A program made the position numbers and the translations under genes. Source: a virus. From it: a DNA stretch of 64,000 bases. Of the stretch, positions 1-64,000 are shown one piece after another. Location of the stretch: the IMG/VR virus record IMGVR_UViG_3300042923_000524, positions 73,948 to 137,947 of that record. The stretch is one strand, 5' to 3'. The notes below the pieces were generated by a model. The model was not told where the DNA came from. It did not search any database and saw nothing but the letters and a program-made list of their open reading frames with translations. Position 1 is the stretch's first letter. Each line of letters begins with the position of its first letter.

Positions 1-117
1 TGTTAATTTTCTATACCAAAATAAAAATGGAAAATAGTAAATTCTATCCTGACATCCAACATTTGTTGATTCCTTCATTTATATTCTCCTTTCCATCAAA
101 TTGAAATTCTATTGTAA

Positions 118-351
118 TTATAAATTTGAATTAAAACCTGTTTTTATATTATCTATAATGTAATCTATAAACAATTTACTTGGATTAAATGTTTCTTCAA
201 TAAAACCATTTAAATCATGATTGTTTAACAATGCAAATATTGCAAATACTGGTATTATAATTATCATTATTATCAAACAGGGTATAGATAATATTGTACA
301 AATTATATTTCTAATTCTTTTATACATATTCTCTCCTTTCAAAATCCCCAT
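118..351 (-). CDS. small hypothetical membrane protein
   Basis: ORF track; one hydrophobic stretch; RBS suggests start at MYKRIR. Confidence 0.6.
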   Translation of the reverse strand: MGILKGENMYKRIRNIICTILSIPCLIIMIIIIPVFAIFALLNNHDLNGFIEETFNPSKLFIDYIIDNIKTGFNSNL

Positions 352-374
352 AAATTTCGCATTCTAAAGTCATT

Positions 375-962
375 TTAATCAATTTTAATAACTTTATCAT
401 CTTTAGTATTCATAATATAAAAAGGTCTTTTGACTCCACACCCATGCTTCTCAGATGCTTCTAATCCCTCTTTTATTCTATCTATAGTACTTTTATCCTT
501 ATTCTGTGATAAAACAGCCATAGCAAATTGTTTTCCAGAGCCACTAGTTACATAATCATCTTCTGATTCTAAAACTTGACCATTGTTTTCTATTATGTAT
601 AATTGATTTTTATAGGCAAGAATTATATCACCATTTATACTTTCATATCCGTCTTTATATGTGGTACATCTATAATCCCTAGCCAAACTCATTATTTTAG
701 TTGCTGTATGCTTAAAAATATGTTCAATATTAACTTCGTTCTTCAAATGTTTAATTTCACTAATTAAACCATCTTCAGTAGAAAGTATATTTTGTAACTT
801 ATAATCTCCGCATATAGCCATTAAAACATTTGAATTATCTTTTGCTTTAAATACTTTCTTGTTTTTAAATAGTTGCTGACAATATCCATTAGAACCTAAT
901 GAATCTGCACCTATGTATACACAATCTTGTTCTTTATCAAATACCCCTATAATACAAGTCAC
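375..962 (-). CDS. HslV/proteasome-beta-like Ntn-hydrolase (threonine peptidase)
   Basis: N-terminal MTCIIG (Thr nucleophile), GADS, and GSG motif (VTSGSGKQFA). Confidence 0.75.
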   Translation of the reverse strand: MTCIIGVFDKEQDCVYIGADSLGSNGYCQQLFKNKKVFKAKDNSNVLMAICGDYKLQNILSTEDGLISEIKHLKNEVNIEHIFKHTATKIMSLARDYRCTTYKDGYESINGDIILAYKNQLYIIENNGQVLESEDDYVTSGSGKQFAMAVLSQNKDKSTIDRIKEGLEASEKHGCGVKRPFYIMNTKDDKVIKID

Positions 963-974
963 TTATTAATCCTC

Positions 975-1184
975 CTATATCTCCGCACATTTCACAGCAT
1001 AAATATTATATTTTACTTTACAAACTTGGCAAATATATGTATCTTTCTCAATATCTAAATAAATTCTATTTACATTACTCATATCTCTACCACATATACT
1101 GCAACTCTCCCAAACATCACTGTATACTTTGTTATTAACTCTGTTGTTCATCTCTTGACTCATCCTCTTGATTTCCTTTCTCAT
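975..1184 (-). CDS. small zinc-finger protein
   Basis: CSIC...CQVC; RBS present. Confidence 0.6.
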   Translation of the reverse strand: MRKEIKRMSQEMNNRVNNKVYSDVWESCSICGRDMSNVNRIYLDIEKDTYICQVCKVKYNIYAVKCAEI

Positions 1185-1647
1185 CTACGATTACTTCCTC
1201 TTTGTGAACTGTATTTATTTTTATATTAATTATTACATCTGTATTATAAAATAATATTGTTTCTAAATCAGTATCTAGTGTACTAAATCCATTGCCGATT
1301 TTTTCAACTAAATAAAATTTCTCTATCTTATTCTCAAATCTTCTTATTAGCTTTCCTGTGCCTTCAAATATAATATTATTTAAATCTGATATACTAATAT
1401 GTATTGGTTGCTTAGTTACGCTATACAGATGAATTCCAAGTGTCTCATTTATATCAACACTTTCAGGTAGTTTACTATTATATAAGTGATATTCTATCTT
1501 ATCTATTCTATTCTTCAGCATCAGTACCCCTGTCTTGTTTAATCCTTTAACTGGCTCATCTTCTGAATCTAGTGTTGGTATAACCATTTCATAAGATTTA
1601 GTATCTATATTCTTATTCATATATCTTTCTATGTATTGATTGTTCAT
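1135..1647 (-). CDS. hypothetical protein
   Basis: 170-aa ORF with GGAGG RBS. Confidence 0.7.
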   Translation of the reverse strand: MNNQYIERYMNKNIDTKSYEMVIPTLDSEDEPVKGLNKTGVLMLKNRIDKIEYHLYNSKLPESVDINETLGIHLYSVTKQPIHISISDLNNIIFEGTGKLIRRFENKIEKFYLVEKIGNGFSTLDTDLETILFYNTDVIINIKINTVHKEEVIVDEKGNQEDESRDEQQS

Positions 1648-1884
1648 TCTTTATGATACCTCCATATATTTTGTTGTTTTAGTTATATTTATTAATTTTA
1701 TATTTGTCATTATATAACTTTTGTAAAAGAAATCCTTAAATTCACAACTTTGTCGTGCTGACCACCTCCTTATAAATTAATTATAGCACGATTGTAGTGG
1801 AAGTCAATATGTAATTTTATATTTGTTATTAGTTAATTTTTACTTGATTAATTTGGAAATAAATTACAGTCCACACCCCCATTT

Positions 1885-1957
1885 CCACCTCTGGATATCC
1901 ACCGTATGGAAACCCACATATGGAACTCCATAGTATGGAACTCCACCTCTGGAAAAT
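1885..1957. repeat. five tandem 14-15 bp iteron-like repeats CCA(N4-5)TGGA
   Basis: ccacctctggatat / ccaccgtatggaaac / ccacatatggaact / ccatagtatggaact / ccacctctggaaaat, followed by an AT-rich tract. Confidence 0.8.
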
Positions 1958-2091
1958 GGCGTACTACTAATAATAATATAAACTAAAAATAATTAGACTA
2001 ACAATAATATAACTAACAATAAGAAATTAAAAATAATGTTAATTTTCTGACCGCCAAAAGGCGTTTAGTATTGACTTTCTTTTTCACATTT

Positions 2092-2415
2092 TTATTCGTC
2101 ATCCAAAATCTGTTCTTTCACTTTTCTAGTTTCGTAAATTTCATATGGATAACTAAATCTACCATCTATTCTATTTTTGATTTTATCTCTTTCTACATAT
2201 CCTGATTCAATTAACTCTTTCATTATCTTAGAAATACCCTTTACACCACAATTAAAGTGTTTTGCTATTTCTGTTTCATAAAATTGCCAATCATCAGGTT
2301 GAGATAATAAATACAACATTATTCCTTTTGCTTGAGGGGATAGTGTATGGTCGTTTATTAAGTCTTTATGTATTTGAACAAAATTGCCTTTTTCTTTTTC
2401 AGCTCTATATATCAT
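2092..2415 (-). CDS. phage replication initiator-like winged-helix protein (N-terminal domain only)
   Basis: NFVQIHKDLINDHTLSPQAKGIMLYLLSQPDDWQFY...KELIESGYVER, typical of phage replisome-organiser N-termini. Confidence 0.75.
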   Translation of the reverse strand: MIYRAEKEKGNFVQIHKDLINDHTLSPQAKGIMLYLLSQPDDWQFYETEIAKHFNCGVKGISKIMKELIESGYVERDKIKNRIDGRFSYPYEIYETRKVKEQILDDE

Positions 2416-2509
2416 TTAAACTTTTTTCACCTCCTACATTAATTCTATCATGGTTATTTTGTTTGTCAACACCTAATTTTATATTTGTTTTTATAAACTT
2501 ATATTTTGA

Positions 2510-2716
2510 TTAATCTCCTTCCTTAATAAACTCAACTATGTCCCCTATTTCACATCCTAAATAAACACATAACTTTTCTATAGTCTCCAATGTTAGGTTT
2601 TCATTATTATTTATCTTTGTTACTATCTTAAAACTTAATCCAGATTCTTTGCAAACCGTACTAAGTTTTAATCTTCTATCTACAAGCAAATGTAATAGTT
2701 TGTTATAACTTATCAT
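2510..2716 (-). CDS. XRE/Cro-C1-type HTH regulator
   Basis: MISYNKLLHLL...LETIEKLCVYLGCEIGDIVEF pattern. Confidence 0.85.
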   Translation of the reverse strand: MISYNKLLHLLVDRRLKLSTVCKESGLSFKIVTKINNNENLTLETIEKLCVYLGCEIGDIVEFIKEGD

Positions 2717-2928
2717 TAATATTCACCTCTATACCATTATATGCTAAAGGTAGTGAAAAATAAATATAGGAAAAATATTATATTTATGGTTGCAATATTA
2801 ACCGATAGGTAATATAATAAGAGCATAAGGTATTACTTTTGACATACAAAACATTAAACTAAAACTCAAAACAAAAGAAAAACCATAAAAAGTGTTACAA
2901 ATAACATACTTAAAAGGAGAGTGAAACA

Positions 2929-3858
2929 ATGTATGCTAGTATTGATTTAGGTACAACAAGAATAAAAGACCATCTAGGTAATTGTTATGCGTCTGGAATA
3001 TCAGAGAGAGTTTACGACATGGCAAATTATGTTATGACACTAGAAGGTAAAAAATATACAATGGAATTATTTCATGAGAAAGCAATATACGATGTAAATA
3101 GTAATAAAGCTTTAAATACTAATGCTAGATTAAACTACTTATATGCTTTACACAAAATTACTAATGGTGATATGGGTATATATAAAGATGTTGTTGTACC
3201 CCTACCAGCAAAACAATATGAAAATGAAGAATCTGTAGCAATGTATAAGAAACTTCTTACATTAGATAATTCAATAATGGTTGATGTAAATGGAAATACA
3301 AAAGAAATATATGTTGATAGTGTAGGAATTGTACCAGAGGATTTTCCAGCTTACTATACAGAAGAAATAAATACTGAACGTTTTGGAAATGCAAAAACTC
3401 TATTAATTGGAATTGGTGGATTTAATTCAAATCAATACCTAATAAAGAATGGGGATATAATAAAATCTGACTCAGACGAACAGGGTTGTTTACAGTTATT
3501 TAGTGACATTGCAAGCATTATAAACAGTAAATATAATTCTAATATAAGTCTTGAAGAAGTGTATAGTACTTTAACTAAAGGATTATTTTACAAAGGTGAA
3601 TATATTGATATTTTACCAATTGCTAAAGAACCTATAATGGAATATTGTAAGAAATTTTATAATAAACTCAAACTTAAATTTTCTGTAGATACCGTGCCTT
3701 TTGTTCCTTGCGTGGGAGGCGGTAGCATATTTTTAACAGAATATTTACGTGAATATATCCCCCACTTAGAGTTAATTAAAAATGCACAGAATGTTGCTGC
3801 TAAAGGTATGAGATATATGTTAGGTGTAGATGAATTACAGGATGTGGTTAATTTATGA
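2929..3858 (+). CDS. parM: ParM/StbA-family actin-like segregation ATPase
   Basis: IDLGTTRIK phosphate-1, IGIGGFNSN phosphate-2, VGGGS adenosine motif. Confidence 0.8.
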   Translation: MYASIDLGTTRIKDHLGNCYASGISERVYDMANYVMTLEGKKYTMELFHEKAIYDVNSNKALNTNARLNYLYALHKITNGDMGIYKDVVVPLPAKQYENEESVAMYKKLLTLDNSIMVDVNGNTKEIYVDSVGIVPEDFPAYYTEEINTERFGNAKTLLIGIGGFNSNQYLIKNGDIIKSDSDEQGCLQLFSDIASIINSKYNSNISLEEVYSTLTKGLFYKGEYIDILPIAKEPIMEYCKKFYNKLKLKFSVDTVPFVPCVGGGSIFLTEYLREYIPHLELIKNAQNVAAKGMRYMLGVDELQDVVNL

Positions 3859-4070
3859 GCTGGAGGAGAAGTTTATCATTTTCAACAGATGAAGAGGATT
3901 TAAAGAATCACTTTGATACAGGTGGGAGAAGTGATTTTGCTAAAGAAGCTATGAAATTCTTTATTAAGTTTAGAGATAAGGTTTTTATTGTTCCAGATGG
4001 AATGAGTTTTAATCATTCACCCAAAACAGCACAAATACCAAAGAATAATATTAAGAAATTTATCAAATAA
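3855..4070 (+). CDS. putative ParR-like adaptor / RHH DNA-binding protein
   Basis: overlaps parM stop (ATGA); SLSFST...RSDFAKEAMKFFI RHH-like pattern. Confidence 0.6.
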   Translation: MSWRRSLSFSTDEEDLKNHFDTGGRSDFAKEAMKFFIKFRDKVFIVPDGMSFNHSPKTAQIPKNNIKKFIK

Positions 4071-4220
4071 TACTAATAATTAACATAATTACCTATATAA
4101 AATACTTCTGATGAAATAATTGATTACAAAAGACTTAAAGAACGCATTAAGAGTCTAATCAATAGTTTTATTAGGAGTATTTTTATTATAATCATTTGCT
4201 TAAAATAGGAGGGATATGAA

Positions 4221-4400
4221 TTGGAAGTGATAGGTGCATTTATATATACTTATTTAGAATATGTTGTTGGTGGGGTTGGGGCAGTAGGATTTATAGGGTA
4301 TATGTTGACTAGAAAAACACATGACCATTCAAATGATTTAACCCCTTATGTAGTAAAATTGGGTAGACAAAAAGATGCTATTACTAAACAAACAAAATAA
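4221..4400 (+). CDS. 59-aa membrane protein (not in ORF track)
   Basis: TTG start after GGAGG; hydrophobic YVVGGVGAVGFIGYML. Confidence 0.6.
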   Translation: MEVIGAFIYTYLEYVVGGVGAVGFIGYMLTRKTHDHSNDLTPYVVKLGRQKDAITKQTK

Positions 4401-4416
4401 AGTGAGGTAGTGTATT

Positions 4417-5805
4417 ATGGCAAACCCATTAGCAAAAACAAATTTGAAATCTAAATTAACTAAAGAGGATATTCTAAATCAGAAAAAATATATAAAAGCA
4501 AAAAACGAATTCAAAGAAAAATTCTACAGATTAATGTTTGAGTTAGGTTTGTACAATAAATTCAATAAAACTTATTTCTTACAGATAATGAATGAAACTA
4601 ATTATGGATTTTATGCTCAGTTGTATCTTGTAGATGGTCTTTCGTTTAAACAACTTCAACAAAAAATAGGTGAATTACAGGAGGGATTATGTTGTATTTG
4701 GATAATGCAGACTAAACAATTTGAGAATTATGCTTCAGTAAAGATAGTTACTCAACCTTTAGATGAAAACTTACCATTTGAAAATCCAAAGATTAAACCA
4801 CATCAAATGTATCTAGGTATGAGTTTTTCAATGAAACCTATAATCATAGACGTTGTGTTAAACTGCATGATGCTCTGTGGAGGTGCTACAAACAAAGGAA
4901 AAACTAGATGGATATATTGTGTATTACTTAGTTGGATTTTAGGATGTAAACCTTCAGAAGTTGAATTATATATTTCAGATATTGCAAAGGATGAATACGT
5001 ACTATTTAAGAATGTTAAACATGTTAAGTGTTATGCCAATGAATTGGAACAATTATACAATATGGTACATGAATTAAAACGTAAGTTTGAAGAAAGAAAA
5101 GTATTAATTAGTAAATATAGAGAGACAGGTGAAGCGACTAATATATGGGAATACAATCTAATTAGTAAAAACAAATTATCATATGTTTATTATGTTATAG
5201 ATGAATTATCAGTGTTAATGCCTGATAAAACTGACAGTGAAGATGAAAAAGACATGAAAGGCGAAATACTAGCTATTTCAAAAATGCTAGAAAAGACCGC
5301 TAGAGCATTAGGTATATATGTATTATGTGCGACACAAAAAACTACTAAAGAAGAAATGCCAAGTATTATTAAAAATATGTCAGCCGTAAGAGTAAGTTTC
5401 GGAGCGAATGATGCAGTATCTTCAGAAGTTATTATGGGAGACTCCAGTGCAGTAGGGTTGCAACAGAGATATGCTGTCTACTCTTTAAATGGCGGTGAGA
5501 AGAAAGATTATTTGTTTAGTCCTTACCTAACCACAGATATGTTAAAAATGTTACTAGAGCCGTATAAAACAAATAAAACAGAATTAAACAAACCTAATCC
5601 AATAAAAGAAATACCAACTATTGAAACTCTAGATTTACCGAAACAAATGATTCCTTATAATCAAAATTCAAATTATACACTTCAGCCTATTATATGGAAA
5701 TTAGATGCAAAGTTTAGACCATATAAAAAGCAGGATGTGGAAATTGTAGAAATGCCTAAACCACTATTTCATAATAATGGAGATGATGATTGCATTGATT
5801 ACTGA
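4417..5805 (+). CDS. FtsK/SpoIIIE-domain ATPase
   Basis: Walker A GGATNKGKT, Walker B YYVIDELS, ARALGIYVLCATQK. Confidence 0.9.
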   Translation: MANPLAKTNLKSKLTKEDILNQKKYIKAKNEFKEKFYRLMFELGLYNKFNKTYFLQIMNETNYGFYAQLYLVDGLSFKQLQQKIGELQEGLCCIWIMQTKQFENYASVKIVTQPLDENLPFENPKIKPHQMYLGMSFSMKPIIIDVVLNCMMLCGGATNKGKTRWIYCVLLSWILGCKPSEVELYISDIAKDEYVLFKNVKHVKCYANELEQLYNMVHELKRKFEERKVLISKYRETGEATNIWEYNLISKNKLSYVYYVIDELSVLMPDKTDSEDEKDMKGEILAISKMLEKTARALGIYVLCATQKTTKEEMPSIIKNMSAVRVSFGANDAVSSEVIMGDSSAVGLQQRYAVYSLNGGEKKDYLFSPYLTTDMLKMLLEPYKTNKTELNKPNPIKEIPTIETLDLPKQMIPYNQNSNYTLQPIIWKLDAKFRPYKKQDVEIVEMPKPLFHNNGDDDCIDY

Positions 5806-6415
5806 TAAAGATTATTTAATCATACGCTATTTAGAAAAGTATAAATTTTGTACCATAGGACAATTAGAGAAAATTTTCTACAGAGAACAACAATACAGTT
5901 ACAATATTGTGAGAAAAAGACTTGAAGAAATGATTAAGGCTAAATATATTAAAGAACCTGTTAAGAATCTTGAAACTAATAAGAATGTTTATATTTACAA
6001 TGACAAAGATTTAAAACCACCTAATCACCATAGATTAATCCTTTTAGATTTACTTGCAGAGATGATATATTCAGGATTTAATGTAGAACAATTTGAAATT
6101 GAAAAATCATGGGCAGATGGAAAATTTCGTTCAGATGCTTTTGCAGTATTTACAATTCCTGATGGTTTTGGTTCTACAAAGAAAAGAAAATATCACTTTT
6201 TTATAGAAGTGCAATTATCAAACAACTATCACAACTTGAACAAATATGATGAACTTTATAAAACCTATGCTGTTCAAAATTATTTAAACAAAGACTTTTA
6301 TCCTAATAAGATATTATTAATCTCTGACAAAACTTATCCAAAGATAGAGTTACAACATGCTCAAGTAATACAACTAGATACTAAGTTAAGTTTATTTCCA
6401 ATCATACTTTTATAG
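5777..6415 (+). CDS. replication-relaxation (Replic_Relax) family protein
   Basis: N-terminal wHTH, HRLILLD, RSDAF...FFIEVQLS...KY nuclease-like motifs; coupled to FtsK. Confidence 0.75.
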   Translation: MEMMIALITDKDYLIIRYLEKYKFCTIGQLEKIFYREQQYSYNIVRKRLEEMIKAKYIKEPVKNLETNKNVYIYNDKDLKPPNHHRLILLDLLAEMIYSGFNVEQFEIEKSWADGKFRSDAFAVFTIPDGFGSTKKRKYHFFIEVQLSNNYHNLNKYDELYKTYAVQNYLNKDFYPNKILLISDKTYPKIELQHAQVIQLDTKLSLFPIILL

Positions 6416-6524
6416 TAAATATTGTAGCAAATACTGTAGTTTTATATGGTTGTTAACTACTAGATAATAAGGTATGTGGACATTGGGAATATGAATAGGG
6501 ACAATAAATCAATAGTAATAGCGA

Positions 6525-7187
6525 ATGAATATGAAGCTGTTACGTATGCATGAAGGAGTGATAGCGATGTCATGGAATTTCAAAATGGCAATTGACGAAC
6601 TCCATAAGATATTCACTTTCTTAAACTTAGAAATATTCAATAATATACTACCAGAACCAGCAATTACCATTCAATCTAAAGGTAAGAGAAATGCTCTAGG
6701 ATGGTGTAGTAAAAATCCAATATGGGTAGATAGTGAAAACAAAGAACAAAAGTATGAAATTAACATTTGTGCAGAAAATGCAAATATGAAGACTACTGAT
6801 ATAGTTGAAGTTATGTTGCATGAAATGGTTCATCTTTACGGAGATATACATGAGATTAAAACTACTTCAAGAAATGGGAGTTTTCATAATAAAAATTATA
6901 GAGACTTGGCATTGCAGTTTGGATTAAATGTTGCTAAAACAAAACAATATGGATATTCAGAAACAATGCTGTGTGAGGAAACTATAATATTAGTTAATAA
7001 TGCTAATTTTAATCAAGACGCATTTATATTAGCTAGAATTAATGATGAAGGCAATATAAGTAAGAAAAAAGGTAGTATTAAACATGTATGCCCTGATTGT
7101 GGAAATAAAGCCAGAACCACCAAAGAGATTCCACTTATATGTGGTAAATGCATGGAACAAATGGATATGGAAGTTGATGAAAGTTGA
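6525..7187 (+). CDS. SprT-like zinc metalloprotease with C-terminal Zn ribbon
   Basis: LHEMVH, FHNKNY, CPDC...CGKC. Confidence 0.85.
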   Translation: MNMKLLRMHEGVIAMSWNFKMAIDELHKIFTFLNLEIFNNILPEPAITIQSKGKRNALGWCSKNPIWVDSENKEQKYEINICAENANMKTTDIVEVMLHEMVHLYGDIHEIKTTSRNGSFHNKNYRDLALQFGLNVAKTKQYGYSETMLCEETIILVNNANFNQDAFILARINDEGNISKKKGSIKHVCPDCGNKARTTKEIPLICGKCMEQMDMEVDES

Positions 7188-7457
7188 ATATTAATTTTCA
7201 AATTATGCGGTAAAACTGAAAAGTTGAATCCGCAATACATATAAGAAAGCTAACTACAAAAGATGAATGCAATTTCTTATATTAGTTTAAATGTAGGAAT
7301 TGTAGTAATACTTATCCTGTGTCTCCTTATGTGTTGGTTTAAGTTATGAGTAAGATGAATGTTGAATCATTATTCTGCGGTAGTAACTTATCTTGACATG
7401 TCTGGTTATGTAGGGTCTGTATTGTTGCAGTTGTTATGTTTGGATTGATGTAGGAAG

Positions 7458-7847
7458 ATGTGTTGGTCTTATGTGGTTGGCTTTTTATTATATGAACAAA
7501 AGAAAGGTGGAATACAAATGTTAAAATTTATGGTTAACTTGTTTGAACTTTACTTAATTACTATGGTGAGTTTTAAAGTATTGAGATTTGTAGTAAGAAG
7601 AAGTTTTGGATTAGGCAAGAAAAGTAAAGTTAAAAACGCAAAGAAAAGATTGAGCATTCTTGGAAAGATTAGATTGTTGATTAGTAGACAGTTGCATAGC
7701 AAATTAGACGGAATGTTGACTAAACAATCTGAGAGATTTAAAGCAAAAAAAGAAAGCCTTGCTAAGATTGACGCTCAACAAGACTCAAAGGAGAATATTA
7801 ATAAAGTTGTAGACTTTAAGGGTTACAAAAGTAAAGTTGTTAAGTAG
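7458..7847 (+). CDS. hypothetical protein with N-terminal hydrophobic segment
   Basis: likely start MLKFMV after GAAAGGTGG. Confidence 0.65.
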   Translation: MCWSYVVGFLLYEQKKGGIQMLKFMVNLFELYLITMVSFKVLRFVVRRSFGLGKKSKVKNAKKRLSILGKIRLLISRQLHSKLDGMLTKQSERFKAKKESLAKIDAQQDSKENINKVVDFKGYKSKVVK

Positions 7848-7893
7848 TTATGTGAGAGGTTAATTCCTCTCCTTACTACACTAACAATATTAT

Positions 7894-8157
7894 GTGCTGA
7901 TTGATTATGGTTTATGCGGAACAAAGGAGAGTGATTTTATGAATTTAATAAATTTAATAAGACTTTGCGAATTACTTGAAGCACCAATTACAATAAATTT
8001 TCAAAACAAACATATTAAGATTACGATAGACTTTCAAAATTTTGAAGGAAATAATTCAGAATTATTATTAGAAGAGATACTTAATGATGAATTGATAAAC
8101 AAGATATACAAAGAAGAATTAAAAAAATTTGAAAATACAAAGGAGAATGAGTTATGA
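7894..8157 (+). CDS. hypothetical protein
   Basis: ORF track; RBS before MNLINL. Confidence 0.6.
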   Translation: MLIDYGLCGTKESDFMNLINLIRLCELLEAPITINFQNKHIKITIDFQNFEGNNSELLLEEILNDELINKIYKEELKKFENTKENEL

Positions 8158-8369
8158 GATATTTATTGATTAATAGCAAAACAAATGAAAAAGTAGGTGA
8201 TTTTAGTACACGACAAAGAGCAAGTAGAAAGCAAGATAAACTAGACAATGAATATGGTGGTTATATACATCATATTAAAGAAGTTATATAGGGAGTGAAA
8301 TATCTCCCTTCTCTTCACAAAAATAAGAATTTAAAATTATAAGAAATTAATTAAAAGTGAGGCTATTTT

Positions 8370-8600
8370 ATGGAAAATTGTACAGAAAATAAGCAAAAAC
8401 ATATGAAAATTAATAGAAATTACAAGAGAAAATCTAATAGAAATTATAGATATATACTTATAGATTTAAGTGCTTATAATATACAGAGTATTGCTAATGT
8501 GTTGCTGGGATATGGGGTTTATTTATTGTTTAGTAGTATTAATTTGGGTTTTGAGAGTATGGCTACTGTTAATGCGTTTAAATATTTGAATAGAATGTAA
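8370..8600 (+). CDS. hypothetical membrane protein
   Basis: ORF track; RBS. Confidence 0.55.
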   Translation: MENCTENKQKHMKINRNYKRKSNRNYRYILIDLSAYNIQSIANVLLGYGVYLLFSSINLGFESMATVNAFKYLNRM

Positions 8601-8621
8601 AATAAGAAAGGGGATAGAATA

Positions 8622-8804
8622 ATGGGTACAATTATTACAATGGCTGGTATTGCTATAGGTGGAATGATGTTAGAAGGAGTTTTAGCAAAAGCAGGTAAAA
8701 TGGAAGAGGCTAAATATGTAGGAATGACAACTATAGCAGGTTTGGCAATCACTGCTGTTACTAAGTTTGTGCAATTAGCAAAAACACTTAGTAGTTTAGG
8801 TTAG
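8622..8804 (+). CDS. SpoIIIAC/AD-like small membrane protein
   Basis: two TM helices joined by LAKAGKMEEAKYV, resembling the SpoIIIAC LDQMGKKEYAQWV loop. Confidence 0.55.
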   Translation: MGTIITMAGIAIGGMMLEGVLAKAGKMEEAKYVGMTTIAGLAITAVTKFVQLAKTLSSLG

Positions 8805-8812
8805 GTGATATT

Positions 8813-9160
8813 ATGTTAGGATTAATAACTTTAGCAGGAGGAGCAATTGTTATAGGAATTAGTTGTATGGTTGATGCCAGTGGAACTGTAAAGTTAGTTG
8901 TTAGTGCAATCACAATAAGAGGTATTACATGGGTAATTAAAAAAACTATAGGTAGTATAGATAAAGATAAAGCTGATTTGATAAACTTTACTGGATGGAG
9001 TATATGTGGTATTAGTTTGGTTGGAATATTAAAGAATTGTAAGAAAGGGATAGAACCAATTGTGAGGGATTTTGGTGAAGCTGCTGGAACTGTGAGTAAG
9101 ATTAAAAGTGATTTAGATGGATTTGCTGAATGGGTAGAGAGAATTACATTTTGGGACTAA
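8813..9160 (+). CDS. membrane protein
   Basis: three hydrophobic segments; followed by a bidirectional terminator. Confidence 0.65.
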   Translation: MLGLITLAGGAIVIGISCMVDASGTVKLVVSAITIRGITWVIKKTIGSIDKDKADLINFTGWSICGISLVGILKNCKKGIEPIVRDFGEAAGTVSKIKSDLDGFAEWVERITFWD

Positions 9161-9205
9161 AAATATAAGGGTAGATTACTACCCTTATATTTTATTTTAT
9201 ATTTA

Positions 9206-9793
9206 TTATTGATTAATATATGTAAAAGTGAATCCATTATAATCTTTTCTATTATTATTTAATACTTGCCATATTATTTTATAATCTAAATTTAATTCTT
9301 TTCCTGCTTCTATAAGTGAATTATATATTTTTTTTGTTTCATTACATACTATTTTTCGTTTTGTTAAAGATTCATTTCTTATTAAATCCTCACCAGTATA
9401 TCCAGATTCCAATCTTCCCAATATTGTAAGTCTTTTAACTCCACTTTCTTTTGACCATTCAGAAATACTTTTTGTAATTCCATTAATTGTTATTTCTTTT
9501 CTATTTGACCTATTTATTGCTTGTTTGTTTAATGGTATCCATTTACAATTTTCAGGACAATAATCTTTATCAACATCAATACGTTCTAAACTCAATCCTT
9601 CTTCATAACCATTATTTATTGCCCACTCTTTAAATGTTAAATAATCATTCCACTCATCACATATCTTAATTCCTTTTCCACCATAATACTTATAATTTTC
9701 AAATGTAATACAATTACATCTTTTTCTCATACCATTCCATCTTTTATAAAGTGTGGTATAAGATTCTCCATGTGTCTTTTTACCCATTAACAT
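9206..9793 (-). CDS. free-standing HNH-type homing endonuclease with C-terminal NUMOD1-like domain
   Basis: YGGKGIKICDEW, LERIDVDKDYCPENCKW, KIVCNETKKIYNSLIEAGKEL. Confidence 0.8.
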   Translation of the reverse strand: MLMGKKTHGESYTTLYKRWNGMRKRCNCITFENYKYYGGKGIKICDEWNDYLTFKEWAINNGYEEGLSLERIDVDKDYCPENCKWIPLNKQAINRSNRKEITINGITKSISEWSKESGVKRLTILGRLESGYTGEDLIRNESLTKRKIVCNETKKIYNSLIEAGKELNLDYKIIWQVLNNNRKDYNGFTFTYINQ

Positions 9794-9799
9794 ACCTCC

Positions 9800-11690
9800 T
9801 TGATTTTATAATTTTATATTAGTTATTTAATCATAACATGGATATACAGAATGTCAATAACAAATATAAAAGTGTACTTAAAAAATATGGTTTTAAATAT
9901 AGTGAATTTAAAGTGATTTTAAGACATTGAGATGATAAGGGGTGTTTTGGTATTGGGAATGGGTAAAGTTTTGTTATAGATTAAATTGGAATTCGGAGAG
10001 GGGATTTGGAAGATATATCTTTGGTAGGATTTATTATTAGTTTTGATTATGTAAGAAATATATGCATAGTGGAGTGCATGATAGATACATATGCATTGTA
10101 GACTGCATAATTAAAGAAGGTATTAAGTCAATTATATTTAGTTTTAAGACATTATTTATTTTAGTGGTGTATTTATATTATGTGAGTGGGAAGTTTTATT
10201 AGGGATTATTATATTAATTGGAGAAGGGATATCGTAATGGGAGAATTGGGTGGGAATTTGGTTATCGGTTTGTTGGGTGGTATGGTTTGGATTATTTGGG
10301 TTAAGTGTTGGAATTGCTCTGTTTGATGTTTTGGTATTGGGTTTGTTTACAGAATGTAGTCGGATTTATTGTGTAATTTCAATGGGTATAGGGTATTGTG
10401 GGTATTTTTTAATATTATTATTGTAAATACATGCCCCATTATTGGTAGAGATTGTAAGTTGTAGACGATAGTTTTGTCGATGTGGGATGGGTGGATTTTT
10501 GATTTTGTTTTGTAAAATTATACATTCGATTTCGTATTTTAGGTTGGGTGTGTTTGTTGATGTACTCATGTCCCCATCTGCTAAATGATAATTATTATTA
10601 ATGTAAACTATGCCCTACCTTATGAAGCTGCTTTATTGACCAATAGCAATAAATACCTTTCAACCATTGATATTACTATGTTTAAAGGTATTTATTACAT
10701 TGTAAAAACATATCCTATAATGATTATTATGTTGTATGTTATGCATTATGTAAGCTAATAAAGGGAATAATAGTACTATAGAAGGTTGTTTTACTCTGGT
10801 TTATTGGATGCTCTGAATGGTTACATATAATTGCAGAATATTGCATAGTTATAATGTAAAGTTCGCTTTACATAACAGCGGTTGTTACGTTGAAGTATTA
10901 GGTTAGTTACTTAACTAATTAACCACTGTATTAATACAATAATACAATATCAAATACATGCAAAATAATTTGCACTATAGCAAATATATTTGCACTATAA
11001 TTATATCATTACAATTAATCATCTATTGTCAACTAACTAAAACTACAAGTTAACAATTAAATCACTAACCTAATAATCTAATAGTATTGTTAACTACAAT
11101 CAAACAAAAGGTTAACAATCAATCATACAATAACCAATACAACCATATACATTAACCATAACTATATTATACATTAATTAATACTACTACACATAGTAAT
11201 CAATACTACATAATTGTATATAAATTACAAAACAATTCAAACTGCATCAAATACAACCTAATACATTATATCACATATTAAACTAATACAATATCATACA
11301 GTACCTATAAACATACTATGCTACACACTAATATTACATATCCTTTATACATCCACTGCATAACCAATCATACAATAACTAATATAAAACTCCACTCCAT
11401 CCAATACCCTTCAAACGCTCCAAAATGCCTTTAAACGAATTAAACCCTTTTAGCATACACTAACACTATTCTCCAAAAACAATAGCTTTCCTTATATTGC
11501 AATGCTTACAACATATACCATCATAAACCAGTAATAAGCTAATAAAATGCATAAAATAAATACATAAACTAATACCATTATTAAAACTCTATTATATAAT
11601 ATATAAAAAATATATTTACAAATACTAATATAAAACTATTGCAAATTAAAATAATAACTATATAATAGTATATAGAATCAATTATATAAG
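9800..11690. other. long non-coding region with G/T-rich to A/C-rich strand switch (origin or genome-end candidate)
   Basis: no credible ORF; G-rich to about 10560, C-rich from about 10920; IRs at 10648-10696 and 10854-10873. Confidence 0.6.
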
Positions 11691-11693
11691 GAG

Positions 11694-12185
11694 TTGTTAA
11701 CCATGACATATGAAGTCACCAGAAAACAAACAAACAATAATAAAACCTTTACAAATATAATTAATCAAGACCAACTAAACAACATAATCAAATATCCTTC
11801 AAGCCTTTACACAATAGAATCAATATCACCAATAGAAGAGAACAAAACAACCGAACATGAAACAATAGAGCCTGAAGAAATAAAAAAGAATGATGCACGT
11901 TTAACTGAACAACAAAAAGCAGTTAAGCAACTAATAAAAGACTTGAATCTTAAATATGATACCGTAATAAATACAACAACAAATATATACATCAATAAAA
12001 ATAGAAAAATAAAAAACATACAAGACATACTATATTACGCTCTACAATATAAAATAATCAGTATAGGCGAATATAGTAAAATAGGTGATTACATCTCAGT
12101 ATTTAGAAACGGAATACAAGGATTAGAACATATAAAAAGTAATGGGAAAATAAAAATAGAAATGTATAGAGAAGATGCTAAATAG
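11694..12185 (+). CDS. hypothetical protein
   Basis: 163-aa ORF, RBS. Confidence 0.7.
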   Translation: MLTMTYEVTRKQTNNNKTFTNIINQDQLNNIIKYPSSLYTIESISPIEENKTTEHETIEPEEIKKNDARLTEQQKAVKQLIKDLNLKYDTVINTTTNIYINKNRKIKNIQDILYYALQYKIISIGEYSKIGDYISVFRNGIQGLEHIKSNGKIKIEMYREDAK

Positions 12186-12306
12186 GCATCTTTTTCTCTT
12201 TGTATATCAAAATAGACATATTGACAATATACAAAACCATGATAATATTAATATAAGACATAATAAAATCAATATAAAATTATAGAAGGGAGGAAATAAT
12301 ACTAAT

Positions 12307-12465
12307 ATGAAATACGAATATAAAATCGAGTTTGAATCTCATAATGATAATATCATTGAAATAATACATAAAATTAATGATATATTATCATCCAAATTAA
12401 TAAACCAAATTACAAATATAAAACAGACATTTACAATATTAGATGATATTAAGGAAAATAAATAA
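12307..12465 (+). CDS. 52-aa hypothetical protein
   Basis: ATG after GGGAGG; read manually. Confidence 0.5.
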   Translation: MKYEYKIEFESHNDNIIEIIHKINDILSSKLINQITNIKQTFTILDDIKENK

Positions 12466-12820
12466 TCAATAGTAGTCTGCCGACGGCTTGACATTGGTCT
12501 GCTAAAGCATCCCAAGTCAAAATAATATTATTATCCTTTTACTTTATTATTTTAAACCTAATTTAAACCTAACAAACCAAACTAATATAAGGAGTTGATT
12601 ATTATATAAACCTTAACTAATAACATATATAAAATTGTACTAGAATGTAAGATAAGAGTTTAAACATCCTAAAAACCGACTTTAAACCTACTCTAACAAC
12701 TCATTTCAGCTTTTGAATAGGTATGCTGTATCATACCTTTAGGTTCGCTGTAGCATACCTATTGAGTAAAATTGACCTATAAAACACATAAAAACACTAA
12801 TAATTAAGGAGGAAATAACA

Positions 12821-13411
12821 ATAAAAAACAAAGAAAGTAAAACTAATAATAAACAATCTCCACTATATGAAATAGAAGATATAAAAGACGATGAGATTAT
12901 CAAAGTATTAATAAATCCAGAGTCAGGAGAAATTGAAGGTTATATCCGTAATGGAGATAGAATAATAAGAAGTGGCTCAATTAATGCATTCAATAAACAC
13001 AATGCTAATTATGAGGATAAAGATGACAGACATTTTACAAAGAATTATCATTCAGAGCTACAAAGAATTACTAAATTGAGACTCAATAAAAAACTATCAA
13101 TGGCAGCAGAACTATTATTCAGAACTTTAGGAGATTATTTAGACTTCTCTGGAGATAATATAATAAAAAACAACTCTGAAGCAATGGGAACAAAGACAAT
13201 AGGAGAAAATATTTTAGGTTATGGAAAAAGCCAGACAATAGCATTATTAAATGAACTAATAAATTTAAGTCTTATTGCAAAGGTTAAAAGAGGCAGAAAC
13301 GTTATATACATAATGAATCCTATTTACTATCATAGAGGAAAAATATTAAAAACAACTATTACAATATTCAAAATTAAGACAGATAATATTGATTGGGATA
13401 TAATAGAGTAA
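12821..13411 (+). CDS. RepL-like wHTH protein, probable ATA start
   Basis: frame open from ATA at 12821 behind AGGAGG; INPESGEIEGYI...; C-terminal IAKVKRGRNVIYIMNPIYYHRG. Confidence 0.55.
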   Translation: MKNKESKTNNKQSPLYEIEDIKDDEIIKVLINPESGEIEGYIRNGDRIIRSGSINAFNKHNANYEDKDDRHFTKNYHSELQRITKLRLNKKLSMAAELLFRTLGDYLDFSGDNIIKNNSEAMGTKTIGENILGYGKSQTIALLNELINLSLIAKVKRGRNVIYIMNPIYYHRGKILKTTITIFKIKTDNIDWDIIE

Positions 13412-13709
13412 ATACATAATTTAATATTTTCATCTAAAAGGCTCATAAAACAGCCTTTTTATTTTGCTTTAAACCGCCTAAAATCCATCCCTTAATAACC
13501 AAACTCCAAACACCACAAAACACGCTTAAAATCAATCCTAGTAGCTTACAAGGGCATATGTGATAAAAGATATAAAATTATAGTTAATAATCAGTATATA
13601 AACGACTACTAAAAATAAATATAAAATTATTGAACAAAACTATTGTAATTACATATAATATAGTATAAAATAAGAGATAATAAATATAAAATTTGAGGAA
13701 GTGTTATAA

Positions 13710-13940
13710 ATGGAAGAAACAAAATTTGAAACCGCTTTAAAAATCTGGATGGTAGAAAATGGATATATAAACAAAGGCTGGAGATTTAGCATAGAAAGTA
13801 AATCAGCAATAGGAAATTCTGATTTAGCTGAAGTGATATGCAAAGCATATGAACCAAGAAAAAGAAAACCTTTTTATATTACATTTAAATACAACTTTGT
13901 AAGGGAACAAATAAAAACAGATACGATTCAAGTTAATTAG
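13710..13940 (+). CDS. hypothetical protein
   Basis: own promoter, RBS and terminator. Confidence 0.65.
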   Translation: MEETKFETALKIWMVENGYINKGWRFSIESKSAIGNSDLAEVICKAYEPRKRKPFYITFKYNFVREQIKTDTIQVN

Positions 13941-14662
13941 AGGCAATATGCCTCTTTTTATTTCTCTTAATTCCTACTAAAACACTAAGATATAAATTAT
14001 ATCAATTAAATATATTACATATAAAAACTAAACAATTCAAACAATATACAAAAACACCTACAATTCAAATAAATAAATAATCCTGCCAAAATAATCATAA
14101 ACACCATAAAATAAAACCAGCCTATAAAATTGTATAATTTGTACCATAAAAACACTATGTATAAATCTGTATATTTATACACAGAAACAACCCAAATCCT
14201 GCATAAATATCCAGCCTTTTAAATGCGTTTTAAGACATTATTTTTATATTAGTCATACACTAATACCACCAACTTTTTATGCATCACAACCCATTGCAAT
14301 TACTACATTATACATTGACTGCATACGATTATTTACATCAAAATTTCCACAAAATCGTAAAAATATCCTAAATACTGTAAATTTTAGGGTATACCCTCAT
14401 AGGGTAGTAGGGTAAAATGTGCATATCATATGCATATTAATTTTATATATGTTTTTATATAATAGCCATCTAAATTGTATAAATTGTGAAAAATGTTTTA
14501 AAAACTCACACAATTTGATCCCATTTGGTGAACTTGGGACTTAGTATTTTTATTGATAGAAACATATAATAATAGATATAAAATTAATGTTTGACAATAA
14601 GAATATATCTATGTTAATATTAATATAATAAATCAAATATATTAATAAGGAGTTGTTACAAT

Positions 14663-14851
14663 ATGGTAAAGGAATTAATAAACTTTTTAAAAGAATCAAA
14701 CTTTAACTACTTAGAAATAAAACTAAATGAAGATACCACGAGAACAATAGACATAAAAACAAATTCAGAAACAACAATTAAAAAACACTTAAAAGAATAT
14801 ATAAATAAAAATTATAAGATAGAAAAGAAAACAATAAAAAGAGGTTTTTAA
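14663..14851 (+). CDS. hypothetical protein
   Basis: promoter, RBS, terminator. Confidence 0.65.
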   Translation: MVKELINFLKESNFNYLEIKLNEDTTRTIDIKTNSETTIKKHLKEYINKNYKIEKKTIKRGF

Positions 14852-14974
14852 CCTCTTTTTATTTTATCATAAATATATTGTTATATATTTAAATACACAT
14901 ATAAAATTAATTGTTGACATACATATAATAAAGGATTATACTATATAATATAATAAGTAATAAATCATAAGGAG

Positions 14975-15259
14975 TTGAATACTGTGACTAAATCTAAAAC
15001 ACCTACATACACAAAGAATGCTTTAAAAATATCAGAGTTAGCAATAAATTTAACTTCAATTGCTGAAGACGATAAAAAGCAAATTAATGAATATACTTTA
15101 CAAGAAGTATTAAATGAAGCAAAATATATATTAAGTTGCTACAATGAATCAGGACATATGTTAAATGAAGATTTAGATTCAGACGATATTGAAACAAGAA
15201 AACAGGCACAAAAACAAGTTAACCAGTTAAAAAAATATATCATCAAATATAATAAATAG
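14975..15259 (+). CDS. hypothetical protein
   Basis: promoter, RBS. Confidence 0.65.
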   Translation: MNTVTKSKTPTYTKNALKISELAINLTSIAEDDKKQINEYTLQEVLNEAKYILSCYNESGHMLNEDLDSDDIETRKQAQKQVNQLKKYIIKYNK

Positions 15260-15271
15260 GAGATGTATTAA

Positions 15272-15469
15272 ATGAAAAAAATAGAATATGAAGCGTTAGG
15301 ATGGACTAAGAAAGGTATTGTTTATAGAAAAGGTAATATTAAAGTAAGGCATGCAGCAAAATTAAACGAAGCAAACGGAAAAAGAACCGATTATATAAAA
15401 GTAGAAATTGACGGAAAATTGATAGATAATAATTATAAAACATTAAACGAAGCATTACAGAAATTATAA
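15272..15469 (+). CDS. hypothetical protein
   Basis: RBS, terminator. Confidence 0.65.
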   Translation: MKKIEYEALGWTKKGIVYRKGNIKVRHAAKLNEANGKRTDYIKVEIDGKLIDNNYKTLNEALQKL

Positions 15470-15560
15470 GAGCTTGAAAAATAGCTCTTTTTCTTTTCTC
15501 AATCTTTCAACCAATTCTGTAATTTGAGGACATTTAAAATTTTAGAAATATATCATAATG

Positions 15561-15605
15561 AATATAAAATTATATATTGACATATAATTATAATGGGTTT
15601 ATAAT
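15561..15605 (+). promoter_or_regulatory. consensus sigma-A promoter with upstream AATATAAAA box (type example of at least 12 similar units)
   Basis: AATATAAAA at 15561, TTGACA 15577-15582, 17 bp spacer, TATAAT 15600-15605. Confidence 0.8.
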
Positions 15606-15624
15606 TAAAGAAAATACAAATTAA

Positions 15625-15891
15625 TTGGAGGTTTTAAACATGACTAAAAAAGAATTATATATGAATAGAATCAATCATGCAATAATTACAAAGTATGACA
15701 TTGAATTAGTTATTTTTACTGAAGGTCAAAGACATCCAGACTGTTATTACAAAGATATAGAAACTAATAGATGTTATGAAGAAACAGGAACAAAGAATTT
15801 AAAAAGTCAATTTGAGATTGTAAAAAGAAGAATCAAAAATGCTGATTTTGAAAATACAATGAAAACTTGTCAAATACCTGAAGCCGAATAA
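15625..15891 (+). CDS. hypothetical protein
   Basis: RBS. Confidence 0.65.
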   Translation: MEVLNMTKKELYMNRINHAIITKYDIELVIFTEGQRHPDCYYKDIETNRCYEETGTKNLKSQFEIVKRRIKNADFENTMKTCQIPEAE

Positions 15892-15909
15892 AAATAAAAG
15901 GAGAAAATA

Positions 15910-16113
15910 ATGGATTGGATTTTATCAATAGTATCTATGGTAATGCTTTGGATGATGGGCAATAAAAATAAGTATGCTCCATTTATAGGGATAATTGCAC
16001 AAGTGCTATGGATATATTATGCAATATCATTAAAACAATATGGATTATTAGTTGGAACTATTGGATATTTAGTTATACATATTAGAAATGCTGTAAAATG
16101 GCAAAAGAATTAA
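15910..16113 (+). CDS. small membrane protein (PnuC-like phage family)
   Basis: MDWILSIVSMVMLWMMGNKNKYAPFIGIIAQVLW...YGL...W. Confidence 0.55.
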   Translation: MDWILSIVSMVMLWMMGNKNKYAPFIGIIAQVLWIYYAISLKQYGLLVGTIGYLVIHIRNAVKWQKN

Positions 16114-16407
16114 TTTGACCATAAAATAACAATTTCAAAGACTATTATAAAGCCTTTTGGATGCCCTCCAGAGGCTTTAATTTTATCTATGAATAAACAT
16201 AATAGCATTATAGCAGTATTATATATTATAATATCTGGATGCCTTAAAAACGATTTAAAAGCCTTGAAATTGTAGTAAAGTTATATTTATTGAGATGGCA
16301 GCAACGTATATTTTAATAATTTTAAATTAAATAATGAATATAAAATTTAGTTATTGACTATAATAATATTGATATGATATAATTAAATTAATACATATTA
16401 AAAAGGA

Positions 16408-17094
16408 GTGATTACCATGACAAGTAAAGATATAAAAGAAATAGTAGAAGTATGGAAGGCTCAACCAATAGAAAGATTTAGAGATAATGTAGAAAGTTAT
16501 ACAAGAGCAATAAAAAGACATGAAAACGAGATACAAGAAATATTATTAAAAATGCAACAATTAGATGTTAATCATAAATATTATATTGATAAAATGAAGA
16601 ATATGAATAGTGACATTAAAACAGCATTAGGATTTTTAAAAGAAGACAAAGCACTTGTTGAAGCATCGCAACCAGAGCTTGAAAAAGCAGAAAATGAAAT
16701 AAAAATACTTGAAGAGTCAAAGAAACCTCAATTTGAAGTATTAAAAAACTTTGTAGAGCAATGGAAAACTGAAGCTATAAATTATTATTTAGAACTTCTT
16801 AAAAATGGCTATGATGGCAAAGACGATTATATAATAGACTTATTACAAAGAGGAGAAAAATATATAATAAATCTTTACACAATAGAAGCTAAAGCAAGGC
16901 TAGTAAATATGATAACATTGATAAAAGAAAAGACTGGCGAAGTAATATCTTGTAATTTATACGGAAGTGGAAACAATCAAAAGTTTGGTTTTGAGGGAAC
17001 AGTAACAGGAGAAAAGAAAACAGTAAGAGTCGAAGCAATTTTAGCAGGTGGATGGAATATTCAAAAACTACATGTAAGACTATTAATAAATTAA
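16408..17094 (+). CDS. hypothetical phage protein with coiled coil
   Basis: 228-aa ORF with promoter, RBS and terminator. Confidence 0.7.
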   Translation: MITMTSKDIKEIVEVWKAQPIERFRDNVESYTRAIKRHENEIQEILLKMQQLDVNHKYYIDKMKNMNSDIKTALGFLKEDKALVEASQPELEKAENEIKILEESKKPQFEVLKNFVEQWKTEAINYYLELLKNGYDGKDDYIIDLLQRGEKYIINLYTIEAKARLVNMITLIKEKTGEVISCNLYGSGNNQKFGFEGTVTGEKKTVRVEAILAGGWNIQKLHVRLLIN

Positions 17095-17176
17095 AGAGTT
17101 AGAAATAACTCTTTTTTCTTTTAATAAGAATGAATATAAAAATTATATTTGACAATACTATTGTTAGCGTGTTAAA

Positions 17177-17368
17177 ATGAGTTATAATCTAAATTTAAGG
17201 AGTGAGTATTTTATGAGTATGTATATAATAGAAGTTAACGAAGACGGCGAAAATATGCAATATGAGTATGGCAGCAAGGCACATGCTGAAGAGCATTATA
17301 ATTTTGAAGCACATTGTACAATGTATGAATATATAGATGGTAAACATTATTACATGAAATCTAAGTAA
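17177..17368 (+). CDS. hypothetical protein
   Basis: likely start MSMYII. Confidence 0.55.
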   Translation: MSYNLNLRSEYFMSMYIIEVNEDGENMQYEYGSKAHAEEHYNFEAHCTMYEYIDGKHYYMKSK

Positions 17369-17491
17369 ATATGATTATAAAATAGGCTGAATAAAGCCTA
17401 TTTTTTTTATGTATTGACTTCCTATAAACTCATGTTACAATTAAAGAGAATACATAACACATATAAAATTAATAAAGGAGGAAACGAATTA

Positions 17492-18367
17492 TTGAATGTA
17501 TTATCATTATTTGATGGAGGCTCATGCGGTCAAGTAGCATTACAGAGGGCAAATATAAAAGTAGAAAAATATTATGCTAGTGAAATAAATCCAAATAGCG
17601 TAAAAGTAACACAAAAGAATTACCCTAATACAATACAGCTTGGAGATGTAACACAACTAAACAAAGAAAAATTATTAAATTTAGGTAAAATTGATTTATT
17701 AATTGGTGGTAGTCCCTGCGAAGATTTAACAATAACCGCAATTGATAGAAAAGATATTAACAAAGGTTTAGAAGGTAAAAAGTCAAAGTTGTTTTATAAT
17801 TATGTGGATGCTCTTAATATTATTAAACCTAAATACTTTTTACTTGAAAATGTTGCAAGTATGACAAAAGAAAATATAGATATAATATCTAGTGAATTAG
17901 GAGTAAAACCAATATTAATAAATAGTAATTTAGTATCGGCTCAGGATAGGGAAAGACTTTACTGGACTAATATTACAGGTATTGCACAGCCAAAAAATAA
18001 AGAAATTTTATTAAAACACGTCTTGCAGCGAGATGTAGAAGAAAAATTTTACTACAATAAACCCTTTGAATTTTATGGATTAGATAAAAAAGTATGTGCG
18101 AAATTGTTAGTAAATTCTCATGATTTAGTTAAAAGAGTTTATAATCCAGATTTTAAATGTGCAACATTAACAGCTGTACAAGGTGGATATCAAGAGAAAA
18201 AAGTTTATATAAATAGTAGAGTTAGAAAATTAACACCAATAGAATATGAAAGACTTCAGACTTTACCAGATAATTATACATATGGAGTTAGCAATACAGC
18301 ACGCTATAGTATTTGTGGAGATGGTTGGACAGTTGATATAATAGCACATATTTTTAAAAATATATAA
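17492..18367 (+). CDS. DNA cytosine-5 methyltransferase
   Basis: LSLFDGGSCG (I), GGSPC (IV), LENV (VI), QDRERLY (VIII); TTG start at 17492 behind AGGAGG (track start 17414). Confidence 0.9.
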   Translation: MNVLSLFDGGSCGQVALQRANIKVEKYYASEINPNSVKVTQKNYPNTIQLGDVTQLNKEKLLNLGKIDLLIGGSPCEDLTITAIDRKDINKGLEGKKSKLFYNYVDALNIIKPKYFLLENVASMTKENIDIISSELGVKPILINSNLVSAQDRERLYWTNITGIAQPKNKEILLKHVLQRDVEEKFYYNKPFEFYGLDKKVCAKLLVNSHDLVKRVYNPDFKCATLTAVQGGYQEKKVYINSRVRKLTPIEYERLQTLPDNYTYGVSNTARYSICGDGWTVDIIAHIFKNI

Positions 18368-18459
18368 TGACTTATATAAAATTATCAATAGTTATTGACA
18401 TATAAAACGTTGTAGTATAATATAATATATAAGATACTACATAAAAAAGGAGTGAAGTC

Positions 18460-18687
18460 ATGAAGATATATTATACATTAAACTCCGAAGAACTTGGAGA
18501 AGAAGCAAAGAAAGAAACATTAATAAATATTTATAATGAATGGCTGAGATATAAGAAAGATGATAAAGAAACGGGAGACAAGAAGACATATTATTTTATT
18601 AAACATGAAATAGAAAACAATGTTGATAATACAACAGAAGGAAAAGTTTATAAAAGAGGTAATCAAATTTATTTTAAATCAATATAA
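18460..18687 (+). CDS. hypothetical protein
   Basis: promoter, RBS. Confidence 0.6.
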   Translation: MKIYYTLNSEELGEEAKKETLINIYNEWLRYKKDDKETGDKKTYYFIKHEIENNVDNTTEGKVYKRGNQIYFKSI

Positions 18688-19114
18688 TATTAAGGAGTTG
18701 TTATAATTGGCTATTATGACAGATAAAGAATTACAAAATATAGCAAGTGATTTATTTCGTAAATATTGGAATATGGATTTAACTATTTCTGTTTCGGTTA
18801 ATCCTAAAATGTATAAATGGTCTGCAAGATGTTACCCTATGACAGTTGGGAAACATTAATAAATAGAGGATATAAGAAAAGAATTTAGCAGTTTATTAAT
18901 TGCAGCCGAAAGGCTGTTTTTAATTTCACGACAAAACACTTCTTTCATGGTCATTACTGGAGCAGATTATTTTTAAAAATCATGTATCAACTTTAAACTA
19001 AAAGCATATAATAAATTAACCAAATACAAATATAAAACTTTTAAAATATTTGTTGACAGAAATTTCTAGCATATGTTATAATGAATTATCGAATAAATTA
19101 TAGAAGGTGAAATC

Positions 19115-19348
19115 ATGAAACAATATAGAACATCATATAAAAAAGTTAATGACTTATGCAACTTATTAGAGTATAGACTTGTAAAACATGAATGGTTAGG
19201 GAAAACAGATTATTTTTATAATTACTCTCTTGTAAAAGATGAAAACGGACGTTATAAAGAAACAATTCTAAAAACAACTAGCTTGAAAAATGTTTATGAA
19301 TGGTTATTAGAAAATGGAATCAATTATAATAATGGCATAAAATATTAA
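19115..19348 (+). CDS. hypothetical protein
   Basis: promoter, RBS. Confidence 0.65.
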   Translation: MKQYRTSYKKVNDLCNLLEYRLVKHEWLGKTDYFYNYSLVKDENGRYKETILKTTSLKNVYEWLLENGINYNNGIKY

Positions 19349-19350
19349 AT

Positions 19351-19419
19351 CTCGACTATGCGAGTATAAACAGACTTTAAGCATAGAGCGTTAACAGGTT
19401 TAACAGCCTGTTAGGTAGT
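19351..19419 (+). ncRNA. pistol self-cleaving ribozyme
   Basis: P1 ctcg/cgag, pseudoknot ctatg/catag, UAUAAACAG linker, P2 act/agt, UUAAGC, GCG, P3 ttaacagg/cctgttag, GU cleavage dinucleotide. Confidence 0.85.
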
Positions 19420-19778
19420 AATAAATAATAAATTAATAGGAGTGATTTATCAATGCCAAGTAAAACAGTAAGAGAAACGGAATATAATAAAACAATCCAA
19501 TATAAAGACGGACAAATGACATATTGTATCAACTATAGAAAAGAATTTCATAAATCATTTATAAATGGTTTTAGATGGGTAGAATGTTAATTCAATAAAA
19601 TCCAAATTTGGTCATCATGTAAAAATTTAGGAGGTGCGTATAATGTGTAGAATCTGTGGAGCAGAAACAAAAGAAACTATTTGTAAAGAGTGTCAAAAAG
19701 AATTAATCAAAGAAAACTATAACAAAACTTTTATTAAAATATCAAAATAAAAATATAAAATTATAGGAGAGTGTAAAA

Positions 19779-19991
19779 ATGAGCAATTACAATTTAAATA
19801 GCAAACAAGTAGCCTTAATTATACAATCCCTTTTAAATGATGCCTGTTTTTATGAATGTGATAATAAAGAATATGAAAAGACAGTTAAAAAAGAAGGGCA
19901 CGAACTAATTAACTTTTTATTAGAACAACACAATAAACAAGAATCAGAAACATTAAAACACTATAATAATTATGTTGAAGGAGTGAATTAA
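19779..19991 (+). CDS. hypothetical protein
   Basis: RBS. Confidence 0.6.
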   Translation: MSNYNLNSKQVALIIQSLLNDACFYECDNKEYEKTVKKEGHELINFLLEQHNKQESETLKHYNNYVEGVN

Positions 19992-20363
19992 AAATGAAAG
20001 ATTTATTTGAAAAATTAGAATATGCAAAAAAGGCGGTATTAAGAACATTAGAAAAAGAAAGTTGTTCAGTTGATTTTCATGGTTTATCATATTGGGCAAA
20101 TGAAGTAGAGCGTTTACGCAATGAAATTAAAAAGATATTATAATATTAAGAGAAGCCTGTAAAAAGGCTTTTTCTTTTATCTAATATCCAGACCAAATAG
20201 ATGTTTTATTGTCATATAATGTCGATAAGTTTTATAATAATTAATATAAAATTGAGCAAAATAATGTTGACAGATTAAAAACACGTATGTTATAATTAGT
20301 TATACCAATTAATTAGAAATTCAATAATAACAAATAACAAATAACAAATATAAAATATAAGGA

Positions 20364-21044
20364 GTGGAAATTATGAAAAAAACATTATATTTTGAAGGTG
20401 CAGGATGGTCGGGAGCAGATATAAGCCAAAGAACAATAGGAAATTGCAGAATAAGAACAGGATTCACAAACAACGAAGGAAGAAAAATCTATTTAGAAAT
20501 TACTGGTTATGAAAAATCAGCCAATGATAAAAAGATTGACAGATATTCAGAATATCAAGTTGGAGAAGCAATTGGATTTGTAGATTATTGTTTTTATATT
20601 GATACAGAATCAAAAGACCCTTGCAACGAATGCAGAATAAAAGACATAGAACATAATGCAAAATTTGCTTATACAAAAGAAGGTATAACAGAGTTTATTA
20701 ATAAAAATCTGAAGTGCAGCTTTGAAACTATCGAAGTATTGCCAGATTTAGGAGGTTACAGAGTACACGGAGATAACAAAACATATAGCATGATGGAAGA
20801 CTACAATCATAATTCAGAACTAATTAAGACAAGAGAAGAAGTTTACAATCATTTTTACGGACTTGAAAAATCAGAAGGTAAACAATATCCAAACTTCTCT
20901 TTATGGGTAGATGATAAAGACATTCACTTATTACACTTGTTAAGACATTTTAATGGTTATAATAAGCATTGGTCAATTCATACCGATATAGAAAACTGGA
21001 AAGAAACAATAACAGAAACCAAGTTGGGAAAATATGCCTGTTAG
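20364..21044 (+). CDS. hypothetical phage protein
   Basis: 226-aa ORF, promoter, RBS. Confidence 0.75.
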   Translation: MEIMKKTLYFEGAGWSGADISQRTIGNCRIRTGFTNNEGRKIYLEITGYEKSANDKKIDRYSEYQVGEAIGFVDYCFYIDTESKDPCNECRIKDIEHNAKFAYTKEGITEFINKNLKCSFETIEVLPDLGGYRVHGDNKTYSMMEDYNHNSELIKTREEVYNHFYGLEKSEGKQYPNFSLWVDDKDIHLLHLLRHFNGYNKHWSIHTDIENWKETITETKLGKYAC

Positions 21045-21149
21045 TTAATTATTTACTGTTAGAGTACACTATAACAAATATAAAACTATAGTGTACTCCA
21101 TAGAGTAAATAAAACTCTAAAAAATATAATAACAGGAGCGTGTTTATAT

Positions 21150-21551
21150 ATGATAAAAACATTTAAGAAAGAATTAAATAGCCACGATTACAATGAAATA
21201 AGAATAATTAATTTAGAATCTGGAGAATTTACACACTATTTTCAGGATAAAAATATAGGCTTTATATTTTCAGATTATACAACAACAGTATTTGAAATGG
21301 GCTATAAATCAGTTAAAGAATGCATTAAAGAACTAAGAAGCCGAGGTTTATTAGGTCAAGAAGTTGATTACAAAGAACAAAAAGAATCTGAAAGAATCGG
21401 TTATATTAAATTAGGCGTAGAGCGCATTAAAAGAGCAGGAAGAGTAAATACAAATGATTTTGAAGATGTAATAACAAAGCTATCAAAATATGGTATGGGA
21501 TTCTGTGATGCTCAAAATGTAATAACAGAAACATATTTATATCAAGCATAG
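21150..21551 (+). CDS. hypothetical protein
   Basis: RBS. Confidence 0.7.
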   Translation: MIKTFKKELNSHDYNEIRIINLESGEFTHYFQDKNIGFIFSDYTTTVFEMGYKSVKECIKELRSRGLLGQEVDYKEQKESERIGYIKLGVERIKRAGRVNTNDFEDVITKLSKYGMGFCDAQNVITETYLYQA

Positions 21552-21553
21552 CA

Positions 21554-21625
21554 ACAGGTCACAGCCTGTATAAATAGTGCTTTAAGCTGTGAGCGTGTCA
21601 AGGTATAACAGCCTTGACGATAGCA
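21554..21625 (+). ncRNA. pistol ribozyme (second copy, AU at cleavage junction)
   Basis: P1 acagg/cctgt, pseudoknot tcacag/ctgtga, AUAAAUAG, P2 tgct/agca, UUAAGC, GCG, P3 tgtcaagg/ccttgacg. Confidence 0.8.
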
Positions 21626-21652
21626 AAATAAAGGTTTAGGAGGTCGTTAAAC

Positions 21653-21961
21653 ATGAGTTATAATAAGGCTATGAAGCATTCAAACAATCATAGAAAAGAT
21701 AAATACTATCAACCAGTTTTAGGTATGCCCTTTGAAGGTTTAAAAGAAGGAGAGCATATAGAAAGCTATCAAAGTATAGCAGAAAGAACAGCAGAATCAT
21801 ATCATGTTAAAGCTTTTAACGAAATAAATAATACATGGGAAAGAATGTCTAAGGATTTTTTAACAGAATCAGAAGCGATTGACGAAAGTTTTATATTTGA
21901 CGAAAAGGGTTATAGAACTAGAATATATAGTGATAAAGATATGAGAGTTGCAGGATGGTAA
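21653..21961 (+). CDS. hypothetical protein
   Basis: RBS. Confidence 0.7.
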   Translation: MSYNKAMKHSNNHRKDKYYQPVLGMPFEGLKEGEHIESYQSIAERTAESYHVKAFNEINNTWERMSKDFLTESEAIDESFIFDEKGYRTRIYSDKDMRVAGW

Positions 21962-22454
21962 AAACACTATAACAGCCGAGGTATTTTAAACCATGAAGTT
22001 TTAAAAAGTTACTATAACAGTCGACACAAAATAGTTGACGAAGTTTTCTTATAACAGAAAGCACTTTTTACTTCATGGATTTTAACTATAACAGCAAGTT
22101 TAAAATGGTTGACCGACTTTTGTAAATAATATATAAAAGATTGGTATAAAAGTTACTAAGACTTGACACAATATAACTAAATACAAATATAAAATTTATT
22201 TTAAAAAAGCATTGACAAAACTTTTCTATGTATGGTAAAATAAGTATAACAGGTAAACGAAAAATAAATATATTGGAGGGTTTGAATATGGAATTAACTA
22301 AACAAGAAATACAATCAAGGATTGAGAAAATAAGCAAACTTAAAGAAACTGAACAAGATATTCAAAAATTAAAAATCATCAATCAAGCAGTAAAAGATTT
22401 AAGTAGTTTATTATAAAAAGCCAATCAAAGACGTATTCAGTTGAAATTTAAAAT

Positions 22455-22796
22455 ATGAAAGGTGGAAATAAAATGAATTATATTTTTGAAAGTATCAAAA
22501 GAGAATTAGGAGAAGATTCAATTGGTTGGAGAGAAATATCAAAATTATTAGATGCTCAACCTAAAAAAGAAGAAGTTGGTTTTAAAACAGAATTTAAAGG
22601 TGAATGCTATATAATTCAAGATGCAACAGGAAACTTTGTTTATGGCGAATGTGAAGGTGAAGGAATGGATTTTGAACAGGCACAAAAGTTTAATGATTTT
22701 AATGGAGCTTTAAGATTTGTAAATCACAATGAAGAATACGACAGTGACCATTGGAAAATATTTAAAGTAAAGATTGATTATGAAATATTAGTATAA
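22455..22796 (+). CDS. hypothetical protein
   Basis: likely start MNYIF. Confidence 0.7.
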   Translation: MKGGNKMNYIFESIKRELGEDSIGWREISKLLDAQPKKEEVGFKTEFKGECYIIQDATGNFVYGECEGEGMDFEQAQKFNDFNGALRFVNHNEEYDSDHWKIFKVKIDYEILV

Positions 22797-22808
22797 CAGC
22801 ATCCCTTC

Positions 22809-22870
22809 CCTGTCTGATGAGAGCTTGATAGTAACAAGCCGAATCCTGCTATAACAGAGCAGGAAACAGG
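22809..22870 (+). ncRNA. hammerhead-like ribozyme variant
   Basis: stem I cctgt/acagg, CUGAUGA, stem II gcttg/caagc, GAA-U, stem III cctgct/agcagg; U15.1-A16.1 instead of A-U. Confidence 0.6.
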
Positions 22871-23110
22871 AAACTGAAATAAATATTTAGGAGTGAAATA
22901 TAAATGGAAAAGAACATGATAGAAATTAATAAAACAACTCGTATATCAATTGACGATGATGGTATAATATCAATTCATCAATTAGATTGGAAAGGTAAAG
23001 ACTATACAACTATTCATCTTAGCAAAGAGGCATTAAAGCAAATTACAGAGATAGTTGAAAAGGTATAACAGTAAAATCCAGACAAAACAGTAGTTTTATC
23101 AAAATATAAA

Positions 23111-23296
23111 TTGAAAGGATGGAATAAAATGAATGATACAAAATTAGAAAATATGATATTAACAACTAAACTATGTTTAGTAGAGGCAGAAACAAAAAGC
23201 CAAGATTTTAAAGACGGTGCAATATATATGTCAAAAAGTATTTTTAGTTCGTTGGGTATACCAGATAATGTTATAGAAAAATTTATAAAAGCATAA
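23111..23296 (+). CDS. hypothetical protein
   Basis: RBS. Confidence 0.55.
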   Translation: MKGWNKMNDTKLENMILTTKLCLVEAETKSQDFKDGAIYMSKSIFSSLGIPDNVIEKFIKA

Positions 23297-23351
23297 CAGA
23301 CAACGAAAGATAGATTTGGTCAAAATAAATAGATGAAAGAAGGAAAGAAAA

Positions 23352-23795
23352 ATGAAATTTGCAAAGTATTATAATGTAACAAACAAAATGAACGAAATGA
23401 TTGAAAAGGGTGATTTATTTTCTTATGAAAAAGGTTTTTACAAAGGATTATATATCTGTAAAGATACTCATGATTTCTGGATTAGTAGAGTATTAGAAGG
23501 GTATAACAGCGAGTTTGAGCAAGAAGATGGAAAATGGTTGGTAGAGCGTAATAAAATAGATAAATATGACTTCTGTGAATTTTTAAAAGAAAAGAAAAAT
23601 GATGATTCTATAATAACAGATAGACGTACTAGAGATTATTATATAGATGAATGTTTCCAAGATGAAGTAATAATGGAAACACTAATACTTATGGATGATG
23701 ATAAAGGTCTTGAAGGATGGGATAACTATGAATGTGATAGTTATGAAGAGGCAGTTGAAGCCATTGATGGAGGCTACGGAATATTAACGACGTAG
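23352..23795 (+). CDS. acidic hypothetical protein
   Basis: 147-aa ORF, RBS. Confidence 0.7.
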   Translation: MKFAKYYNVTNKMNEMIEKGDLFSYEKGFYKGLYICKDTHDFWISRVLEGYNSEFEQEDGKWLVERNKIDKYDFCEFLKEKKNDDSIITDRRTRDYYIDECFQDEVIMETLILMDDDKGLEGWDNYECDSYEEAVEAIDGGYGILTT

Positions 23796-24100
23796 ATACA
23801 ATTATATTGTGTTAGGGTGCATTATAACAGAGTGCATCCAATAGAATATAAATATAAAATTAAGGAGGATTTAAAATGAATATAGTAAAAGAATTAGAGC
23901 AAATTCTACAACAGCCAAACTTTATGGGCAATGACAAATTAGGTTGTAATCTAGCAGTAAATCAAATACTAGATAAAATTGAAGAGCTAGGACTTGAAAT
24001 AGTAGAAAAGAAATAATATAAATATCCCAATAAAATCAACATTCTGAGCCAATTTAACGCTCTATAACAGATTGTTATAACAGAAAGGAGTCAATAGACC

Positions 24101-24331
24101 ATGAGAACATTAAAAGAGATTTATCCACCTACAAATGAATTTAATATTATATATGCTGAGTTAATCAAAGAGGATAATAATGAAGATTATATAAAAGTTA
24201 ACATACAGTATCAAGACGAATCCACAGAACAAATTAAACTTTTAATGCATGATGATTTATTAGAAGATATCAACAGATTATCAGATTTTGAACTTTGTTA
24301 TGATATAACAGAAAATGTCTATTGGGACTAG
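24101..24331 (+). CDS. hypothetical protein
   Basis: RBS. Confidence 0.6.
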   Translation: MRTLKEIYPPTNEFNIIYAELIKEDNNEDYIKVNIQYQDESTEQIKLLMHDDLLEDINRLSDFELCYDITENVYWD

Positions 24332-24796
24332 GGAGGTATAACAGCCATGCAATCAGCGAACCAGAGACAAACTGATTTTGAAGTACTAAAGACAACTAAT
24401 ATAAAATTAAACTATAACAGAAACCCAAATGAATTCAGCAAAACTATGAATATCACAATAACAGCAGCAACATTTATTATGATGGTTTTTCTAGCAATAA
24501 AGTTTCTATCATAAAATACATATAACAGTCACAAATACATATAACAGCGAACTAAGGAGGGGTCACAGTGAATGCAATTAGAATAATAGGTATAGATACA
24601 TTTGAATACTCACAAAGTAAGATAACAGCCGACATAACAACATACTGGAAAGAGTTGTATTGGAAGAATAACAGCTATTTGACGAGATACAGAACAGTTT
24701 ATGAAAACACATTATAAACACAAATATAAAACTATTGACACGGAGTAAACATATGTTAAGATTAAATTAATCAGAATAATCCAATATATTTAAGGA

Positions 24797-25096
24797 GTGA
24801 AAGAAATGAAAAAATCAGAATTAAAAACTGGAATGTGGTTAGAAGTAGAACAAAAATTTACCAATGTTACACTTATAAATATGGGAATGGTTTTATTAGA
24901 TACTGAAAATGGAGATATAATTGTAGGTGAAACATGGATGCCATTAGATAGTCTTAATGAAGATTTAGAATATGAAAATTGTCATGTAAAAATAACAAAA
25001 ATATATCAACCATCAAACAATATAGATTACCTTAGAAAAGAAAGTCCATTTAATTTTAAATTTAGAGAAAACGAGTTAGTTTGGGAAAGAAAATAG
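24797..25096 (+). CDS. hypothetical phage protein
   Basis: MKKSELKTGM...LVWERK; promoter, RBS. Confidence 0.7.
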   Translation: MKEMKKSELKTGMWLEVEQKFTNVTLINMGMVLLDTENGDIIVGETWMPLDSLNEDLEYENCHVKITKIYQPSNNIDYLRKESPFNFKFRENELVWERK

Positions 25097-25141
25097 AATG
25101 ACAATAAAACAAGAATTTGGCTTGGAAGGGAGAAATAAAAA

Positions 25142-25408
25142 ATGAAACAAACTTTTGAAGTGATGATAAATGAAAAGAATGGTAAGGTTACTATTGAAAA
25201 TTTAGGAGAAACAAATTATGCTAATCAATTTATTTATAGGTTTGATAATAACGATAGATTTACAGGATTTTACTGTGACGAATCAAAAATACAATCTATG
25301 TTTACTAAAATAAAAGAAAGTGAAATTAAAAGTCGTGAAAAGCAAATAAAACAACTCCAAAAAGAAATTAAGATATTTGAAAAAGCTAAAATACCAACAA
25401 TTCAATGA
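25142..25408 (+). CDS. hypothetical protein
   Basis: RBS. Confidence 0.65.
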   Translation: MKQTFEVMINEKNGKVTIENLGETNYANQFIYRFDNNDRFTGFYCDESKIQSMFTKIKESEIKSREKQIKQLQKEIKIFEKAKIPTIQ

Positions 25409-25446
25409 AATAAGAGTTTCAACGAAATAACGAAAGGAGAAGACAA

Positions 25447-25704
25447 ATGACCATTCCAGAAAAAGAAATATTAAGAAGCATTAGCTACTATACAAAAGAA
25501 ATTGCACCTAAATGTGGAACTGAAGATTTTGACGATGATTCTATATATTGTTTGGGTATACTTACTGGATTGTTTATATCTCTAGGCAAAGGAAAAGAAT
25601 TCACTGATATGATAAGAGCAGGAGAAGAAAAGTGGGCAAATTATGTGATTAATTTATTAAAGACAGAATTTAAATTAAATGAAACAACTTCAAAATTAAA
25701 TTAA
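25447..25704 (+). CDS. hypothetical protein
   Basis: RBS. Confidence 0.65.
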   Translation: MTIPEKEILRSISYYTKEIAPKCGTEDFDDDSIYCLGILTGLFISLGKGKEFTDMIRAGEEKWANYVINLLKTEFKLNETTSKLN

Positions 25705-26063
25705 TAAAGGAGAATACTAAAATGAATTTTACATTATACGATGTCACTTTAACAAATGGAACAGTTCAAAATACATACAGAAAAAGAGCAATTTGCCAAA
25801 GAGAAGCAATAATATTAGCTCAAGCCGATGCAATATTATCTGCAAATGGTTATGATTTTGTATCTATAACTGAAATTAAATATTAATAATAAGGAGGTAA
25901 ATATAAAAATGACATATTGTATAGGAATTAAAATCAATCACTGTATATTTGGCAGAGGTAAAATCTTAGACCGTGGATTTGAAAAGGATACTTATAAAAT
26001 TGAATTTGATAAACCAATGGACGGAATTAAAATAAGAAATATCAATAAAGATAGAATATATTT

Positions 26064-26498
26064 GTGTTAGAAAAAATAATAAATTATAAAGGAAGGTTAA
26101 TTATGTGCAAAGCAAAACAATATTCTGAGCAACTATTAAATATATACAAAAGCATTGAAGAGGATATAAATACATACGATATTGAATTAAGAAAAACTGA
26201 GGGATATTTGCAAGATATTATGCACATTATTGAAAATGAAAACTTCAATGCATCTGAAGGATATAAATTATCTAAAATGATTAAAGATGCCAGAATTGAA
26301 AGAAGAGATTTAAAGAATGAAATAGAAACACTCAATATTCTAAAGAAAACCTATATACAGATGAGTAAAAAGCAACTTAATAAAACAAGTGAAAGTATAA
26401 AAGAGAAAGATAAGCAATTGGGTGAGTTAAAGGAAAAGAAAATATATGTTCCAAGAACTTTGAAGACAACTAATTTAAAATTAGTTGTGTCGAGATAG
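26064..26498 (+). CDS. coiled-coil phage protein
   Basis: QDIMHIIENENFNASEGYKL...RIERRDLKNE; likely start MCKAK. Confidence 0.65.
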   Translation: MLEKIINYKGRLIMCKAKQYSEQLLNIYKSIEEDINTYDIELRKTEGYLQDIMHIIENENFNASEGYKLSKMIKDARIERRDLKNEIETLNILKKTYIQMSKKQLNKTSESIKEKDKQLGELKEKKIYVPRTLKTTNLKLVVSR

Positions 26499-26535
26499 GA
26501 TAATATAAAACGAATATAAAAGAAAGGATGATTAA

Positions 26536-27321
26536 ATGCCATTAAGTGCTGAAGAAAAGAAAGTAAGAGCAGACAAACGTAAACAAGATAAATATAATAA
26601 AGAACATAAAATTATCAACGAAACTTTATATAAATGGTGTACTGAAGATGAACATTGGGTTATTTGTGATGAAAAACATTTTTATATAAATAAAAGTAAT
26701 ACCGTTGATAATTTTAGTAATAGATGTATAGAATGTGAAAAGAAACGTGCAATGCAATGGAAGATAAATAATAGACCAAGAGTAAGAAAATCAGCTAGAA
26801 AATATAATGCTAAACCCCATATCAAATTAAAAATGAGAGAAGCATCTAAAAAGCAAAGAGAAGAAGGATATCAAGTAAAATACCAACAAGAAAATAAAGA
26901 GCAAATAAACCAATATAGTAAAAATAGACAGCAAAAGAATCATAGAATTACCAAAGAAGAATGGGAAAATTGTAAACATTACTTTGCCAATAGATGTGCG
27001 TACTGTGGTTTAGGTATTGAAAACCATTTAGTTATGAAGAAAGGTAAAATGGAATACCATGATTTACATAAAGAACATGCTATACATGATGGTAAAGATA
27101 ATTTATCAAATTGTATTCCATCGTGTCGAAGTTGTAATGATAAAAAATGGAAGTTTACATTAAACCAATGGTATAATTTAAGTAATCCAATTTATACATA
27201 TGAAAGATACCACAAGATTTATCAATGGTTAAGATATGATTATAAAAAATATATACATAAAAAGAAACAAAAAGGTAAATATGTTAAAAAGAATATGGAA
27301 TATTGGGATAATAAAAAATAA
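26536..27321 (+). CDS. HNH endonuclease
   Basis: CAYC...LHKEH...DNLSNCIPSCRSCNDKK. Confidence 0.85.
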   Translation: MPLSAEEKKVRADKRKQDKYNKEHKIINETLYKWCTEDEHWVICDEKHFYINKSNTVDNFSNRCIECEKKRAMQWKINNRPRVRKSARKYNAKPHIKLKMREASKKQREEGYQVKYQQENKEQINQYSKNRQQKNHRITKEEWENCKHYFANRCAYCGLGIENHLVMKKGKMEYHDLHKEHAIHDGKDNLSNCIPSCRSCNDKKWKFTLNQWYNLSNPIYTYERYHKIYQWLRYDYKKYIHKKKQKGKYVKKNMEYWDNKK

Positions 27322-27412
27322 TGTTATATTTAGCACTTTACAACATTATCCAACATATGATATATTAAATACAAATATAAAATTAATATAATAATAAAAG
27401 GGATGTGAAACT

Positions 27413-28288
27413 ATGAAATCTGAAAACAAATTACTCAACAATTTTCTTCTAGCTTTAAAATCAAAAGGAAGGTCACAGAACACAATAACATCATATGAGA
27501 TAGATAACATCCAGTTACTTAATTACATACGAGAGAAAAGGCATATAGAAGCATCTATAGATACATTTGATAAAGAGTTTTTTAATTCTGTAGGGTATCA
27601 GGATTTAGAATTCTATATGAATTATTTAACGCAAAAAAACAAAGCAGAATCATCCAGAGCAAGGAAAGTGTCAAGTATTAAAGAGTTTTTTAAATATATA
27701 ACAAAGATGAAAGTTATTACAATCAATCCTGCATTGGATTTAGAAGCTCCTTCAATACCAGAGAGAAATCCTAAATATAAAAACACAGAAGAATGCAAAA
27801 CAATGCTTCAGAACATAAAAAGCAGAAATAAAGAAAGAGATTTGGCAATCATAACATTATTTATCAATCTAGGTTTGCGTGTCTCTGAATTAGTTGGAAT
27901 TGATTTAGATGATATAAAAGAGAATAAAGTTAGAGTTATCAGAAAAGGTAATGAAGAAAAGAACATGAGATTAAATGAATATTGTATAGATGCAATCAAT
28001 AAGTATTTAGAAGTTAGAAAAACAACTGATGAAAAAGCATTATTTATTAGTGAACGTGGTACTAGAATTAGCGTTAAAGAAATTAGATATCTAACTTATA
28101 AATATGGTAATATTAATCCTCATGCCTTGAGACATAGTTGTTTTACAAACTTATTAAGTACAGGAAAGGTTAATATTCGTAAGATACAAGAGTTAGCAAA
28201 CCATAAAAATATTCAAACTACAGTTCGATATACACATATTACGGAAGATGAAATGCAAGAAACTGTTAATGCAAACCCATACTATTAA
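27413..28288 (+). CDS. XerC/D-like tyrosine recombinase, catalytically intact
   Basis: SAM-like N-domain (SRARKVSSIKEFFKY), GLRVSEL, RKGN, HALRHS, LANHK, TVRYTH. Confidence 0.92.
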   Translation: MKSENKLLNNFLLALKSKGRSQNTITSYEIDNIQLLNYIREKRHIEASIDTFDKEFFNSVGYQDLEFYMNYLTQKNKAESSRARKVSSIKEFFKYITKMKVITINPALDLEAPSIPERNPKYKNTEECKTMLQNIKSRNKERDLAIITLFINLGLRVSELVGIDLDDIKENKVRVIRKGNEEKNMRLNEYCIDAINKYLEVRKTTDEKALFISERGTRISVKEIRYLTYKYGNINPHALRHSCFTNLLSTGKVNIRKIQELANHKNIQTTVRYTHITEDEMQETVNANPYY

Positions 28289-28320
28289 TTAATATAAAAA
28301 TTAAAAGGAGAGTGTATTAA

Positions 28321-28518
28321 ATGTCATTAGCAACATTTAAATCAGAACATGATGATTGGCAACAATTTATGCAGGAAGAACACTCAATGGAAGAGTATAT
28401 ACAAAAATTTGACATAAAACTTACTAGAGAAGATATATTTGGGATTGCTAAACAGGCTTTAATGATTGAGTATATAAAAGATTTAGCAATTATAATGAAT
28501 TATAAAGTAATTGAGTAG
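28321..28518 (+). CDS. hypothetical protein
   Basis: RBS. Confidence 0.6.
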   Translation: MSLATFKSEHDDWQQFMQEEHSMEEYIQKFDIKLTREDIFGIAKQALMIEYIKDLAIIMNYKVIE

Positions 28519-28777
28519 GGGTGGGAGTATGAGTGAAAAAGTAGAAAAAGCAATAGATATATCAAAGTATAAACTAGGGCAAGTAATTAAAGACTTAAAA
28601 TGTCCTCGTTGTAAAAGCAAAGGAGGAATGCGACTTATGGGGTTATATCATAGAGAAACAAATTCACACGAATTAGAATGCAGTTGCTTTTACACCCAAC
28701 GTGTATACCCAAAGAATGTTGAATTTACATATGAAGAACCTAAAGAACCAAAGAGAAAGAAAGGAGATAATAATTAA
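28511..28777 (+). CDS. zinc-ribbon-like hypothetical protein
   Basis: CPRC...ECSC. Confidence 0.6.
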   Translation: MSRGGSMSEKVEKAIDISKYKLGQVIKDLKCPRCKSKGGMRLMGLYHRETNSHELECSCFYTQRVYPKNVEFTYEEPKEPKRKKGDNN

Positions 28778-28989
28778 TGAAAATTATAATGTTAAATATA
28801 AAATGGTTTTTAGTTTCAAGTATAACATTTTTCTTAATGAGTGCTATGATATATCTATTTCAAGATGATATAGAGCGTTTTGCGACAAGAATTATAACGT
28901 CTTTGGTTATGGCTTTAGTATTTAGACTAATGGGTTTAAACGAAAAGGAATAACAATAAAATTTATCATTTATTGAAAGGAGATAGTTT

Positions 28990-29238
28990 ATGTTAAAATT
29001 AAAAGAATTAAAACAAACTTGTAGTTGTTGTCCTAGTCAATGGGAAGGAACAACTAAAGAAGGCAAGTATGTTTATATTAGATGTGATAATAATGAACTT
29101 GAAGTCGAAACAGCAAAGAACGAAGAAGATTGGTATAAAGGTAAATTTAAAGTGGTATTTGTTGATTATAACAGTGATTATGGTGATGTAATGGATACTA
29201 ATGAAATGTTGTCTCGTACAGGAATTCAACTCATATAG
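28990..29238 (+). CDS. hypothetical phage protein
   Basis: TCSCCPSQWEG...YVYIR; RBS. Confidence 0.65.
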   Translation: MLKLKELKQTCSCCPSQWEGTTKEGKYVYIRCDNNELEVETAKNEEDWYKGKFKVVFVDYNSDYGDVMDTNEMLSRTGIQLI

Positions 29239-29530
29239 TCTCATCCAATTTCTCATTTGGTTAGCATTTTGAAAGGAGATTAATATGTTCGATTTTATAG
29301 CATGGTTATTTTTTCATATTTGTAAAATAGTATTTTTACCAGTGTTTATGCTAATATTCTTTATAAAACATTTAGTATATGCACTAGGTAAAACTTTGGA
29401 AGATTGTAGTCATATATTATTGGCTAAGTTTCCAGAAAATAATTAAATACTAATATAAAATTTATATAAAAAATATGTTGACAGGTTTAGAAATATTTGA
29501 TAAGATTGGTTTAAGATATTAAATAATATT

Positions 29531-29731
29531 TTGGAGGTAATCGATATGGATATGGATATTAAATCTATAAAGAGTAATGAATTAAAAACACAAGTTGATT
29601 TAGTATGTACTCACTGTGGAAAAGAGCATGATATCTTAAAGTCAAAAGAAGGAAAAGATTTTGTTTTTGAAACAGATTGCACTGAAGAATGGTGTATATG
29701 TGTTGATTGTCAAAATAAATGTAATCAATAG
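29531..29731 (+). CDS. small Cys-rich protein
   Basis: CTHC, CVDC; promoter. Confidence 0.55.
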   Translation: MEVIDMDMDIKSIKSNELKTQVDLVCTHCGKEHDILKSKEGKDFVFETDCTEEWCICVDCQNKCNQ

Positions 29732-29800
29732 ATTTCGTCCGAATATTAGATTTATAGAAATATTAAAAAAATAATATAAAAATAAAAAGGAGAGAAAGAA

Positions 29801-31837
29801 ATGGAATTTAAAAATTTTAAGAGGTTGTTACAAGAAAACTTTAAACAAATGTCACAAGATGTAACTCATTTATTTGAGGTCGAAGTTGACAAAGATGAGC
29901 TGTGGAATCTATATTTAGATAGTTTTCCAACAGGTACTAATGAAATCTATAGGGAAAGAAGGGAATACGATTGTAGTTGTTGTAGGCACTTTATAAAGAA
30001 CGTTGGTAATGCAGTAGTAATTAAAGACAATCAAGTTAAAACTATTTGGGATTTTGAAACAAATAGCACAACATTTCAACCAGTAGTGAATGCTTTATCT
30101 AAATACATAAAATCTAAAATTGTCTCAGATGTTTGGATAAGCAAATTTAAGACCATAGGCACTGATAAAAATTATGAGCAATTAGATGGAAAAGTAACTG
30201 AATGGACTCATTTATATTTAGAATTGCCAGATAAATTTGTAGATAAGAGTGGTAGGTCAGAAGGGGATATTAAAGGTCAATACAGAGACATTAGAAATGT
30301 TTTTAAACGTTCTTTGGATGAATTAACCGAAGATTCTATTCTAACAGTATTAGAGCTAATTTCATCAAATACACTATATAAAGGTGAAGAATGGAAACAG
30401 CAACTTACATTATTTCTACAACACAAGAAAGCATATATCAAACTAACTGATTTAGAAAAAGAAAATTATACATGGGAACAATCAGTTAAGGTTGGTGCGG
30501 TTATTGGTAAAATCAGAAATCATTCTATTGGAACATTGCTTATAAACATCAGTGAAGGAATGGATTTAGATACAGCAGTAAGAAAGTATGAAGTTATTGT
30601 TGCTCCAACTAATTATAAAAGACCTAAAGCAATCTTTACTCAAAAGATGCTAGATGATGCCAAGAAAACAATAGAAGAGTTAGGATATATGGAATCTCTA
30701 AGCAGAAGATATGCTATGCTTGATGATATTACAGTAAATAATATTCTGTTTTCTAACAAAGATTCTGCCAAAAGAATAGCTAATGCAGATATATTTGCAG
30801 AAATGTCAGGAGAAGCTGCCGTTAATCCTAAGAAATTCTCAAAGGTTGAAGAAGTTTCAATAGACAATTTTATAAACAATATATTACCAACAACCAAAGA
30901 ACTTGAAGTACTATTAGAGAATAAACACTCTAATAGCATGGTATCACTTATAGCACCAGAAAATAAAGATAGCAAAACAATGTTCAAATGGGATAATAAT
31001 TTTAGTTGGGCATATTCAGGAAATATAACTGATAGCTTGATGAAAGAAAGAGTAAAATCTGCTGGTGGTAAAGTTGATGGAGATTTAAGGTTCTCAATCC
31101 AATGGAATGATATTTCAAGAGATATGTGTGATTTAGATGCTCATTGTATTGAACCAAGTAGATATGAAATTTACTACGGAAATAGAAGGCAAACTTCACC
31201 ATCAAAAGGCACTCTTGATGTAGATATTATTAGTCCACAAAATGGAGTTCCTGCGGTTGAAAATATCACATATGAAGATAGAAAGTTTATGAAGGATGGA
31301 GATTATAAATTCTTTGTATATTATTTCTCAGGTAGACCAAACAATGGATTTAGAGCTGAAATAGAATTTGATGGTCAAATATACTCTTTTGAAAGCAAAG
31401 AAAACAACCCATCTAGCAGGATAGTTGAAGTGGCAACTGTAACTTTAAAGAATGGTCAATTTACAATAAAAGAACATTTACAATCTTCAATGTCTTCAAA
31501 AGAAGTTTGGAATTTAAAGACAAATAACTTTGTACCAGTTTCAGTTGTTATGTATTCACCTAACTATTGGAATGAACAAGATGGTATAGGGCATAGACAT
31601 TACTTCTTTATGTTAAAAGACTGTGTAAATCCAGAACAACCTAATGGCTTCTATAATGAGTTTTTAAAAGAAGATTTAATGAAACATAAGCATGTATTTG
31701 AAGCTCTTGGTGGCAAGATGAGAGTTAAAGATGTTGATGACCAATTATCAGGATTGGGATTTTCATCAACTAAAAGGAACGAACTATTAGTTAAAGTAAA
31801 AGGTCAAACAGAAAGAATAATTAAAATAAAAATATAA
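29801..31837 (+). CDS. large phage protein with Cys cluster and C-terminal YfaP/DUF2135-like domain
   Basis: DCSCCRHFI; DLRFSIQWN...DLDAHCIEP...LDVD...AVENI. Confidence 0.65.
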
Positions 31838-31852
31838 AATTAAAAAGGAGAA

Positions 31853-32248
31853 ATGAAAAATATGAATGAAAAAATGTTTGAAATGGCAGTAAGAACAAAA
31901 ATGAGGTTTCCATTTAAGGGAATGGTATCAGTTGAGGATTTGTGGGATTTAAATGTAAGAGACTTGGATTTGGTTTTTAAATCCTTGAATTCACAGTTAA
32001 AGCAGGTAAAAGAAGAAAGTTTGCTTAATGTTAGAACAAAACAAGATGAAGAAATTGACTTGAAAATTGAAATTGTTAAGCATATAGTTAGTATTAAGTT
32101 AGAAGAAGAACAATTGAGAAATAAAGCCAAAGAAAACAGAGAAAAGAAGCAAAGAATATTGGAGATTTTATCAACGAAGCAAGATGCAGATTTACAAAAC
32201 AAATCGCCTGAAGAACTTATGAAGATGCTTAATGAACTAGATAATTAA
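31853..32248 (+). CDS. coiled-coil phage protein coupled to the preceding gene
   Basis: MRFPFKGMVSVEDLWDL motif. Confidence 0.65.
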   Translation: MKNMNEKMFEMAVRTKMRFPFKGMVSVEDLWDLNVRDLDLVFKSLNSQLKQVKEESLLNVRTKQDEEIDLKIEIVKHIVSIKLEEEQLRNKAKENREKKQRILEILSTKQDADLQNKSPEELMKMLNELDN

Positions 32249-32347
32249 AGATGGTATAATATATTAGTATACAGGGTTTTATTTCCTGTATACTAATATT
32301 AAAACCTAGTAATTGCAACAGGTATAGAAGTTAAATGTTTCGATGAA

Positions 32348-32683
32348 ATGTCAATTCTGTCTAGAAAGGAGTTTTGTATGTTAGAATATGAATATTGGGA
32401 TGTTAAAAAAACAAATAAAACTAATGAAGGATTAATAACTGCTGTTGAGTTAAGAGATAAAGATTATAATGCATTACAACTTGATTTTAAATGGGACGGT
32501 TGTATTAATCTTTGGAAGTATTATAATGGCTATACTCCAGATGATGATTCTGAAGAAGCTAGAGAAAATATGGATTACATTCATATTTGTGATTTAGAAG
32601 AGTTTATAAATCAATTACAAGAAGTCTTAGTTATTGCAAAAGATATATTAGGTGAAGAAAAATATGAACGTGATTTTAGATAA
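32348..32683 (+). CDS. hypothetical protein
   Basis: likely start MLEYEY. Confidence 0.65.
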   Translation: MSILSRKEFCMLEYEYWDVKKTNKTNEGLITAVELRDKDYNALQLDFKWDGCINLWKYYNGYTPDDDSEEARENMDYIHICDLEEFINQLQEVLVIAKDILGEEKYERDFR

Positions 32684-33020
32684 AAAGAAGATTTTAAAGA
32701 TATATAATAATTATTTAACAACATTAAAGGAGGAATGAAGATGGTTCAATATATATGGGGCGTTATGGCAATTTGCAGTATTACATGGATATTATATTTA
32801 ACTTTAAAATATAGAAAGTGTATACCTAATATAGTAGCATTGGCAATTAATTTACAATCTTTATTATTGTTGGTCATAGTTATTGGCAATATCTATTCAA
32901 GATAATTAGTTACAATAAATTATAAAAATAAATATAAAATTTATTTGAAATGCATATTGCATTTGTTTCCGACATATAATATAATAAGCATAATAACAAA
33001 TATAAAAATTATATAAAGGA

Positions 33021-33689
33021 GTGGTAATTGAAATGACAACATGCATTCAAAACATTAATAGTCACACTACATACGATAAACCAATAAACACACTAATCAA
33101 CGCAGCACAAAAATTATTAGAGGTACGGAAAGGTGATTTGATATTTGTAGACTTTGACCAACTAATAAAAAGTGGTAGAGACCATAGTATACAATCGAAA
33201 CCTAGACCAGCGGTAGTTTTAAGCAATAACGTTGGAAACAAGTTTTCACCTACTATTTGGGTGGCAACATTAACTTCTAATCTTAACAAAAATAAACTAC
33301 CAACACATGTAAAAGTATCTGAAGAAACAGGACTTAGATTTGATTCGTTGGTTTTAGTAGAACAGGTATTCACAATTGACAAAAAACTTATATTATCAAA
33401 AGTGGGGAAATGTTCAGCACATATAATGGAGCAAATTGACACAGCAGTTAAAATTCAAGCAGGTACAATTGATTTAGAGTATATAGAAGATACAGTTAAT
33501 TGGATTAATAAAGTAGAGTGCGAAGCTCGAATAAATGGGTTTGACCCAGAGGATGCAAGATTACACACTAGACTAGTTAAGGAATTGCAATCTTATTGTA
33601 ATCAATATGGATATGATTATACTAAGGTATTAAAAGAAAAAACATTTATAAAAGTCTCCGTGGACAATAGAAAACAAAATGCAATGTAA
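33021..33689 (+). CDS. MazF/PemK (NdoA-like) endoribonuclease toxin with N- and C-terminal extensions
   Basis: KGDLIFVDF, SKPRPAVVLSNNVGNKFSPT, TLTS, DSLVLVEQVFTIDK; catalytic R and T present. Confidence 0.88.
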   Translation: MVIEMTTCIQNINSHTTYDKPINTLINAAQKLLEVRKGDLIFVDFDQLIKSGRDHSIQSKPRPAVVLSNNVGNKFSPTIWVATLTSNLNKNKLPTHVKVSEETGLRFDSLVLVEQVFTIDKKLILSKVGKCSAHIMEQIDTAVKIQAGTIDLEYIEDTVNWINKVECEARINGFDPEDARLHTRLVKELQSYCNQYGYDYTKVLKEKTFIKVSVDNRKQNAM

Positions 33690-33698
33690 AATATAAAA

Positions 33699-34358
33699 AT
33701 GGAGGACGGCATGATGAACAATAATTTTGTAGGGGAACAGAATGAGGTTAGAACTTTTATAGATAAAAGTAAATTTAATGAAGCAATTTTTAAATGTAAA
33801 ACAGTATTAGAAACATTAAACGATAATTATATCGAAGATAATCACAACAAATGGTTTTTTAATCTAAGAATTGCAATATGTTATAGAAAAAAAGGTCAAT
33901 TTAAAAAAGCATTAAATTATGTATTTGAAAGTAAAAACTACACAAATGATTTAAAAGAGCATATGGAATGTAATTGGGTTTTAGGAAATTGTTATTACTC
34001 TATGAAGTTATATAAAAAAGCTACACTATTTTTTAGACAATGCAGTGACTACTTTACAAACAACAACATGGAAGATGAACGTATTCATATGGATTTCAAC
34101 ATTGCAAAAATTGAAAATGACGATGTAAAAATTAATAGACTTTTGATTGAAGCTTATAATATGGTAAATATCGATGCCGATTCTCTAAGTAATGCAGAGT
34201 GGTTTTTCAACAACGCTTATGAAACCCTCTGCGAAATATACATAGATAGAAATCAATTAGAAATTTTTGAAGAAACTATTGTTAAAATTAAAGATAGAAA
34301 TATTGTTGATGATTTACGAAATAGAATGCAAGTGGTGAATATCACTAACATTTTATAA
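33699..34358 (+). CDS. TPR-like peptide receptor (RRNPP-like, no HTH)
   Basis: LRIAICYRKKGQFKKALNY, VLGNCYYSMKLYKKATLFF repeats; directly precedes a propeptide. Confidence 0.7.
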   Translation: MEDGMMNNNFVGEQNEVRTFIDKSKFNEAIFKCKTVLETLNDNYIEDNHNKWFFNLRIAICYRKKGQFKKALNYVFESKNYTNDLKEHMECNWVLGNCYYSMKLYKKATLFFRQCSDYFTNNNMEDERIHMDFNIAKIENDDVKINRLLIEAYNMVNIDADSLSNAEWFFNNAYETLCEIYIDRNQLEIFEETIVKIKDRNIVDDLRNRMQVVNITNIL

Positions 34359-34380
34359 TATAAAACAAGGAGGAAAAAGA

Positions 34381-34527
34381 ATGAAAAAAATTGCATTGTT
34401 TCTCACAACAGTTGCGGTACTTGCGATGTTGGTTGGAGGTATGGTTTTTGCTTCTGACGTTACAGACCCAAAAGTAGCTAAACCAGTGGTAGTGAGTCCT
34501 AATTCTGACGTTACAGACCCAAGATAA
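34381..34527 (+). CDS. 48-aa secreted signalling propeptide (AimP/Phr-like; not in ORF track)
   Basis: MKKIALFLTTVAVLAMLVGGMVFA-SDVTDPK-VAKPVVVSPN-SDVTDPR; AGGAGG RBS; 20-bp DNA repeat at 34452 and 34503. Confidence 0.85.
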   Translation: MKKIALFLTTVAVLAMLVGGMVFASDVTDPKVAKPVVVSPNSDVTDPR

Positions 34528-34539
34528 TTAATAAAACAA

Positions 34540-34558
34540 GAGGGGTGAAATGCCCCTC
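34540..34558 (+). terminator. hairpin after propeptide
   Basis: gaggggtgaaatgcccctc. Confidence 0.6.
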
Positions 34559-34595
34559 AAACAAAAAACTACAATAAAAATGAGGTGACAACATT

Positions 34596-34946
34596 ATGAT
34601 AGACCAAAACAAAGTAAAAAATCTATGTGAAAAATATAAAATCAACTACAAAATACATCCTAATAATATCTATATGGAAACTCCATTAAATACTTGGATA
34701 TGTGAAGATAAGGATACTCACTATCGCCTTAAACATAAAAATAAAGGTGTCTGTAAACATACGATGCATATGCACGATAGAAAATTTGAAAATGTAAATG
34801 AAGTATTAGAATATATACATACTCATGACACAAAGACAATATTTGACCGTAGAAGAAGTAATGAGAGAAGATTAGATAGGTTATTTGAATCTATATCAAT
34901 ACATAAAAAATCAAATAAGAAAATAAATAAATCAATTAGTATATAA
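34596..34946 (+). CDS. hypothetical protein
   Basis: RBS; His-rich. Confidence 0.65.
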   Translation: MIDQNKVKNLCEKYKINYKIHPNNIYMETPLNTWICEDKDTHYRLKHKNKGVCKHTMHMHDRKFENVNEVLEYIHTHDTKTIFDRRRSNERRLDRLFESISIHKKSNKKINKSISI

Positions 34947-35078
34947 ATAGATTAACATAAATAATGAATATAAATATTTTTCATGATTCACACATACATA
35001 TCAGTATAATTACTTGACACCAAGGATATAATTATATTAAGATATAAATAAGAATGAATATAAAAGGATGTGTGAGTT

Positions 35079-36389
35079 ATGAAAATAGGAAAAGATAGAG
35101 ATTTACTAGAGAAAGAATTAGCAAAAATATTCGTAAAGTATAATTTAGATAATAATGTAATCAATAAAATTAAAGAAGAATTTATATCAAGAGGGGTATC
35201 TTCAGGAGAATTCTTGTCTATTATAGATGGCAAAATTCAGATTGAAACAATCCCTCTTAATATGCTTTGTCTTTTAACAGAGTTGTTTTATAAAGAAACT
35301 ACAGAGCAAAATATAAAACCAGAAACTTATTTTACTGAACAAGAAATTAACACAGCTAAGAATTTTAGACGAGAGTCAGAAGAACAATCTAAATATCCAT
35401 TAGTATTTGAAAATGTCATGAAGATTGGTGATGACCACTATGTAACATATAAAACAGCTCAAGAAGTTGCTGGTTACTATGCAAAGAATTTAATTGTTTA
35501 TAACAAACAAACTCAAAGAAATGCAAAGTACAGTGAGTATCAAGATAAAATTGTTGAAATGATAAGTATAAATAAATCTTCTATTTCTGATATTGCAAAA
35601 GATATTGTTGAGGGCAGACAAATTACAAACTTTATCACTTTTAATATTCTTCAAAATGGCGAAGAGAATTTTGAATATGATGCTAAAAATAAAACTTTAA
35701 CTGTATTTGAAGGTGAGATTGATATACTTGACGGTTTTCATAGGTCAATGGGAATTCTCTCAGCAGTACAGAAAGAGCCTAATGTAAAATATATCACTGG
35801 AATTAATATAGTGAATTGGGATATTGAAAAATCAAGAAGATTTATTGTACAGGAAGATAAGAGAAATAAGATTAATGCTTCTCATGTAAAATCACTTAAT
35901 CCAGATAGATATGAAAACATGATTATTAAAAAACTAAATGAGAGTAGTTCAAGTGATTTAAAAGGCAAAATTACTACAGATAATTTATTTATAAGAAAAC
36001 ATAAAGCTTTAACAACATATGATGTTATTAATAATACTATTCAAAAAGAATATAAAGACATTAAAACCAATAGAGATGCTTCTTTAATTGCTGAATGGTT
36101 AATTGAATTCTTTAATGAATTAATTGGTTTGTATCCAACTGAGTTTTTAACTGAAATTGAATCTACTAAGGAAACTTCATTTATTAACAATGAGAATATG
36201 TTCGCAGGTTATATTTCACTTTCAAAAGAATTACAGAATGTTAGCAATTGGAGACAAAAACTACAGGAAGTGATGAGTAAAATTGATTTTAGCGTTAATA
36301 ATTCTAAGTGGGAAAGTCTTAAATCTGCAACAGAATTAAACAAGAGATTATTAAAGAATATATCTAATTATTTTAGAGAGATTGTTTAG
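35079..36389 (+). CDS. SPbeta YopQ-like DGQHR/ParB-fold protein
   Basis: IDILDGFHR motif; size and position directly upstream of a YopR-like gene. Confidence 0.65.
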   Translation: MKIGKDRDLLEKELAKIFVKYNLDNNVINKIKEEFISRGVSSGEFLSIIDGKIQIETIPLNMLCLLTELFYKETTEQNIKPETYFTEQEINTAKNFRRESEEQSKYPLVFENVMKIGDDHYVTYKTAQEVAGYYAKNLIVYNKQTQRNAKYSEYQDKIVEMISINKSSISDIAKDIVEGRQITNFITFNILQNGEENFEYDAKNKTLTVFEGEIDILDGFHRSMGILSAVQKEPNVKYITGINIVNWDIEKSRRFIVQEDKRNKINASHVKSLNPDRYENMIIKKLNESSSSDLKGKITTDNLFIRKHKALTTYDVINNTIQKEYKDIKTNRDASLIAEWLIEFFNELIGLYPTEFLTEIESTKETSFINNENMFAGYISLSKELQNVSNWRQKLQEVMSKIDFSVNNSKWESLKSATELNKRLLKNISNYFREIV

Positions 36390-36418
36390 TTAAAAAATTA
36401 AGAAAGGTGTGAATATAA

Positions 36419-37384
36419 TTGAAACATTTTATTATGTATAATCCAGAATTAAAAAATGTTTATCTTAATACTATTGACAACGAAGGAACTAGAGAAAATA
36501 TTGGATATACTTTTCAAAAGGCTAGAATACTAGAAGATGAAAAAGGAAAAGATATATGTCATTTTAATTTTGATGAATTAGGTGAATTATGGAGTAGCTT
36601 CAGAGCAAAAAGTTTTGCTGCCATTACTACTAAAGTTAGTATTATAGTTAAGTATATTGACTTTTGTATTGATAAAGGATTGGCTGATGTAAACTACAAT
36701 TGGGCAAAGATGTACTTTAATGAAGATGGATTAAGACCATATGTAAGCAAAGTTGCTATAGGTAATAAAATAATTGACAAAGAAACTTTAGAAGATATAA
36801 TTGATTTTTGTGCTAACGCTCAAGATGCTGTAATCTTTGCATTATTATTTGAAGGTGTAAAGGGTAGACCAATACAAGAAAATGCCTTTGAAGAAGTTAG
36901 GAATCTTAGAATGGTTGATTGTAATACTGATACTAATGATATTATACTAAGACAAGATGATGGTAAAACAAGAGTTATTCAAATATCTGAAAGAACTATG
37001 AATTTAATAGTAGATGCTTATAATCAACAAACGTATTTAAGAAAAAATGGCGAATCAACCGCAAAACTTAAAGAGATAGAAATGATTGATACAGGTTATG
37101 TTTTAAAATTAGGTGATATAGGCAAGAATTCCAATTCGAGTGAAGATAGAATAAGTCATCAAGTTTTATTTAGAAGACTAAAGAATATTGCAAAAGCATA
37201 TGGAAATAGTTTTTTAACACCTACTAATATTTACATGAGTGGAATGGTTGACTATGCTCAAAGACTGCAAACTGAAAAAGGTGTAGAATTAGACAATAAT
37301 GATTATATTCATATATGTGAGAAATATGGAATAGACCCTAAAAGATGGTATAAGATAAAAGTGGAGATTAAGCAGTATCTATAA
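36419..37384 (+). CDS. SPbeta YopR/MrpR-like master repressor (inactive tyrosine-recombinase fold)
   Basis: MYNPELKNVYL, GKDICHF, LLFEGVKG, YLRKNG, FLTPTNIYMSG; lacks the RHR catalytic set. Confidence 0.8.
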   Translation: MKHFIMYNPELKNVYLNTIDNEGTRENIGYTFQKARILEDEKGKDICHFNFDELGELWSSFRAKSFAAITTKVSIIVKYIDFCIDKGLADVNYNWAKMYFNEDGLRPYVSKVAIGNKIIDKETLEDIIDFCANAQDAVIFALLFEGVKGRPIQENAFEEVRNLRMVDCNTDTNDIILRQDDGKTRVIQISERTMNLIVDAYNQQTYLRKNGESTAKLKEIEMIDTGYVLKLGDIGKNSNSSEDRISHQVLFRRLKNIAKAYGNSFLTPTNIYMSGMVDYAQRLQTEKGVELDNNDYIHICEKYGIDPKRWYKIKVEIKQYL

Positions 37385-37661
37385 TTTAAAAATAAAGTAG
37401 TTTTATTACTACTTTAACAAATACAAATATAAAATTTATTTAATAAAAGTGTTGACAAAGGCAAAAAGTGGTAGTAGTATTATAGATAAGAGGTGAGTAT
37501 ATGAAACAATATGGATATATGATTCTTGTTTTAGGTATTATTGGAGTGGCTATAGCAGTGGTAATAAGATTTATAAAATAAGCTAACCAAATTGAGATTT
37601 GGTCGTGATTTTAGAAAAACTAGCCGCTGCGAGAGTAGGGTTGTAGAAAAGGAGAATAAAT

Positions 37662-37847
37662 ATGAAAAGTGATAATGTAATTAAAGAAACAAGAGTTTTA
37701 GATAATGGAAAGAAATTTAATGTTATAGTAAGATATGTCGGAACAGGTACTATAGAAGATATTCTCACAGATTTTGCAAACGAAATGGTTAAAAAGATAA
37801 ATTTAGGAGTTGATAAATATGACAAATTATCAAAACAGATTAAATGA
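37662..37847 (+). CDS. hypothetical protein
   Basis: RBS; resembles 37955..38143. Confidence 0.6.
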   Translation: MKSDNVIKETRVLDNGKKFNVIVRYVGTGTIEDILTDFANEMVKKINLGVDKYDKLSKQIK

Positions 37848-37954
37848 TTTGAGAAAAGAATATATTAACAATCTTAAAGAGGAAGGTGACATATCATCTA
37901 ATGAAGAATGGTTAATAAATAAACTTTTTGATTTTCTAATAGAGGGGGCTAACA

Positions 37955-38143
37955 ATGACAGCTCGAGATAATTCAAATGTAGTTTATAAAGAAGGTTATC
38001 CTAAAATCACTAAAACAGTGCATAGGTCAAGAGGTGGCTATGACATAAATGTGACTTGGGTACACACAGGAGAAAAAACTATAAAAGAATTTATTTCAGA
38101 TTATGCAGAGCAAATAATTAAAAAGATTAATGATAAAATTTAA
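37955..38143 (+). CDS. hypothetical protein
   Basis: RBS; resembles 37662..37847. Confidence 0.6.
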   Translation: MTARDNSNVVYKEGYPKITKTVHRSRGGYDINVTWVHTGEKTIKEFISDYAEQIIKKINDKI

Positions 38144-38453
38144 AATCAAAAGAAGGGAGGGTAGTTATATGACTGGTGAATTATTAATAAAAGGAAATAC
38201 TGGTTGTTATCACATATTGAATTCAAAGGATTGTATAAATCACAATGTATCAGAAATCTTAGATTTTAATTTAGATAAAGAAAAGACTATATGTATTACA
38301 ACAAAGAGTGAAAATATTTTATTTAATGAATGTGGAATTGTTAATAAACACCAAGTACAAGAAAATATGTTTGATTATTTTGTAAATGATAAAAATCTCA
38401 CACAGATATTATGGGATAACTTAAATAATAAAATTGTGTTTAAAGTATCTTAA
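38130..38453 (+). CDS. hypothetical protein
   Basis: likely start MTGELL. Confidence 0.6.
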   Translation: MIKFKIKRREGSYMTGELLIKGNTGCYHILNSKDCINHNVSEILDFNLDKEKTICITTKSENILFNECGIVNKHQVQENMFDYFVNDKNLTQILWDNLNNKIVFKVS

Positions 38454-38499
38454 ATAACATTTAAATTTATTGGCACTAAATAATAAAGGCGGTCTTAGC

Positions 38500-38712
38500 A
38501 AAGGAGTAAAACCTTTAATTGTCTGCAAGGATAATTTCGCCTATAGTCGAGATAGTGACAAGTAAATCTTATTAATAAGTTTTGTAATACACTCGATAAG
38601 GTAATAAGTGCGAAAGTGAAGCGAACGTGTTTCTACTGTAGTATTCGCACCTATTGAAACTGCTAACACAAAGTCCGTTAGCACAACTTATAATTAAATA
38701 CAATTGTAACAA
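38500..38712 (+). ncRNA. Cas12f1 tracrRNA (ends approximate)
   Basis: anti-repeat acaacttataattaaatacaattgtaac at 38683-38710; segments cactcgataaggt and tgaaac-stem-acaaag-stem resemble AsCas12f1 tracrRNA as recalled. Confidence 0.8.
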
Positions 38713-38775
38713 TTGAATAGTTTCGCATTATTATAACTTAAAAGTGTTGAAAATGCTGTTTTGGATTTGTAAGCA

Positions 38776-39070
38776 GTTACAATTTGTATATTATATAGGT
38801 TGTAAGTTTTAGAGCATTGATTTCTGTTTCTATTGCGTTTAAAGTTACAATTTGTATATTATATGAGTTGTAAGTTACTTTGCAAATGTCGAAAATAGAT
38901 GTATAATTATTACAATTTGTATATAAATATGGGTTGTAAGTTGACTACAGGTGTTAATATTTATTTATTCTTCATGTTGCAGTGTATTATATGAGCTGTA
39001 AGTTTAAAAGCCATTTATAAAATCATCTTTGTATTTGCTTTTGCAATCTGTATATTATATGAGTTCTAAG
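38776..39070 (+). CRISPR. CRISPR array, 5 repeats / 4 spacers
   Basis: repeat GTTACAATTTGTATATTATATGAGTTGTAAG at 38776, 38844, 38909, 38976 (degenerate) and 39040; spacers 37, 34, 35, 37 nt. Confidence 0.92.
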
Positions 39071-39176
39071 ACATAATTAATTGGAAAAGTTAATATATAA
39101 TAATAAATTGTAAATGATAGATGTTATGATGTGAATTTAATTTATATAAGAAAAAATATAAAATAGGAGAGATAAG

Positions 39177-40490
39177 ATGAATAAATGTATAAAAATAACA
39201 ATAAAAAATTGTATAAATATAGATAAATATAGACAGGTATTAAGGGATTTAAGATATCAAACTTGGTTAGCAAGTAATAAAGCTATGACTAATTATTATA
39301 CTTTTGCATTAGAGAACATGGAATATAAAAACATAAATGGAATCAACATAAATGAGAAAGAGAGATATGGTAAAAGTTATGATGCATGGATACAAAATAG
39401 AATGAATGAGATTATGACCATGCATCAAAGTGGGAATGTAGCTCAAACAGCACAATTTGTCGCTAAGAGATTTAAAGACGATATAAAAAAAGGTATGTTT
39501 AAAGGCAAGATATCAATATCTAATTTTAAACAAGATATCCCACTTATTATACATAATAAAAACTATAAAATCATACAGGGTGATAAGGGATATAAAATTG
39601 AATGTAGTTTATTTAATAGAGAATACCAAAAAGAAAATATTATTAAAAAAGCTGAATTTCAAATTGATAAGATTGATAATAATTGTAAAAGTGTATTAAA
39701 TAGAATTATATCTGGTGAATATAAGCAGGGTTCTATGCAAATTACAGAAGATAAAAAAGGTAAATGGTATTTTATAATTAGTTATAGTTTTGAAGCATCC
39801 AAACAAACTTTTGACCAAAATAGAATATTAGGCATAGATTTAGGTATAACTAAAGTAGCTACAATGCAAATATTTGATAAAACCATTGAAGAGTGGGATA
39901 GATTATCTTGGAAAGAATGTATGATGGATGGTAGAGAGTTAATACATTATAGACAAAAGATAGAAGCGAGAAAAAAACAATTACAAATAGCTAGTAAGTG
40001 GTGTGGAGAAGGTAGAGTTGGTCATGGTACTAAAACAAGAATGAAACCTTTAGATAAAATAGGAAGTGTGGTAAGTAATTTTAAAGATACATATAATCAT
40101 AAAATAAGCAGATATATAATAGATTTTGCTATTAAACATAATTGCGGAATAATTCAAATGGAAGATTTAAGTGGATTTAGTGAACAACAAACAGAAAGTT
40201 TATTAAAGAATTGGAGTTATTTTGATTTACAAACTAAGATAAAATATAAAGCCGAAGAAAAGGGAGTAGAGGTTATATTTATTAATCCTCAATATACAAG
40301 TAAAAGATGTAGTAGGTGTGGTTGTATAGACACACGAAATAGAGATTGTGAAAATAATCAATCCAAGTTTGAATGTGTAACTTGTGGTCATAAAGAAAAT
40401 GCAGATATAAATGCAGCGAAAAATATTAGTATGCCTGATATTGAAGAAATTATTGGTGAATACATAAAATATGGTTTAAAAGTAAGTTAA
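39177..40490 (+). CDS. cas12f1: Cas12f1 (type V-F, TnpB-related) RNA-guided nuclease
   Basis: RuvC ILGIDLG, IQMEDLS, NADINAA; CSRC...CVTC; VGHGTKTRMKP and IISGEYK segments like AsCas12f1; adjacent array and tracrRNA. Confidence 0.88.
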   Translation: MNKCIKITIKNCINIDKYRQVLRDLRYQTWLASNKAMTNYYTFALENMEYKNINGININEKERYGKSYDAWIQNRMNEIMTMHQSGNVAQTAQFVAKRFKDDIKKGMFKGKISISNFKQDIPLIIHNKNYKIIQGDKGYKIECSLFNREYQKENIIKKAEFQIDKIDNNCKSVLNRIISGEYKQGSMQITEDKKGKWYFIISYSFEASKQTFDQNRILGIDLGITKVATMQIFDKTIEEWDRLSWKECMMDGRELIHYRQKIEARKKQLQIASKWCGEGRVGHGTKTRMKPLDKIGSVVSNFKDTYNHKISRYIIDFAIKHNCGIIQMEDLSGFSEQQTESLLKNWSYFDLQTKIKYKAEEKGVEVIFINPQYTSKRCSRCGCIDTRNRDCENNQSKFECVTCGHKENADINAAKNISMPDIEEIIGEYIKYGLKVS

Positions 40491-40633
40491 TTAATAATAA
40501 ATATAAAATTAAATATATAAACCACTTGTAATTTTTTATTCTTAGTAGTATACTAATATTAGGAAATATACAAAAACAAAAATATAGCGTTTCCAATGGT
40601 TGTAGCAATCGCAAATGACCATAAAATCGGGAT

Positions 40634-43029
40634 TTGGTCAGAAGTATAAATTTAGGAGGTATAACGATGATAGAATTATTTTGTTTAGAACATGACTGTG
40701 ACTTTAACATTAATGGTAAATGTGAAAGAGTAGATTTACAAGCTAGGTATGATGCTTCTATTGGTTCTGTTGTATTAGAAACAGAAAATTATGAGTTATG
40801 TTATAAAAGAGAGAAATAGAAAATAATTCATGGAGGGCAAACAAGATGCAATTAAAATGTATTTTTAGTATGAAAGGTATAGATATTACTCTTAATAAAA
40901 TCTATGAATTATTAGACGAAGATAATTTGAATTATTACATTTATGATGATATGAACGGATATAGGGCATTTAGTAAATTTATGTTTGAAAAGATTCAATG
41001 AAAACGATATTCTATCTAAATATGAAAGGAGATTAAATAATGGAACAAAATTATTTAGCAACATATAGAAATGGTGATAATTTTGAATATGCATGGTTTG
41101 GAACAGAAGAAGAGGCATTAGAATGGATAGATATAGAATCTCAAAAATATACAAATGTAGAAGTAGTGGAATTAAAAGTTGTAAATGTTCTATTTGAAAG
41201 AGACTAGCAAATGGTTATTCTAATGAAATTTAGAAAGGAATGTTTAATAATGAATAAATTTCAAAAATTTGTAAGTAGGAAAGCAAAGCAAATGATTCGT
41301 AATGAAAAAAATTCTCGTAGTTTTAGATACTATAGAAAAGAATGGAGATTTATAAAATCAGAAGTTCTTGATAGTCAAATTGATTTTGAAAAAACAAATA
41401 ATTTTAAAGAAAAACAATACTCTTATTTATCTGGTGAAACTGACCCACATTGATAAAATAACGACAAAATGCGAGATTGATAGGGAGTTGATAAATTGAA
41501 GGTAATTATAAAAACAGCATATAATGTAGACTTAAAATATATTTACTCTCATGTAAAACCATTGGTAGATAAAAATGTATTTATTAAACGTATTAGAGAT
41601 GAAGTAAGTCAATATGTAAAAGCCTGTTTAGACACTTCCACAAATGAAAATGGGAATGGATTAGAAGATAACATTATCTACTATCTAATTCAAGATGGAT
41701 ATGCTGAAGCTAAATCAGAACATGCTAAGTATTTAATTACTGAATGAATATTTTAGGAGGCGGTTTATATGAACAAATATATAGTAAGAATTACTCCATT
41801 ATATAAAGATACTTTAAATCAATTTGGAAATATAGTTTTTGAGTCAAAATTAATTAATAGTTTGGTGGGATTGGAATCTGAATTATCAATAAATGATATA
41901 TGGAATATTCCACATGTATTTAAAGTAGAAGAAGATGTTGAAGGAAAATTCGATTAAAATGTTAATAGTATATGTGTTTTGAGGTGATTTAATGAATGAA
42001 AAAGAAGAATGGATTATAGATTATTTAAAAAATAAGACCGCATTTAAATTTATAGATATGCTGGATGAAGATTTTGTTGAAGCATATATAGATGAATTTG
42101 AAGTTAAAAGCCAAAACATGACGTTAGGAGCTTCTAAGTGTAAGGAATTATCAAAGCTGCTTGGTAGTATGTATAAAAAAGGCTTATTGAATAGATTTCC
42201 TCATGGTGTGAGAAGTGGTTATAATCAAGATTATGCGAATTTTAAAGCACCTAAGTGGGTATATTCATATGAATTAATAAATTAAGACAAAATGTGGATT
42301 TGGAGAAAATATTGAAAGGAGTTATATATTATGGGTTCAGCACAACAAGACTTTAATAAGTTTATAGAATATAAAAGAAAGTTTAGAAATAAAGTAATAA
42401 TTAAATCTGTTATCGGTATTATTTTTGTGACATTTATTATATATAAAGTATTATTAATATAATTCCAATAAAAGGTGAAATTGATTGGGAGTTGGTAATA
42501 AAATGAAAAATAAATTAATTGGTAAAAAAGTAGATATAATCGACAAAGAATCAATATATTATAAACATTGGGGTTTTATAAGAGGTTTTGATGGAGATGT
42601 TTATCATATAAATGGTGGTTCTATATCTTTAAATAATGGTGACTTAACTCCCATATTTGATAGAAATCAATTTTCAGTTAGAAGAAGGCAAGAAGGAGAC
42701 AATAATGAAGTGTAATAACTGTACATGTAAGAAATGTAAAAATTACGAATGTGAATATCATTGTAAGGATATGACTGATTTAGAGAAACAAATATGTGAT
42801 ATGGATGTATCTGGAGAATGTGATTGTTTTAAAGGAGAAAAAGATGTTAGAAAAAGTTAATCAAAACAAAGAATTAAACAAATATGTAACTATAGTTTGT
42901 CAAGATAAGATTGGTGATAATTTCTTAGAAGCCACTGTCAAAGTTAATGCCACAATAATAATTGATAATGATGACATTAAAGATTTCTCTAAAGAGATAA
43001 GAAGATTAATACTTGGATATAAAGTTTAA
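40634..43029 (+). other. cluster of small co-oriented hypothetical ORFs (40634, 41211, 41496, 41769, 41992, 42485, 42657, 42796)
   Basis: ORF track, RBSs, separated by short conserved intergenic elements. Confidence 0.6.
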
Positions 43030-43587
43030 ATAAAACGAATATTTGATTAGGAGTTGAGAATATGGGATTAAAAGCAATACCAAATGTTTATAGTTATAGA
43101 TGTGATGAGTGTAATACAGGTTCAGACCCAGTTCAAGAATATGAATCAATTAAAGAATGCCTAGAAGATTTAAAAAGTGCAGGATGGAAGGGAAATTATA
43201 AAAAACTCCTGTGTCCTGAGTGTGCAAATAAATCTAAATAAAATGAATGTTTGGAGGTAATAAGAATGTCATATTATGATTATTTAGATGATTATAGATT
43301 TATGCATCCAGAAGAATTTGATGATGCAGAAGAAAATGAAAAGAGAGCATTAAAAGAAGCTGAAGTGATAGCCAAGATTTTAAACAATATGTCCTCAAAA
43401 TCATAGTTTGCTTTAAATATTTAATAAAAAATATAAAACTAAACACAAACTAATTTTCAGAATACACCAACAAAAGAAAAACATTACCTTAGTTTCCATA
43501 AATAACTTGCGAAAATATATAATAGCACTTATAATAAAATATACGAACATGCGTTCGATAAACAACCAAATAGTAATTATCTGAATA

Positions 43588-43626
43588 TTCGACAAAATAG
43601 GAAAAACTAACCAATAATATGTCGAA
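43588..43626. promoter_or_regulatory. two Spo0A (0A) box matches upstream of the agr-like cassette
   Basis: TTCGACA 43588-43594 and TGTCGAA 43620-43626. Confidence 0.55.
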
Positions 43627-43711
43627 ACATGTAGTAATTATCCACTGTAAACCTTTACATAATAATGTTATTATTAATGTAATAGATAATTAAATATCAA
43701 GGGGTGATATA

Positions 43712-44560
43712 GTGGATACAATGAGTGTTAGAGATATTTGGTTAGTAGCAATACCAGAGATTAGTTTATCCATATTATTTGGTCTTTTACTTATAAATAA
43801 GCAAATATTCAAAAAGAAAAATAGGTCTTTAGTCGGGGTATTGAGATTTATAGTATCTGTTATAATGGTATTAGTAATAAATTATTACTCAAGAGCAACG
43901 GTAAATAATGTTGTTTTAATTATATATTGCACTACAGTTGCATATTCTTTAACTTTTAGTTTGGTTTGGAGAAATAATTTAAGGCAGAGTTTATTAGTTG
44001 GATTATTAATAACTTATTTAATTATGGGAGCAGAGTTTATAACATTACCACTTATGAGTTTATTAATTAACAAATTTCAAGCATTATCAATTTTTAGCAT
44101 TAGATTTTTATTATCAATACCCTCAAGAGTTATAGATGCGGTGGCTATTAGTGGACTTATGATATATGATATGTCAATACAAAGTAAATTGTTTGATAAG
44201 AATTGGAGCTTATTAAAAGTTCAAGAGAAAATAACGACAACAGCTATATTAATACTTTTTACAATGATTGTAACAATAGCTGCAAATAATTCAGACATGT
44301 TTGTAAAATTAAATCAAAATGGAATTGATACTTCATTTATTAATAATAATTTACAGAGTTCTTTCTATGGCGTAATCTTCTTTATGATAGTTTCTGTAGT
44401 ATTCTTTTATACAATAATTAAGTATTGTGAATATAGAGATATAGCACTAAAAACACCAAGGGAACTATTTACGGATATTGCAGAAATTTCATCTCCTGAA
44501 AAAATAAATGATTATATAGATATTTTACAAAAGCATTTATCAGAAAAGGAGGTGAAATAA
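43712..44560 (+). CDS. AgrC-like multi-pass membrane sensor lacking the histidine-kinase domain
   Basis: about 7 TM segments, only a short cytoplasmic tail, no H-box/HATPase; first gene of agrD/agrB operon. Confidence 0.6.
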   Translation: MDTMSVRDIWLVAIPEISLSILFGLLLINKQIFKKKNRSLVGVLRFIVSVIMVLVINYYSRATVNNVVLIIYCTTVAYSLTFSLVWRNNLRQSLLVGLLITYLIMGAEFITLPLMSLLINKFQALSIFSIRFLLSIPSRVIDAVAISGLMIYDMSIQSKLFDKNWSLLKVQEKITTTAILILFTMIVTIAANNSDMFVKLNQNGIDTSFINNNLQSSFYGVIFFMIVSVVFFYTIIKYCEYRDIALKTPRELFTDIAEISSPEKINDYIDILQKHLSEKEVK

Positions 44561-44680
44561 ATGAAGAAAATTTTATCTATATTAACTATGGGTATTATAA
44601 TAGTTGGAAGTTTAGTAACTCAAACATTTGCTTGTGGAGCAATATTAGGAGAAGATTCAATTCCAGATTCACTAAAGTAG
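44561..44680 (+). CDS. agrD: AgrD-like cyclic thiolactone autoinducer precursor (not in ORF track)
   Basis: MKKILSILTMGIIIVGSLVTQTFA-CGAIL-GEDSIPDSLK; AGGAGG RBS. Confidence 0.8.
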   Translation: MKKILSILTMGIIIVGSLVTQTFACGAILGEDSIPDSLK

Positions 44681-44717
44681 AAAGAAGGGGTGTATCCCCT
44701 TCTAAAATCCAAATGAG

Positions 44718-45035
44718 GTGGTTTCTATTGATGATACGAGAAGGTTAAAAACAAATGAATTACTTAACACATTGGATTGTACTATAAAAGATAAAATTAA
44801 ACTCAAAGAGATTTTGAGGTCTCTTGATAATGAAGATGTTGAAACTGGTAGTATATATGAATTAATAAGTCAAAAAACACATAAAGACCAATCAACCATA
44901 AAGAAATTTATGGCAAAGATTACAGGTCGATTAGATAATAAATTATTAAGGAAATTAGGTATTAAAAATAAACCAAAAGGAAAAGAGTTTTTAATACATC
45001 TGTACAGGACAATAAATGAAAATGAGGATACATAA
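44718..45035 (+). CDS. Spo0A C-terminal DNA-binding domain-like protein
   Basis: SIYELISQKTHKDQSTIKK...KPKGKEFLIHL parallels Spo0A LYP.IA...T.SRVER...KPTNSEFIA. Confidence 0.55.
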   Translation: MVSIDDTRRLKTNELLNTLDCTIKDKIKLKEILRSLDNEDVETGSIYELISQKTHKDQSTIKKFMAKITGRLDNKLLRKLGIKNKPKGKEFLIHLYRTINENEDT

Positions 45036-45037
45036 AA

Positions 45038-45598
45038 TTGATTGATAAAATAGCAACATGGATAGGCAAAATACTTTCTGATTATACAGGATTAAATGAA
45101 GTTAAGCAGATAGAATTGATATATTTTCTGAAGAGAATAATTAAAAATTTGATATTCTATATAATCACATTTAATATAGCAATTTTACTAAATATATTTA
45201 ACCCTGTATTAATACTATTACTAAGTTATCATTGTGTAAGATTGAGGTTTGGAGGAATACATTTAAAGAATCAGACATTATGTTTAATAATAAGTATAAT
45301 TGCTCCTTTGGGATTAGGATACATAGCATCTAATTATAAATTCAATTTACTTTTTATGGTAATATTATATGCCGTAATGATTTTATACGCAAATTACATA
45401 GACGTGATAGATAATATTAATAGACCCCTGACAGTTGATAAGAAGCTTAAATTTAAAAAACAAGGCTTAATAACTATGACAATATTATTTGTACTAAATA
45501 TTATAATATATATACTTGATTTCGTATTAATAAGCAATAGTATCCTAATGGGAGTCTTACTAGGAGTGATATTACTTATAAGGTTTCCAATAAAATAA
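45038..45598 (+). CDS. agrB: AgrB peptide-processing membrane endopeptidase
   Basis: VRLRFGGIHLKNQTLC (His/Cys) and NINRPL motifs. Confidence 0.88.
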   Translation: MIDKIATWIGKILSDYTGLNEVKQIELIYFLKRIIKNLIFYIITFNIAILLNIFNPVLILLLSYHCVRLRFGGIHLKNQTLCLIISIIAPLGLGYIASNYKFNLLFMVILYAVMILYANYIDVIDNINRPLTVDKKLKFKKQGLITMTILFVLNIIIYILDFVLISNSILMGVLLGVILLIRFPIK

Positions 45599-45606
45599 AA
45601 GAATGA

Positions 45607-45684
45607 GAAAAACAAAAGCCAGAGTTTCCTCTGACTTCCGTAGCAATAAGTGTGTCTTTTGCCGAGTTCACGACTTATGCCTAT
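45607..45684 (-). ncRNA. putative small RNA convergent with agrB
   Basis: minus-strand TTGTAT-17-TATACT promoter (45718-45690); gtcagag-GAAA-ctctggc plus T-tract terminator. Confidence 0.5.
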
Positions 45685-45761
45685 AGATAAGTATAATGTT
45701 TTTCTCTTCTAAATACAACATAAATTTTTACAAATAATTTAAATGTAAAGGAGAGAAAGGA

Positions 45762-46349
45762 ATGAAAAGAAATGCTAATTTAGTTTACAAGGAAATGATG
45801 TTAGAGGTTAATAAGTTTATTAACGAAATGGGATTGGATTGCGAAATATTAGGTCTTAAAACTAACCAAGATAAGATGTTATACTACTGGAATTACATAG
45901 ACCAAAAAAATGTTTTTAAAGGCATCCTAGAGCTTCCAAATATATATTTTATTAAACTAGCAAACTTATTGTGTAATACCACTGAAAGAATGATAGAATT
46001 TCAAGAGAAGTTTTATAATCCTGATGGAAATGTTGCTAATCAACTTAGAGAATATAGAAGGTATTTACTAGATATTAGAGATGATAATGCTATGTCATTG
46101 TATAAAGTGTTAAAAATAGTTATAGATAATAGATGTTGGAGCAATTTAGATACAGTATTAATGGAATTATATCTTGAGCCGATAGACAAATGGATATGTG
46201 ATGAGATAATAGATTTGATACATAATGAGAATCTTACGGCAGAAGATATATACTTGTGGTATAAGAGAGGAAAGAATGTTAAGAGTTTAATCAGTTTCGA
46301 TATTGATTATATAAAGTTGTCAAATAAACAGTTTGTAGAAGAAATATAA
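45762..46349 (+). CDS. hypothetical protein
   Basis: 195-aa ORF, RBS. Confidence 0.7.
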   Translation: MKRNANLVYKEMMLEVNKFINEMGLDCEILGLKTNQDKMLYYWNYIDQKNVFKGILELPNIYFIKLANLLCNTTERMIEFQEKFYNPDGNVANQLREYRRYLLDIRDDNAMSLYKVLKIVIDNRCWSNLDTVLMELYLEPIDKWICDEIIDLIHNENLTAEDIYLWYKRGKNVKSLISFDIDYIKLSNKQFVEEI

Positions 46350-46556
46350 AAGTTTATCATTATTGGATTAATGCTATGCGGAGATTTAGCAATCCTTACA
46401 ATTTATCTAAACAAGTGGAGAAGTCTGCTTGTTTAAAACTTTATTAAAAACAAATATAAAATTACTATTGACAAATGAATTAGTGGTAGTATAATAAATT
46501 ATAGGAGATGAAATAAATGGCAGTTCCACCACAGTACTAAAATAAATTGACGGAGG

Positions 46557-47273
46557 TTGTTGCAGATGAAGAATTATAAGATGGTAGATAGGTATAAATT
46601 ATACGAGAATTTACTTGGAATTATAATGATAGGTGTTATATTGTTTGCTCATGTTAATAATTTAAATAATATTAATAAAAATGAATATAAAACTAAAACA
46701 AACATATACATATTATCAGAAGAACAAGAAGTATTTATTAAAGAATGGAGTGGTATTCCTAGGGAATTGAGAGAGTGGATGGATGGGTATGAGGAAGAAA
46801 AGTTTCAACCAATGGAAATTCCTTTAAGTTTGGAACTTCAGGAATATACATATGAGATGTGTAAGAAGTACAATGTTGATTATATATTCGCAATGAGTAT
46901 TATGAGGACTGAAAGCAGTTTTAATATTAAAGCTAAATGTAAAAACAATACAGATAATTATTACAGTAGGGGACTTATGCAACTAAACGAAAGATATATA
47001 TCTGAATTCGTAGAACTTACAGGAATAAAGGATTTTAATATAAATAATCCACTACATAATATTGAAGGTGGCGTTGCAAAATTAGCTAATTTAAATAGAT
47101 TTTGGGATAAATATGAATTAGCAGAAGAAGATAATTGGTATGCTGTCACCAATAGCTATAATTTAGGGCTTAATAAATATAAAAAACAAGTAATAAGTAG
47201 GGGTAATTTCTTCAGTAGGGAGTATGACAGAAAGGTAATGAAAAATAAAGAAAAATTAGAAGGAGGAATATAA
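46557..47273 (+). CDS. membrane-anchored SLT lytic transglycosylase
   Basis: IMRTESSFN, GLMQL, AVTNSYNLG. Confidence 0.85.
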   Translation: MLQMKNYKMVDRYKLYENLLGIIMIGVILFAHVNNLNNINKNEYKTKTNIYILSEEQEVFIKEWSGIPRELREWMDGYEEEKFQPMEIPLSLELQEYTYEMCKKYNVDYIFAMSIMRTESSFNIKAKCKNNTDNYYSRGLMQLNERYISEFVELTGIKDFNINNPLHNIEGGVAKLANLNRFWDKYELAEEDNWYAVTNSYNLGLNKYKKQVISRGNFFSREYDRKVMKNKEKLEGGI

Positions 47274-47849
47274 TTGAAACAAATTTATTTAATCTCAGGG
47301 CATGCTCAAAACGGCAAAGATGAAACAGCAGACATTATAATTAAACATCTTGAAGGTAAATGTACAAAAGTATCATTAGCAAGAGATTTAAAAGCTATAT
47401 GTCAAGAGTATCTTGGATGGGATGGAAGTAAAAATGAATTAGGTAGAGAAATCTTACAAAAAACAGGCACAGAAAAAATAAGACAAAAACTTGGATGGGA
47501 AGTATTTCATGCGCATCGAGTTTATGAAACAATTAAGATTATAGAAGATGCTTATGATTACATATTTGTACCTGATACGAGATTTAAAAATGAAGTATTT
47601 TATTTACAAGCAATGTTCCCTAGTAAGGTTACAACAATAAGGGCAGAGAGATTGAATTTTAAGAGTCCTTTAACTAAAGAGCAACAATTACATGTAAGTG
47701 AAACGGATTTAGATAACTTTAAGTTCGACTACATAATTAGAAGCAAAAGTGGATTAGATAATCTTGAAAAAGAAGTGTTAAAAACTATTTTTGGCATAAA
47801 CGATAAAGCGTCTGATATGGAAGAATGGTTTAAGCAATATAGTTCGTAA
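47274..47849 (+). CDS. deoxynucleoside monophosphate kinase-like P-loop protein
   Basis: LISGHAQNGKD, RELQKTGTE-like helix, VPDTRFKNE, HVSET. Confidence 0.75.
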   Translation: MKQIYLISGHAQNGKDETADIIIKHLEGKCTKVSLARDLKAICQEYLGWDGSKNELGREILQKTGTEKIRQKLGWEVFHAHRVYETIKIIEDAYDYIFVPDTRFKNEVFYLQAMFPSKVTTIRAERLNFKSPLTKEQQLHVSETDLDNFKFDYIIRSKSGLDNLEKEVLKTIFGINDKASDMEEWFKQYSS

Positions 47850-48096
47850 AGGAGGAATAAATATGGAAAGGTTTTTAATTAAGTTAACAGATTTATTAAA
47901 TAATGATTTTACAAAATTACCTTGTAGTGATAGTTGTAAAGATTGTAAATTAAATATAAAACTTGATGATGAAAACTATAATGGTTATACAATTTGTGAT
48001 ATACTTACTGATTTACAAGATGTATTAAGTAAAATATAACTGACCACAAAAGAACAATTTGGTCGGGAAATAATATAAAAATAAGGAGATAATTTA

Positions 48097-48645
48097 ATGC
48101 AAAAATATTTTTTAGCAACAAAAGATAGTGAATTTGCAAAAGAAATGACTAAATACATAGAAATGTATGAACAACAAAGGGTGTTTGTAAAACAATTTTT
48201 TAAAGATAATGAAATAGAAGGAACTCAATATATTGTATCTGGAGATGGTTGGGTTAATAAACCTTTTGAGGAATGGAATAAGAATAAAATTACACTTAAT
48301 ATCAACCCCACAGAAAAAGATAATCAAAAATTCGGAAGTATGTTGACTAAACCTAAACATCATGGATTGTGTGCATTTAAAAAAGGTTCAAAAATTGCAA
48401 AAGAATTTTCAGATTTATGCTTCAAAGAAAAGATTGTGGTGAATCTATATCAGCCTAGTTTAAGAGATTATTTTCAATCAATTGGATACTCAGCATATAC
48501 ATCACATTTACTTGATAATGAAGACAATAGTTTTTATTTAAAAGTAGAGAGTAAGAATCTAAAAGAAGATGATATACCTGAATATATGACAGAAATAAAA
48601 GCAAGTGATTTTTATAAAATATTAGAAGAAAGAAAAGAAATATAA
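48097..48645 (+). CDS. hypothetical protein
   Basis: 182-aa ORF, RBS. Confidence 0.7.
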   Translation: MQKYFLATKDSEFAKEMTKYIEMYEQQRVFVKQFFKDNEIEGTQYIVSGDGWVNKPFEEWNKNKITLNINPTEKDNQKFGSMLTKPKHHGLCAFKKGSKIAKEFSDLCFKEKIVVNLYQPSLRDYFQSIGYSAYTSHLLDNEDNSFYLKVESKNLKEDDIPEYMTEIKASDFYKILEERKEI

Positions 48646-48930
48646 GACAATAAAACGATGATTTGGTTGAAAGAGAGGTTTGGGTATGTATGTAATATAT
48701 AAAGTTTCCGTAGATAAAACTTATTATATTGACGATATTGATACAAAGATTGAAGTTAAACTCATTGAAAGTTATGATAATCAATCTGAAGCTGCAAGAT
48801 TGTGTAGCATATTAAGTAAAGAAAATAAGGATGAAAGAGTAAAATATAAATATGGATATTTAAAAGATAAAAATTAAAACTACTCAAAATGCTTATTTAG
48901 AGGTAACTTAAAAATAGAAAGGAGAATTAA

Positions 48931-49599
48931 ATGATAGCGTTAATAAATTTTACAAAAGACCTGTTTATTCCAAGACAGGATGCAACAAACTTAAATTTAC
49001 AGTACGAAGAAGTAGGAAAGATTGGAGTAAATTATCAAAGTAATATTGAAAGAATGACAACTAGTTATTACTATTATAAAGATGAATTAATCAAAAATGA
49101 AGAGGACGGAAGATATTACAAAGATGATAAAAAGATTGACAATTATTATGTGTATGACAGAGTAAAAGATGGTATAGATTATGTGTATGTTAAAAGTGAA
49201 AATCATATTGTAGATTTACTGGAGTTTGCTCCTAAATGTAATTATTCATATTCAATACAAAAGTGTATAAAATCTAAAGAGCCTACAGTACAAAATATAC
49301 AATCATTATTAAGCATTATAGAAGAAAAAACAGAAGCAATAAATAAAACTATTGATATAATGAGCAATCAAACATTTAATCAGAAATGTAATGTTCATGT
49401 AGGTGGAGGGTTAATTGCTACTTATAATGATTTAATGCTAAAAGAAGATTCTTGTACCGATGCATTACAATCTGAACTAAATAATGGTTGGAGAATAATT
49501 GCAGTATGTGTGCAACCAGACCAAAGAAGACCTGATTATGTGTTAGGTAGATATAACCCTGAGTTAGATACATATAGAAAAAATAGTGCGGAGAGATAA
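48931..49599 (+). CDS. hypothetical phage protein
   Basis: C-terminal DSCTDALQSELNNGWRIIAVCVQPDQRRPDYVLGR. Confidence 0.7.
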   Translation: MIALINFTKDLFIPRQDATNLNLQYEEVGKIGVNYQSNIERMTTSYYYYKDELIKNEEDGRYYKDDKKIDNYYVYDRVKDGIDYVYVKSENHIVDLLEFAPKCNYSYSIQKCIKSKEPTVQNIQSLLSIIEEKTEAINKTIDIMSNQTFNQKCNVHVGGGLIATYNDLMLKEDSCTDALQSELNNGWRIIAVCVQPDQRRPDYVLGRYNPELDTYRKNSAER

Positions 49600-49698
49600 G
49601 ATGTCGATAGAAAGATAATACCATTGAAATATTTTAGTCATAAATTAGAAACTAATACATAGCATATATTAATTAATATAAAATTATAAATAAGGAGG

Positions 49699-50160
49699 TT
49701 GAATAAAATGATAGAAATTTTAGGTGCAGAATTAGACATAGCATTTGAAGAACTTAAAATGAATGTACTAAAGACATATGAAATAATAAACAAACCTTGG
49801 GATTACTGTGAAACATATCAAGTATGGGAACTTTCTGAAGAAGATTTTGAAAAGATTTGTAGCATACCAGACAACGAATGGAAAGACAATTGGGGTTGGT
49901 GGAGATATGCAAAAGGTTCAAATCTAGGAAGTGTAGGTCATAGGTATAATATAAATGGTCATTACATTTCTGCGTGGGATGGTTATAAAAGAGAAAATAC
50001 AAAAGATTATCCTTGGAATAGGGAATATAAAACCCTCCTACAATATTTCTGCAATGAAATTGGTGTATCAACTGAAAAGAATGTTTGTGCTGTAGCTGTT
50101 GATTTAGCAGAGCAGAATGGAATTACAATGGCTGAATTGTTTAAGAAATATCAAGGCTAG
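49699..50160 (+). CDS. hypothetical phage protein
   Basis: WGWWRYAKGSN motif; RBS. Confidence 0.7.
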   Translation: MNKMIEILGAELDIAFEELKMNVLKTYEIINKPWDYCETYQVWELSEEDFEKICSIPDNEWKDNWGWWRYAKGSNLGSVGHRYNINGHYISAWDGYKRENTKDYPWNREYKTLLQYFCNEIGVSTEKNVCAVAVDLAEQNGITMAELFKKYQG

Positions 50161-50233
50161 TGGGGAGCAATCCCCTGATACATAGTTTCAACATAATAGG
50201 TATTTTATAGGAATTTTAAAAAAGGAGATAAAT

Positions 50234-51071
50234 ATGGAAAGAAAAATTAAACTATCAAAGGGTGAAATAGAATCATTTTTTATAAAAGGTCAAAGAAATC
50301 CTTGTAATTGTGGCTCAAATTGTTTTCATAAGGAGAATGATGAATTAATAACACTTGGAGTTTGTAATGCTTGCGGTGAAGATATATATGAATATGAAGA
50401 GCGAGAAGAATTTGACGAGTGGAAATATAAAAAGTAAACTGTCTTCAAAAGGCAGATTTGGAGGAAAAATATGAATGGTTTTAATTTAGTAAAAAAGATA
50501 ATAGATGAATTAAAAGAAGAGGATATGCCAAGATTCATGAATGAGTTAGGATGCCCGAATTATTTCAGGTTAGAACAAGTTTCTGATGATGAATGCAATA
50601 ATTCACCTTGTATAGAATGTTGGAAACAGGCATTAAACAAAGAGTATGAAGTTTAAATAAAAGACAGGTTTTAAAGACAAATTGAAAGGAGGATTTTTTA
50701 TGAATAATACTATCACAATTACACAAAAGGAATACAATGAATTACTAGAATCACAACGGTCTTTAGAAGCATTACAATGTGCAGGTGTAGACAATTGGTC
50801 AGGATATTGCGAGGCACAAGAGATTTTTAATAGTGAAGATTAAATCACATCATAACAATTAATTGGAGGTAATAAAAAGATGGAAAATAAAGAAATAGCA
50901 AAAAGAATAAGTGAAATGGTATGGAAAAATTATGAAGATAATGACATATTTGCAGTACAATTATTTGTAGAAAAAATTTGTTTACCTGAAGGAGTTCAAA
51001 GTTATACTCAAGAAGACCTAGAGGAATATATATTAAAAATAGCAAATAATAATTTTATTACAGAAATTTAA
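50234..51071 (+). other. cluster of small hypothetical ORFs (50234, 50471, about 50700, 50880)
   Basis: ORF track, RBSs. Confidence 0.55.
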
Positions 51072-51099
51072 ATTAAAATAAAAAAGGAGATATATAAAA

Positions 51100-51399
51100 A
51101 TGAAAAAAGCAATAACAATAATCCTAGTAATAACCATTATCCTAACATCATTAATCCTAACATCATGTTCGCAACAATCTCTTAACGATGAATATCAAGC
51201 AACGATACAATCAATAGACGGCAATAAGGTAACTGCTTCAGTAGGCAATATAACTAAAACAATATACATAAACGAAGATAATATGACTTTAGGAGCAATC
51301 GGCAAATATGAGTTTCTTAAAATCAAAGCTGGAGATATAGTAAGTATTAAGGTTTCTGAAGGTAGAATTGTAGATGTTAATTTAGTAAAACAGAAGTAA
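51100..51399 (+). CDS. putative lipoprotein
   Basis: signal peptide with LTSC lipobox. Confidence 0.7.
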   Translation: MKKAITIILVITIILTSLILTSCSQQSLNDEYQATIQSIDGNKVTASVGNITKTIYINEDNMTLGAIGKYEFLKIKAGDIVSIKVSEGRIVDVNLVKQK

Positions 51400-51431
51400 A
51401 TAATAAATATTTAATAACTAATATAAAATTT

Positions 51432-51908
51432 ATGGAGGTAAACATACATATGGCTAGACAACCAAAAGCAGAAATAAATAAGGGTAGTAAAAAGAATACA
51501 ACAACTAAAGTAGTTACAACTGAAACTAAAAAATCAAGAGGCAGGGAGAAAGGATTTACTGTTGAGCCTACTGTGGCTATTATAAATATTACCGACACAC
51601 CATATAGAATTGATGAGTCAGATGGTCGCAATAAAATTATTCAGAAGTTGATTACTAAAGTAAGAACAAAAGAAGAAAAAGATGATGAATTCAATAAAGG
51701 TGTTAAAGTAGGGGAAGAGTACACAAGATATGTGAACGTATTAAAATGTTACCGTTCAGACTATAAATCGGCTTTCTATAGACTTCACGAAGTAATGGTT
51801 GAAGATGAAATAGAAAAGAGAAAAATAGTTTCATTAGAAGAATTCTTAAAAATTTATAGAGAAATGAATGTCTTGTTGGATAAAACATTTCCTGTGAAGG
51901 CTGAATAG
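51432..51908 (+). CDS. hypothetical protein
   Basis: likely start MARQPK. Confidence 0.65.
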   Translation: MEVNIHMARQPKAEINKGSKKNTTTKVVTTETKKSRGREKGFTVEPTVAIINITDTPYRIDESDGRNKIIQKLITKVRTKEEKDDEFNKGVKVGEEYTRYVNVLKCYRSDYKSAFYRLHEVMVEDEIEKRKIVSLEEFLKIYREMNVLLDKTFPVKAE

Positions 51909-51920
51909 GAGGTAGGTTTT

Positions 51921-52100
51921 ATGACATATGAATACTACTGTCCTTATTGTAAAACTTACTCCGAAGTTACTTGTAAGGTAAGTGAATATGAAGAAGAAAT
52001 TCAATGTGGTTGCGGAGGTTCTGCTAAAAGAAATTACTCTCCTACAAGAACAATTTATAAAACCACAGGATTTTTTACTACAGATAGGGATGATAAATAA
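51921..52100 (+). CDS. FmdB-family zinc-ribbon protein (not in ORF track)
   Basis: MTYEYYCPYC...QCGCGG...YKTTGFFTTD. Confidence 0.75.
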   Translation: MTYEYYCPYCKTYSEVTCKVSEYEEEIQCGCGGSAKRNYSPTRTIYKTTGFFTTDRDDK

Positions 52101-52102
52101 TT

Positions 52103-54137
52103 ATGAAAGAATGGTGTTTTGAGCATCCAATATTAACTTTCTTTATAATCTGTTTAATATTATTAGAGTTAGATTGTTATATTACATATTTAAACAATAG
52201 ACTAAAGTTAAAACTTTTTATTTTAGAGAATAAGAAAGAAGAAAATAAAAATAAGTACACTATATATAGTGGTGATGGTAAAATAAAACACAATATATAG
52301 TAACAAAATGACCATAAAATGAGTATTTGGATGTAAGTTGGAGAGGAATAGTAAATGATAAAGAATTGTAGTAACTGTGGAAATAAAGGTGCGTTGTGTT
52401 GCTCTTATTGTGGTGACTATGAAGGTTGGAAACCAATAAAAGAGGAAAATACCAAAGTAAGAAAAGATGGATTGACCGAACAAGAAGGAAAAGTAATGGA
52501 TTCACTAGTTGATGCGTGGAATGAATATGTTAAATTAGAAAAACAACACCCAACGGATATTGATGAGTTTTGTGATGGAATACATAGATGTCAACATGCT
52601 TTGACTATAAGAATTTTAAGAAGAGATTATTCTGAAGGTTATCCTATAAAATAATAAATATAAAAAGGAGTTTAGTAAATGAAAAAATTAGTTATAAATT
52701 CAGGCAAGGCTTATGTGATGGAAAATAAAGAGGATTATAATTTAACTGATAGTTATGAACATGCAAAAGATTTTAGATGGTGTTGGTTATGGTTTTCTAA
52801 GAAAACATTTTTAAAAGGTATTAATAAAAGATTTGGTAGTGGATGGGAATTTAAATGGATGTAGTCAGAATAAGGATTCTGAGGACATATAATAAGGAGG
52901 ATATATGAAAACTACAATAATGCAATGTAACTGTGATAATTGTAACGAAATAATGACTGAATTTGAATATGAGCAAGCTATTAAAATTACAATATCAGCA
53001 GATTTACCTAATCCACAAGGTAAATGTGGTCAGTTTGGTGGTATAACGATGAAATTATGTAAAAAGTGTTCTGAAGAATTAGGGATAATCAATTCGGAAG
53101 AATACCATAACTATACGTATTCTCATAGTAGATTTATTAGCAAAATTAAAGAATGTAAAACAAAGATTTTAAAATTGTGCTTTAAGAAATAAGGAGATTA
53201 CAATGAGTAAATATGTATATGAAGACCCTATTAAATTAGGATATATTCAATTTAAATTAACCAAGAAACAGCACAATAGTCTATTCAAATATAGACAAAT
53301 TAAATGGACAGATAAATACGAGTATTATTATAATGAACATGAAATAATAATACATAAATTCTATAATTGGAAAGCTGTTTTATTACAAACAATTTTCTTT
53401 CCAGTAGAAATATTGATGAATGGAATAGTAAATGCAAAAGAAATTTATAAAGAAATCTTGGAATTATATAATCAAAAGGAATCTGGAAGTTTTTCTGGTG
53501 ATGATGTGTCTAGTGGAACAGATAAATATAATGAGATTATGGATATTATAAAATAATAATAAATATGATAAGAAAGGAGAAAAATATGAAAGTTGCAAAT
53601 TTATGTGATTATTGCAAACATGAAGTGCCTGAATGTGAAAACTCAAAAGTAGTGTTTGGCGTAGATTGTAAGGATATTTTAGCCTATTATAATCAAGGTA
53701 TAGTTGATAAAAAATATCTTGATGCTACTGTTGCATGTGATGGATTTTCTGAAAAAGAATAGTTATACATATTAATAATAGCAAGTTTCAACAGAAGCAC
53801 GATTTGATTAGGAAAGGAGATATAAAAGTTGTTTAATTTAAAAGAAGAAGAAAAATACATATTTGATGCTATAGTAGGAGCAAGAACAATACAAGAGTTT
53901 CTATGGGGTGAATATAATAATCAATGGGATTTAGAAGAATGGAAACGTATGTTTAAAAAGAGAATTGTTAAAATAGATGACATTGATACTGATAATCCCC
54001 ATGCAAAGATTGAGTTAAAGAAGAGAGTATTACAAAATGCTTGTTTATGTATTGCTTTACTAAATAATATTGACAAAGAAAATATTAATGAGGAATGTAA
54101 TATACCATCTAATTTACCTGATTATAAGACTGAATAA
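52103..54137 (+). other. cluster of small hypothetical ORFs (52103, 52355, 52679, 52905, 53203, 53565, 53829)
   Basis: ORF track, RBSs, flanked by 23-bp elements. Confidence 0.6.
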
Positions 54138-54292
54138 TTACGACCAAAGAGAATTTCTGTTGAAACATTAATAATGATTAATATAAAATTATATATTGAC
54201 ACACATGCTATCTGTGGTATAATTAAAAGTAAGTAGAAACATTATATCACAGATATTCACATACATAATCAAATATATAGGAGGTTAAAGAC

Positions 54293-56296
54293 TTGGAACA
54301 AATTAAAAGGATTCAAACTCTAGTTAAAGAATTAAATCAGCACTCATATGAATATTATACTTTAAGCAAACCTAGTATTTCCGACAAAGAATATGATGCT
54401 AAATATAAAGAATTAGAAAAATTAGAATGGGAAAATAATTATTTATTACCCGACAGCCCAACACAAAGAATTGGTGATATAGTATTAGACAAATTTGAAA
54501 AACATGAGCATAAGTTTAAATGCTATTCAATGGATAAAGCACAGTCTTTTGAAGAACTTGAAGAATGGGATAAAAAGAATAGATTGTTTGTAAAACAAAA
54601 TAATTTACCAAATATACAATATGTTGTTGCAAAGAAATTTGATGGACTCACAATTAATAATACATATGATAATGAGGGTTTATTTGTTACCTCTGCAACT
54701 AGGGGAACAGGAGAAAAAGGCGAATTAATTACATCTCAGGTTAAAACTATAAAGTCAATTCCATTAAGAATTGATAATAATAGTTTAATAGAAATACATG
54801 GCGAAGCATTCATGACTAAAAAGGAATTTAATATGTATAATCAAATTGCAGAAATTACTTTAAAGAATTTAAGAAATGGTGCTGCTGGAGCTATAAAAAA
54901 TCTTGATGTAAAAGAAACTGCTAAAAGAAATTTATCAGCTTTCTTCTATGATGTAGGATATAGCGAAGGAATTAAATTTTCTACTTATATGGATATGATG
55001 GATTTTATTCAAAAGATGGGATTACCTGTAGACAGAGAATATTATTTATGTAATACCATTGAAGAAGCTAAAGAGAAGATTGATTTAATTGAAAGTCTAA
55101 GACCAGATTTAGAGTATGAAATAGATGGTGCGATAGTTAGTATTAACGATATTAAAACAAGAGAAATGATGGGATATACAGTTAAATTTCCACGTTGGGC
55201 AATAGCTTATAAATACGAAGCCGAAGAAACTACTACTAAATTATTAGATGTAGATTTTAATACAGGTAGAACAGGCAAAGTAACTCCAAGAGGAATGGTA
55301 GAGCCAGTTGAATTAATGAGTGCAACAGTTAGTTTTGCAACACTTAATAGTATGGATGACATAAGAAGAAAAGGTGTTAAAATAGGCTCAGAAGTTTTTA
55401 TAAGACGTTCTAATGATGTTATTCCTGAAATTTTAGGAGTGGTTGAAGATAGTTTAACTGACGATATGAAAGAAATACAAATGCCCACACATTGTAAATC
55501 ATGTGGAAGTGAGTTAATTCAAGAAGGTGTCCATTACTTCTGTAAAAATTCATTATACTGTAAACCACAGATAGTAAAGTCTATTGCACACTTTGGAAGT
55601 CTTGAAGCTATGAATATTGATGGTTTTAGCGAGAAGACCGCACAACTACTTTATGAAAATGATATAGTAAACAGTGTTTTAGATTTGTTTAACTTAGAAA
55701 GCAAGAGAGAGCAGATTATTAAATTGCCTAAGTTTGGAATTAAAAAATATGATAATCTAATTCAGTCAATTGAGAATTGTAAGAAAGTTAAGCCGAATCA
55801 ATTCTTATATGCATTAGGTATTGATGAAATAGGTAGAAAAGCAAGTAAAGATATTTGTAATTTCTTTAATAATGATATTCAAAAAGTTATTGATGCTAAA
55901 CCAATGGAGTTATATAAGATAGATGGTATTGGTGAAGCAACTGTAGATAGCTTTGTAAAGTATTTTAGTGATGGTGAAAAGTATAATATGGTTTTAAATT
56001 TAATTAGACTAATGGAATTTGAAATTAATAAACTAAAGTCAATCACAGCCACAGATTCACCCTTTACAGGTAAAAAACTTTACTGCACTGGCTCATTCCA
56101 ATCATACAAAAAAGATGAGTTAAAAGCCATTGTAGAAGGTTTGGGAGCAGAATTTACTTCAGGTTATGCTAAGTCATTAGATTACTTGGTTGTTGGTTCT
56201 TTAAAAGGTAGTAGTAAAGAAGATAAGGCTAAAAAAGATGGAGTTAAGATACTGACTGAGGATGAATTTTTAATAATGATAGGGAGGAAGGGTTAA
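54293..56296 (+). CDS. ligA: NAD-dependent DNA ligase
   Basis: KFDG, TRGTG, EIHGE, EIDG, GRTG, CKSC...C, C-terminal BRCT. Confidence 0.97.
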   Translation: MEQIKRIQTLVKELNQHSYEYYTLSKPSISDKEYDAKYKELEKLEWENNYLLPDSPTQRIGDIVLDKFEKHEHKFKCYSMDKAQSFEELEEWDKKNRLFVKQNNLPNIQYVVAKKFDGLTINNTYDNEGLFVTSATRGTGEKGELITSQVKTIKSIPLRIDNNSLIEIHGEAFMTKKEFNMYNQIAEITLKNLRNGAAGAIKNLDVKETAKRNLSAFFYDVGYSEGIKFSTYMDMMDFIQKMGLPVDREYYLCNTIEEAKEKIDLIESLRPDLEYEIDGAIVSINDIKTREMMGYTVKFPRWAIAYKYEAEETTTKLLDVDFNTGRTGKVTPRGMVEPVELMSATVSFATLNSMDDIRRKGVKIGSEVFIRRSNDVIPEILGVVEDSLTDDMKEIQMPTHCKSCGSELIQEGVHYFCKNSLYCKPQIVKSIAHFGSLEAMNIDGFSEKTAQLLYENDIVNSVLDLFNLESKREQIIKLPKFGIKKYDNLIQSIENCKKVKPNQFLYALGIDEIGRKASKDICNFFNNDIQKVIDAKPMELYKIDGIGEATVDSFVKYFSDGEKYNMVLNLIRLMEFEINKLKSITATDSPFTGKKLYCTGSFQSYKKDELKAIVEGLGAEFTSGYAKSLDYLVVGSLKGSSKEDKAKKDGVKILTEDEFLIMIGRKG

Positions 56297-56634
56297 TTCC
56301 CTTCTATCCTTTTAAATACATAATGAATATAAAAACGGAGGAACACATAAGTAAAGAAAAGTTTAAGATATTTATAAGAGGACTACAGGTTTGCTTTCTT
56401 ATAGTGATTGTGAATTTGTTTATGTTTTATATATCTAAAGACCATATAGCACCAGAGGTCTGTATTTGGTTTGCAGGATTTATAAGTTTTGGATTATTTT
56501 ATCAGTTACATAAGATAATATTAAAATTAATATAAATTGTAATACATTTGTAATATGAGAACACGAATAAATGGAAGATAAACAGCGAAAACGAGACTTT
56601 AAAATTACAAAAAGACCATGAAATTCATATTTTA

Positions 56635-57939
56635 TTGAAAGTTATAAAGGAGGTCGATAGTATCAATCCAGTATTTAAAGAATACATACAATTTTTAAAA
56701 GACAATGGAGTAGATTATCCACTTGTAGAAGGTTTCTATTGGTTAGAAAATCAGATTATTAAGGCATATGATAAACAAGGCAGTTTACAAAAGATTATAC
56801 GTCTAAATATAGATGATAAACTAAATATTACATATAAAGAATATAAAAATAACAAATATGATTTAGAATCTTGGCAAGAAACAGTTAAAAGAAAAACATC
56901 TGAAATAGACCAAAGAGAATCTGACAGCCTCAACCTTCTATCTCAATATAAAGAAACAGATAGATTAATTGTTGATACAAACTCAACAGGTAAAGATAGT
57001 ATGGTTAAAACTCATCTAGCTAAAAAAGCAGGATTAAAGTTTAATACATATTTCAATTGTACTACTATGGATGTAGCAGATAGCAACATAATGGCTAAAA
57101 ACAATAAATATAAGTTTACCTATCCTGATAAGAAATACAGAAGTTTCTATAAATGGAGAGAAAATGAAAATATTATACCTTCAAGACTTAATAGATGTTG
57201 TTGCAAGTATTTTAAAGAAGAACCAACCATAAACAGTTTTGATAAAAAAGATAAATTATTATTCTTATTTGGTATGAGAAATAGTGAAAGCACTAATAGG
57301 TCTGGATATACTGATATTTGGATAAATGAAAAGTGGGGTAAGAGGGATTGGATAGGTATATTACCTATTAGAGAATGGACAGATGAAGAAATTTGGTTAT
57401 ACATATTTAGTGAAGGTATTGAAATTAATGATAAATATAAAAAAGGTTACAATCGTGTAGGCTGTGGAATAGTTTGCCCTAATTATAATAAATCAACTTG
57501 GGTACTAGATAAGTATTGGTATCCTTCAATGCATGCAAGATGGCAGAATATTTTAAGAGAAGATTTCTTAACTAATTACAAGTGGATTGCAGTTCATTGC
57601 ACATTAGATGAATATTTACAAGGAGCATGGGCAGGTGGATTACTAAGACCAGAACCTAATGAAGAAGTAATTAAAGAGTTTGCGGAATATAAATGTATTA
57701 CTGAAGATGTGGCAGGTAAGTATTTTGATAAGTTTTGTGTGAATGGCTGTAAGAGTAGAAGAGGTAATTTGCTAAAGATTAAAGATAAAGATGTTTTAGC
57801 TATGAATCTTAAAATGATTAGTAGAAACACAGAACAATTCATGTGTAAGAAGTGCTTGATGACACATTTAGACATTAATCAAGAGCAATGGGATAAATAT
57901 ATAGAAGAATTTAAACAACAAGGTTGTAGTTTATTTTAG
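56635..57939 (+). CDS. phosphoadenosine phosphosulfate reductase-family (PP-loop) protein
   Basis: STGKDS, RCCCKYFKE, GMRNSES, RVGCGIVCP, C-terminal Cys cluster. Confidence 0.85.
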   Translation: MKVIKEVDSINPVFKEYIQFLKDNGVDYPLVEGFYWLENQIIKAYDKQGSLQKIIRLNIDDKLNITYKEYKNNKYDLESWQETVKRKTSEIDQRESDSLNLLSQYKETDRLIVDTNSTGKDSMVKTHLAKKAGLKFNTYFNCTTMDVADSNIMAKNNKYKFTYPDKKYRSFYKWRENENIIPSRLNRCCCKYFKEEPTINSFDKKDKLLFLFGMRNSESTNRSGYTDIWINEKWGKRDWIGILPIREWTDEEIWLYIFSEGIEINDKYKKGYNRVGCGIVCPNYNKSTWVLDKYWYPSMHARWQNILREDFLTNYKWIAVHCTLDEYLQGAWAGGLLRPEPNEEVIKEFAEYKCITEDVAGKYFDKFCVNGCKSRRGNLLKIKDKDVLAMNLKMISRNTEQFMCKKCLMTHLDINQEQWDKYIEEFKQQGCSLF

Positions 57940-57948
57940 GAGGATGAC

Positions 57949-58305
57949 ATGAAAGTTTATTACGCACATTGCATGGAAATCTATGACACCCCTCAAGAAG
58001 AAAGGGATTTAAATACTATAATATCTTTGTTTCCTAATGCAGAAATATATAATCCAAATAATATTGATGCTCAAAATGGTTATAAGTTAGATGGTATGGA
58101 ATATTTCTATGGAATAATTGATACTTGTGACTTGCTTATCTTTAGAGGATTACCGTTTGGTAAGATACCAGCAGGAGTATTTAATGAAATTGAACACGCA
58201 AAGATGATTAGAAAAATTCCTATCGTTGAATTACCAAGTTTTATAGATAGAAAAATGAGTATAGACGATACAAAATTATATTTAAATGAAGTTGGATTTA
58301 GATAA
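57949..58305 (+). CDS. nucleoside 2-deoxyribosyltransferase-like protein
   Basis: KVYYAH...IYNP...IDTCDLLIF...GVFNEIEHA. Confidence 0.65.
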   Translation: MKVYYAHCMEIYDTPQEERDLNTIISLFPNAEIYNPNNIDAQNGYKLDGMEYFYGIIDTCDLLIFRGLPFGKIPAGVFNEIEHAKMIRKIPIVELPSFIDRKMSIDDTKLYLNEVGFR

Positions 58306-58329
58306 GTTTAAATTAAAGGAGGTTTTATT

Positions 58330-59920
58330 ATAAACAAGATAAAAGAATGGTTAAAAATAAAATTAAGAAAGTTTCTTGGAATAGATACACTTGAAAATAA
58401 TTTTATACTCCATGAAAAGTCGAATGATTTAAAAAATATTAAAATACATGAACATATTAGCTCAACACATAGTGAATTAAGAAGAAATATTTCACATTTT
58501 CAAGAATCAGTTAATGTTTTACATAATACTGTGGAAAATGTAGTCTATATAGGAACGGATGTAGTTCAACATCCTAATAATTATAACCACAGTTGGGCAG
58601 TAATTTGTATTGAGGGCAATATGAACATAGTAAAGTTTGTAGACTTAGATAGAAAAAACGCTAGAGAAATTTTAGATTTTATAAAGCATTTTGAGGCTGG
58701 TAGACATTGTGTAGATTCACCATATAAGCAAATGTTTTATGATGGATTATTTAAATTTTAACCAAAGTTGCATTTGGAGGACAAATAAAAAGGAGGAGTT
58801 AATTTGGATTTTGAAGATGAACGTGCTTTAAAAAGACTCAAAGAAAACAAAGAACAACATGAATTTGATTTATTGAGAGCTAGGAAGGCGAATGAAGCAT
58901 TACAAATACTAGAAGAAATAAACAAATTATTAAAAAATAGAGGATATTACATAAAAGATGAATATTTTGGTGGAAATTATTTAATAAAAATCGACGGTGA
59001 TACTGAAGAAGAAATTGCTTTAATAAGATTCAATAAAAATATAAAATTGAATGATATTTCAGTATTGCCTATTTTATCAAGTGATTAAATGTCCATATAA
59101 CTTACATTTGGTCAAAACATAGAAAGGAATTGTGTCATGATTAACGATTTGGAACAAAGATATAGGCAATTTAAGATTGATTATAAAACAATGTGTGCTT
59201 ATGATGATATGAATTGTTATAACGAAATAGTTAAAGCAATAGAAAATATAAAAATGAGTTTAGAAAACAAATATAAACAAACCCACTGTGATGATGATAA
59301 TACAAATAAAGTTCTCAGTAAGGCAATAGATTATTTAGATAGTGTTATATGTTGTTTTGAAGATTTGAAGTTTTATGATGGTGATGGAAATAGATTTTAA
59401 TTATTAAGAAAGGAGATATAAATGAGTTACAGAAAAGATTTAGATAGAGCCACGGTAACTGCTGAAGAAAGCGATGTAGATAAGACAGATTTTGTTACAT
59501 ATAGTGATGCCAAAGATATACTAGATAACATAGAATCTAAAGTCGGTAAAATTAGGGATATGTTAGGGAATATTAAGGGATTAACTGAAATTGATGAGAT
59601 ATATGTTTTAGTAGATAAGTTACATAGTGATTTATATTAAGTTTAGTCCAAACATAAATTCTATTGGGAGTTAGGAGGATAAAATAGTGAAAAATACGAT
59701 AGATATAGGTCAAGAATTATACTATCAAGGTTTAGGTTATGGAATCAAAGACAAATGTTGGAAGATAGATATAATCAATGACATACGATATGTTCATACA
59801 AACACAGGGGTTATAAGAAAAGAAATTGATGTTATAAATAATACCTGTGATTTATTTTCAAGTAAAGAAGAAATAAACAAAAAATTGGCTAGAAGCTACA
59901 TGGCTAAATTAATTGAATAA
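58330..59920 (+). other. cluster of small hypothetical ORFs (58330/58531, 58804, 59137, 59422, 59687)
   Basis: ORF track; first ORF extends to an ATA start at 58330. Confidence 0.55.
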
Positions 59921-59982
59921 AACTTTAAATAAAATTATTAAATAAAGTATATAAAAATACAATAATATAGGAGGATTAATAT

Positions 59983-61491
59983 TTGATTAAATATAATTTA
60001 GTAAACTTTTGCGAGTTTGACAAATATGCTGCTCAAAGTTTTTGTGCAATACACAATGTAGATGAAAATAAAAATCTAGGTGATATTACAAAAGTAAATG
60101 AGAAGGAAATAGCTGACTTTAATATGATGGTGGGAGGAAGCCCTTGTCAAGATTTTAGTGTAGCCGGTAAACAAGAAGGTGCTAAGTGGACTTGTAAAGA
60201 TTGCGGTCACGAATATAATCCATTAGAAGCACATTATACAAAGAGAGATAAATGTCCTAAATGTGAGTTAACAAATATTGAAAAAACGAGGTCTTCTCTT
60301 TTGGCTGAATGGCTAAGAATACTCAGAGAAAAGAAACCCAACTTAGCAATATATGAGAATGTAAAAAATATTGTTGGTAAGCAATTTAAAGCTACTTTTG
60401 ATTTATTTGAAACTGAATTGAAAGAATATGGATACAATACTTATTGGAAAGTATTAAATGCCAAAGACTATGGAATTCCTCAAAATAGAGAACGTGTTTA
60501 TCTTATAATAATAAAAAAAGAATTAGACAATGGGTTATTTCAATTTCCTAAAGCGTTTAACAATGGATTAAGATTAATAGATTTCTTAGAGAGTGTTGTG
60601 GATGAGAGATATTACATAAGTCAAGACAAAACTGATAAATTAATAGAACAGTTAAAAGATAAAAATAGTTTAATGCTAGATATGTGTCAAGCAAAAAGAG
60701 AAGGTAAGCCAAGAGAATATACAGAAATTTCACCTACATTAAGCGCTAGAGATTATAAAGAACCCAGATTAATAAATAGTGGAGTAATTCAAGTGGGAAA
60801 TATAGTTAACACAGGTAATTGGGATAATCCACAAAGAGGTAGAATTTATTCATCAGATGGTTGTAGTCCTGCTTTAAATTGTTGTGGAGGTGGAGGATTA
60901 GAACCCAAAATATTACAGACTGTATGTGAACAAAGAACCGATGAAGGATTAAGATTTTTCAAAGGTGATATTATTGGAACACTGAGAACAATTGATTCTT
61001 GTGGTGATAAGAGAGTCATAGAAAGTCCAAGACCTGAACTTGTTGGTGGTATTGGTGAAATAAATTTTGGAAAGCAATATAGACAAGGTAATAGAGTTTA
61101 TTCGGCTGATAAAACAGCAATGTGTTTACTTTCTCAACCAGTAGGAAATGCAGGAGGTAATAGTTATCTTTATAATATTGATTATAGAATTAGAAAACTT
61201 ATACCTAAAGAATGTTTTAGATTGATGGGGTTTTCAGATTCAGATTTTGAAGCTGTAAAAAATATTGGGATATCTGATTCTCAATGTTACAAACAAGCAG
61301 GTAATTCTATAGTAGTGGATGTTCTTTATTACATATTACTTGAATTATATAAAACTATGCCATACTTACTGGAAGATATAAAGTTATCGTCATTCTTTAG
61401 TGGTATTGGTGCTTTTGAGAAAGCAATTTTTAGATTAATGGCTAAAATAAATAATAATCATGAAGAGTTAGAAATTGTAATCAATTTGTAA
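59983..61491 (+). CDS. circularly permuted C5 DNA methyltransferase with multiple TRD-like repeats
   Basis: starts at motif II (CEFDKYA); GGSPCQ, YENV, QNRERVY, YKQAGNS; motif I (SFFSGIGAFE) at the C-terminus. Confidence 0.88.
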   Translation: MIKYNLVNFCEFDKYAAQSFCAIHNVDENKNLGDITKVNEKEIADFNMMVGGSPCQDFSVAGKQEGAKWTCKDCGHEYNPLEAHYTKRDKCPKCELTNIEKTRSSLLAEWLRILREKKPNLAIYENVKNIVGKQFKATFDLFETELKEYGYNTYWKVLNAKDYGIPQNRERVYLIIIKKELDNGLFQFPKAFNNGLRLIDFLESVVDERYYISQDKTDKLIEQLKDKNSLMLDMCQAKREGKPREYTEISPTLSARDYKEPRLINSGVIQVGNIVNTGNWDNPQRGRIYSSDGCSPALNCCGGGGLEPKILQTVCEQRTDEGLRFFKGDIIGTLRTIDSCGDKRVIESPRPELVGGIGEINFGKQYRQGNRVYSADKTAMCLLSQPVGNAGGNSYLYNIDYRIRKLIPKECFRLMGFSDSDFEAVKNIGISDSQCYKQAGNSIVVDVLYYILLELYKTMPYLLEDIKLSSFFSGIGAFEKAIFRLMAKINNNHEELEIVINL

Positions 61492-62057
61492 TGTGAAATA
61501 CATAGAAAACGAGAGATAAACAGAGAATGAGAGAGTTTAAAATTCAAAAATCCCAATGAAATGGAGATTTTAAAGAAAGTGAGGAAATTAAAATGATAAT
61601 TTATAATAAAGAAAAGACGAGAGCATCCGTAATAAATGATGTTGCATATATGTTTGCAAGTCAGGATATATATGGACATGAGTTATGGATTAATAATCAA
61701 ATATTTGAAAGATATAATTCAAAGATGGAGTTAAGACAGGTAGTTGAACAAGTCATTAATGCTATGTTAAATAAGCAAGAAAGTTTTGAATTAAATTAAC
61801 CAATAACAAATATAAAACTAATCGCTTGACAACTAGAAAATCCGTGTTACAATTAAATAGTAAGGTAAATAATATAAAATTTTGAAAGGAGAATAATTAT
61901 GAAAAGTATAGTAATAAAAGTATCTATTGTAATAATAGCTTTGGTGATATCATTATATGCTGATAGTTTTTCAATTACATCGTTTGTAGTTGGAGCTTTA
62001 GCAGGTGTTGGTGTAAGTCTTGTAGATAATTATATAAAATAAATAGGAGATACATAA

Positions 62058-62360
62058 ATGAGTAAAGAATATATTATCAATGAATATGTAAGAGATTTTA
62101 GTGACCTGATTGATGTAATACAGAAGATAGAAAGAAAATATAATGAATTATATGAGCAGGTTAATGACCAAGAAAAGATTAATGAACTAAATGAAGAAAT
62201 AGATGAACTAGAAGATGAGATATCTGAATTAAAAGATACTAGGGATAAACAAAATCAAGAAATAGTAGATTTAAGAGATGAGTTGTCAAGACTTGAAAGA
62301 CTATACGATAAAGCACTTGGAGAAATAGAGACATTAAAAAGTGATATGTCAACAGAATAA
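62058..62360 (+). CDS. coiled-coil hypothetical protein
   Basis: heptad-rich acidic sequence; RBS. Confidence 0.7.
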   Translation: MSKEYIINEYVRDFSDLIDVIQKIERKYNELYEQVNDQEKINELNEEIDELEDEISELKDTRDKQNQEIVDLRDELSRLERLYDKALGEIETLKSDMSTE

Positions 62361-62444
62361 TGACCAAAGTAGACTTTTATCGAAAGATTTATAAATACTA
62401 ATATAAAATTAATAAGACTAAAAAAACATAAGGGGGAACAAACC

Positions 62445-62735
62445 ATAAATACAGTAGCAAACCATCTAAATACAATTAAAGACCTTGTAGAATACATATT
62501 AGAAAAGCATCCAGAGACAAGAGCCAATGATACAAAATTATATCTGAAGTGCTGTGAACATCTAGGAGCAGATACATTATATGATTTAGAGACAATGGAT
62601 TTATCAATTATAAGTGTACATAAAATGCGACAGAAGATACAAAACAAAGAGGGTAAGTTTAAAGCTAGTTTGGATGTTCAGGTGAGTAGGCATAAGAGGA
62701 ATAGTGAAGTTAGGGATTATATGATTAATAATTAA
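62445..62735 (+). CDS. hypothetical phage protein, ATA start (not in ORF track)
   Basis: 96-codon open frame behind AGGGGG; LEKHPETRANDTKLY. Confidence 0.6.
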   Translation: MNTVANHLNTIKDLVEYILEKHPETRANDTKLYLKCCEHLGADTLYDLETMDLSIISVHKMRQKIQNKEGKFKASLDVQVSRHKRNSEVRDYMINN

Positions 62736-62745
62736 GGAGAAAAAG

Positions 62746-62961
62746 ATGGAATTAGGAATAATTAAAGTTGATTGTTATAATGATAGTCAAATATTACTAA
62801 CAGGTACAACAAGAGAAAATTATAAGGAACTTGTTGAAATATGGATAAATTATAAAAGAGGTCATCTACACGATGAGATTCAAGAAATAGAAAACGAAAG
62901 TGGTTCAATAGCATTAGACTTTAGTGCAGTTATAATGATTGTATTTGAATTAGAGGTTTAG
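62746..62961 (+). CDS. hypothetical protein
   Basis: RBS. Confidence 0.6.
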   Translation: MELGIIKVDCYNDSQILLTGTTRENYKELVEIWINYKRGHLHDEIQEIENESGSIALDFSAVIMIVFELEV

Positions 62962-63005
62962 ACCGAATTGAAGTTTTGAGGACATTTGAATGAAAGGAGA
63001 TAAAT

Positions 63006-63374
63006 TTGAAAAACATTTATAAGTGCGAAATATGTGATGAATCTTTTGACGATAGAGATGAGTGCATGAACCACGAAGAGCTTTGTAATCCAACAACTAC
63101 ATACACATGTAATAAGTGTGGTAAAACAGAAACATGGGGAAATAAAGATGAAGAAGCATGGATTTATTTAGAAACGTGGCACAATATTCATCTTGGTAGG
63201 ATGGGTTATGGTAGTGGATTAGATGGTAGTGATGTGAATTTTGAACTCTGCGATAACTGTTTGTGTGAGTTTATAAGAACTTTTATACATAAAGAAAGTA
63301 TATATAATAGTGGTAGTAATTATTATTATGAAATAGAAGAGTATGAGGATATAGAAAATATGACCTCAGAATAA
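63006..63374 (+). CDS. Cys-rich zinc-finger-like protein
   Basis: CEIC, CNKC, CDNC. Confidence 0.65.
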   Translation: MKNIYKCEICDESFDDRDECMNHEELCNPTTTYTCNKCGKTETWGNKDEEAWIYLETWHNIHLGRMGYGSGLDGSDVNFELCDNCLCEFIRTFIHKESIYNSGSNYYYEIEEYEDIENMTSE

Positions 63375-63541
63375 AAATTTCAAAGACTTTTAAGTAAATT
63401 AAGAGGTGATAAATATAAAAAGAAAGAAAGGCTTAGTTAAAGCAATTAAGCGTGGTCGTTCTCCTACTTATAAATTTTAATAAATATTATTAATGATTAA
63501 TATAAAATAAATAATTAAAATATTAGGAGGATACATATATA

Positions 63542-64000
63542 ATGGCTAAAAAGCAAGAAAAAATAGAACTTAAAAAGGCTCAATCAACGTTTCAATTAAT
63601 AGGTGAAGCTAAGATTACAGACTTTACATTTAAGATTGATGAATCATCCCAAAAATCTGATTGGATATATAATCAATTAAACTTAGGTGTTGATTGTGGA
63701 AATGGTAATGTTGTCTATGCGGATATGATGGGTGGATACGGTTCTGATAGAGATAATGTATTATATGTTCATGGTGTAAAGAAAGATGATAATGGTAAAA
63801 CAACAGATGATTACGAAAATAGATTTACAATTGATTGGGAAGACAGAACAGATGAAGATATATTAGAAACTATTGGTAGCCAGTGCTTCTTAACTGTGGG
63901 TCTTGAGAAGGATAAGAAAGGAAATATATTTGCTAAGAAATTCTTATCTGCATATGATGCAATTGAATATGTTAAAGAACATCTTGAGAGTGGCACAGTT
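63542..64000 (+). CDS. large phage protein, truncated by window end
   Basis: MAKKQEKIELKKAQSTFQLIGEAK... open to 64000; AGGAGG RBS. Confidence 0.75.
   Translation, partial: MAKKQEKIELKKAQSTFQLIGEAKITDFTFKIDESSQKSDWIYNQLNLGVDCGNGNVVYADMMGGYGSDRDNVLYVHGVKKDDNGKTTDDYENRFTIDWEDRTDEDILETIGSQCFLTVGLEKDKKGNIFAKKFLSAYDAIEYVKEHLESGTV

Follow-up and report, generated by a model that had tools for sequence, protein, structure and literature searches.

Dozens of dyad-symmetric sites with unique centres in an SPbeta-like phage genome: possible addressed crossover sites for gene exchange

The 138-kb genome of a large, low-GC, SPbeta-like uncultivated phage (G000; IMG/VR record IMGVR_UViG_3300042923_000524) contains, in at least 64 copies, a 32-bp site with dyad symmetry, in which two 13-bp arms flank a 6-bp centre. 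The preferred reading, with a probability of about one half, is that related phages exchange genes through addressed crossovers at these sites, possibly worked by an Xer-like recombinase. The window described below is a 64,000-nt stretch of the record (positions 73,948 to 137,947) that holds 38 strict copies, and positions are those of the window unless the genome is named.

Architecture and placement of the sites

Each arm follows the consensus aaTKWCNWYMRAA, read inward, and the two arms face each other across exactly 6 bp, a centre of this length being present in 63 of 65 sites. The spacing is rigid, with 50 inverted half-site pairs at a spacer of 6, none or one at any of the other spacers between 0 and 14, and 0 to 2 in the shuffled-genome control. 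A symmetric half-site matrix detects 64 sites versus 1.2 in shuffles, and 49 versus 0 at a stricter cut. Pattern searches gave 12 matches to a 17-mer with at most one mismatch (1.4 expected) and, genome-wide, 14 matches to the 23-mer at the core of the site with at most three mismatches (0 for the reversed control). Exact-dyad counting was dropped as a discovery method because it failed even on the positive control, and a search of IMG/VR with the exact 23-mer returned one match, which is at chance level.

An earlier sequence-only reading had reported more than 20 copies of this 23-mer as a quasi-palindrome. All 23 copies that it listed are present and 21 of them are in the strict list. The other two are an off-geometry copy reported at 15509 (15502-15535), which has a terminator on one side and a promoter on the other, and a weaker copy reported at 25100 (25097-25128), in which the left arm is good and the right arm poor. 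The arm asymmetry of about 3 bases and the forward and reverse classes that were also described are artefacts, since the 10+5+8 frame used to define them was placed 3 bases off the dyad; the two arms score alike (9.2 versus 9.6 bits).

Core sites of tyrosine recombinases (Xer/dif, Cre/lox) have inverted arms of 11-13 bp and a fixed centre of 6-8 bp, and the phage sites have both. They are double-stranded DNA sites built like a tyrosine-recombinase core site, and the resemblance noted by the sequence-only reading is borne out by the 13-6-13 geometry. Information is spread over arm positions 3-13, which is the pattern expected of a clamp-type protein, and a GAC-like triplet can sit at either of two triplet positions within an arm. 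The inner arm, WYMRAA, covers the variants ATAAAA, ATGAAA and ATAGAA, and matches the core of a junction palindrome of the SPbeta family, ATRAAA-N6-TTTYAT.

The palindrome is not a hairpin. Pairing between the arms of a site is found at 162 of 390 positions versus 170 ± 8.6 in chimeras, there are 32 G.U and 33 A.C pairs across the arms, and the minimum free energy of the sites is -2.4 kcal/mol on both strands versus -2.8 kcal/mol in chimeras. This lack of covariation excludes RNA stems as well as folding of the integron attC type. At the gathering score, Rfam models match no family at any site, and the only two matches in the window are pistol ribozymes at other junctions.

The sites are located between a stop codon and the next ribosome-binding site, as first described, with centres mostly 6-16 nt past the stop codon and 18-46 nt ahead of the start codon, and their TAA-rich left flank is the upstream stop codon. 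Same-strand junctions of 30-79 nt contain a site in 38 of 70 cases, and junctions shorter than 15 nt in none of 35. Approximately 50 of the 65 sites lack a promoter within 200 nt, indicating that these are inside operons. Only one or two sites overlap a -35 box, the one at 20185-20216 doing so with its right arm. The sites have no orientation, and a minus-strand gene block carries the identical symmetric type (88-119, 21.4 bits). Promoters were considered and rejected, as the arms lack a -10/-35 pair and most sites are more than 200 nt from any promoter.

The best-scoring site, at 54136-54167, is followed by a box-like repeat and a sigma-A promoter, and the site at 37579-37610 lies downstream of an MrpR-like gene. 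Further 13-6-13 sites are at 18924-18955, 19588-19619, 22417-22448, 23075-23106, 23296-23327, 25398-25429, 32336-32367, 41199-41230, 42280-42311, 43023-43054, 43231-43262, 43388-43419, 48643-48674, 48877-48908, 50438-50469, 50650-50681, 52307-52338, 52858-52889, 53784-53815, 56611-56642, 58754-58785, 59088-59119, 59640-59671, 61549-61580, 62356-62387, 62955-62986 and 63359-63390, with weak ones at 29237-29268, 42461-42492 and 50184-50215. The span first given for the array, 15509-62983, is not its limit. It continues across the ends of the record, which are joined by a 127-bp assembly overlap, to 11.9-21.8 kb of the genome. The site lists of the genome include no site in the lysogeny module (33021-37384) or in the stretch from 2929 to 15500, which contains actin-like and FtsK-like genes.

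Centres and homology breaks in related phages

All 63 strict centres are different. Chance alone would give 1.5 identical pairs, with which a count of zero is compatible, and within the genome the centre has almost no consensus beyond a bias of the two outer positions towards T and A. The two most similar sites agree at 36 of 52 bases. As no two sites are unusually alike, they are not copies spread by duplication or transposition, and a mobile repeat of the MITE or REP type was rejected on these grounds.

Comparison with the nearest relative, G003, gives a different picture across genomes. Six centres are common to the two phages versus 0.84 expected, all of them in syntenic intervals and in colinear order, with arms that are only 5-12 of 13 identical; none of the genes flanking these centres has a homologue in G003. 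Shared centres include those at 16114-16145, 40614-40645, 40991-41022 and 48039-48070, and the centre of a weaker site (343-374) is kept at the orthologous junction. At 48039-48070 the centre and the right arm are common to both phages and the left arm is different. Likewise, at 88-119 five of the six centre bases are identical and one arm is kept while the other differs. Retention of the centre and one arm with a change in the other arm is the pattern expected of a crossover at the border between arm and centre. The lack of matching centres within the genome, together with six syntenic matches to G003, fits exchange between genomes and not within one.

Breakpoints between these two phages are not enriched at the sites, where 3 ends of homology blocks are observed versus 4.4 expected from an intergenic null, and the junction table (6/0 versus 17/7) is in the predicted direction and not significant (p = 0.29). 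Several sites of G000 are in intergenic DNA that is homologous in G003, which has no site or a degenerate one there, so that sites are formed and lost where they stand through point changes, like binding sites. Approximately 30 contigs related through their ligase (64-75% identity) do not contain the array.

Four 41-kb loci from the Bacillus SPbeta-like phages Goe14, SPR, Goe11 and SPbetaL1 were used for a test of homology breaks. All four carry a palindrome with a similar inner core, enriched at a spacer of 6 and at the ends of homology blocks. Block ends fall 0-3 nt from a palindrome in 29 of 208 cases (13.9%), versus 3.2% for random intergenic positions and 0-2 ends for decoy spacings. Homology breaks at 55 junctions with a palindrome and is continuous at 21, whereas junctions without one comprise 97 breaks and 218 continuous cases (odds ratio 5.9, from statistics that pool non-independent phage pairs). 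At several joints that were inspected, homology ends at the palindrome to the base. Shared centres are colinear in 6 of 6 pairs, and in 12 slots the bounding centres are identical but the enclosed DNA is unrelated and differs in length. Palindromes and homology breaks coincide in the SPbeta-family loci, and the comparative evidence favours a role in the exchange of accessory genes that had been suggested, though not in the integron-like mode envisaged for it. In published SPbeta x phi3T hybrids the joints are placed 'at homologous regions', and palindromes go unmentioned. Two considerations run counter to a crossover at these sites: short-homology recombination could equally use 18-32 identical bases, and a gene boundary with a conserved binding site would likewise look like an island where homology ends.

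A candidate recombinase and alternative explanations

The array contains a gene for an intact Xer-like tyrosine recombinase (27413-28288, + strand), as the sequence-only reading had it. All of the conserved catalytic motifs (R, K, HxxR, H and Y) are visible in alignments to XerA and XerD, which are also its best PDB matches (1e-23). Because an SprA-like serine recombinase is encoded in the genome as well, the Xer-like protein has no evident job in integration. G003, which has the sites, encodes an orthologue with 53% identity, and closer orthologues (71-83% identical) exist, the 83% one on a 165-kb contig and the 71% one on a 125-kb contig; the counterpart in SPbeta is the very divergent YopP. 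A box-like repeat lies directly upstream of the Shine-Dalgarno (SD) sequence of the gene. We put this protein forward tentatively, and at less than even odds, as a candidate for the enzyme that works the sites. Phyletic distribution failed to separate it from the MrpR-like protein described below, as G003 has both and G001, G002 and G004-G008 have close orthologues of neither, and a scan of genome contigs with the Xer-like protein gave nothing useful. A YomM-family recombinase was rejected as the binder as it is absent from G003. Boxes of host factors (CodY, ComK, Spo0A, CtsR, the ARG box and B. subtilis dif) were rejected for a register mismatch in a comparison made by eye only.

Among the alternatives, the one that survives best, which we nevertheless consider somewhat unlikely, is that the sites serve purely for docking of a paired DNA-binding protein inside operons, in a regulatory or architectural capacity such as a roadblock, insulator or silencer, and that the link to mosaic joints is a by-product of conserved islands at gene boundaries. 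Dyad symmetry in double-stranded DNA, independent arms and rigid spacing would suit such a protein, as would the mostly promoter-free positions, the two site-free regions that include the lysogeny module, and the gain and loss of sites in place. There is also precedent in the stoperators of Cluster A mycobacteriophages (PMC9283540) and in the more than 30 dispersed 17-bp palindromes of Cluster O mycobacteriophages, which are likewise dyad-symmetric, intergenic and mostly far from promoters (PMC4351075). However, docking gives no reason for centres to be conserved across genomes, and better so than the arms. The Cluster O palindromes are near-perfect repeats with a 3-bp centre, unlike the unique 6-bp centres here, and are explicitly not located at the ends of indels or rearrangements (PMC4351075), whereas the palindromes described here and in SPbeta are, as a statistical excess in the SPbeta-family loci and not between G000 and G003.

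Operators of a recombinase-fold repressor, MrpR/SroF (YopR), arranged as a stoperator-like array had been named as an alternative, and this is very unlikely. The genome does encode an MrpR-like protein (36419-37384; Pfam MrpR_N_CB and MrpR_C_cat; PDB matches 8a0a and 9rd5), the closest such protein found (37-40% identity) is in the site-bearing G003, and in SPbeta this repressor occupies about 10 copies of a repeated element (PMC10516654). Like the palindromes, Cluster A stoperators (PMC9283540) and the SPBRE/SroF box (PMC10516654; bioRxiv 10.1101/2025.11.27.690993) are numerous sites for a phage protein in the intergenic DNA of a temperate phage. They are, however, asymmetric, oriented and bound by a monomer, with MrpR/SroF reading an asymmetric A-tract box that is a 15-bp motif in SPbeta and a 26-bp box in phi3T (PMC10516654; bioRxiv 10.1101/2025.11.27.690993). 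The palindrome is symmetric and has no orientation, and only one or two copies overlap a -35 box, whereas stoperators are oriented with transcription and share the sequence of the early-promoter operator. Moreover, G000 has a separate, abundant and directional repeat with the core AATATAAAAT (58 exact copies versus 9 in shuffles), which has an 8-base block and an A-tract in common with the phi3T box and is placed as SPBRE is, directly before a -35 box or directly before an SD sequence. The directional SPBRE of Goe14 and the phi3T box resemble this AATATAAAAT-core repeat and not the palindrome.

An integron-like cassette array, with folded attC-type sites, an IntI-type integrase and cassettes excised as circles, was the first interpretation offered and is now highly improbable. 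Small, mostly promoterless and co-oriented genes, each followed by an imperfect palindrome, and a tyrosine recombinase nearby do recall attC and IntI. However, attC is a folded single strand with extrahelical bases, whereas the phage arms cannot fold, their predicted folding energy being trivial. The sites are 32 bp and not 57-141 bp, a GTTRRRY-type border is absent, and the recombinase is of the XerA/XerD type, with IntI4 matched at only 2.5e-6 over 45 residues. No attI or Pc was noticed next to the recombinase gene in an unsystematic look. As all 63 centres differ, a single genome would not be expected to release circles by excision.

A role in RNA is scarcely credible, whether each gene's 5' leader is taken to carry a processing stem, which had also been suggested, or a stem that affects stability or acts as a translational operator. 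Although the sites are directly upstream of the SD sequence and two pistol ribozymes indicate that the phage processes its RNA, the arms show neither covariation nor an excess of G.U over A.C pairs, the weak folding energy is equal on both strands and as in chimeras, no Rfam family matches a site, and the symmetric site is found equally in the minus-strand block.

Proposed exchange and its significance

Addressed crossover, the preferred explanation, would proceed as follows. In a cell that contains two related phages, or one phage together with a resident prophage, the recombinase would pair sites with matching centres, and strand exchange at the borders between arm and centre would swap the genome segment beyond that junction. 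Gene order would stay intact as the centres match, and unique centres would prevent deletions or inversions inside one genome. We infer a site-specific crossover and not one that depends on short homology.

Literature searches found no account of these palindromes, and several known systems are similar in part. The dif modules of Acinetobacter plasmids are bordered by pdif sites of the XerC/XerD type, which have an 11-6-11 structure, are close to the chromosomal dif and are assumed to be acted on by the host XerC/XerD. Here too, small gene modules that occur in differing contexts are flanked by numerous Xer-type sites whose centre is 6 bp long, but the phage arms are 13 bp and unlike dif, the centres are unique and ordered, and an Xer-like protein is encoded by the phage itself. 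Heterospecific lox/FRT sites, such as spacer variants of Cre-loxP, have 13-bp arms and recombine productively only when the centres are identical, which is the principle by which a centre would be read as an address. Those sites are engineered and have 8-bp centres, whereas the phage centres are 6 bp, and we know of no natural genome-wide grid of this kind. PeSL (promoter-early stem-loop) cassettes of T4-type phages consist of a promoter and a stem-loop and act through homology. They are also short conserved intergenic elements that border small early genes and have been proposed to mediate modular shuffling, but the phage sites have no promoter or stem and carry unique centres.

It is possible, though we would not give it even odds, that SPbeta-like phages across the Firmicutes have a built-in grid of this type, comprising a phage Xer-type recombinase and dozens of core sites with unique 6-bp overlaps that serve as addresses. 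Dozens of natural recombination sites that are mutually orthogonal could also serve as a tool. Mosaic joints in phages are usually ascribed to selection acting on the products of rare illegitimate or short-homology recombination. A grid of recombinase sites with matched centres would, if real, amount to machinery dedicated to the exchange of modules. Relatives infecting the same cell would trade accessory genes one slot at a time with their gene order unscrambled, and this would explain the fast turnover at fixed gene order in the accessory arms of SPbeta-like phages, where defence and counter-defence genes abound.

A symmetric element at gene junctions

Re-anchoring on the invariant AA/TT redefined the repeated unit as a symmetric 32 bp site made up of a 13 bp arm (aaTKWCNWYMRAA), a 6 bp centre and the same arm inverted. 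All 23 copies listed in the sequence-only reading are present, and the motif occurs much more often than chance predicts. Left and right arms score alike, and the arm asymmetry and two orientations described in that reading were an artefact of a motif window placed 3 bases off the dyad. When half-sites were paired across the phage genome, requiring at least 6 bits in each arm, 50 inverted pairs were found at a spacer of 6 and 0-1 at each other spacer. Everted and direct arrangements gave mostly 0-3 pairs, the exception being direct pairs at spacer 4 (10 pairs), and a shuffled genome gave 0-2. A symmetric matrix detects 64-65 sites in the whole genome versus ∼1 in shuffles, and the 38 strict sites within the window cover 21 of the 23 listed copies. 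The array is real, and the predicted site type is double-stranded and recombinase-like.

Site centres are mostly located 6-16 nt past a stop codon and 18-46 nt ahead of the next start codon. Sites occupy 38 of the 70 junctions of 30-79 nt and none of the 35 junctions shorter than 15 nt. Operon starts show a terminator or stop followed in turn by the palindrome, the box-like repeat, -35 and -10.

Site centres and the ends of homology

The 6 bp centres of the 63 strict sites are all different, which agrees with a chance expectation of 1.5 identical pairs. The nearest relative reached, G003, is a 130 kb IMG/VR contig that has 52 proteins in common with the phage, carries roughly 10-15 sites with the same consensus, and encodes Xer-like (53% identity) and MrpR-like (37-40%) proteins. 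Six centres recur in G003 (0.84 expected), all of them colinear and in syntenic intervals, and none of the genes flanking them has a G003 homologue. The arms at these six sites are just 5-12/13 identical. The centre, almost without consensus within a genome, is thus the part of the site best conserved between genomes. At 48039 G003 retains the centre together with one arm and differs in the other arm; likewise at 88, where 5 of 6 centre bases are identical. Several sites fall in intergenic stretches for which G003 has homologous DNA with a degenerate site or none, so sites also appear or are lost through point changes. Between the two genomes, ends of homology blocks coincide with sites no more often than an intergenic null predicts, and the table of their junctions is suggestive only.

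The Bacillus SPbeta family was examined using one 41 kb locus from each of phages Goe14, SPR, Goe11 and SPbetaL1. Each locus contains 14-21 copies of ATRAAA-N6-TTTYAT when up to one mismatch is allowed, versus 2-9 for decoy spacers of 4, 5, 7 and 8. These palindromes mark the ends of homology blocks: 29 of 208 ends (13.9%) lie within 3 nt of one, versus 3.2% for random intergenic positions and 0-2 ends for decoys, and at several joints inspected at base level homology begins or ends at the palindrome's outer boundary. Homology breaks at 55 of 76 junctions with a palindrome and 97 of 315 without (odds ratio 5.9, the pairs being non-independent). Shared centres are colinear in 6/6 phage pairs, and in 12 slots the same two centres bracket unrelated DNA of unequal length, such as a stretch of 2780 nt whose counterpart in a second phage is 906 nt long and shows 0% homology. 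The main rival to a role in crossover is that the sites serve for docking, in regulation or architecture, and would coincide with joints by virtue of their conservation, which we consider possible but less likely.

Operator, folded-strand and mobile-element readings

Three readings of the array are rejected: an integron, an RNA element and the operator of the known repressor. The last had been proposed for a YopR-like protein. The palindrome is symmetric, whereas SPbeta MrpR binds the asymmetric SPBRE as a monomer (PMC10516654), and SroF, the same repressor in phi3T, is a monomer wrapped around an asymmetric 26 bp A-tract box (bioRxiv 10.1101/2025.11.27.690993). A second repeat fits instead. 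Its core, AATATAAAAT, has 58 exact copies in the genome (9 in shuffles), and the repeat, with consensus AAtaAYaAATATAAAATT, is directional, intergenic, found in 45 of 147 intergenic regions and nearly always oriented along transcription. It precedes the -35 box at 15558, 16334, 19026, 20240, 22183, 37423, 46450, 54177 and 61806, and the SD at 20344, 23848, 27371, 31828, 49672 and 51417, with more copies elsewhere in the genome, beyond the window. SPBRE recovered from the Goe14 sequence is also directional and has the same two placements, directly before the -35 box or the SD, and the phi3T box has an 8-base block and the A-tract in common with the repeat. From this resemblance in sequence and placement, the second repeat, not the palindrome, is probably the operator of the MrpR-like repressor. 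SPbeta has roughly 10 repressor sites, and the far higher copy number here would make the repeat stoperator-like.

Proposals of an RNA-processing stem and of an integron-like cassette array did not hold. Arm complementarity within sites (162/390 positions) does not exceed that of chimeras whose left and right arms come from different sites (170 +/- 8.6), which removes both an RNA stem and an attC-like folded strand. G.U pairs (32) are not favoured over A.C pairs (33), and the predicted folding energy, a trivial -2.4 kcal/mol for each of the two strands, equals that of chimeras. Rfam searches across the window found no family at any site and only two pistol ribozymes (RF02679; 19350-19420 and 21554-21625, + strand; 64 and 60 bits, gathering score 34.5), both located at gene junctions. 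Copies of a mobile element are ruled out, as no two sites are alike beyond the consensus. What remains is a model in which a double-stranded site would be read by two protein copies, one per arm.

Phage gene content and the candidate enzyme

The IMG/VR record is 137,947 bp (27% GC), of which the window is the final 64 kb, and its ends overlap by 127 bp, indicating a circular map. Megablast found no close relative among deposited phages; gene content marks it as an SPbeta-like phage. The window includes an MrpR/YopR-type recombinase-fold repressor gene adjoining a DndB-like (YopQ-like) gene, an NAD-dependent ligase gene, an actin-like (ALP/ParM-type) protein (2929-3858, +) and an AgrB-family protein (45038-45598, +; Pfam 4.8e-21). 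Two C5 cytosine methylases (17414-18367 and 59983-61491), the DndB-like protein (35079-36389) and a PAPS-reductase-domain protein (56635-57939) suggest possible DNA modification. The proteasome-subunit (HslV-like) protein (375-962, -) is 80% identical in G003, and its gene has sites on the downstream side in both genomes. The best-looking palindrome (40614-40645) lies ∼125 nt past the stop of a TnpB (Cas12f1-like TNB and OrfB_IS605; 39177-40490, +), in a stretch that shows DNA-level conservation with G003.

Outside the window, the genome encodes an SprA-like large serine recombinase and a YomM-like tyrosine recombinase. The candidate enzyme for the sites is the Xer-like protein (27413-28288, +), given the site geometry, its conserved catalytic motifs, its presence in G003 and no other evident job; an HNH endonuclease gene (26536-27321, +) is immediately 5′ of its gene. 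Bacterial XerD is activated by FtsK, and the phage codes for both the Xer-like protein and an FtsK/SpoIIIE-family protein (4417-5805, +). In the best-supported reading, to which we assign a probability of about one half, each site would be an addressed crossover point for gene exchange between related phages.

Follow-up and report, generated by a model that had tools for sequence, protein, structure and literature searches.

In phage T7, RNase III sites divide the early mRNA, cutting the polycistronic transcript into mRNAs with structured ends. Pistol ribozymes are fast, Mg-dependent self-cleavers that are frequently found near phage genes (PMC4604425). Their cut falls between two junction nucleotides; the 2-nt length of this junction is strictly kept, its identity is variable, and its GU dinucleotide has been called "modestly conserved" (Harris et al., PMC4604425). 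Clustered phage hammerheads cut polycistronic transcripts in vitro and have been proposed to generate gene-length mRNAs (PMC3088659). Self-processing of mRNA by phage ribozymes is now the standard, still unproven, hypothesis (PMC3088659; PMC6765202). A view of what may follow the cut comes from the glmS ribozyme of B. subtilis, the 5'-OH product of which is degraded by RNase J1 (PMC3328962; PMC11780869).

The locus described here belongs to an IMG/VR virus record of 137,947 bp with direct terminal repeats. The window, which is the whole 64-kb stretch of DNA that was analysed, comprises bases 73,948-137,947 of this record. The DNA has a G+C content of ~27%, and its + strand holds nearly all genes. 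The gene content, which includes partition and replication proteins, integrases, a MazF-like protein, an NAD-dependent ligase, and methyltransferases, marks a large temperate phage (~138 kb). Because a local gene has homologues in genomes and MAGs of Clostridia (Aminipila, Anaerocolumna, Oscillospiraceae, Lachnospiraceae, and Eubacterium plexicaudatum), the host, a low-GC Bacillota bacterium, is probably a member of the Clostridia. Two ribozymes are located in this phage, each at a boundary between genes. We consider it likely that both are functional pistols that split polycistronic mRNAs, which would uncouple the fates of the two halves.

Identification used cmscan with Rfam 15 at its curated gathering thresholds across the whole 64-kb window. 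Both elements match the Pistol family (RF02679) on the + strand over the complete model (positions 1-68 of 68): copy 1 at 19350-19420 with 64.1 bits (E 2.3e-09), and copy 2 at 21554-21625 with 59.9 bits (E 2.1e-08). These scores lie ~25-30 bits above the RF02679 gathering score of 34.5 bits, and the two pistols are the sole Rfam matches in the window at gathering thresholds. A permissive Rfam scan (E<=1) returned no further ribozymes in the window, and a gathering scan of the other 74 kb of the record returned none either, with one tRNA as the only match. These two pistols are, in this whole-record search, the only ribozymes of the 137,947 bp. The initial annotation had recognized a pistol architecture in both elements; the Infernal search bears this out, as each matches at full length with core nucleotides intact. 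At the level of sequence, both elements are confirmed as genuine members of the pistol class. They add two members to an established class, in a habitat already known for it, the intercistronic regions of phages, and nothing about them is new in kind.

In the covariance-model alignment, P1 of copy 1 pairs 19350-19353 with 19362-19365, and the pseudoknot pairs 19356-19361 (CUAUGC) with 19381-19386 (GCAUAG) at 6/6 positions (all on the + strand, as for every feature below). P2 joins 19373-19376 to 19417-19420 with 3/4 pairs plus a G-A, and P3 occupies 19391-19414 with 10 bp. The linker reads AUAAACA, UUAAGC lies at 19377-19382, and GAGCGU at 19386-19391; the 2-nt junction, G19415-U19416, places the predicted scissile bond between these two nucleotides. 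In copy 2, P1 pairs 21554-21557 with 21566-21569, the pseudoknot pairs 21560-21565 (CACAGC) with 21586-21591 (GCUGUG), again at 6/6 positions, P2 pairs 21578-21581 with 21622-21625 at 4/4 positions, and P3 occupies 21596-21619 with 9 bp. Its junction is A21620-U21621, with the predicted scissile bond between the two. Nested folding of both copies also yields P3 and the helix of the pseudoknot. Neither copy has lost the AUAAA.A linker, UUAAGC, or GAGCGU. Within them, copy 1 contains A19380, G19381, G19388, and G19390, and copy 2 contains A21585, G21586, G21593, and G21595. We take these to be the equivalents, in env25 numbering, of A32/G33 (in UUAAGC) and G40/G42 (in GAGCGU), with the general-base guanine presumably at 19388 in copy 1 and 21593 in copy 2.

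Comparison of the two copies supports the earlier observation that the stems and pseudoknot differ in sequence and keep their pairing. Of 20 compared pairs, 10 are changed on both sides and are still canonical (two in P1, three in the pseudoknot, one in P2, and four in P3). Compensatory changes in every helix show that the RNA fold is under selection. A wider sample was obtained by scanning IMG/VR with a regular-expression core pattern, which gave at least 118 stretches; 86 unique elements were parsed from these, 77 of them confident. The survey relied on this core pattern and on simple ORF rules, rather than on a covariance model and a gene caller, and helices were parsed by script. As pairing in P2 and P3 was a selection criterion during parsing, unbiased statistics are limited to P1 and the pseudoknot. 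Among the matches listed, 77/77 unique phage pistols have canonical pairs at the three free pseudoknot positions, compared with 34-51 in shuffles, and the same 77/77 holds for P1 pairs 2-4.

The two copies differ at the cleavage site. The GU of copy 1 (19415/19416) and the AU of copy 2, both named in the initial annotation, are read directly in the sequence; in copy 2, an A replaces the usual G at the nucleotide carrying the attacking 2'-OH (21620). One explanation would be that one or both copies are inactive relics, or merely stable hairpins or 3'-end protectors. Such a reading would accommodate this substitution, as well as the two non-canonical terminal pairs of copy 1 (U-U as the outermost P1 pair and G-A as the first P2 pair, the latter position being canonical in only 36 of the 77 surveyed pistols among the matches listed) and the lack of a ribozyme at the copy-2 junction of the nearest relative. 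Yet the highly conserved core positions are all intact in both copies, at ~60 bits or more, and the compensatory substitutions imply continued selection. The junction also varies in identity across the class, with only its 2-nt length strictly kept (Harris et al., PMC4604425). Among the matches listed, the cleavage dinucleotide is GU in 70 and AU in 7 of the 77 surveyed phage pistols (~9% AU); the six AU pistols besides copy 2 lie on other contigs and are otherwise perfect, including their pseudoknots. Because AU recurs at this rate (7/77, among the matches listed) and GU is only "modestly conserved", the AU site, as judged from natural variation, is a recurrent natural variant, not an anomaly or a sign of decay. 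Decay or a purely structural role is thus very unlikely for either copy.

Both ribozymes are placed between co-oriented genes by the ORF map, in agreement with the intercistronic position first assigned to them. The unit of copy 1 begins with a sigma-70-type promoter at 19053-19082 (TTGACA-18-TATAAT, TG-extended, 12/12). Its upstream cistron, at 19115-19348, encodes 77 aa without a family match and ends in TAA at 19346-19348; the pistol (19350-19420) follows after a 1-nt gap. The downstream cistron, which runs from its ATG at 19453 to 19590, encodes 45 aa and is preceded by the RBS AGGAG at 19438-19442. Copy 1 separates the first gene of its unit from four small genes (19453-20143), and a terminator-like hairpin with a T run at 20150-20173 closes the unit. 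The unit of copy 2 begins with a second promoter of sigma-70-type consensus at 20267-20296 (TG-extended, 12/12). Its first gene, at 20373-21044, encodes a 223-aa ORFan, and the cistron directly upstream of the ribozyme, at 21150-21551, encodes 133 aa and ends in TAG at 21549-21551. The pistol (21554-21625) follows after a 2-nt gap and precedes a 102-aa cistron, which runs from its ATG at 21653 to 21961 and has the RBS AGGAGG at 21638-21643. Copy 2 thus separates two genes from the third gene of its unit.

The gaps of 1 nt and 2 nt agree with the earlier statement that each element starts within 3 nt of a stop codon. Each also ends just before the next RBS, as had been noted, with AGGAG 17 nt from the ribozyme 3' end in copy 1 and AGGAGG 12 nt from it in copy 2. 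The distance from the cut to the start codon is 37 nt in copy 1 and 32 nt in copy 2, and the post-cut leaders (32-37 nt) are predicted to be unstructured, with z 0.47 for the copy 1 leader. Terminator-like hairpins at 18902, 20150, and 22020 divide the region. Each unit, from promoter to terminator, encloses one pistol that shares the strand of every flanking gene, and no terminator is found between the upstream gene and the ribozyme in either unit. Because promoters and terminators bracket both units, read-through transcripts must contain the pistols. Because a terminator and then a new promoter lie between the two pistols, they occur on different transcripts; splicing or circle formation between them is ruled out by the same intervening terminator (20150-20173) and promoter (20267-20296). 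A candidate internal promoter in copy 1 (19400-19429, 10/12) was rejected as a chance-level match in AT-rich DNA, where 80 such sites are found against 65 expected. The designation of this region as early is plausible from the host-type promoters and small accessory ORFs alone. The four flanking proteins have no significant family match in Pfam or PHROGs, and nearby these databases yield only a zinc-ribbon mini-protein and a weak indication of an HTH. The 223-aa ORFan likewise has no Pfam or PHROG match, and the ESM Atlas gave no usable match for it.

The survey places this arrangement in context. Among the matches listed, 49 of the 73 surveyed pistols with enough flanking sequence begin no more than 12 nt from the stop codon of an ORF (at least 40 aa) on their own strand, compared with 7.4% of random positions from the same loci. 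A stricter rule gives 43/73 among these matches, compared with 2.8% (binomial p ~1e-47). Also among the matches listed, the cut-to-start distance is 17-50 nt in 27/57 cases, ~79% of flanking ORFs share the strand of the ribozyme, and two or three pistols occur on several contigs. The placement of both copies is the norm for phage pistols and is not special. The flanking proteins are small (medians of 99 and 73 aa) and 76/99 are singletons, again among the matches listed, which argues for a generic role at the RNA level rather than a gene-specific one. A gene-specific role was rejected on two observations: the four flanking proteins here are without Pfam or PHROGs matches, and the flanks of the 77 pistols among the matches listed do not cluster. 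The placement rule is now quantified as a start at the stop codon, a leader of ~30-40 nt, and no tie to a protein family; functional models must explain it.

Proximity to the stop codon raises the question of whether cleavage is regulated, either gated by upstream translation or controlled by a factor binding the distal P3 that both copies share. With only 1-2 nt separating the stop codon from the ribozyme, a terminating ribosome would cover the P1 5' strand and part of the pseudoknot loop. Consistent with gating by translation, pistols are tight against stop codons in 49/73 cases and the stop codon overlaps P1 in ~10/70 cases, both among the matches listed; regulated cleavage has also been raised as a possibility for phage hammerheads (Perreault et al., PMC3088659). 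However, the spacing of stop and ribozyme follows no set register among the matches listed (-10 to +12 nt and more), as simple genome compaction would give, and spacers in this region are short anyway, at 2-50 nt. In vitro, pistols also need only seconds to minutes to cut (PMC4604425), so that a ribosome would probably come too late. As for a binding factor, the distal P3 is identical between the copies at 13/14 positions, compared with ~36% at other variable positions, and none of the 75 other surveyed pistols among the matches listed contains its motif. The exact distal-P3 12-mer nevertheless recurs in an ordinary RBS spacer at 24335-24346, which weakens the case for a dedicated binding site. 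Taken together, regulated cleavage appears unlikely.

Relatives of the locus indicate how such ribozymes come and go. Homologues of the 223-aa ORFan are present at ten IMG/VR loci and five genome loci. With the window counted, the gene or its homologue lies within ~3-4 kb of a self-cleaving ribozyme at 6/16 loci. The neighbouring ribozyme is a pistol at two of these (L008 and L009), a pistol with a twister-P5 at two others (L011 and L148, the latter an Aminipila MAG), and a pistol with a type II hammerhead at another (L015). Nearly all of the ribozymes in the relatives start ~3 nt or less from an ORF stop, and pistol, twister-P5, and type II hammerhead fill equivalent post-stop slots. For the 133-aa gene, the closest relative is L003 (64% identity), which has a 20-nt spacer in place of a ribozyme at the corresponding junction and contains no pistol or other ribozyme anywhere in its 150-kb record; in that background, the ribozyme is thus dispensable. 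From the slots in the relatives and the absence in L003, it follows that different ribozyme classes are gained, lost, and swapped at gene boundaries. That three classes can stand in for each other near a single conserved gene points to cleavage itself as the shared, selected property. Farther afield, SPbeta (NC_001884) is without a pistol, and Bacillus phage Chotacabras contains an unannotated pistol (74 bits; MN153503.1, 155940-156008) located 4 nt past a stop codon.

Shared DNA at these loci could instead suggest that the ribozyme serves mainly as a module boundary or linker for recombination between related phages, with RNA cleavage secondary. Upstream of the 223-aa gene, the ribozyme is the sole DNA similarity between the window and L008 or L009, the intervening small ORFs being unrelated, and, among the matches listed, hardly any flanking genes are related from one phage to another. 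The L008 pistol is also chimera-like, with a 5' half resembling copy 2 (88% over 43 nt) and a 3' half resembling copy 1. These features would fit a recombination boundary, but compensatory changes in every helix indicate selection on the RNA fold and not on the DNA. Replacement of one class by another in equivalent slots would give homologous recombination no help, and the conserved core stretches are only ~6-10 nt long. We regard a primary role in recombination as highly improbable. A combined reading, in which ribozymes are interchangeable punctuation of gene cassettes in Clostridia phages and act both in RNA cutting and as a junction for DNA recombination, has an outside chance of being correct. 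It would explain why, between unrelated small genes, relatives have only the ribozyme sequence in common with this phage, the chimera-like pistol of one relative, and the private distal-P3 sequence common to both copies.

Returning to the favored reading of functional pistols that split polycistronic mRNAs, the proposed mechanism likely involves: transcription by the host polymerase through the gene boundary containing the pistol; emergence, in order, of P1, the 6-bp pseudoknot, and P3, with the 4-nt 3' strand of P2 coming last; and self-cutting of the folded RNA by internal phosphoester transfer at G19415/U19416 or A21620/U21621. We infer that this cleavage takes place, probably co-transcriptionally, and that it is constitutive. 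The upstream message, containing gene 19115-19348 for copy 1 and genes 20373-21551 for copy 2, would then have the compact ribozyme fold and a 2',3'-cyclic phosphate at its 3' end. The downstream message would begin with a 5'-hydroxyl and carry an unstructured, A-rich leader of 32-37 nt with a strong Shine-Dalgarno site, the new end lying 17-22 nt ahead of that site. For copy 1, this message would contain the four small genes that precede the terminator at 20150, and for copy 2, gene 21653-21961.

Decay and translation of the two mRNA halves would now be uncoupled. The upstream half would gain a structured 3' cap, and the downstream half may be degraded faster via RNase J1, unless it is shielded by ribosomes bound at the RBS close by. 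Because RNase J1 degrades the 5'-OH product of glmS in B. subtilis (PMC3328962; PMC11780869), downstream cistrons could drop relative to upstream ones; this direction of the effect on expression is what we infer from that precedent. Self-processing of the mRNA into separate units, as a hypothesis, fits the context of the pistols here. With one ribozyme per unit, consensus promoters, and defined terminators, the locus provides a clean minimal test case, and one genome offers a natural GU/AU pair of cleavage sites.

Among known systems, the closest is the pistol class itself (RF02679; Weinberg et al. 2015; Harris et al. 2015, PMC4604425), the full architecture of which is common to both copies: P1, the 6-bp pseudoknot, the AUAAA-type linker, P2, UUAAGC with GAGCGU, a P3 closed by U-G, and a 2-nt junction holding the scissile bond. 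The setting is common as well, with Bacillota-phage hosts and frequent proximity to phage genes. Nothing categorical differs from the class; the AU of copy 2 is a minority variant (7/77, among the matches listed), and no other surveyed pistol among the matches listed has the distal P3 sequence that the two copies share. The prophage hammerheads of Perreault et al. 2011 (PMC3088659) provide the nearest parallel in arrangement. There, too, self-cleaving ribozymes are found at the boundaries of variable small genes, and the same role has been proposed for them, the conversion of long transcripts into gene- or operon-length mRNAs. Their arrangement, a sense-strand ribozyme between co-oriented cistrons of one transcription unit, is also seen here, and relatives of this phage extend the likeness with type II hammerhead or twister-P5 in equivalent slots. 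In contrast to those hammerheads, the ribozymes here belong to another class, and the two copies reside in separate units rather than bracketing one gene.

The glmS ribozyme (Collins et al. 2007, as cited in PMC3328962 and PMC11780869) serves as a model for the effect of cleavage on downstream cistrons, as it resides in a Bacillota mRNA and yields a 5'-OH downstream fragment that is an RNase J1 substrate. It differs in being ligand-dependent and in a 5' UTR, whereas pistols have no known ligand and are here located between cistrons. Like the RNase III sites of T7, the two pistols are intercistronic RNA elements that would divide a phage polycistronic transcript. The T7 sites depend on a host protein enzyme that leaves a 5'-phosphate and a 3'-OH, while the pistols are predicted to cut themselves and to leave a 5'-OH and a 2',3'-cyclic phosphate.

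The two pistol ribozymes of the window (copy 1, 19350-19420; copy 2, 21554-21625; both + strand) share a stretch of sequence in the distal part of helix P3. Here, 13 of 14 positions are identical (AGGTTTAACAGCCT at 19396-19409 in copy 1 and AGGTATAACAGCCT at 21601-21614 in copy 2), as compared to ~36% identity across the remaining variable positions. None of the 75 other phage pistols surveyed carries the TAACAG motif in P3. A 12-mer of the distal P3, GGTATAACAGCC, is repeated exactly at 24335-24346, where it lies in the RBS spacer (tagGGAGGTATAACAGCCATG) preceding a gene that starts at 24347; it also recurs with one mismatch within a gene, at 23500-23511.

The pistol of a related virus contig, L008 (L008:3093-3167), matches both copies, each over a different half. 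Its 5' half resembles copy 2, with 88% identity over 43 nt (window 21554-21596), while its 3' half resembles copy 1, with an identical P3 base and P2 strand (window 19360-19441). When the window is compared to L008 or to a second relative, L009, DNA similarity 5' of the shared 223-aa gene is limited to the ribozyme. Recombination at or within the ribozymes could be the source of both the two-way match and the ribozyme-only similarity.

The shared gene (window 20373-21044) encodes a 223-aa ORFan with no match in Pfam, PHROG or Atlas. Its homologues were collected from Clostridia prophages and IMG/VR contigs. At 6 of the 16 loci examined, window included, the gene or its homologue lies within ~3-4 kb of a self-cleaving ribozyme of the pistol, twister-P5 or type II hammerhead class. 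This may be one of a set of "ribozyme-associated" phage genes.

Two further features were observed in the region. A perfect 12-bp inverted repeat with a 13-nt loop (GAGTACACTATA / TATAGTGTACTC; 21062-21073 / 21087-21098) separates the 223-aa gene from a 133-aa gene. No T tract follows it on the 3' side. Possible roles other than termination are those of an operator or of a hairpin for RNase III-type processing or stabilization. The operon 3' of copy 1 encodes a 35-aa CxxC...CxxC zinc-ribbon mini-protein (19643-19750), whose matches to double-zinc-ribbon Pfam families are weak and fall under the cut-off.

A pistol also occurs in a cultured virus, Bacillus phage Chotacabras (Herelleviridae). This 74-bit element (MN153503.1, 155940-156008) begins 4 nt past the stop of CDS 261 and is not annotated in the record. 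Chotacabras is a tractable system for tests of pistol function. In relatives, the twister-P5 and type II hammerhead elements (L011:3639-3707, L015:3258-3318 and L148:2451-2519) start 0 to ~1 nt from the stop of the upstream ORF. The pistols and these other ribozyme classes follow an identical packing rule against the upstream stop.

Follow-up and report, generated by a model that had tools for sequence, protein, structure and literature searches.

A polar array of the heptamer ATAACAG runs through an early block in a subset of SPbeta-like temperate phages

The window analysed here is a stretch of 64,000 nucleotides (G000:C1:73948-137947) from a whole phage genome of 137,947 bp, referred to as G000. 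5' of its YopP/YopQ/MrpR lysogeny module lies an early block that is densely set with the word ATAACAG and whose operon consists of 13 small ORFan genes; searches of Pfam, PHROGs and Atlas returned no match for a 226-aa protein encoded there or for any other ORF of the array. The features of the region, in window coordinates, are:

10872..10878, + strand: isolated ATAACAG in a leader, right behind a TATAAT box
19350-19420: second pistol ribozyme, outside the array, with UUUAACAG in the P3 terminal loop
20150..20173, + strand: terminator-like hairpin ending the preceding unit, just 5' of the array promoters
20209-20238, + strand: second promoter-like site near the opening of the array unit
20267..20296, + strand: sigma-A-type promoter at the head of the array unit, with consensus boxes (TTGACA-18-TATAAT with TG)
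20327..20347, + strand: variant word ATAACAA, three times in tandem, within the leader and ~25-45 nt past the predicted start site
20685..24674, + strand: ATAACAG array, 27 exact words, 6.8 per kb
21554..21625, + strand: pistol ribozyme (Rfam, 59.9 bits) with UAUAACAG in the P3 terminal loop
21969..22094, + strand: four ATAACAG, of which three are spaced by 37 nt, within a 270-bp intergenic control region
22212..22252, + strand: internal sigma-A-type promoter (TTGACA-18-TAAAAT), its predicted start site within the word at 22246
22809..22870, + strand: predicted hammerhead-like three-way junction with a 7-bp stem and a 7-nt AUAACAG loop
23802..23851, + strand: stable hairpin between cistrons, AUAACAG forming its 7-nt loop
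24735..24762, + strand: next sigma-A-type promoter, beyond which the word next occurs at 29168, as a single copy

The array is real and polar, and it is co-extensive with one transcription unit, beginning past the terminator and the sigma-A-type promoters (20150-20296) and ending before the promoter at 24735. An earlier note had reported 24 copies between 21522 and 24674 and three more at 20685, 21009 and 21129, all of which were recovered on the + strand; the absence from the reverse strand that it described extends across 15741-42407, where the - strand holds 0 copies. The enrichment that it had roughly estimated is confirmed by Markov models of order 0-2 trained on the array itself, which predict 0.9-2.3 copies where 27 are found. 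From the rate outside the array, ~0.2 copies would be expected per array-length stretch, and the word is >50-fold enriched in this one block: 3,990 bp hold 27 of the 29 + strand copies of the whole 137,947-bp genome, the - strand of which has 13. Spacing between words is uneven (13 to 550 bp), and by place 14 of the 27 copies are intergenic, three fall on a stop codon and ten lie in ORFs, using both stop-free frames; in the three stop-codon cases the internal TAA of the word ends the upstream ORF (ORFs ending at 22796, 23068 and 23296). Four words are located 5' of the internal promoter and would therefore be relevant at the RNA level only in read-through transcripts. In the early genes of G000 outside the array the word is depleted from the sense strand (1-2 copies vs ~14 expected, P ~1e-5); late genes show no depletion (9 vs 8.5 expected). 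Of the relatives described below, G001 shows weak depletion of the sense strand and G006 none.

Conservation in relatives had been proposed as a check, and the same exact word was indeed found in one-strand arrays of four other SPbeta-like phages, with 27 copies in G001, 52 in G002, 24 in G006 and 27 in the cultured Psychrobacillus phage Perkons. These arrays always follow the coding strand, lie 5' of the lysogeny module wherever the record includes it, and extend over 4-17 kb at 3-7 words per kb; that of Perkons is situated near the left physical end and has no clear promoter or terminator at its edges. The array phages come from both Bacillales and Clostridia-type backgrounds, their proteins share 25-57% identity, and the genes within different arrays are almost non-homologous, with the blocks of the relatives encoding anti-defence and accessory functions (ArdA, methylase/LPD domains, GmrSD-N, antirepressors). 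The occurrence of one word, arrayed in related phages with different genes, marks it as a selected signal. Across arrays about half of the copies are intergenic and 40-50% are within ORFs, the distance to the start codon varies from 1 to >400 nt, and 31 of 138 copies sit 10-49 nt 5' of an SD-preceded start (10.6 expected). Sequence logos restrict conservation to 7-9 positions, namely ATAACAG itself, preceded by T more than by A and hardly ever by G, and followed by A or C.

The family of the 226-aa protein, which is shared between array phages, illustrates how the word is imposed on codons. Its members in array phages contain 2-3 words, mostly at different alignment columns and associated with amino acid replacements (ILK>ITE, NNE>NNS, GKQ>YNS), and orthologues from phages lacking an array contain 0-1; words at different codons, together with the amino acid changes, show selection on the nucleotides themselves. 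The word is thus kept while both the genes and the positions of the sites turn over. Two arrangements are also preserved in G001, namely the 37-nt-spaced triple of the 21969..22094 region and the isolated copy at 10872..10878, which recurs at the homologous site. Nine relatives recruited through the 226-aa ORF (L001-L009) mostly miss the word, and G003 shows a weaker bias for TAAACAG in place of ATAACAG. A search through the 147-aa ORF found no relatives, and among cultured phages the only close match at the DNA level was a single one of 162 nt to Perkons. Among the matches listed by pattern scans of viral contigs, most came from tandem repeats in coding DNA (Ile-Thr-Gly fibres) and were set aside, and MazF-based locus searches of viral contigs and genomes gave no additional arrays. 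A run search for the sequence listed two DNA runs only, both from soil metagenomes, and no RNA run; in the literature we found no paper naming the ATAACAG word.

The earlier note had also placed copies in three terminal loops. This proved correct for P3 of the pistol ribozyme at 21554-21625 and for the stem at 23802, where a hairpin within 23796-23860 (z = -5.5) presents the word as its 7-nt loop. Of the hammerhead claim the fold was recovered, since 22797-22880 is predicted to form a three-way junction with an AUAACAG loop, but Rfam gave no hammerhead match at E<=1. Within structured RNAs the word occupies single-stranded terminal loops. Hairpin display was rejected as a general rule, with flanking stems no commoner in two other arrays than at random positions. 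The predicted accessibility of the word in sense RNA is marginally higher than that of composition-matched 7-mers (0.197 vs 0.146, p=0.047), and in antisense RNA it is not raised over such 7-mers.

Taken in its fuller form, [T/A]ATAACAG[A/C], the word is a positively selected, orientation-specific element in a subset of SPbeta-like temperate phages. Our tentative preference, held with some reserve, is that the array acts as a sense-strand tag that is read on the transcript and controls the whole block. One sequence-specific factor, which may be a host factor, would recognise the word either in the sense transcript or in the displaced non-template strand and would handle the entire early block as one class; most likely, the early messages would be cleaved, decay or be processed in a coordinated way, or be silenced at translation. 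Since all genes in all arrays are co-directional, orientation fits reading on RNA and on DNA alike. In its boldest form, as an undescribed transcript-class tag in which a heptamer on early anti-defence and accessory mRNAs lets one conserved, possibly host, factor decide the fate of the block, this reading is somewhat doubtful. Antitermination, raised in the earlier note, or an RNA sponge is a possible function of the array. A parallel is offered by the endoribonuclease RegB of T4, which recognises GGAG in early mRNAs: in both cases a short word in intercistronic or SD regions of early messages would mark a class for inactivation or processing, and RegB-like cleavage at ATAACAG may be envisaged by analogy, although the RegB word has 4 nt and overlaps the SD itself, and no RegB-like or other RNase tracks the arrays.

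Candidates for the reader were sought by several routes. A phyletic profile of five array and five non-array genomes revealed no gene family exclusive to array phages, and no RNA-binding protein, RNase or DNA-binding family co-occurs with the arrays. A YopP-like recombinase was rejected, as the tyrosine-recombinase-like proteins of array phages scatter on the tree. YopQ, proposed in the earlier note, did not gain support either: YopQ/MrpR-type genes are present both with and without arrays, and the known MrpR/SroF boxes of SPbeta and phi3T measure 15-26 bp. Nor did FtsK: among the four metagenomic array records covered by the search, only G000 yielded an FtsK-like gene. A small RNA carrying the anti-word is not suggested by any conserved CTGTTAT site. 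Pairing with the anticodon loop of tRNA-Asn (CUGUUAU loop-like) was set aside as numerology, because t6A37 would prevent it, and a resemblance to rRNA boxA was dismissed, the boxA of Firmicutes being unlike ATAACAG. For a centromere-like function a short tandem iteron block would be expected, but the words run irregularly through 4-17 kb of genes, and the plasmid/phage centromere class (parC/parS) was excluded, there being no short tandem or palindromic block and a spacing of 13 to 550 bp. The general proposal of the earlier note, a multivalent and oriented landing zone for an RNA-binding or DNA-binding factor, agrees with all observations: the array shows selection, polarity and conservation between phages. 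Its specific versions (KOPS, FtsK, centromere, YopQ) are unsupported.

The main rival to a transcript tag is a stoperator-like DNA roadblock, which we consider unlikely: a phage or prophage protein would bind each asymmetric word as a monomer and block elongating RNA polymerase in an orientation-dependent manner, and the early/anti-defence block would be silent in lysogens or shut off past the early phase. Genes for a serine recombinase and for MrpR-like and YopQ-like proteins identify the phage as temperate, a monomeric integrase-fold repressor has already been described from this phage group, and at the internal promoter one word covers the predicted start site, with four more just 5' of the promoter. 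In G000 and the four other phages the sites are moreover asymmetric, multi-copy, co-oriented with transcription and present both between and within genes, as are the stoperators of L5 and TipsytheTRex, with which the array would also share an action on an entire block instead of one promoter (PMC9283540). However, the stoperators of cluster A mycobacteriophages (L5 gp71, TipsytheTRex repressor) are 13 bp long, number ~20-30 per genome, are distributed genome-wide, are read by a two-domain HTH immunity repressor and differ between immunity groups (PMC9283540). The present word has 7-9 positions, reaches ~10 times the stoperator density (3-7 per kb) in one block only, and is identical in phages with 25-57% protein identity, whereas immunity repressor-operator pairs normally diverge; no stoperator-type two-domain HTH repressor was identified for it, and no DNA-binding gene family tracks the array. 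The length of MrpR/SroF boxes (15-26 bp) argues in the same direction. Their element SPBRE spans 15 bp (a box of 26 bp in phi3T) and occurs in ~10 dispersed promoter regions (PMC10516654; bioRxiv 2025.11.27.690993). It is likewise a repeated regulatory element of SPbeta-like phages, with a monomeric integrase-fold repressor as its reader, but its copies are not packed into a dense polar array through genes. The MrpR-SroF operator class, with its dispersed 15-26-bp boxes, was rejected for a 7-9-nt word that occurs at 6.8 per kb in one operon.

Reading at the RNA level could also be effected by the phage's own MazF-like endoribonuclease (33021-33689), for which ATAACAG would be the cleavage site; an active MazF would destroy the message of the array-bearing operon and link an arbitrium-type decision to early-gene shut-off. 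MazF enzymes cleave single-stranded RNA at words of 3-7 nt, often with ACA, and an intact PemK/MazF domain is encoded by G000, G001, G002 and Perkons, in the latter inside the array. Enrichment of UACAU (MazF/EndoA) in SPbeta and phi3T transcripts has been published and concerns the same phage group, an RNase word and the lysis-lysogeny decision, but it is a 5-mer of a host enzyme and its enrichment is modest and genome-wide (bioRxiv 2023.04.27.537455; PMC10769878), unlike the 7-mer confined to one block. In our own analysis SPbeta shows no regional cluster of UACAU. In the MazF tree the proteins of array phages fail to group together and are interspersed with those of array-less genomes and viral contigs, which makes a shared 7-nt specificity unlikely; the G006 record (47% complete), which has an array, yielded no MazF, the array-less relatives G003-G005 encode one, and ~150 MazF-neighbourhood loci have no array. 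Without co-evolution with one MazF lineage, a MazF cleavage-site regulon was rejected, and we regard this explanation as quite improbable. About equally weak is a Chi- or KOPS-like word, a polar DNA signal through which a translocase or nuclease of the host (AddAB/RecBCD, FtsK/SpoIIIE) would shield phage DNA or set its orientation, and we judge it very improbable. An exact short polar word is common to phages with different genes and runs through coding DNA, the Perkons array lies near the left physical end, and in some Clostridia genomes the 8-mer form of the word, TATAACAG, is 2.5-4x as frequent as its reversed control; over 61 Clostridia genomes, with the actual hosts outside the sample, this ratio ranges from 0.2 to 4. 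In 61 Bacilli genomes, again with the hosts outside the sample, TATAACAG is not over-represented and mostly stands at about half its control, yet Perkons, whose host belongs to the Bacillales, carries an array, which makes a Chi/KOPS guide unlikely, including the KOPS-like loading suggested earlier; the class of host polar words was accordingly rejected. The known Chi sites of Bacillales, AGCGG and GAAGCGG, are unrelated to ATAACAG, and in G000 20 kb separate the array from the likely packaging genes. Phages LLS, MD8 and P1 offer a precedent with their terminally clustered, co-oriented Chi sites, an exact short polar word that has accumulated in one region, coding DNA included (PMC12315714). 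But Chi is the host's own over-represented word, its clusters have ~1 site per kb compared with the several times higher 3-7 per kb here, and Chi-rich lambdoid phages mostly lack Rec modules (PMC12315714), whereas this phage encodes its own recombination and replication genes. Finally, TATAAC(AG) might be a -10-type element for a modified or phage-specific holoenzyme, comparable to the T4 late TATAAATA, with one start per gene. A T often precedes the word, numerous copies are 5' of genes, and one copy in G001 has TTGAAG 17 nt upstream. The logos, however, contain no -35 or -10 partner and no spacer signal, 40-50% of the copies are ORF-internal and some sit in ribozyme loops, and others adjoin or follow the SD (ATAACAGGAGG; GGAGGTATAACAGCCATG), so that a start 7 nt downstream would remove the ribosome-binding site. 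Of four metagenomic array records searched for a sigma gene, a single one yielded it, with none in G000-G002, and SPbeta YonO was dropped as a candidate since it uses one late promoter (PMC5467207). With no fixed partner element and no fixed distance to genes or starts, the promoter class (sigma-A or phage-specific) was rejected, and this explanation is extremely improbable.

A selection strong enough to rewrite codons maintains dozens of exact words in the first-expressed genes of these phages, and it does so across different host orders. Such selection implies a control step that the present models of SPbeta-like phages, with arbitrium, MrpR/SroF, MazF and YonO, do not include. As Perkons is cultured, a direct search for the reader is feasible, and its identity would reveal how SPbeta-like phages time or silence their anti-defence genes.

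The window contains 32 copies of the heptamer ATAACAG, of which 27 lie on the + strand within 20685-24674, where the - strand has none; the earlier note had placed all 27 exactly, and its remark that the reverse strand is free of the word there was borne out. The whole record (G000, IMGVR_UViG_3300042923_000524) holds 29 + and 13 - strand copies, with 27 of the 29 confined to 3,990 bp, a stretch in which ~0.2 copies would be expected at the rate outside the array. The enrichment is retained against a Markov background: even when trained on the array itself, models of orders 0-2 give an expectation of 0.9-2.3 copies where 27 are observed. The logo of this array comprises only [T]ATAACAG[A/C], a partner element being absent both upstream and downstream. 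Pooled over four phages (128 copies), the word is 52-fold enriched over the outside rate, is preceded by T (63%) or A and almost never by G, and is followed by A or C, while the variant ATAACAA is ~5-fold enriched. No mention of the word was found in the literature searched.

The G000 sequence originates from soil metagenomes and, because the ends of the 137,947-bp record overlap by 127 bp, represents a circular assembly of which the window is the final 64 kb. It encodes a DnaE-type polymerase, a RecD-like helicase, a ribonucleotide reductase, a large serine recombinase, a YomG-like tail protein and a tape-measure protein, together with MazF-like, TPR, DndB-domain (YopQ-like) and MrpR-domain proteins and a homologue of the SPbeta RNA polymerase YonO. 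This gene set identifies it as an SPbeta-like temperate phage, whose closest cultured relatives by DnaE are the Clostridioides difficile phages LIBA6276 and LIBA2945 (132-134 kb, 57% identity). At 33021-37384 the MazF-like gene, which has a C-terminal extension of ~70 aa, is followed by those for the TPR, DndB-domain and MrpR-domain proteins, and Pfam recognised no MazE-like gene. A TnpB/Cas12f-like protein (Cas12f1-like TNB and OrfB_IS605 domains) is encoded at 39177-40490; its homologue in the array-bearing metagenomic record G002 adjoins MazF. Close to the start of the early arm, 4417-5805 encodes a 462-aa FtsK/SpoIIIE-domain protein, of which no homologue was found in the three other array-bearing metagenomic records, G001, G002 and G006.

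Features of the array-bearing unit and structured RNAs displaying the word (window coordinates)
19350-19420, + strand: second pistol ribozyme, outside the array, UUUAACAG in P3 loop (Rfam 64.1 bits)
20150-20173, + strand: terminator-like hairpin, just before two sigma-A-type promoters
20267-20296, + strand: second sigma-A-type promoter, 12/12 consensus match with TG extension
20327-20347, + strand: three tandem ATAACAA in the leader
21554-21625, + strand: pistol ribozyme, word in P3 loop (Rfam 59.9 bits)
22809-22870, + strand: predicted hammerhead-like three-way junction, word in 7-nt loop
23802-23851, + strand: very stable hairpin, word in 7-nt loop
24735, + strand: next promoter, the array ending just upstream

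Beyond the promoter at 24735, ATAACAG is absent until a lone copy at 29168. The array crosses 13 small ORFs, none with a Pfam or PHROG match at a meaningful level. As had been described from the sequence, copies fall both between genes (14) and inside ORFs (10, in both frames that avoid a stop), and in the other 3 of the 27 the upstream ORF terminates at the TAA inside the word. The loop displays proposed in the earlier note for the pistol P3, the hammerhead and the 23802 stem were all three recovered, although the hammerhead is not recognised by Rfam. The two intercistronic pistols differ in their stems, and both their P3 loops read U(U/A)UAACAG. Such display is not the rule: in two other arrays that were checked, words are flanked by stems no more often than random positions are.

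Viral contigs were scanned for three close copies, and the word was then counted in whole records. Among the matches listed, three other uncultured records carry the identical word in polar arrays, as does the cultured Psychrobacillus phage Perkons, so that the conservation in relatives sought by the earlier note is present.

ATAACAG arrays in other phages
G001: 27 copies in 8.8 kb
G002: 52 copies in 15 kb, 2 on the other strand
G006: 24 copies in 10 kb
Perkons (MT325768): 27 + strand copies, 5.4-22.6 kb from the left physical end of the linear genome

No such array is found in SPbeta, phage LIBA6276 or the relatives G004 and G005. G003, likewise a relative without an ATAACAG array, shows TAAACAG 22 times on the + strand and once on the - strand in the surroundings of its 226-aa gene (L001, 6516-19209), a weaker bias that may reflect a variant word or a codon effect. 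In Perkons, CTGTTAT, the reverse complement, lies at positions 121 and 136668 within the 264-bp direct terminal repeat, possibly by chance. The G002 array includes two adjacent tRNA genes (L129, 7505-7658) with UUG and UUU in their anticodon loops. Another polar heptamer, CGACTTT, occurs in an unrelated phage group (viral contigs of ~50% GC, near MazF homologues, L221-L245), with 9-14 one-strand copies per 10-20 kb at about ten loci against ~1 expected; GAGAATA / GGAGAAT (17-24 one-strand copies against ~6 expected, viral contigs L185-L201) is probably an SD-linked word.

Wherever an array-bearing record also includes the YopP/YopQ/MrpR-type lysogeny module, the array precedes it in the direction of transcription. 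Genes inside the arrays are nearly all non-homologous between phages; those with recognisable functions (LPD29 domain, Dam-like methylase with DUF4942, GmrSD N-domain, ArdA) are of an anti-defence or accessory kind, and the Perkons stretch holds ArdA, a DnaN gene, antirepressors and a MazF gene. The sole well-conserved family is that of the 226-aa protein, encoded by the first gene of the G000 array operon. In array phages its genes contain 2-3 words, mostly in different alignment columns and accompanying replacements of otherwise conserved residues (ILK>ITE, NNE>NNS, GKQ>YNS), against 0-1 words in non-array orthologues. Between G000 and G001 some words occupy homologous places and others are displaced by some tens of bases. 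What is selected is therefore the presence and density of the word, and not the proteins. The array is thus genuine and conserved, far exceeds what chance would give and is selected at the nucleotide level; being polar as well, it upholds the generic reading of the earlier note as an oriented multivalent landing zone; the centromere proposed there as a candidate does not stand.

Since all genes in all arrays point one way, orientation cannot separate reading of RNA from reading of DNA. Several lines lean towards the transcript, each weak or not reproduced in every relative: the G000 array extends from promoter to promoter; the stretch 10-49 nt ahead of SD-preceded starts has ~3 times as many copies as expected; the folded RNAs place the word in single-stranded loops; and predicted accessibility is slightly above that of composition-matched words in sense RNA (p=0.047) and not in antisense RNA. 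Furthermore, in the remaining early genes of G000 the sense strand has 1-2 words against ~14 expected, late genes not being depleted, which is the pattern expected if early messages that should lack the word pay a cost for having it; this depletion is 5 against 10 in G001 and absent in G006. We tentatively regard the word as a tag, read at the RNA level, that marks the early block as a class. A serious, if rather unlikely, rival is a stoperator-like DNA roadblock, in which monomeric repressors on asymmetric sites would block elongation in one orientation (PMC9283540); against it count the shortness of the site, a local density that is very high, and the fact that the word is identical in phages whose proteins otherwise share only 25-57% identity.

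Cleavage-type recognition by the phage MazF is improbable, the evidence against being stronger. The protein is encoded by G000, G001, G002 and Perkons, the early-gene depletion would suit it, lysogeny of phi3T is promoted by the host MazF through an uncharacterised mechanism that may be a preferential cutting of lytic transcripts, and UACAU is reported enriched in SPbeta and phi3T transcripts (bioRxiv 2023.04.27.537455). However, SPbeta has no regional UACAU cluster, no MazF was found in the G006 record (47% complete) despite its array, array-less relatives also possess one, ~150 other MazF neighbourhoods lack the word, and the tree scatters array-phage MazFs among homologues from array-less genomes and contigs. 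Slightly less probable still is a Chi-like word. A host Chi-like or KOPS-like word is expected to be over-represented in host chromosomes, yet in most of 61 genomes of Bacilli, the Perkons host being one of the Bacillales, TATAACAG has about half the frequency of its reversed control, which also removes the KOPS candidate of the earlier note; this low frequency may only reflect TA dinucleotide avoidance, and in 61 Clostridia genomes the ratio ranges from 0.2 to 4. Published phage Chi clusters, moreover, have ~1 copy per kb and are typical of phages without recombination modules (PMC12315714). A promoter element is barely credible, as words lie inside ORFs, between SD and start codon and in ribozyme loops; these positions and the missing partner element rule out a general promoter role. 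The rest of the probability goes to something not yet thought of.

Other candidate readers were either ruled out or made less likely. MrpR/SroF-type repressor boxes are of another type than the array (15 bp in SPbeta, 26 bp in phi3T, at about ten dispersed promoters; PMC10516654; bioRxiv 2025.11.27.690993), and YonO serves a single late promoter in SPbeta, from which the late genes are transcribed (PMC5467207). Genes for FtsK-like proteins, another earlier candidate, and for sigma factors were each found in a single record among the four metagenomic ones with arrays that were searched. A tyrosine-recombinase-like family is the only one in all five array records, but its members fall into unrelated clades, and phages lacking an array have it too. 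The YopQ candidate of the earlier note does not hold either, genes of that type occurring both with and without arrays. Profiling of five array and five non-array genomes yielded no gene family exclusive to array phages, which leaves three kinds of reader: a host factor, a phage protein that is small or evolves fast, or one that is shared but differs subtly in specificity.

What the first reader, a model, noticed from the sequence alone, without database searches (positions are those of the whole stretch)
33021..34560. MazF toxin + HTH-less TPR receptor + two-copy secreted peptide: a quorum-gated toxin replacing arbitrium's AimR/AimX?
Seen: an operon of a MazF-like RNase with intact catalytic R/T and a roughly 70-aa C-terminal extension, a 219-aa TPR protein with no DNA-binding domain, and a propeptide carrying SDVTDPK and SDVTDPR. 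No MazE-like antitoxin was recognised nearby. The operon occupies the position of aimR-aimP upstream of YopQ/YopR-like genes. Known: in SPbeta-group phages the arbitrium output acts on the host MazEF system. Inference: this phage carries its own MazF and the receptor acts as a peptide-switched antitoxin, coupling phage density directly to RNA cleavage and lysogeny.
Basis: partly seen in the sequence, partly recalled or inferred. Interest (0 to 1): 0.88.

Follow-up and report, generated by a model that had tools for sequence, protein, structure and literature searches.

The report
Phage MazF toxin with peptide-sensor partner
A 138-kb phage of low-GC anaerobes carries one operon with an RNA-cutting MazF toxin, a small DNA-binding-free TPR repeat protein and a secreted two-copy mini-peptide next to its lysogeny repressor genes; it looks like an undescribed peptide-signalling switch wired to a toxin, but no binding step has been tested.

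Summary
Window 33033-34527 encodes three tightly spaced genes. The first is a MazF/PemK RNase with intact catalytic Arg/Thr, a 30-aa N-terminal extension and a 70-aa C-terminal extension. The second is a 215-aa TPR-only protein. The third is a 48-aa Sec-signal propeptide carrying SDVTDPK and SDVTDPR.

They lie upstream of YopQ/YopR-like genes, where SPbeta has aimR-aimP. No MazE is found anywhere in the phage.

New evidence:
- A distant relative (Tissierellia MAG, TPR 35-36% identical) has the same three genes. Its peptide again has two copies but a different motif (SEPEDPG / SEPEDPI), as expected of a receptor-pheromone pair.
- Identity of the MazF C-extension tracks that of the TPR gene (r 0.83). 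Identity of the MazF core does not (r 0.31).

Caveats:
- The closest relative has lost the peptide gene.
- Clostridium phage c-st and plasmid p1BKT015925 keep the extended MazF upstream of yopQ/yopR with no TPR. TPR therefore cannot be MazF's universal antitoxin.

Verdict: probably a new HTH-less RRNPP-like signalling variant acting on or beside a phage MazF. The antitoxin role and its direction are inferred. Earlier notes of this scan report the same module in at least seven other genomes. No paper describing it was found.

The parts
32922..33017 (+). AT-rich intergenic region upstream of mazF. It holds two copies (32929-32946, 32997-33014) of an 18-nt motif, CAAATATAAAATTTATTT-like. Possible promoter or operator element.
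   Evidence: 17 matches in the window against 3.6 expected; 0 of 100 shuffles reach 17. A third, exact copy lies at 37424-37441, just after yopR.
33033..33689 (+). Extended MazF/PemK endoribonuclease, 218 aa. N-extension aa 1-30, MazF core aa 31-148, C-extension aa 149-218. The ORF also opens at GTG 33021.
   Evidence: PF02452 E 9e-25; phrog_1936 'MazF-like growth inhibitor' E 2e-27; R58 and T81 invariant; 4hke/4mdx E about 1e-21 over residues 31-148.
33477..33686 (+). C-terminal extension of MazF (aa 149-218), predicted helical, with a conserved ...ELxxYCxQYxYxY... tail.
   Evidence: highly conserved in 9 proteins; the extension HMM hits only loci that also have the TPR gene; its identity tracks TPR; the tail is homologous in c-st CST027; no similarity to host MazE.
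33711..34358 (+). TPR-only protein, 215 aa (the ORF opens at 33699). About five TPR hairpins plus capping helices and no DNA-binding domain. Candidate intracellular peptide receptor.
   Evidence: TPR_1 above cut-off; family of proteins of about 200-220 aa; pLDDT 94.8; full-length structural matches to peptide-binding TPR domains, including PlcR (Z 16.6) and phage Rap (Z 15.9).
34381..34527 (+). 48-aa propeptide gene. Signal peptide aa 1-24 (34381-34452), SDVTDPK (34453-34473), 10-aa spacer, SDVTDPR (34504-34524), stop.
   Evidence: strong RBS; exact 20-nt repeat; unique among 962 small ORFs; counterpart in L085 with SEPEDPG / SEPEDPI.
34540..34558 (.). GC-rich hairpin (GAGGGG-N7-CCCCTC) ending the three-gene unit. 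It has no U-tract on the + strand.
   Evidence: scored as a terminator only on the - strand; a hairpin at the same place in L001 and L085.
34596..34946 (+). ORF116, a Cys/His-rich protein of unknown function between the hairpin and the yopQ promoter.
   Evidence: no family; 66% identical homologue in L001; absent from L085.
35014..35043 (+). Sigma-A-like promoter TTGACA-18-TAAGAT in front of yopQ.
   Evidence: The same hexamers with 18-nt spacing lie upstream of yopQ in L085.
35079..36389 (+). YopQ/DndB-like protein, 436 aa.
   Evidence: PF14072 E 5e-9; phrog_5732 E 1e-88.
36419..37384 (+). YopR/MrpR-like recombinase-fold repressor, 321 aa.
   Evidence: MrpR_N_CB E 1e-20; MrpR_C_cat E 5e-14; 26% identity over 98% of its length to SPbeta yopR.

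Best explanation
mazF-ext, the TPR gene and the propeptide gene form one operon that acts as a phage peptide-communication module without a DNA-binding output.

Proposed mechanism:
1. The 48-aa precursor is exported by Sec and cut into S[DE]xxDP-type heptapeptides, two per precursor.
2. The peptides are re-imported and bind the concave face of the 215-aa TPR protein, as in RRNPP receptors.
3. The TPR protein has no HTH, so it signals by protein contact, as Rap proteins do.
4. Its most likely target is the co-transcribed MazF, through MazF's C-terminal extension.
5. Peptide occupancy therefore changes how much MazF RNase is active, and biases the adjacent YopQ/YopR lysis-lysogeny switch.

By analogy with phi3T, where free MazF favours lysogeny, I favour this direction: apo-TPR restrains MazF, and peptide-bound TPR releases it at high phage density.

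Shown: gene content, operon layout, conservation, co-variation, intact catalytic residues, signal peptide and duplication.

Inferred: peptide-TPR binding, TPR-MazF binding, the direction of the switch and the effect on lysogeny.
For: Layout:
- Gaps of 21 and 22 nt, each gene with its own strong RBS, and a hairpin only after the third gene.

Conservation of the trio:
- In L085 (TPR 35-36% identical) the trio is kept, with a 49-aa signal peptide that again has two copies, an exact 21-nt DNA repeat and a changed motif (SEPEDPG / SEPEDPI). YopQ and YopR follow.

Conservation of the MazF-TPR pair:
- The pair is also present in L001 and L006.
- Three more pairs are likely, judged by identical source and contig length: P0008/P0013, P0009/P0028 and P0071/P0015.
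- The extension HMM hits 4 independent loci, and each has the TPR gene next to it. None of about 76 ordinary MazF loci has one.
- Over 6 pairs, extension and TPR identity correlate at r 0.83, core and TPR at r 0.31. In one pair the core is 72% identical, the extension 34% and TPR 29%.

Toxin state:
- The catalytic R and T are invariant.
- No MazE of either fold is found in the phage.

TPR fold:
- The model matches peptide-binding TPR domains over its whole length, including PlcR-PapR, phage Rap and RapH.

Precedents:
- Tandem pheromone copies in phage Phr propeptides (PMC11343458).
- Arbitrium acting through MazF in phi3T (PMC10769878).
Against: - No binding test could be run.
- The TPR structural matches are generic: LGN and kinesin light chain score as well as RRNPP receptors.
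- L001, the closest relative, has cleanly lost the peptide gene but keeps MazF and TPR.
- c-st and p1BKT015925 have a homologous extended MazF upstream of yopQ/yopR with no TPR. MazF-ext can therefore be kept without this partner.
- The extension lies next to the TPR gene on the DNA, so linked recombination alone could explain the co-variation. Three of the six pairs rest on contig-length matching only.
- Only two peptide-bearing loci could be examined.
- At 215 aa the TPR protein is below the size of every validated RRNPP receptor (285-473 aa; PMC10075063).
Confidence: 0.45

Rival explanations
1. TPR plus propeptide is a genuine Rap-Phr-like signalling pair, but its target is not MazF. The target would be the YopQ/YopR repressor module, ORF116 or a host regulator. 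MazF-ext would be a separate, fixed part of the lysogeny module, controlled in another way: by host MazE, by transcription, or by its own extensions.
For: - c-st and p1BKT015925 keep MazF-ext next to yopQ/yopR without TPR.
- YopQ and YopR follow in every locus with enough flank.
- Ordinary MazF, with a neighbouring MazE in the loci inspected, is present in 324 of 399 sampled genomes of the host class. Host MazE could therefore meet the phage MazF core.
- Rap proteins act on unlinked targets (general knowledge).
Against: - This extension subtype was never seen without TPR directly downstream.
- The extension tracks TPR divergence while the core does not.
- The genes are translationally close in one operon.
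Confidence: 0.25
2. MazF-ext and TPR form a plain two-gene toxin-antitoxin or abortive-infection/exclusion cassette carried by the phage. The small ORF would be an unrelated secreted or membrane peptide, not a signal.
For: - The MazF-TPR pair survives without the peptide gene in L001.
- There is no MazE in the phage.
- L007 shows a truncated MazF with neither extension nor TPR, as expected for decay once a partner is lost.
Against: - The peptide gene keeps its position, strong RBS, signal peptide and two-copy design in a locus whose TPR is only 35-36% identical, while the motif itself has changed.
- No PADLOC defence family matches any of the genes.
- TPR has no DNA-binding domain for the autoregulation usual in type II antitoxins.
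Confidence: 0.15
3. TPR activates MazF rather than neutralising it. The C-terminal extension would be auto-inhibitory, or the phage MazF would be held by host MazE, and TPR docking, with or without peptide, would free the RNase.
For: - MazF-ext exists without any adjacent partner in p1BKT015925. This implies it is tolerated on its own and so may be self-restrained.
- The extensions are strongly conserved.
Against: - The extension shows no similarity to MazE (hhalign probability 0.2%).
- This reading is purely inferential.
Confidence: 0.1

Closest known systems
Arbitrium (AimR-AimP-AimX) of SPbeta/phi3T-like Bacillus phages, acting on host MazEF (PMC10769878)
   Same: - A phage-encoded TPR protein is followed directly by a Sec-signal propeptide gene.
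- The module lies upstream of the yopQ/yopR (sroE/F) repressor genes.
- MazF activity is part of the lysis-lysogeny logic in phi3T.
   Different: - The receptor has 215 aa and no HTH or antiterminator function.
- No sequence similarity to AimR was found.
- The MazF is phage-borne, extended and in the same operon.
- The peptide is a two-copy heptapeptide.
- No aimX equivalent was identified.
- SPbeta has four more genes (yopM-yopP) before yopQ.
Rap-Phr systems, including phage Rap of phi3T and phi105 (PMC11343458; PDB 8rsv, 8rte)
   Same: - HTH-less TPR receptor that acts by protein contact.
- Propeptide gene immediately downstream.
- Tandemly duplicated pheromones within one propeptide.
- The model aligns full-length to the Rap TPR domain (Z 15-16).
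   Different: - Rap has about 375 aa, with an N-terminal three-helix bundle and 7 TPRs. This protein has 215 aa.
- No Rap family hit by sequence.
- Rap targets Spo0F/ComA, not a linked toxin.
PlcR-PapR (PDB 2qfc)
   Same: The TPR domain of PlcR (residues 69-286) superposes on the whole model (Z 16.6, 196 residues). Five TPRs; the peptide gene lies downstream.
   Different: PlcR carries an N-terminal HTH and is a transcription factor. Sequence identity is only 11%.
MazF/EndoA (YdcE) with MazE/EndoAI of Bacillus (PDB 4mdx, 4me7, 4hke)
   Same: RNase core with about 40-45% identity and catalytic Arg/Thr retained.
   Different: - 30-aa N-terminal and 70-aa C-terminal extensions.
- No upstream RHH MazE.
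- The downstream partner is a TPR protein.
- Phage-borne.
CST027 'MazF-like growth inhibitor' - CST029 (YopQ) - CST030 (YopR) of Clostridium phage c-st, and the same genes on p1BKT015925
   Same: Extended MazF with a homologous C-terminal tail, directly upstream of yopQ/yopR.
   Different: No TPR and no propeptide. c-st has an unrelated 218-aa protein instead. p1BKT015925 has a 450-bp gap. These genes are annotated only; I know of no functional study.

Membership tests
MazF/PemK toxin (PF02452) | Sequence match above the Pfam gathering score | tested here: met
   87.5 bits against 23.1, profile positions 2-107 of 109. E about 1e-21 to solved MazF chains.
MazF/PemK toxin (PF02452) | Catalytic Arg and Thr (R25/T48 in B. 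subtilis MazF; numbering from established knowledge of 4MDX) | tested here: met
   R58 and T81 align to them and are invariant in 9 sequences.
Type II MazEF toxin-antitoxin pair | Adjacent MazE antitoxin (AbrB-fold or RHH-fold), usually upstream | tested here: not met
   PF04014 gives no hit in the 138-kb record; the RHH-type MazE HMM gives only E 0.012, 29 kb away, with no Pfam support. The upstream ORFs are unrelated.
Type II MazEF toxin-antitoxin pair | The neighbouring protein neutralises the toxin | not testable with these tools
This needs a toxicity-rescue or binding assay.
RRNPP(A) quorum-sensing system (signature of PMC10075063) | Small propeptide (10-100 aa) directly adjacent to the receptor gene | tested here: met
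   48 aa, 22 nt after the TPR stop, same strand.
RRNPP(A) quorum-sensing system (signature of PMC10075063) | Propeptide secreted through Sec | tested here: inconclusive
   The N-terminus has MKK, a hydrophobic core of about 20 aa and VFA|S. It passes a crude rule met by 23 of 962 small ORFs. SignalP was not available.
RRNPP(A) quorum-sensing system (signature of PMC10075063) | Receptor contains TPRs | tested here: met
   TPR_1 31.4 bits against 27.8; all-TPR model, pLDDT 94.8.
RRNPP(A) quorum-sensing system (signature of PMC10075063) | Receptor length 250-500 aa (validated receptors 285-473 aa) | tested here: not met
   215-219 aa. The whole family has about 200-225 aa.
RRNPP(A) quorum-sensing system (signature of PMC10075063) | Homology to a known receptor family (Rap, NprR, PlcR, PrgX, Rgg, AimR) | tested here: inconclusive
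   No such family by Pfam, NCBIfam or PHROGs. Structural Z of 15-16.6 to PlcR and Rap, but equal scores to unrelated eukaryotic TPRs.
RRNPP(A) quorum-sensing system (signature of PMC10075063) | The receptor binds the mature peptide | not testable with these tools
   Only indirect support: the receptor and the peptide motif diverge together between the window and L085.
Arbitrium (AimR-AimP-AimX) | AimR has an N-terminal HTH and controls aimX transcription | tested here: not met
   No HTH at E <= 0.1. The model is TPR from helix 2 onward.
Arbitrium (AimR-AimP-AimX) | Location beside the yopQ/yopR-type repressor module of an SPbeta-like phage | tested here: met
   Same order in L001 and L085.
Rap-Phr | Receptor of about 375 aa with an N-terminal three-helix bundle plus 7 TPRs | tested here: not met
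   215 aa. The model aligns only to the TPR part of Rap (chain residues 88-345 of 8rte).

The most novel reading that the evidence does not exclude
A new class of phage communication system. A minimal, HTH-less TPR receptor docks on the C-terminal extension of a phage-borne MazF RNase and releases or restrains it according to the concentration of a secreted two-copy heptapeptide. Phage density would then be converted directly into RNA cleavage, and from there into the lysis-lysogeny choice. The receptor-extension pair would be exchanged as a cassette between phages to create new 'pherotypes'.
Probability: 0.3. Interest if true: 0.9.

Novelty: new variant of a known kind. Interest (0 to 1): 0.72.

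Why it matters
Arbitrium is so far confined to Bacillus-type phages, and its receptor works on DNA or RNA. Only in phi3T is it known to reach the host MazF, and then indirectly.

This module suggests that large phages of anaerobic Bacillota solved the same problem differently. They carry their own MazF and couple it, in one operon, to a stripped-down peptide sensor.

If confirmed, it would:
- extend phage-phage communication to Clostridia-type hosts;
- provide a first case of a toxin RNase gated by a quorum peptide through a TPR adaptor;
- show that current RRNPP detectors, which require receptors of 250-500 aa, miss a whole size class;
- give a testable function for the long-annotated but unexplained 'MazF-like growth inhibitor' next to yopQ/yopR in c-st-type phages.

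Tried and rejected
Tools that could not be used:
The contigs of most family members (P0012-P0015, P0019-P0063, P0005-P0009) could not be read.

Searches and models that gave nothing useful:
- The single-sequence AF2 model of TPR was useless (pLDDT 40). It was replaced by the alignment-based model.
- Phage and plasmid collections hold no TPR relative.
- IMG/VR holds only L001.
- In about 800 sampled genomes of the class and phylum, only the Tissierellia MAG has the module.
- The ESM Atlas gave only generic TPR clusters.
- PADLOC and NCBIfam gave nothing informative.

Ideas tested and dropped:
- 'The extension is a fused MazE-like antitoxin': hhalign probability 0.2%.
- Depletion of UACAU, the B. 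subtilis MazF cleavage site. Counts per gene are within expectation. yopQ plus yopR have 1 against about 5 expected, which is marginal, and the specificity of this MazF is unknown.
- Other phage MazF proteins with C-extensions (MT839623, the Subdoligranulum plasmid) carry an unrelated Cys-rich tail and no TPR.
- MazF-TPR fusion proteins reported in earlier scan notes. None was present among my loci or among the TPR search hits, so that lead stays unverified.
- The weak PHROG hit of the peptide (phrog_17545, E 0.001) was not pursued.
Full report
**What the window is.** The window is bases 73948-137947 of a 137,947-bp IMG/VR virus record with direct terminal repeats. G+C is about 27% and almost all genes lie on the + strand. 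The region of interest is followed by a DndB/YopQ-like gene (35079-36389) and an MrpR/YopR-like gene (36419-37384). The latter has both MrpR Pfam domains and is 26% identical over 98% of its length to SPbeta yopR. This is an SPbeta-like lysogeny module in a phage of low-GC anaerobes.

**The observation.** It is confirmed.
- *MazF.* The ORF is 33021-33689. The likely start is ATG 33033, giving 218 aa. It matches PemK_toxin at E 9e-25. Residues 31-148 align to solved Bacillus MazF chains at E about 1e-21. R58 and T81 align with the catalytic Arg and Thr and are invariant in nine family members.
- *TPR protein.* The likely gene is 33711-34358, 215 aa. It passes the TPR_1 cut-off and has no DNA-binding family at E <= 0.1. 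A model built on 21 relatives has pLDDT 94.8 and consists only of TPR-type helix pairs.
- *Propeptide.* The 48-aa ORF 34381-34527 has a strong RBS, a Sec-type signal ending ...VFA, then SDVTDPK, a 10-aa spacer and SDVTDPR at the C-terminus. The two copies share an exact 20-nt DNA repeat. Among 962 small ORFs in all six frames of the whole phage, it is the only one with an internal repeat of 5 aa or more, and it also passes a crude signal-peptide rule.
- *No MazE.* The phage has none of either fold and only this one MazF.
- *Layout.* Gaps between the three genes are 21 and 22 nt. A GC-rich hairpin follows the third gene.

**Relatives.** The TPR protein has a single close relative among 5.8 billion proteins. 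A search of 1.8 billion representatives found a small family of TPR-only proteins of 200-225 aa. Four independent loci could be read.
- *L001*, a 130-kb IMG/VR phage, has MazF (89% identical), TPR (67%), an ORF116 homologue (66%), YopQ (46%) and YopR (40%). It has no peptide gene. The TPR frame runs on into the same hairpin, a clean deletion.
- *L085*, a 167-kb contig of a Tissierellia MAG, has MazF-ext (43%), TPR (35-36%) and then a 49-aa ORF. That ORF has a strong RBS, a signal peptide and two copies of a different motif, SEPEDPG and SEPEDPI, on an exact 21-nt DNA repeat. A hairpin, YopQ and YopR follow.
- *L006*, a 1.8-kb contig, has MazF-ext followed by the start of a TPR gene that is cut by the contig end.
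- The design (signal, heptapeptide, spacer, heptapeptide; shared S-[D/E]-x-x-D-P) is kept while the letters change along with the receptor. That is what cognate receptor-pheromone pairs do. I regard this as the strongest new argument that the small ORF is a real gene and is functionally tied to the TPR protein.

**Link between MazF and TPR.**
- An HMM of the C-terminal extension hits only these four loci among all loci fetched, and each has the TPR gene directly downstream. None of about 76 ordinary MazF loci has a TPR-family neighbour.
- Over the six pairs, pairwise identity of the extension tracks that of TPR (r 0.83). The MazF core does not (r 0.31). In one pair the core is 72% identical to the window's but the extension is 34% and TPR 29%. 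The extension and TPR therefore seem to move together as a cassette.
- Caveats: the comparisons are not independent, three pairs are inferred, and the extension is also the DNA nearest to the TPR gene, so linkage alone could give this pattern.
- The extension shows no similarity to host-type MazE.

**What limits the antitoxin reading.**
- Clostridium phage c-st has an extended MazF (CST027, 220 aa) whose tail is homologous to this extension (hhalign probability 99.5% over core and tail). It sits directly upstream of YopQ and YopR homologues, but the gene in between (CST028) is unrelated to the TPR family and no propeptide is present.
- On plasmid p1BKT015925 the same MazF-ext is followed by a 450-bp gap and then yopQ/yopR.
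- The conserved core is thus 'extended MazF next to the YopQ/YopR switch'. TPR, with or without the peptide, is one of several downstream options.
- MazF-ext can evidently be maintained without TPR, so TPR is better seen as a regulatory input than as an indispensable antidote. These c-st-type proteins are distant (about 29% identity), however, and may be controlled differently.
- Ordinary MazF occurs in 324 of 399 sampled genomes of the host class, with an RHH MazE beside it in the loci I inspected. Cross-talk of the phage MazF with host MazE is possible.

**Fold comparison.** Foldseek and VIA-align place the TPR model among peptide-binding TPR domains over its full length. Matches include LGN (Z 17.1), PlcR-PapR (Z 16.6, residues 69-286, that is PlcR without its HTH), phage phi105 Rap (Z 15.9), pLS20 Rap, RapH and RapI. 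The scores do not separate RRNPP receptors from unrelated TPR proteins. The fold is compatible with a peptide receptor but does not prove it.

**Comparison with known systems.**
- By the five-point RRNPP signature (PMC10075063), the pair meets 'small propeptide', 'adjacent' and 'TPR receptor'. It probably meets 'Sec-secreted'. It fails 'receptor 250-500 aa', so automated detectors would skip it.
- It is not an AimR: it has no HTH and no sequence similarity.
- It works most like Rap-Phr, with an HTH-less receptor, a protein target and duplicated pheromones (PMC11343458), but it is much smaller.
In phi3T, AimX and YosL inactivate host MazF, and free MazF favours lysogeny (PMC10769878).
- More recent work indicates that in most arbitrium systems AimX is an antirepressor (bioRxiv 10.1101/2025.11.23.689978). 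The MazF route is therefore not general even in Bacillus phages.

**Most likely mechanism and odds.**
- About 0.9: the three genes are real and co-transcribed.
- About 0.6: TPR and the peptide are a receptor-signal pair.
- About 0.4-0.45: the TPR output goes to MazF through its extension.
- About 0.25: the direction is 'apo-TPR restrains, peptide releases, MazF favours lysogeny'.
- Rivals: a Rap-like pair with another target (0.25), a plain toxin-partner cassette with an unrelated small peptide (0.15), and TPR as an activator of a self-restrained MazF (0.1).

**Novelty.** Five literature searches found no description of a phage MazF-TPR-propeptide module. Earlier notes of this scan report the same kind of module in at least seven other genomes, including MazF-TPR fusions. 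I could reproduce the extension-TPR co-variation and the two-copy peptide. I could not verify the fusions. I class it as a new variant of a known kind: RRNPP-type or arbitrium-like signalling with a new, toxin-linked output.

Noticed in passing
window 32929-32946, 32997-33014, 37424-37441, 22184-22201, 27372-27389, 29450-29467: An 18-nt AT-rich motif (CAAATATAAAATTTATTT-like) is over-represented: 17 matches against 3.6 expected, and 0 of 100 shuffles reach 17. Most copies are on the + strand, and the copies checked lie in intergenic DNA upstream of a start codon. Two copies precede mazF and one follows yopR. It may be a phage promoter or operator element.
   Followed up: partly
L001 8640-8705 (IMGVR_UViG_3300031578_000004): The nearest relative lacks the propeptide gene. 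Its TPR frame is extended by about 16 codons into the terminator-like hairpin. It is a natural 'signal-less' variant that keeps MazF and TPR.
   Followed up: yes
L130 3152-3229 (phage c-st) and L133 4186-4269 (p1BKT015925): A tiny ORF just after the extended MazF shares the motif NRHPSxRQNI in both records. It may be a conserved micro-protein or a nucleotide element, and could be the local MazF regulator where TPR is absent.
   Followed up: no
L007 198-578: A 126-aa MazF, 60% identical to the window's, that ends just after the core. It has no extension and no TPR gene after it. It looks like a decayed copy in another context.
   Followed up: no
window 34596-34946; L001 8763-9131: ORF116 is a Cys/His-rich protein with no family in Pfam, PHROGs, NCBIfam or PADLOC. 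It is conserved in L001 (66%) and absent from L085. It sits between the hairpin and the yopQ promoter, roughly where SPbeta has aimX and yopM-P.
   Followed up: partly
window 35014-35043; L085 5911-5940: The same promoter-like pair TTGACA-18-TAAGAT precedes yopQ in both phages, although YopQ is only 37% identical between them.
   Followed up: no
window 38483-40490 and 43588-45598: Earlier notes of this scan describe a miniature Cas12f CRISPR cassette and a kinase-less agr-type peptide cassette within 10 kb downstream. If so, this phage carries a second, unrelated peptide-signalling system. I did not examine either.
   Followed up: no
L132 3483-4013 (Subdoligranulum plasmid OY725857) and L116 1005-1565 (MT839623): Another kind of extended phage or plasmid MazF, with a Cys-rich (zinc-finger-like) C-terminal tail, unrelated to the extension studied here. 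It is followed by small HTH/excisionase-like ORFs and integrases.
   Followed up: no

Follow-up and report, generated by a model that had tools for sequence, protein, structure and literature searches.

A self-contained type V-F1 CRISPR module resembling AsCas12f1 on a 138-kb phage, probably of Clostridium

We conclude, with a probability of about 0.85, that a self-contained type V-F1 (former V-U3, AsCas12f1-like) CRISPR module forms an accessory cassette of a 138-kb tailed phage, probably of Clostridium. A gene for a tracrRNA, a leader and five repeats separated by four spacers lie within positions 38485-40490 (+ strand) of the window (the whole 64,000-nt stretch of DNA analysed), together with an intact effector gene for 437 amino acids. 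The first-pass annotation had proposed a minimal phage-borne tracrRNA-array-Cas12f1 system of the AsCas12f1 type, and this reading is borne out by a structure match over the full length of the protein, a homologous and covarying tracrRNA, and phage hallmark genes on the same record. The features of the locus are as follows.

38485..38711, + strand: tracrRNA gene, ends predicted (5' from the onset of conservation at AAAGG, 3' from the end of the anti-repeat)
38494..38498, + strand: loop CUUAG of the first tracrRNA stem, read from the sequences
38682..38711, + strand: anti-repeat, pairing with the 3' and the 5' part of the repeat in one helix each (RNAduplex)
38706-38734, + strand: promoter-like site GTAACA-17-TATTAT (promoter scan, consensus match only)
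38712..38775, + strand: leader, between the anti-repeat and R1
38776..39070, + strand: CRISPR array of five repeats and four spacers (direct repeats)
38776-38806, + strand: R1, direct repeat
38807-38843, + strand: spacer S1, between R1 and R2
38844-38874, + strand: R2, direct repeat, 29/31 identical to R1
about 38875-38909, + strand: spacer S2, between R2 and R3
38909-38940, + strand: R3, direct repeat, 28/31 identical to R1
38941-38974, + strand: spacer S3, between R3 and R4
38975-39002, + strand: R4, direct repeat, 22/31 identical to R1
39003-39039, + strand: spacer S4, between R4 and R5
39040-39070, + strand: R5, direct repeat, 25/31 identical to R1
39165-39171, + strand: ribosome-binding site AGGAGAG, upstream of the cas12f1 start
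39177..40490, + strand: cas12f1 gene, 437 aa (open reading frame, profile and PDB matches, homologue alignment)

Phage context, nuclease and phylogeny

The whole record (137,947 bp, 27% GC) encodes a tape measure protein, a minor tail protein, a portal protein and a DNA polymerase, all phage hallmarks, and carries a 127-bp terminal repeat. It is a low-GC tailed phage, probably of Clostridium, a genus in which relatives occur. Pfam searches of the entire 138-kb record returned zero matches to Cas1, Cas2 or Cas4, in agreement with the first-pass annotation, which had seen no adaptation genes; according to published work, a lack of these genes is usual in the V-U3 branch and not a special trait (PMC7229846, PMC10691335), and V-U3/Cas12f1 systems have been described without adaptation genes in Clostridia and Bacilli (PMC7229846). 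Among relatives, conservation extends to neither the 3' flank of cas12f nor its gene neighbours, so that the unit consists of tracrRNA, array and gene.

A phmmer search against the PDB placed AsCas12f1 entries first (8j12, 7wju and 8dzj; E 3e-81 to 3e-80), with the structure alignment spanning residues 17-431 of 437, while Un1Cas12f1 reached just E 1e-24 in the same search. The Cas12f1-like TNB domain (PF07282) scored 78.9 bits (cut-off 26.3). All three acidic RuvC residues claimed previously are present: D221, E329 and D410 align with D225, E324 and D401 of AsCas12f1 (HMMER alignment to 8j12_A, allowing for a 10-residue tag whose offset comes from the 7wju/8j12 ranges), and together with the zinc ribbon cysteines C378, C381, C400 and C403 they are invariant in 16 homologues. 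Membership of Cas12f2 was rejected, the NCBIfam CRISPR_Cas12f2 model giving 117.4 bits against a cut-off of 450. The Cas12 "hacker"/Cas12p proteins (bioRxiv 10.1101/2025.01.20.633832) were also set aside, as they form a larger, separate family whose PAM is GTN.

Of the NCBIfam models, the protein passed only that of the generic guided_TnpB subfamily (171 bits against a cut-off of 100); it has more than 860 homologues, and all names given in the databases are "transposase" or "TnpB". Both the profile match and the names would fit a TnpB of the IS200/IS605 type that uses an omega-RNA of its own, a reading in which the repeats upstream would be unrelated debris; such a TnpB was the counter-case raised by the first-pass annotation. 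We consider this very improbable: the gene is present as a single copy, no Y1 transposase (Y1_Tnp, tnpA) was found in the 138-kb record, no RNA region 3' of the gene is conserved among relatives, and the IS200_TnpB model stayed well below threshold (65 bits, cut-off 425), whereas the tracrRNA and array are conserved and covarying.

The tree, drawn from relatives of the protein rather than from named Cas12f1, f2, f3 and TnpB references, likewise sets the protein apart from array-less multi-copy TnpBs, which lie far away on its other side. The phylogeny proposed earlier as a check placed the protein in a clade of 26 rows from Clostridiaceae and phages (support 100), 22 of which have an adjacent array, and this clade is nested in an array-associated Bacillota clade of 48 rows (support 99), to which the isolated phages Mgbh1 and MMB025 also belong. 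The protein is read as a type V-F1 effector, and the suggestion of a new orthologue holds in the sense of a new member of that type. Homologues 37-56% identical to it are encoded by 54-kb phage-plasmids of C. perfringens (NZ_CP148631.1), Bacillus phage Mgbh1 (gp53) and Alicyclobacillus phage MMB025. Each lies beside a small array, as in our phage, although all are labelled "transposase" and none is described as CRISPR-Cas in its record. The C. perfringens array (2 x 37-nt repeat) differs from that of our phage in lying downstream of the gene and in belonging to another repeat family.

Guide RNA and repeat array

The tracrRNA scaffold is kept upstream of a cas12f homologue in 22 related loci. 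When the fold of the window was projected on an alignment of these RNAs (A2), 79.7% of cells were paired, compared with 32-41% when the partners were slid, and 14 pairs change on both sides in a compensatory manner, a level reached by none of 500 shuffles. Taken singly, the phage sequence folds modestly better than its shuffles (z = -1.75), and helix 8 of that single-sequence fold is not conserved in the alignment of related loci; the phage RNA retains all helices that are conserved in the family. Local alignment to the validated AsCas12f1 sgRNA scaffold (sequence from bioRxiv 10.1101/2022.10.20.513037) scored 61, against 25 ± 4.5 (maximum 42) for shuffles.

The anti-repeat reported in the first-pass annotation was recovered at the 3' end of the tracrRNA, with a predicted pairing energy (RNAduplex) of -21.8 kcal/mol for R1 that drops to -14.0 kcal/mol for R5. 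Of eight divergent related loci, seven have an anti-repeat whose best pairing partner is the repeat of that same locus, mean energies being -27.2 kcal/mol for own and -18.1 kcal/mol for non-own combinations. A second contact is suggested by the loop CUUAG, a candidate pseudoknot partner of the repeat 3' end UAAG on the basis of the sequences. It occupies a position equivalent to the AsCas12f1 loop GUUCA, which lies opposite the repeat end UGAAC, and at one related locus (L034) the loop CUUG faces a repeat end CAAG, a compensatory change. By computation, the phage is thus predicted to supply the tracrRNA that a type V-F1 guide complex requires.

We infer a mechanism in which a tracrRNA of about 225 nt would be transcribed from its own promoter, and the array, probably together with cas12f, from a promoter in the leader. 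Repeat and tracrRNA would pair through two contacts, one between the anti-repeat and the body of the repeat and the other between the CUUA of the 5' stem-loop and the repeat end UAAG, and the array transcript would be processed into guides. The resulting dual RNA would be bound by the 437-aa Cas12f1, presumably as a homodimer by analogy with AsCas12f1, and the complex would cut double-stranded DNA that matches a spacer and lies beside a 5' T-rich PAM, by means of D221, E329 and D410.

The leader claimed previously is present; it contains the promoter-like site listed above, a block conserved in relatives, AATTnAATAGnTTCGCA, and a partial repeat end, TTTGTAAGC, immediately before R1. The array ends 107 nt upstream of the cas12f1 start codon. 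Published surveys found arrays mostly downstream of the gene (PMC10691335), whereas that of the phage is upstream, as it is in 17 of the 49 array-bearing relatives in the tree. Repeats recur every 62-68 nt and end in GTAAG; a loose repeat pattern found five clustered copies in the 137,947-bp genome at this place only, its six other matches being scattered singles. Repeat and spacer boundaries are accurate to ±3 nt because the core repeat is preceded by an A and followed by TT that recur as well. The TT directly follows GTAAG in R1-R4. In related arrays, too, the dinucleotide that follows GTAAG stays the same from repeat to repeat of one array but varies from one array to another, and the earlier suggestion that TT belongs to the repeat unit accords with this family pattern.

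As first noted from the letters alone, the five repeats degenerate, identity to R1 falling from R2 to R5 such that decay proceeds towards the gene. The array looks old: 2 of 31 positions already differ between R1 and R2, and R4 and R5 are badly decayed and pair more weakly with the anti-repeat. Non-identical repeats even at the leader end argue against recent spacer acquisition, and the reliance on host adaptation machinery proposed in the first-pass annotation found no support in these data. One might accordingly regard the locus as a relic, a hitch-hiking remnant of no present function for the phage in which an intact nuclease accompanies a decaying array without useful guides. The progressive divergence of the repeats, the weakening of anti-repeat pairing from about -22 to -14 kcal/mol, the absent adaptation genes and the lack of a convincing target for any spacer (see below) all agree with such a history. 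We nevertheless judge it improbable, since the reading frame is full length with every catalytic and zinc residue retained, R1-R3 still pair well with the anti-repeat, and the tracrRNA has the full set of family helices. Moreover, short and imperfect arrays are the rule across the clade, yet protein, tracrRNA and array have stayed together in many phages.

Spacers and candidate targets

The four spacers counted previously are present between the repeats and are unrelated to one another. When S1-S5 were searched with blastn-short in the genome of the phage and in every locus retrieved, only self matches were returned; the entire array, searched in GenBank phages and PLSDB plasmids, produced chance matches only (E at least 0.3), and exact 22-mers of S1-S4 had no match in IMG/VR. 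In 130 Clostridium genomes, nothing usable was found for S1 (at ≤3 mismatches) or, by BLAST, for S3 and S4. Spacers of 22 related arrays, searched against the phage and all loci, matched homologous arrays only; some spacers are shared between related loci and others differ, implying that arrays turn over. The spacer search proposed in the first-pass annotation was therefore negative for phages and plasmids, and yielded one 31/34 match of S2 in a Clostridium chromosome. Given no clear target in the phage itself, GenBank phages, PLSDB plasmids, IMG/VR (exact 22-mers) or related loci, a defensive or competitive role, such as the weapon against competing elements suggested in the first-pass annotation, is assumed rather than seen. 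By analogy with published V-F arrays in general, the targets are most likely other mobile elements in the same host; spacers of the Cas12f branch have been found to hit phages and plasmids (PMC10691335), and the As and Sp enzymes gave plasmid interference in E. coli (PMC7229846).

The S2 match lies in the intergenic region upstream of a pyruvate:ferredoxin oxidoreductase (PFOR) gene in one Clostridium genome, and S2 is itself a near-consensus sigma-70 promoter (TTGCAA-16-TATAAT). The match stops exactly at both flanking repeats, and no other with ≤3 mismatches was found among 401 genomes of the family and 130 of the genus; a reversed-pattern control gave 0 matches. In a BLAST search of spacers in 393 family genomes, two candidates per genome were scored. 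With the spacer taken to begin immediately after GTAAG, the target has ATTA on its 5' side, a T-rich flank whose -1 base is a purine, and TTTR is given as the best PAM of the As enzyme in a passage of PMC8795892 that cites Karvelis 2020. These features raise the idea of a host-directed guide, in which S2 would be derived from and aimed at the host PFOR promoter, and Cas12f would cut or block the host chromosome during takeover rather than act on rival elements.

We regard a host-directed guide as unlikely. The match is single and imperfect (three mismatches, and a further one at the spacer's first base), the sequence concerned is AT-rich and resembles a promoter, and S1, S3 and S4 have no comparable match. 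Chance expectation was roughly 0.01-0.02 (independent bases; spacers and genomes counted), a value that goes up because real promoters share hexamers. In addition, the Clostridium genome with the PFOR match need not be that of the phage's host, and chromosome cutting would be lethal in a lysogen, the phage having partition and recombinase genes. Only slightly better odds, still poor, attach to the wider proposal that either Cas12f is aimed through S2 at the host PFOR promoter or S2 is a captured array-internal promoter driving the downstream guides and cas12f. In the first case, a phage-encoded, RNA-guided CRISPR system would attack or silence a central metabolic gene of its host.

Significance and comparison with known systems

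The enzyme type is already well known, and the phage locus adds a new V-F1 member. Judged from sequence, it may be a candidate tool: the nuclease is new, AsCas12f1-like and, at 437 aa, very compact; its natural tracrRNA and repeat are defined, and its hundreds of unannotated relatives could widen the ranges of PAM and temperature. As regards annotation, a large clade of phage and plasmid genes labelled "transposase/TnpB" in fact encodes CRISPR effectors that use guide RNAs of their own; genes of isolated phages and of the C. perfringens phage-plasmids are among them. The locus is also further evidence that phages and plasmids are the main carriers of the V-F1 branch, which lacks adaptation genes, and raises the question of how V-F1 arrays gain spacers and what they aim at.

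The closest known system is AsCas12f1 of Acidibacillus sulfuroxidans (V-F1/former V-U3; PDB 7WJU, 8J12, 8DZJ; 422 aa against 437 aa in the phage), with which the protein aligns over its full length (E about 1e-81; ~40% identity as a rough estimate from the PDB alignment) and shares the RuvC triad and zinc ribbon; both systems lack adaptation genes (As: PMC7229846). The two tracrRNAs have the blocks CGAGAnAGTG, CTCGnTAAGGTA, TGAAACT and CACAAAGnCCG in common and an identical order of stems, whereas that of the phage has two extra hairpins on the first stem and a longer stem 3, and its repeat ends in GTAAG rather than GTGAAC. The phage locus further differs in having array and tracrRNA upstream of the gene, and in being carried by a phage with 27% GC. 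Progressively more distant members of the same family, sharing the C-terminal RuvC/TNB core, are 9NZQ ("Cas12f", 433 aa, E 1e-71), 9I8Y ("Cas12f1", 500 aa, E 6e-64), 8HR5 (497 aa, E 2e-37) and Un1Cas12f1/Cas14a1 (7L48, 7C7L; E 1e-24), the N-terminus being longer in Un1 and 8HR5 than in the phage protein. Cas14-type loci may carry cas1, cas2 and cas4 (PMC7229846), which the phage locus lacks.

Virus-borne mini-arrays (PMC11656645), for which a role in inter-element conflict has been proposed, resemble the phage locus in being short viral arrays without adaptation genes. They copy the host repeat and need host effectors, whereas the phage brings its own effector and tracrRNA, which rules out a mini-array exploiting host Cas proteins. 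With TnpB of IS200/IS605 elements, the phage protein has the ancestral fold and RuvC/zinc-ribbon core in common and passes the generic TnpB profile. Unlike those elements, the locus has no transposase, multiple copies or 3' guide scaffold, and its guides come from a CRISPR array and a separate tracrRNA instead of an omega-RNA. The Cas12f branch has been described as associated with arrays only (PMC10691335).

A Cas12f1 orthologue carried by a tailed phage

The virus record is 137,947 bp long (the window being its final 64 kb), carries exact direct terminal repeats of 127 bp (our own check) and is 79% complete according to CheckV, with a GC content of 26–30% all along. Genes for a tape measure protein, minor tail protein, portal and DNA polymerase lie outside the window, which itself encodes a partition protein, an FtsK-like protein, recombinases, DNA methyltransferases and a NAD-dependent ligase. 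The source is a tailed phage, and the first-pass description of the CRISPR-Cas12f1 module as phage-borne therefore holds. We infer the host solely from relatives and base composition. The module comprises the following features:

38682–38711, + strand: anti-repeat, able to pair with the repeat through two helices
38776, 38844, 38909, 38975 and 39040 (starts), + strand: repeats R1–R5, 31-nt core GTTACAA...GTAAG
39177–40490, + strand: cas12f1 ORF, 437 aa

The protein matched the Pfam Cas12f1-like TNB model at 78.9 bits (cut-off 26.3), with OrfB_IS605 below threshold. Among NCBIfam models, only the generic guided_TnpB subfamily was passed (171 bits vs a cut-off of 100), which is why all database relatives, the closest being 72% identical, are named "transposase" or "TnpB". 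The IS200_TnpB model was not passed (65 bits vs 425), and membership of Cas12f2 was rejected (117 bits vs 450). The best solved-structure matches were AsCas12f1 (8J12, 7WJU and 8DZJ; E 3e-81 to 3e-80; residues 17–431 aligned), followed by 9NZQ "Cas12f" (1e-71), 9I8Y "Cas12f1" (6e-64), 9NZP, deposited under a TnpB name (9e-38), and 8HR5 (2e-37); Un1Cas12f1/Cas14a1 was weaker (1e-24). Identity to AsCas12f1 is about 40%, a rough estimate from the structure-match alignment, in which D221, E329 and D410 lie opposite D225, E324 and D401. These three residues and four zinc-ribbon cysteines were invariant across 16 homologues.

Other elements were observed across the window. Two Pistol self-cleaving ribozymes (19350–19420 and 21554–21625, + strand; 64.1 and 59.9 bits vs a gathering score of 34.5) occur within the phage early region, and a MazF-like growth inhibitor (33021–33689; PHROG 1936, E 2e-27) lies 5.5 kb upstream of the module in the same accessory region. 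Palindromes of a genome-wide ACCAAAT-N4-ATTTGGT type, at 37585–37602 and about 40619–40641, bracket a small-ORF block together with the module; the cas12f 3' flank matches another copy elsewhere in the phage genome.

Repeat array and tracrRNA

The repeats, spaced 62–68 nt apart upstream of the ORF on the same strand, form a cluster that was unique in the whole genome in a loose pattern scan, and the four segments between them are mutually unrelated. Identity to R1 (of 31 positions) was 29 for R2, 28 for R3, 22 for R4 and 25 for R5. TT directly follows GTAAG in R1–R4; in relatives, the two bases at this position are constant inside one array and variable among arrays (AT, TA, AC, CA). The duplicated unit therefore extends past GTAAG, bearing out the first-pass suspicion. 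In most relatives (L037–L088) a conserved leader block, AATTnAATAGnTTCGCA and then a half repeat, GAGTTGTAAG, follows the anti-repeat; the leader here (38712–38775) is a degenerate version with TTTGTAAGC right before R1.

The anti-repeat forms a predicted duplex of -21.8 kcal/mol with R1 and -14.0 kcal/mol with R5 (RNAduplex). Related viral contigs carry a conserved counterpart of the 300 nt preceding the array, likewise upstream of their homologous gene. Searching with a motif from this predicted tracrRNA region, GCACNNATTGAAANT-N6-7-CAAANNCCG, yielded 7 viral and 48 metagenomic stretches. Of the stretches extending far enough downstream, about two dozen were followed by a cas12f homologue after 360–560 nt. 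Across 23 distinct aligned scaffolds, conservation begins at AAAGG (38485), and RNAalifold predicted 22 pairs, 7 of them with compensatory changes. When the window's fold was mapped on this alignment, 79.7% of cells were paired vs 32–41% with partners slid, and 14 pairs had changed on both sides, values reached by none of 500 shuffles. Helices 1, 4, 6, 7 and 9 were well supported; support for helix 8 was not found in the alignment. The own-locus repeat was the best anti-repeat partner in seven of eight loci with divergent repeats (mean -27.2 kcal/mol vs -18.1 for non-own repeats across the eight).

The published AsCas12f1 sgRNA scaffold (bioRxiv 10.1101/2022.10.20.513037) aligned locally to 38538–38690 with a score of 61 (shuffles 25 ± 4.5, maximum 42). 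Within an equivalent hairpin, both RNAs also share, as judged by eye, TGAAACT and CACAAAGnCCG. The first-stem loop CUUAG (38494–38498) could pair with the last bases of the repeat, UAAG; the related locus L034 has a CUUG loop and a CAAG repeat end. This pairing would correspond to GUUCA/UGAAC in AsCas12f1 and would constitute a pseudoknot of the kind typical of Cas12 tracrRNAs.

Relatives and the transposon alternative

In a FastTree phylogeny built without named Cas12f references, the protein was placed among 77 relatives. It belongs to a clade of 26 rows (support 100) made up of sequences from Clostridiaceae and phages; 22 of these rows have an array next to them. A larger, array-associated Bacillota clade of 48 rows (support 99) encloses it and counts the isolated phages Mgbh1 and MMB025 among its members. 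On the tree's other side are fourteen proteins without arrays, drawn from diverse phyla and matched in the RuvC half only; some of them are multi-copy within one genome. A transposon (TnpB) identity, as the relatives' names would imply, was rejected given this separation, the single cas12f copy in the phage genome, the lack of a Y1 transposase in the phage record, and the lack among relatives of a conserved 3' flank (190 nt) or conserved neighbouring small ORF. Homologues occurred in 4 of 124 scored genomes of the Clostridium genus containing C. paraputrificum, a sporadic, accessory distribution.

Several relatives labelled "transposase" sit in mobile elements. In a C. perfringens 54-kb phage-plasmid (L004, NZ_CP148631.1), a 55–56% identical Cas12f1 homologue (3062–4402) lies between capsid and tail genes, with a mini-array of two 37-nt repeats downstream (4564–4666). 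Two isolated phages carry 37% identical homologues: Alicyclobacillus phage MMB025 (L033, 2206–3784), with an annotated CRISPR directly upstream, and Bacillus phage Mgbh1 (L032, 1847–3730), with a repeat pair in a 580-nt upstream gap. In the viral contig L012 (IMGVR_UViG_3300025575_000016, 1981–2500), two different repeat families lie on either side of a single tracr-like scaffold, itself upstream of a cas12f with 68% identity; this is possibly a two-array layout.

Spacer content, adaptation and published systems

The spacers found no match in the phage's own genome, among GenBank phages and PLSDB plasmids or in related loci, nor in IMG/VR by exact 22-mers. The second spacer, S2 (38876–38909), matched, at 31 of 34 positions, the intergenic region that separates a cardiolipin-synthase-like gene from one for pyruvate:ferredoxin oxidoreductase in one Clostridium genome, and the similarity stops exactly at the flanking repeats. 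This was the only site with up to three mismatches in 130 genus and 401 family genomes, where reversed S2 gave no match. The sequence of S2 is a near-consensus promoter in its own right (TTGCAA-16-TATAAT), and hexamers shared among promoters therefore make such a match more likely by chance than the rough expectation of 0.01–0.02, which was calculated before correcting for them. We regard the match as a lead: S2 may be a guide against the host or an internal promoter that was captured, or the resemblance may be due to chance.

Some related loci have part of their spacers in common and others different; therefore, arrays change over time. R1 and R2 already differ, which speaks against recent leader-end spacer acquisition here. 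Cas1, Cas2 and Cas4 were not found in the record, which is the published norm. The Cas12f branch has been linked exclusively to arrays (PMC10691335), and plasmids are enriched for V-F (PMC11656645). The enzyme class, its tracrRNA dependence, missing adaptation genes and mobile-element link are already published; new here are this particular Cas12f1 orthologue, the RNA parts of its locus and the S2 lead.
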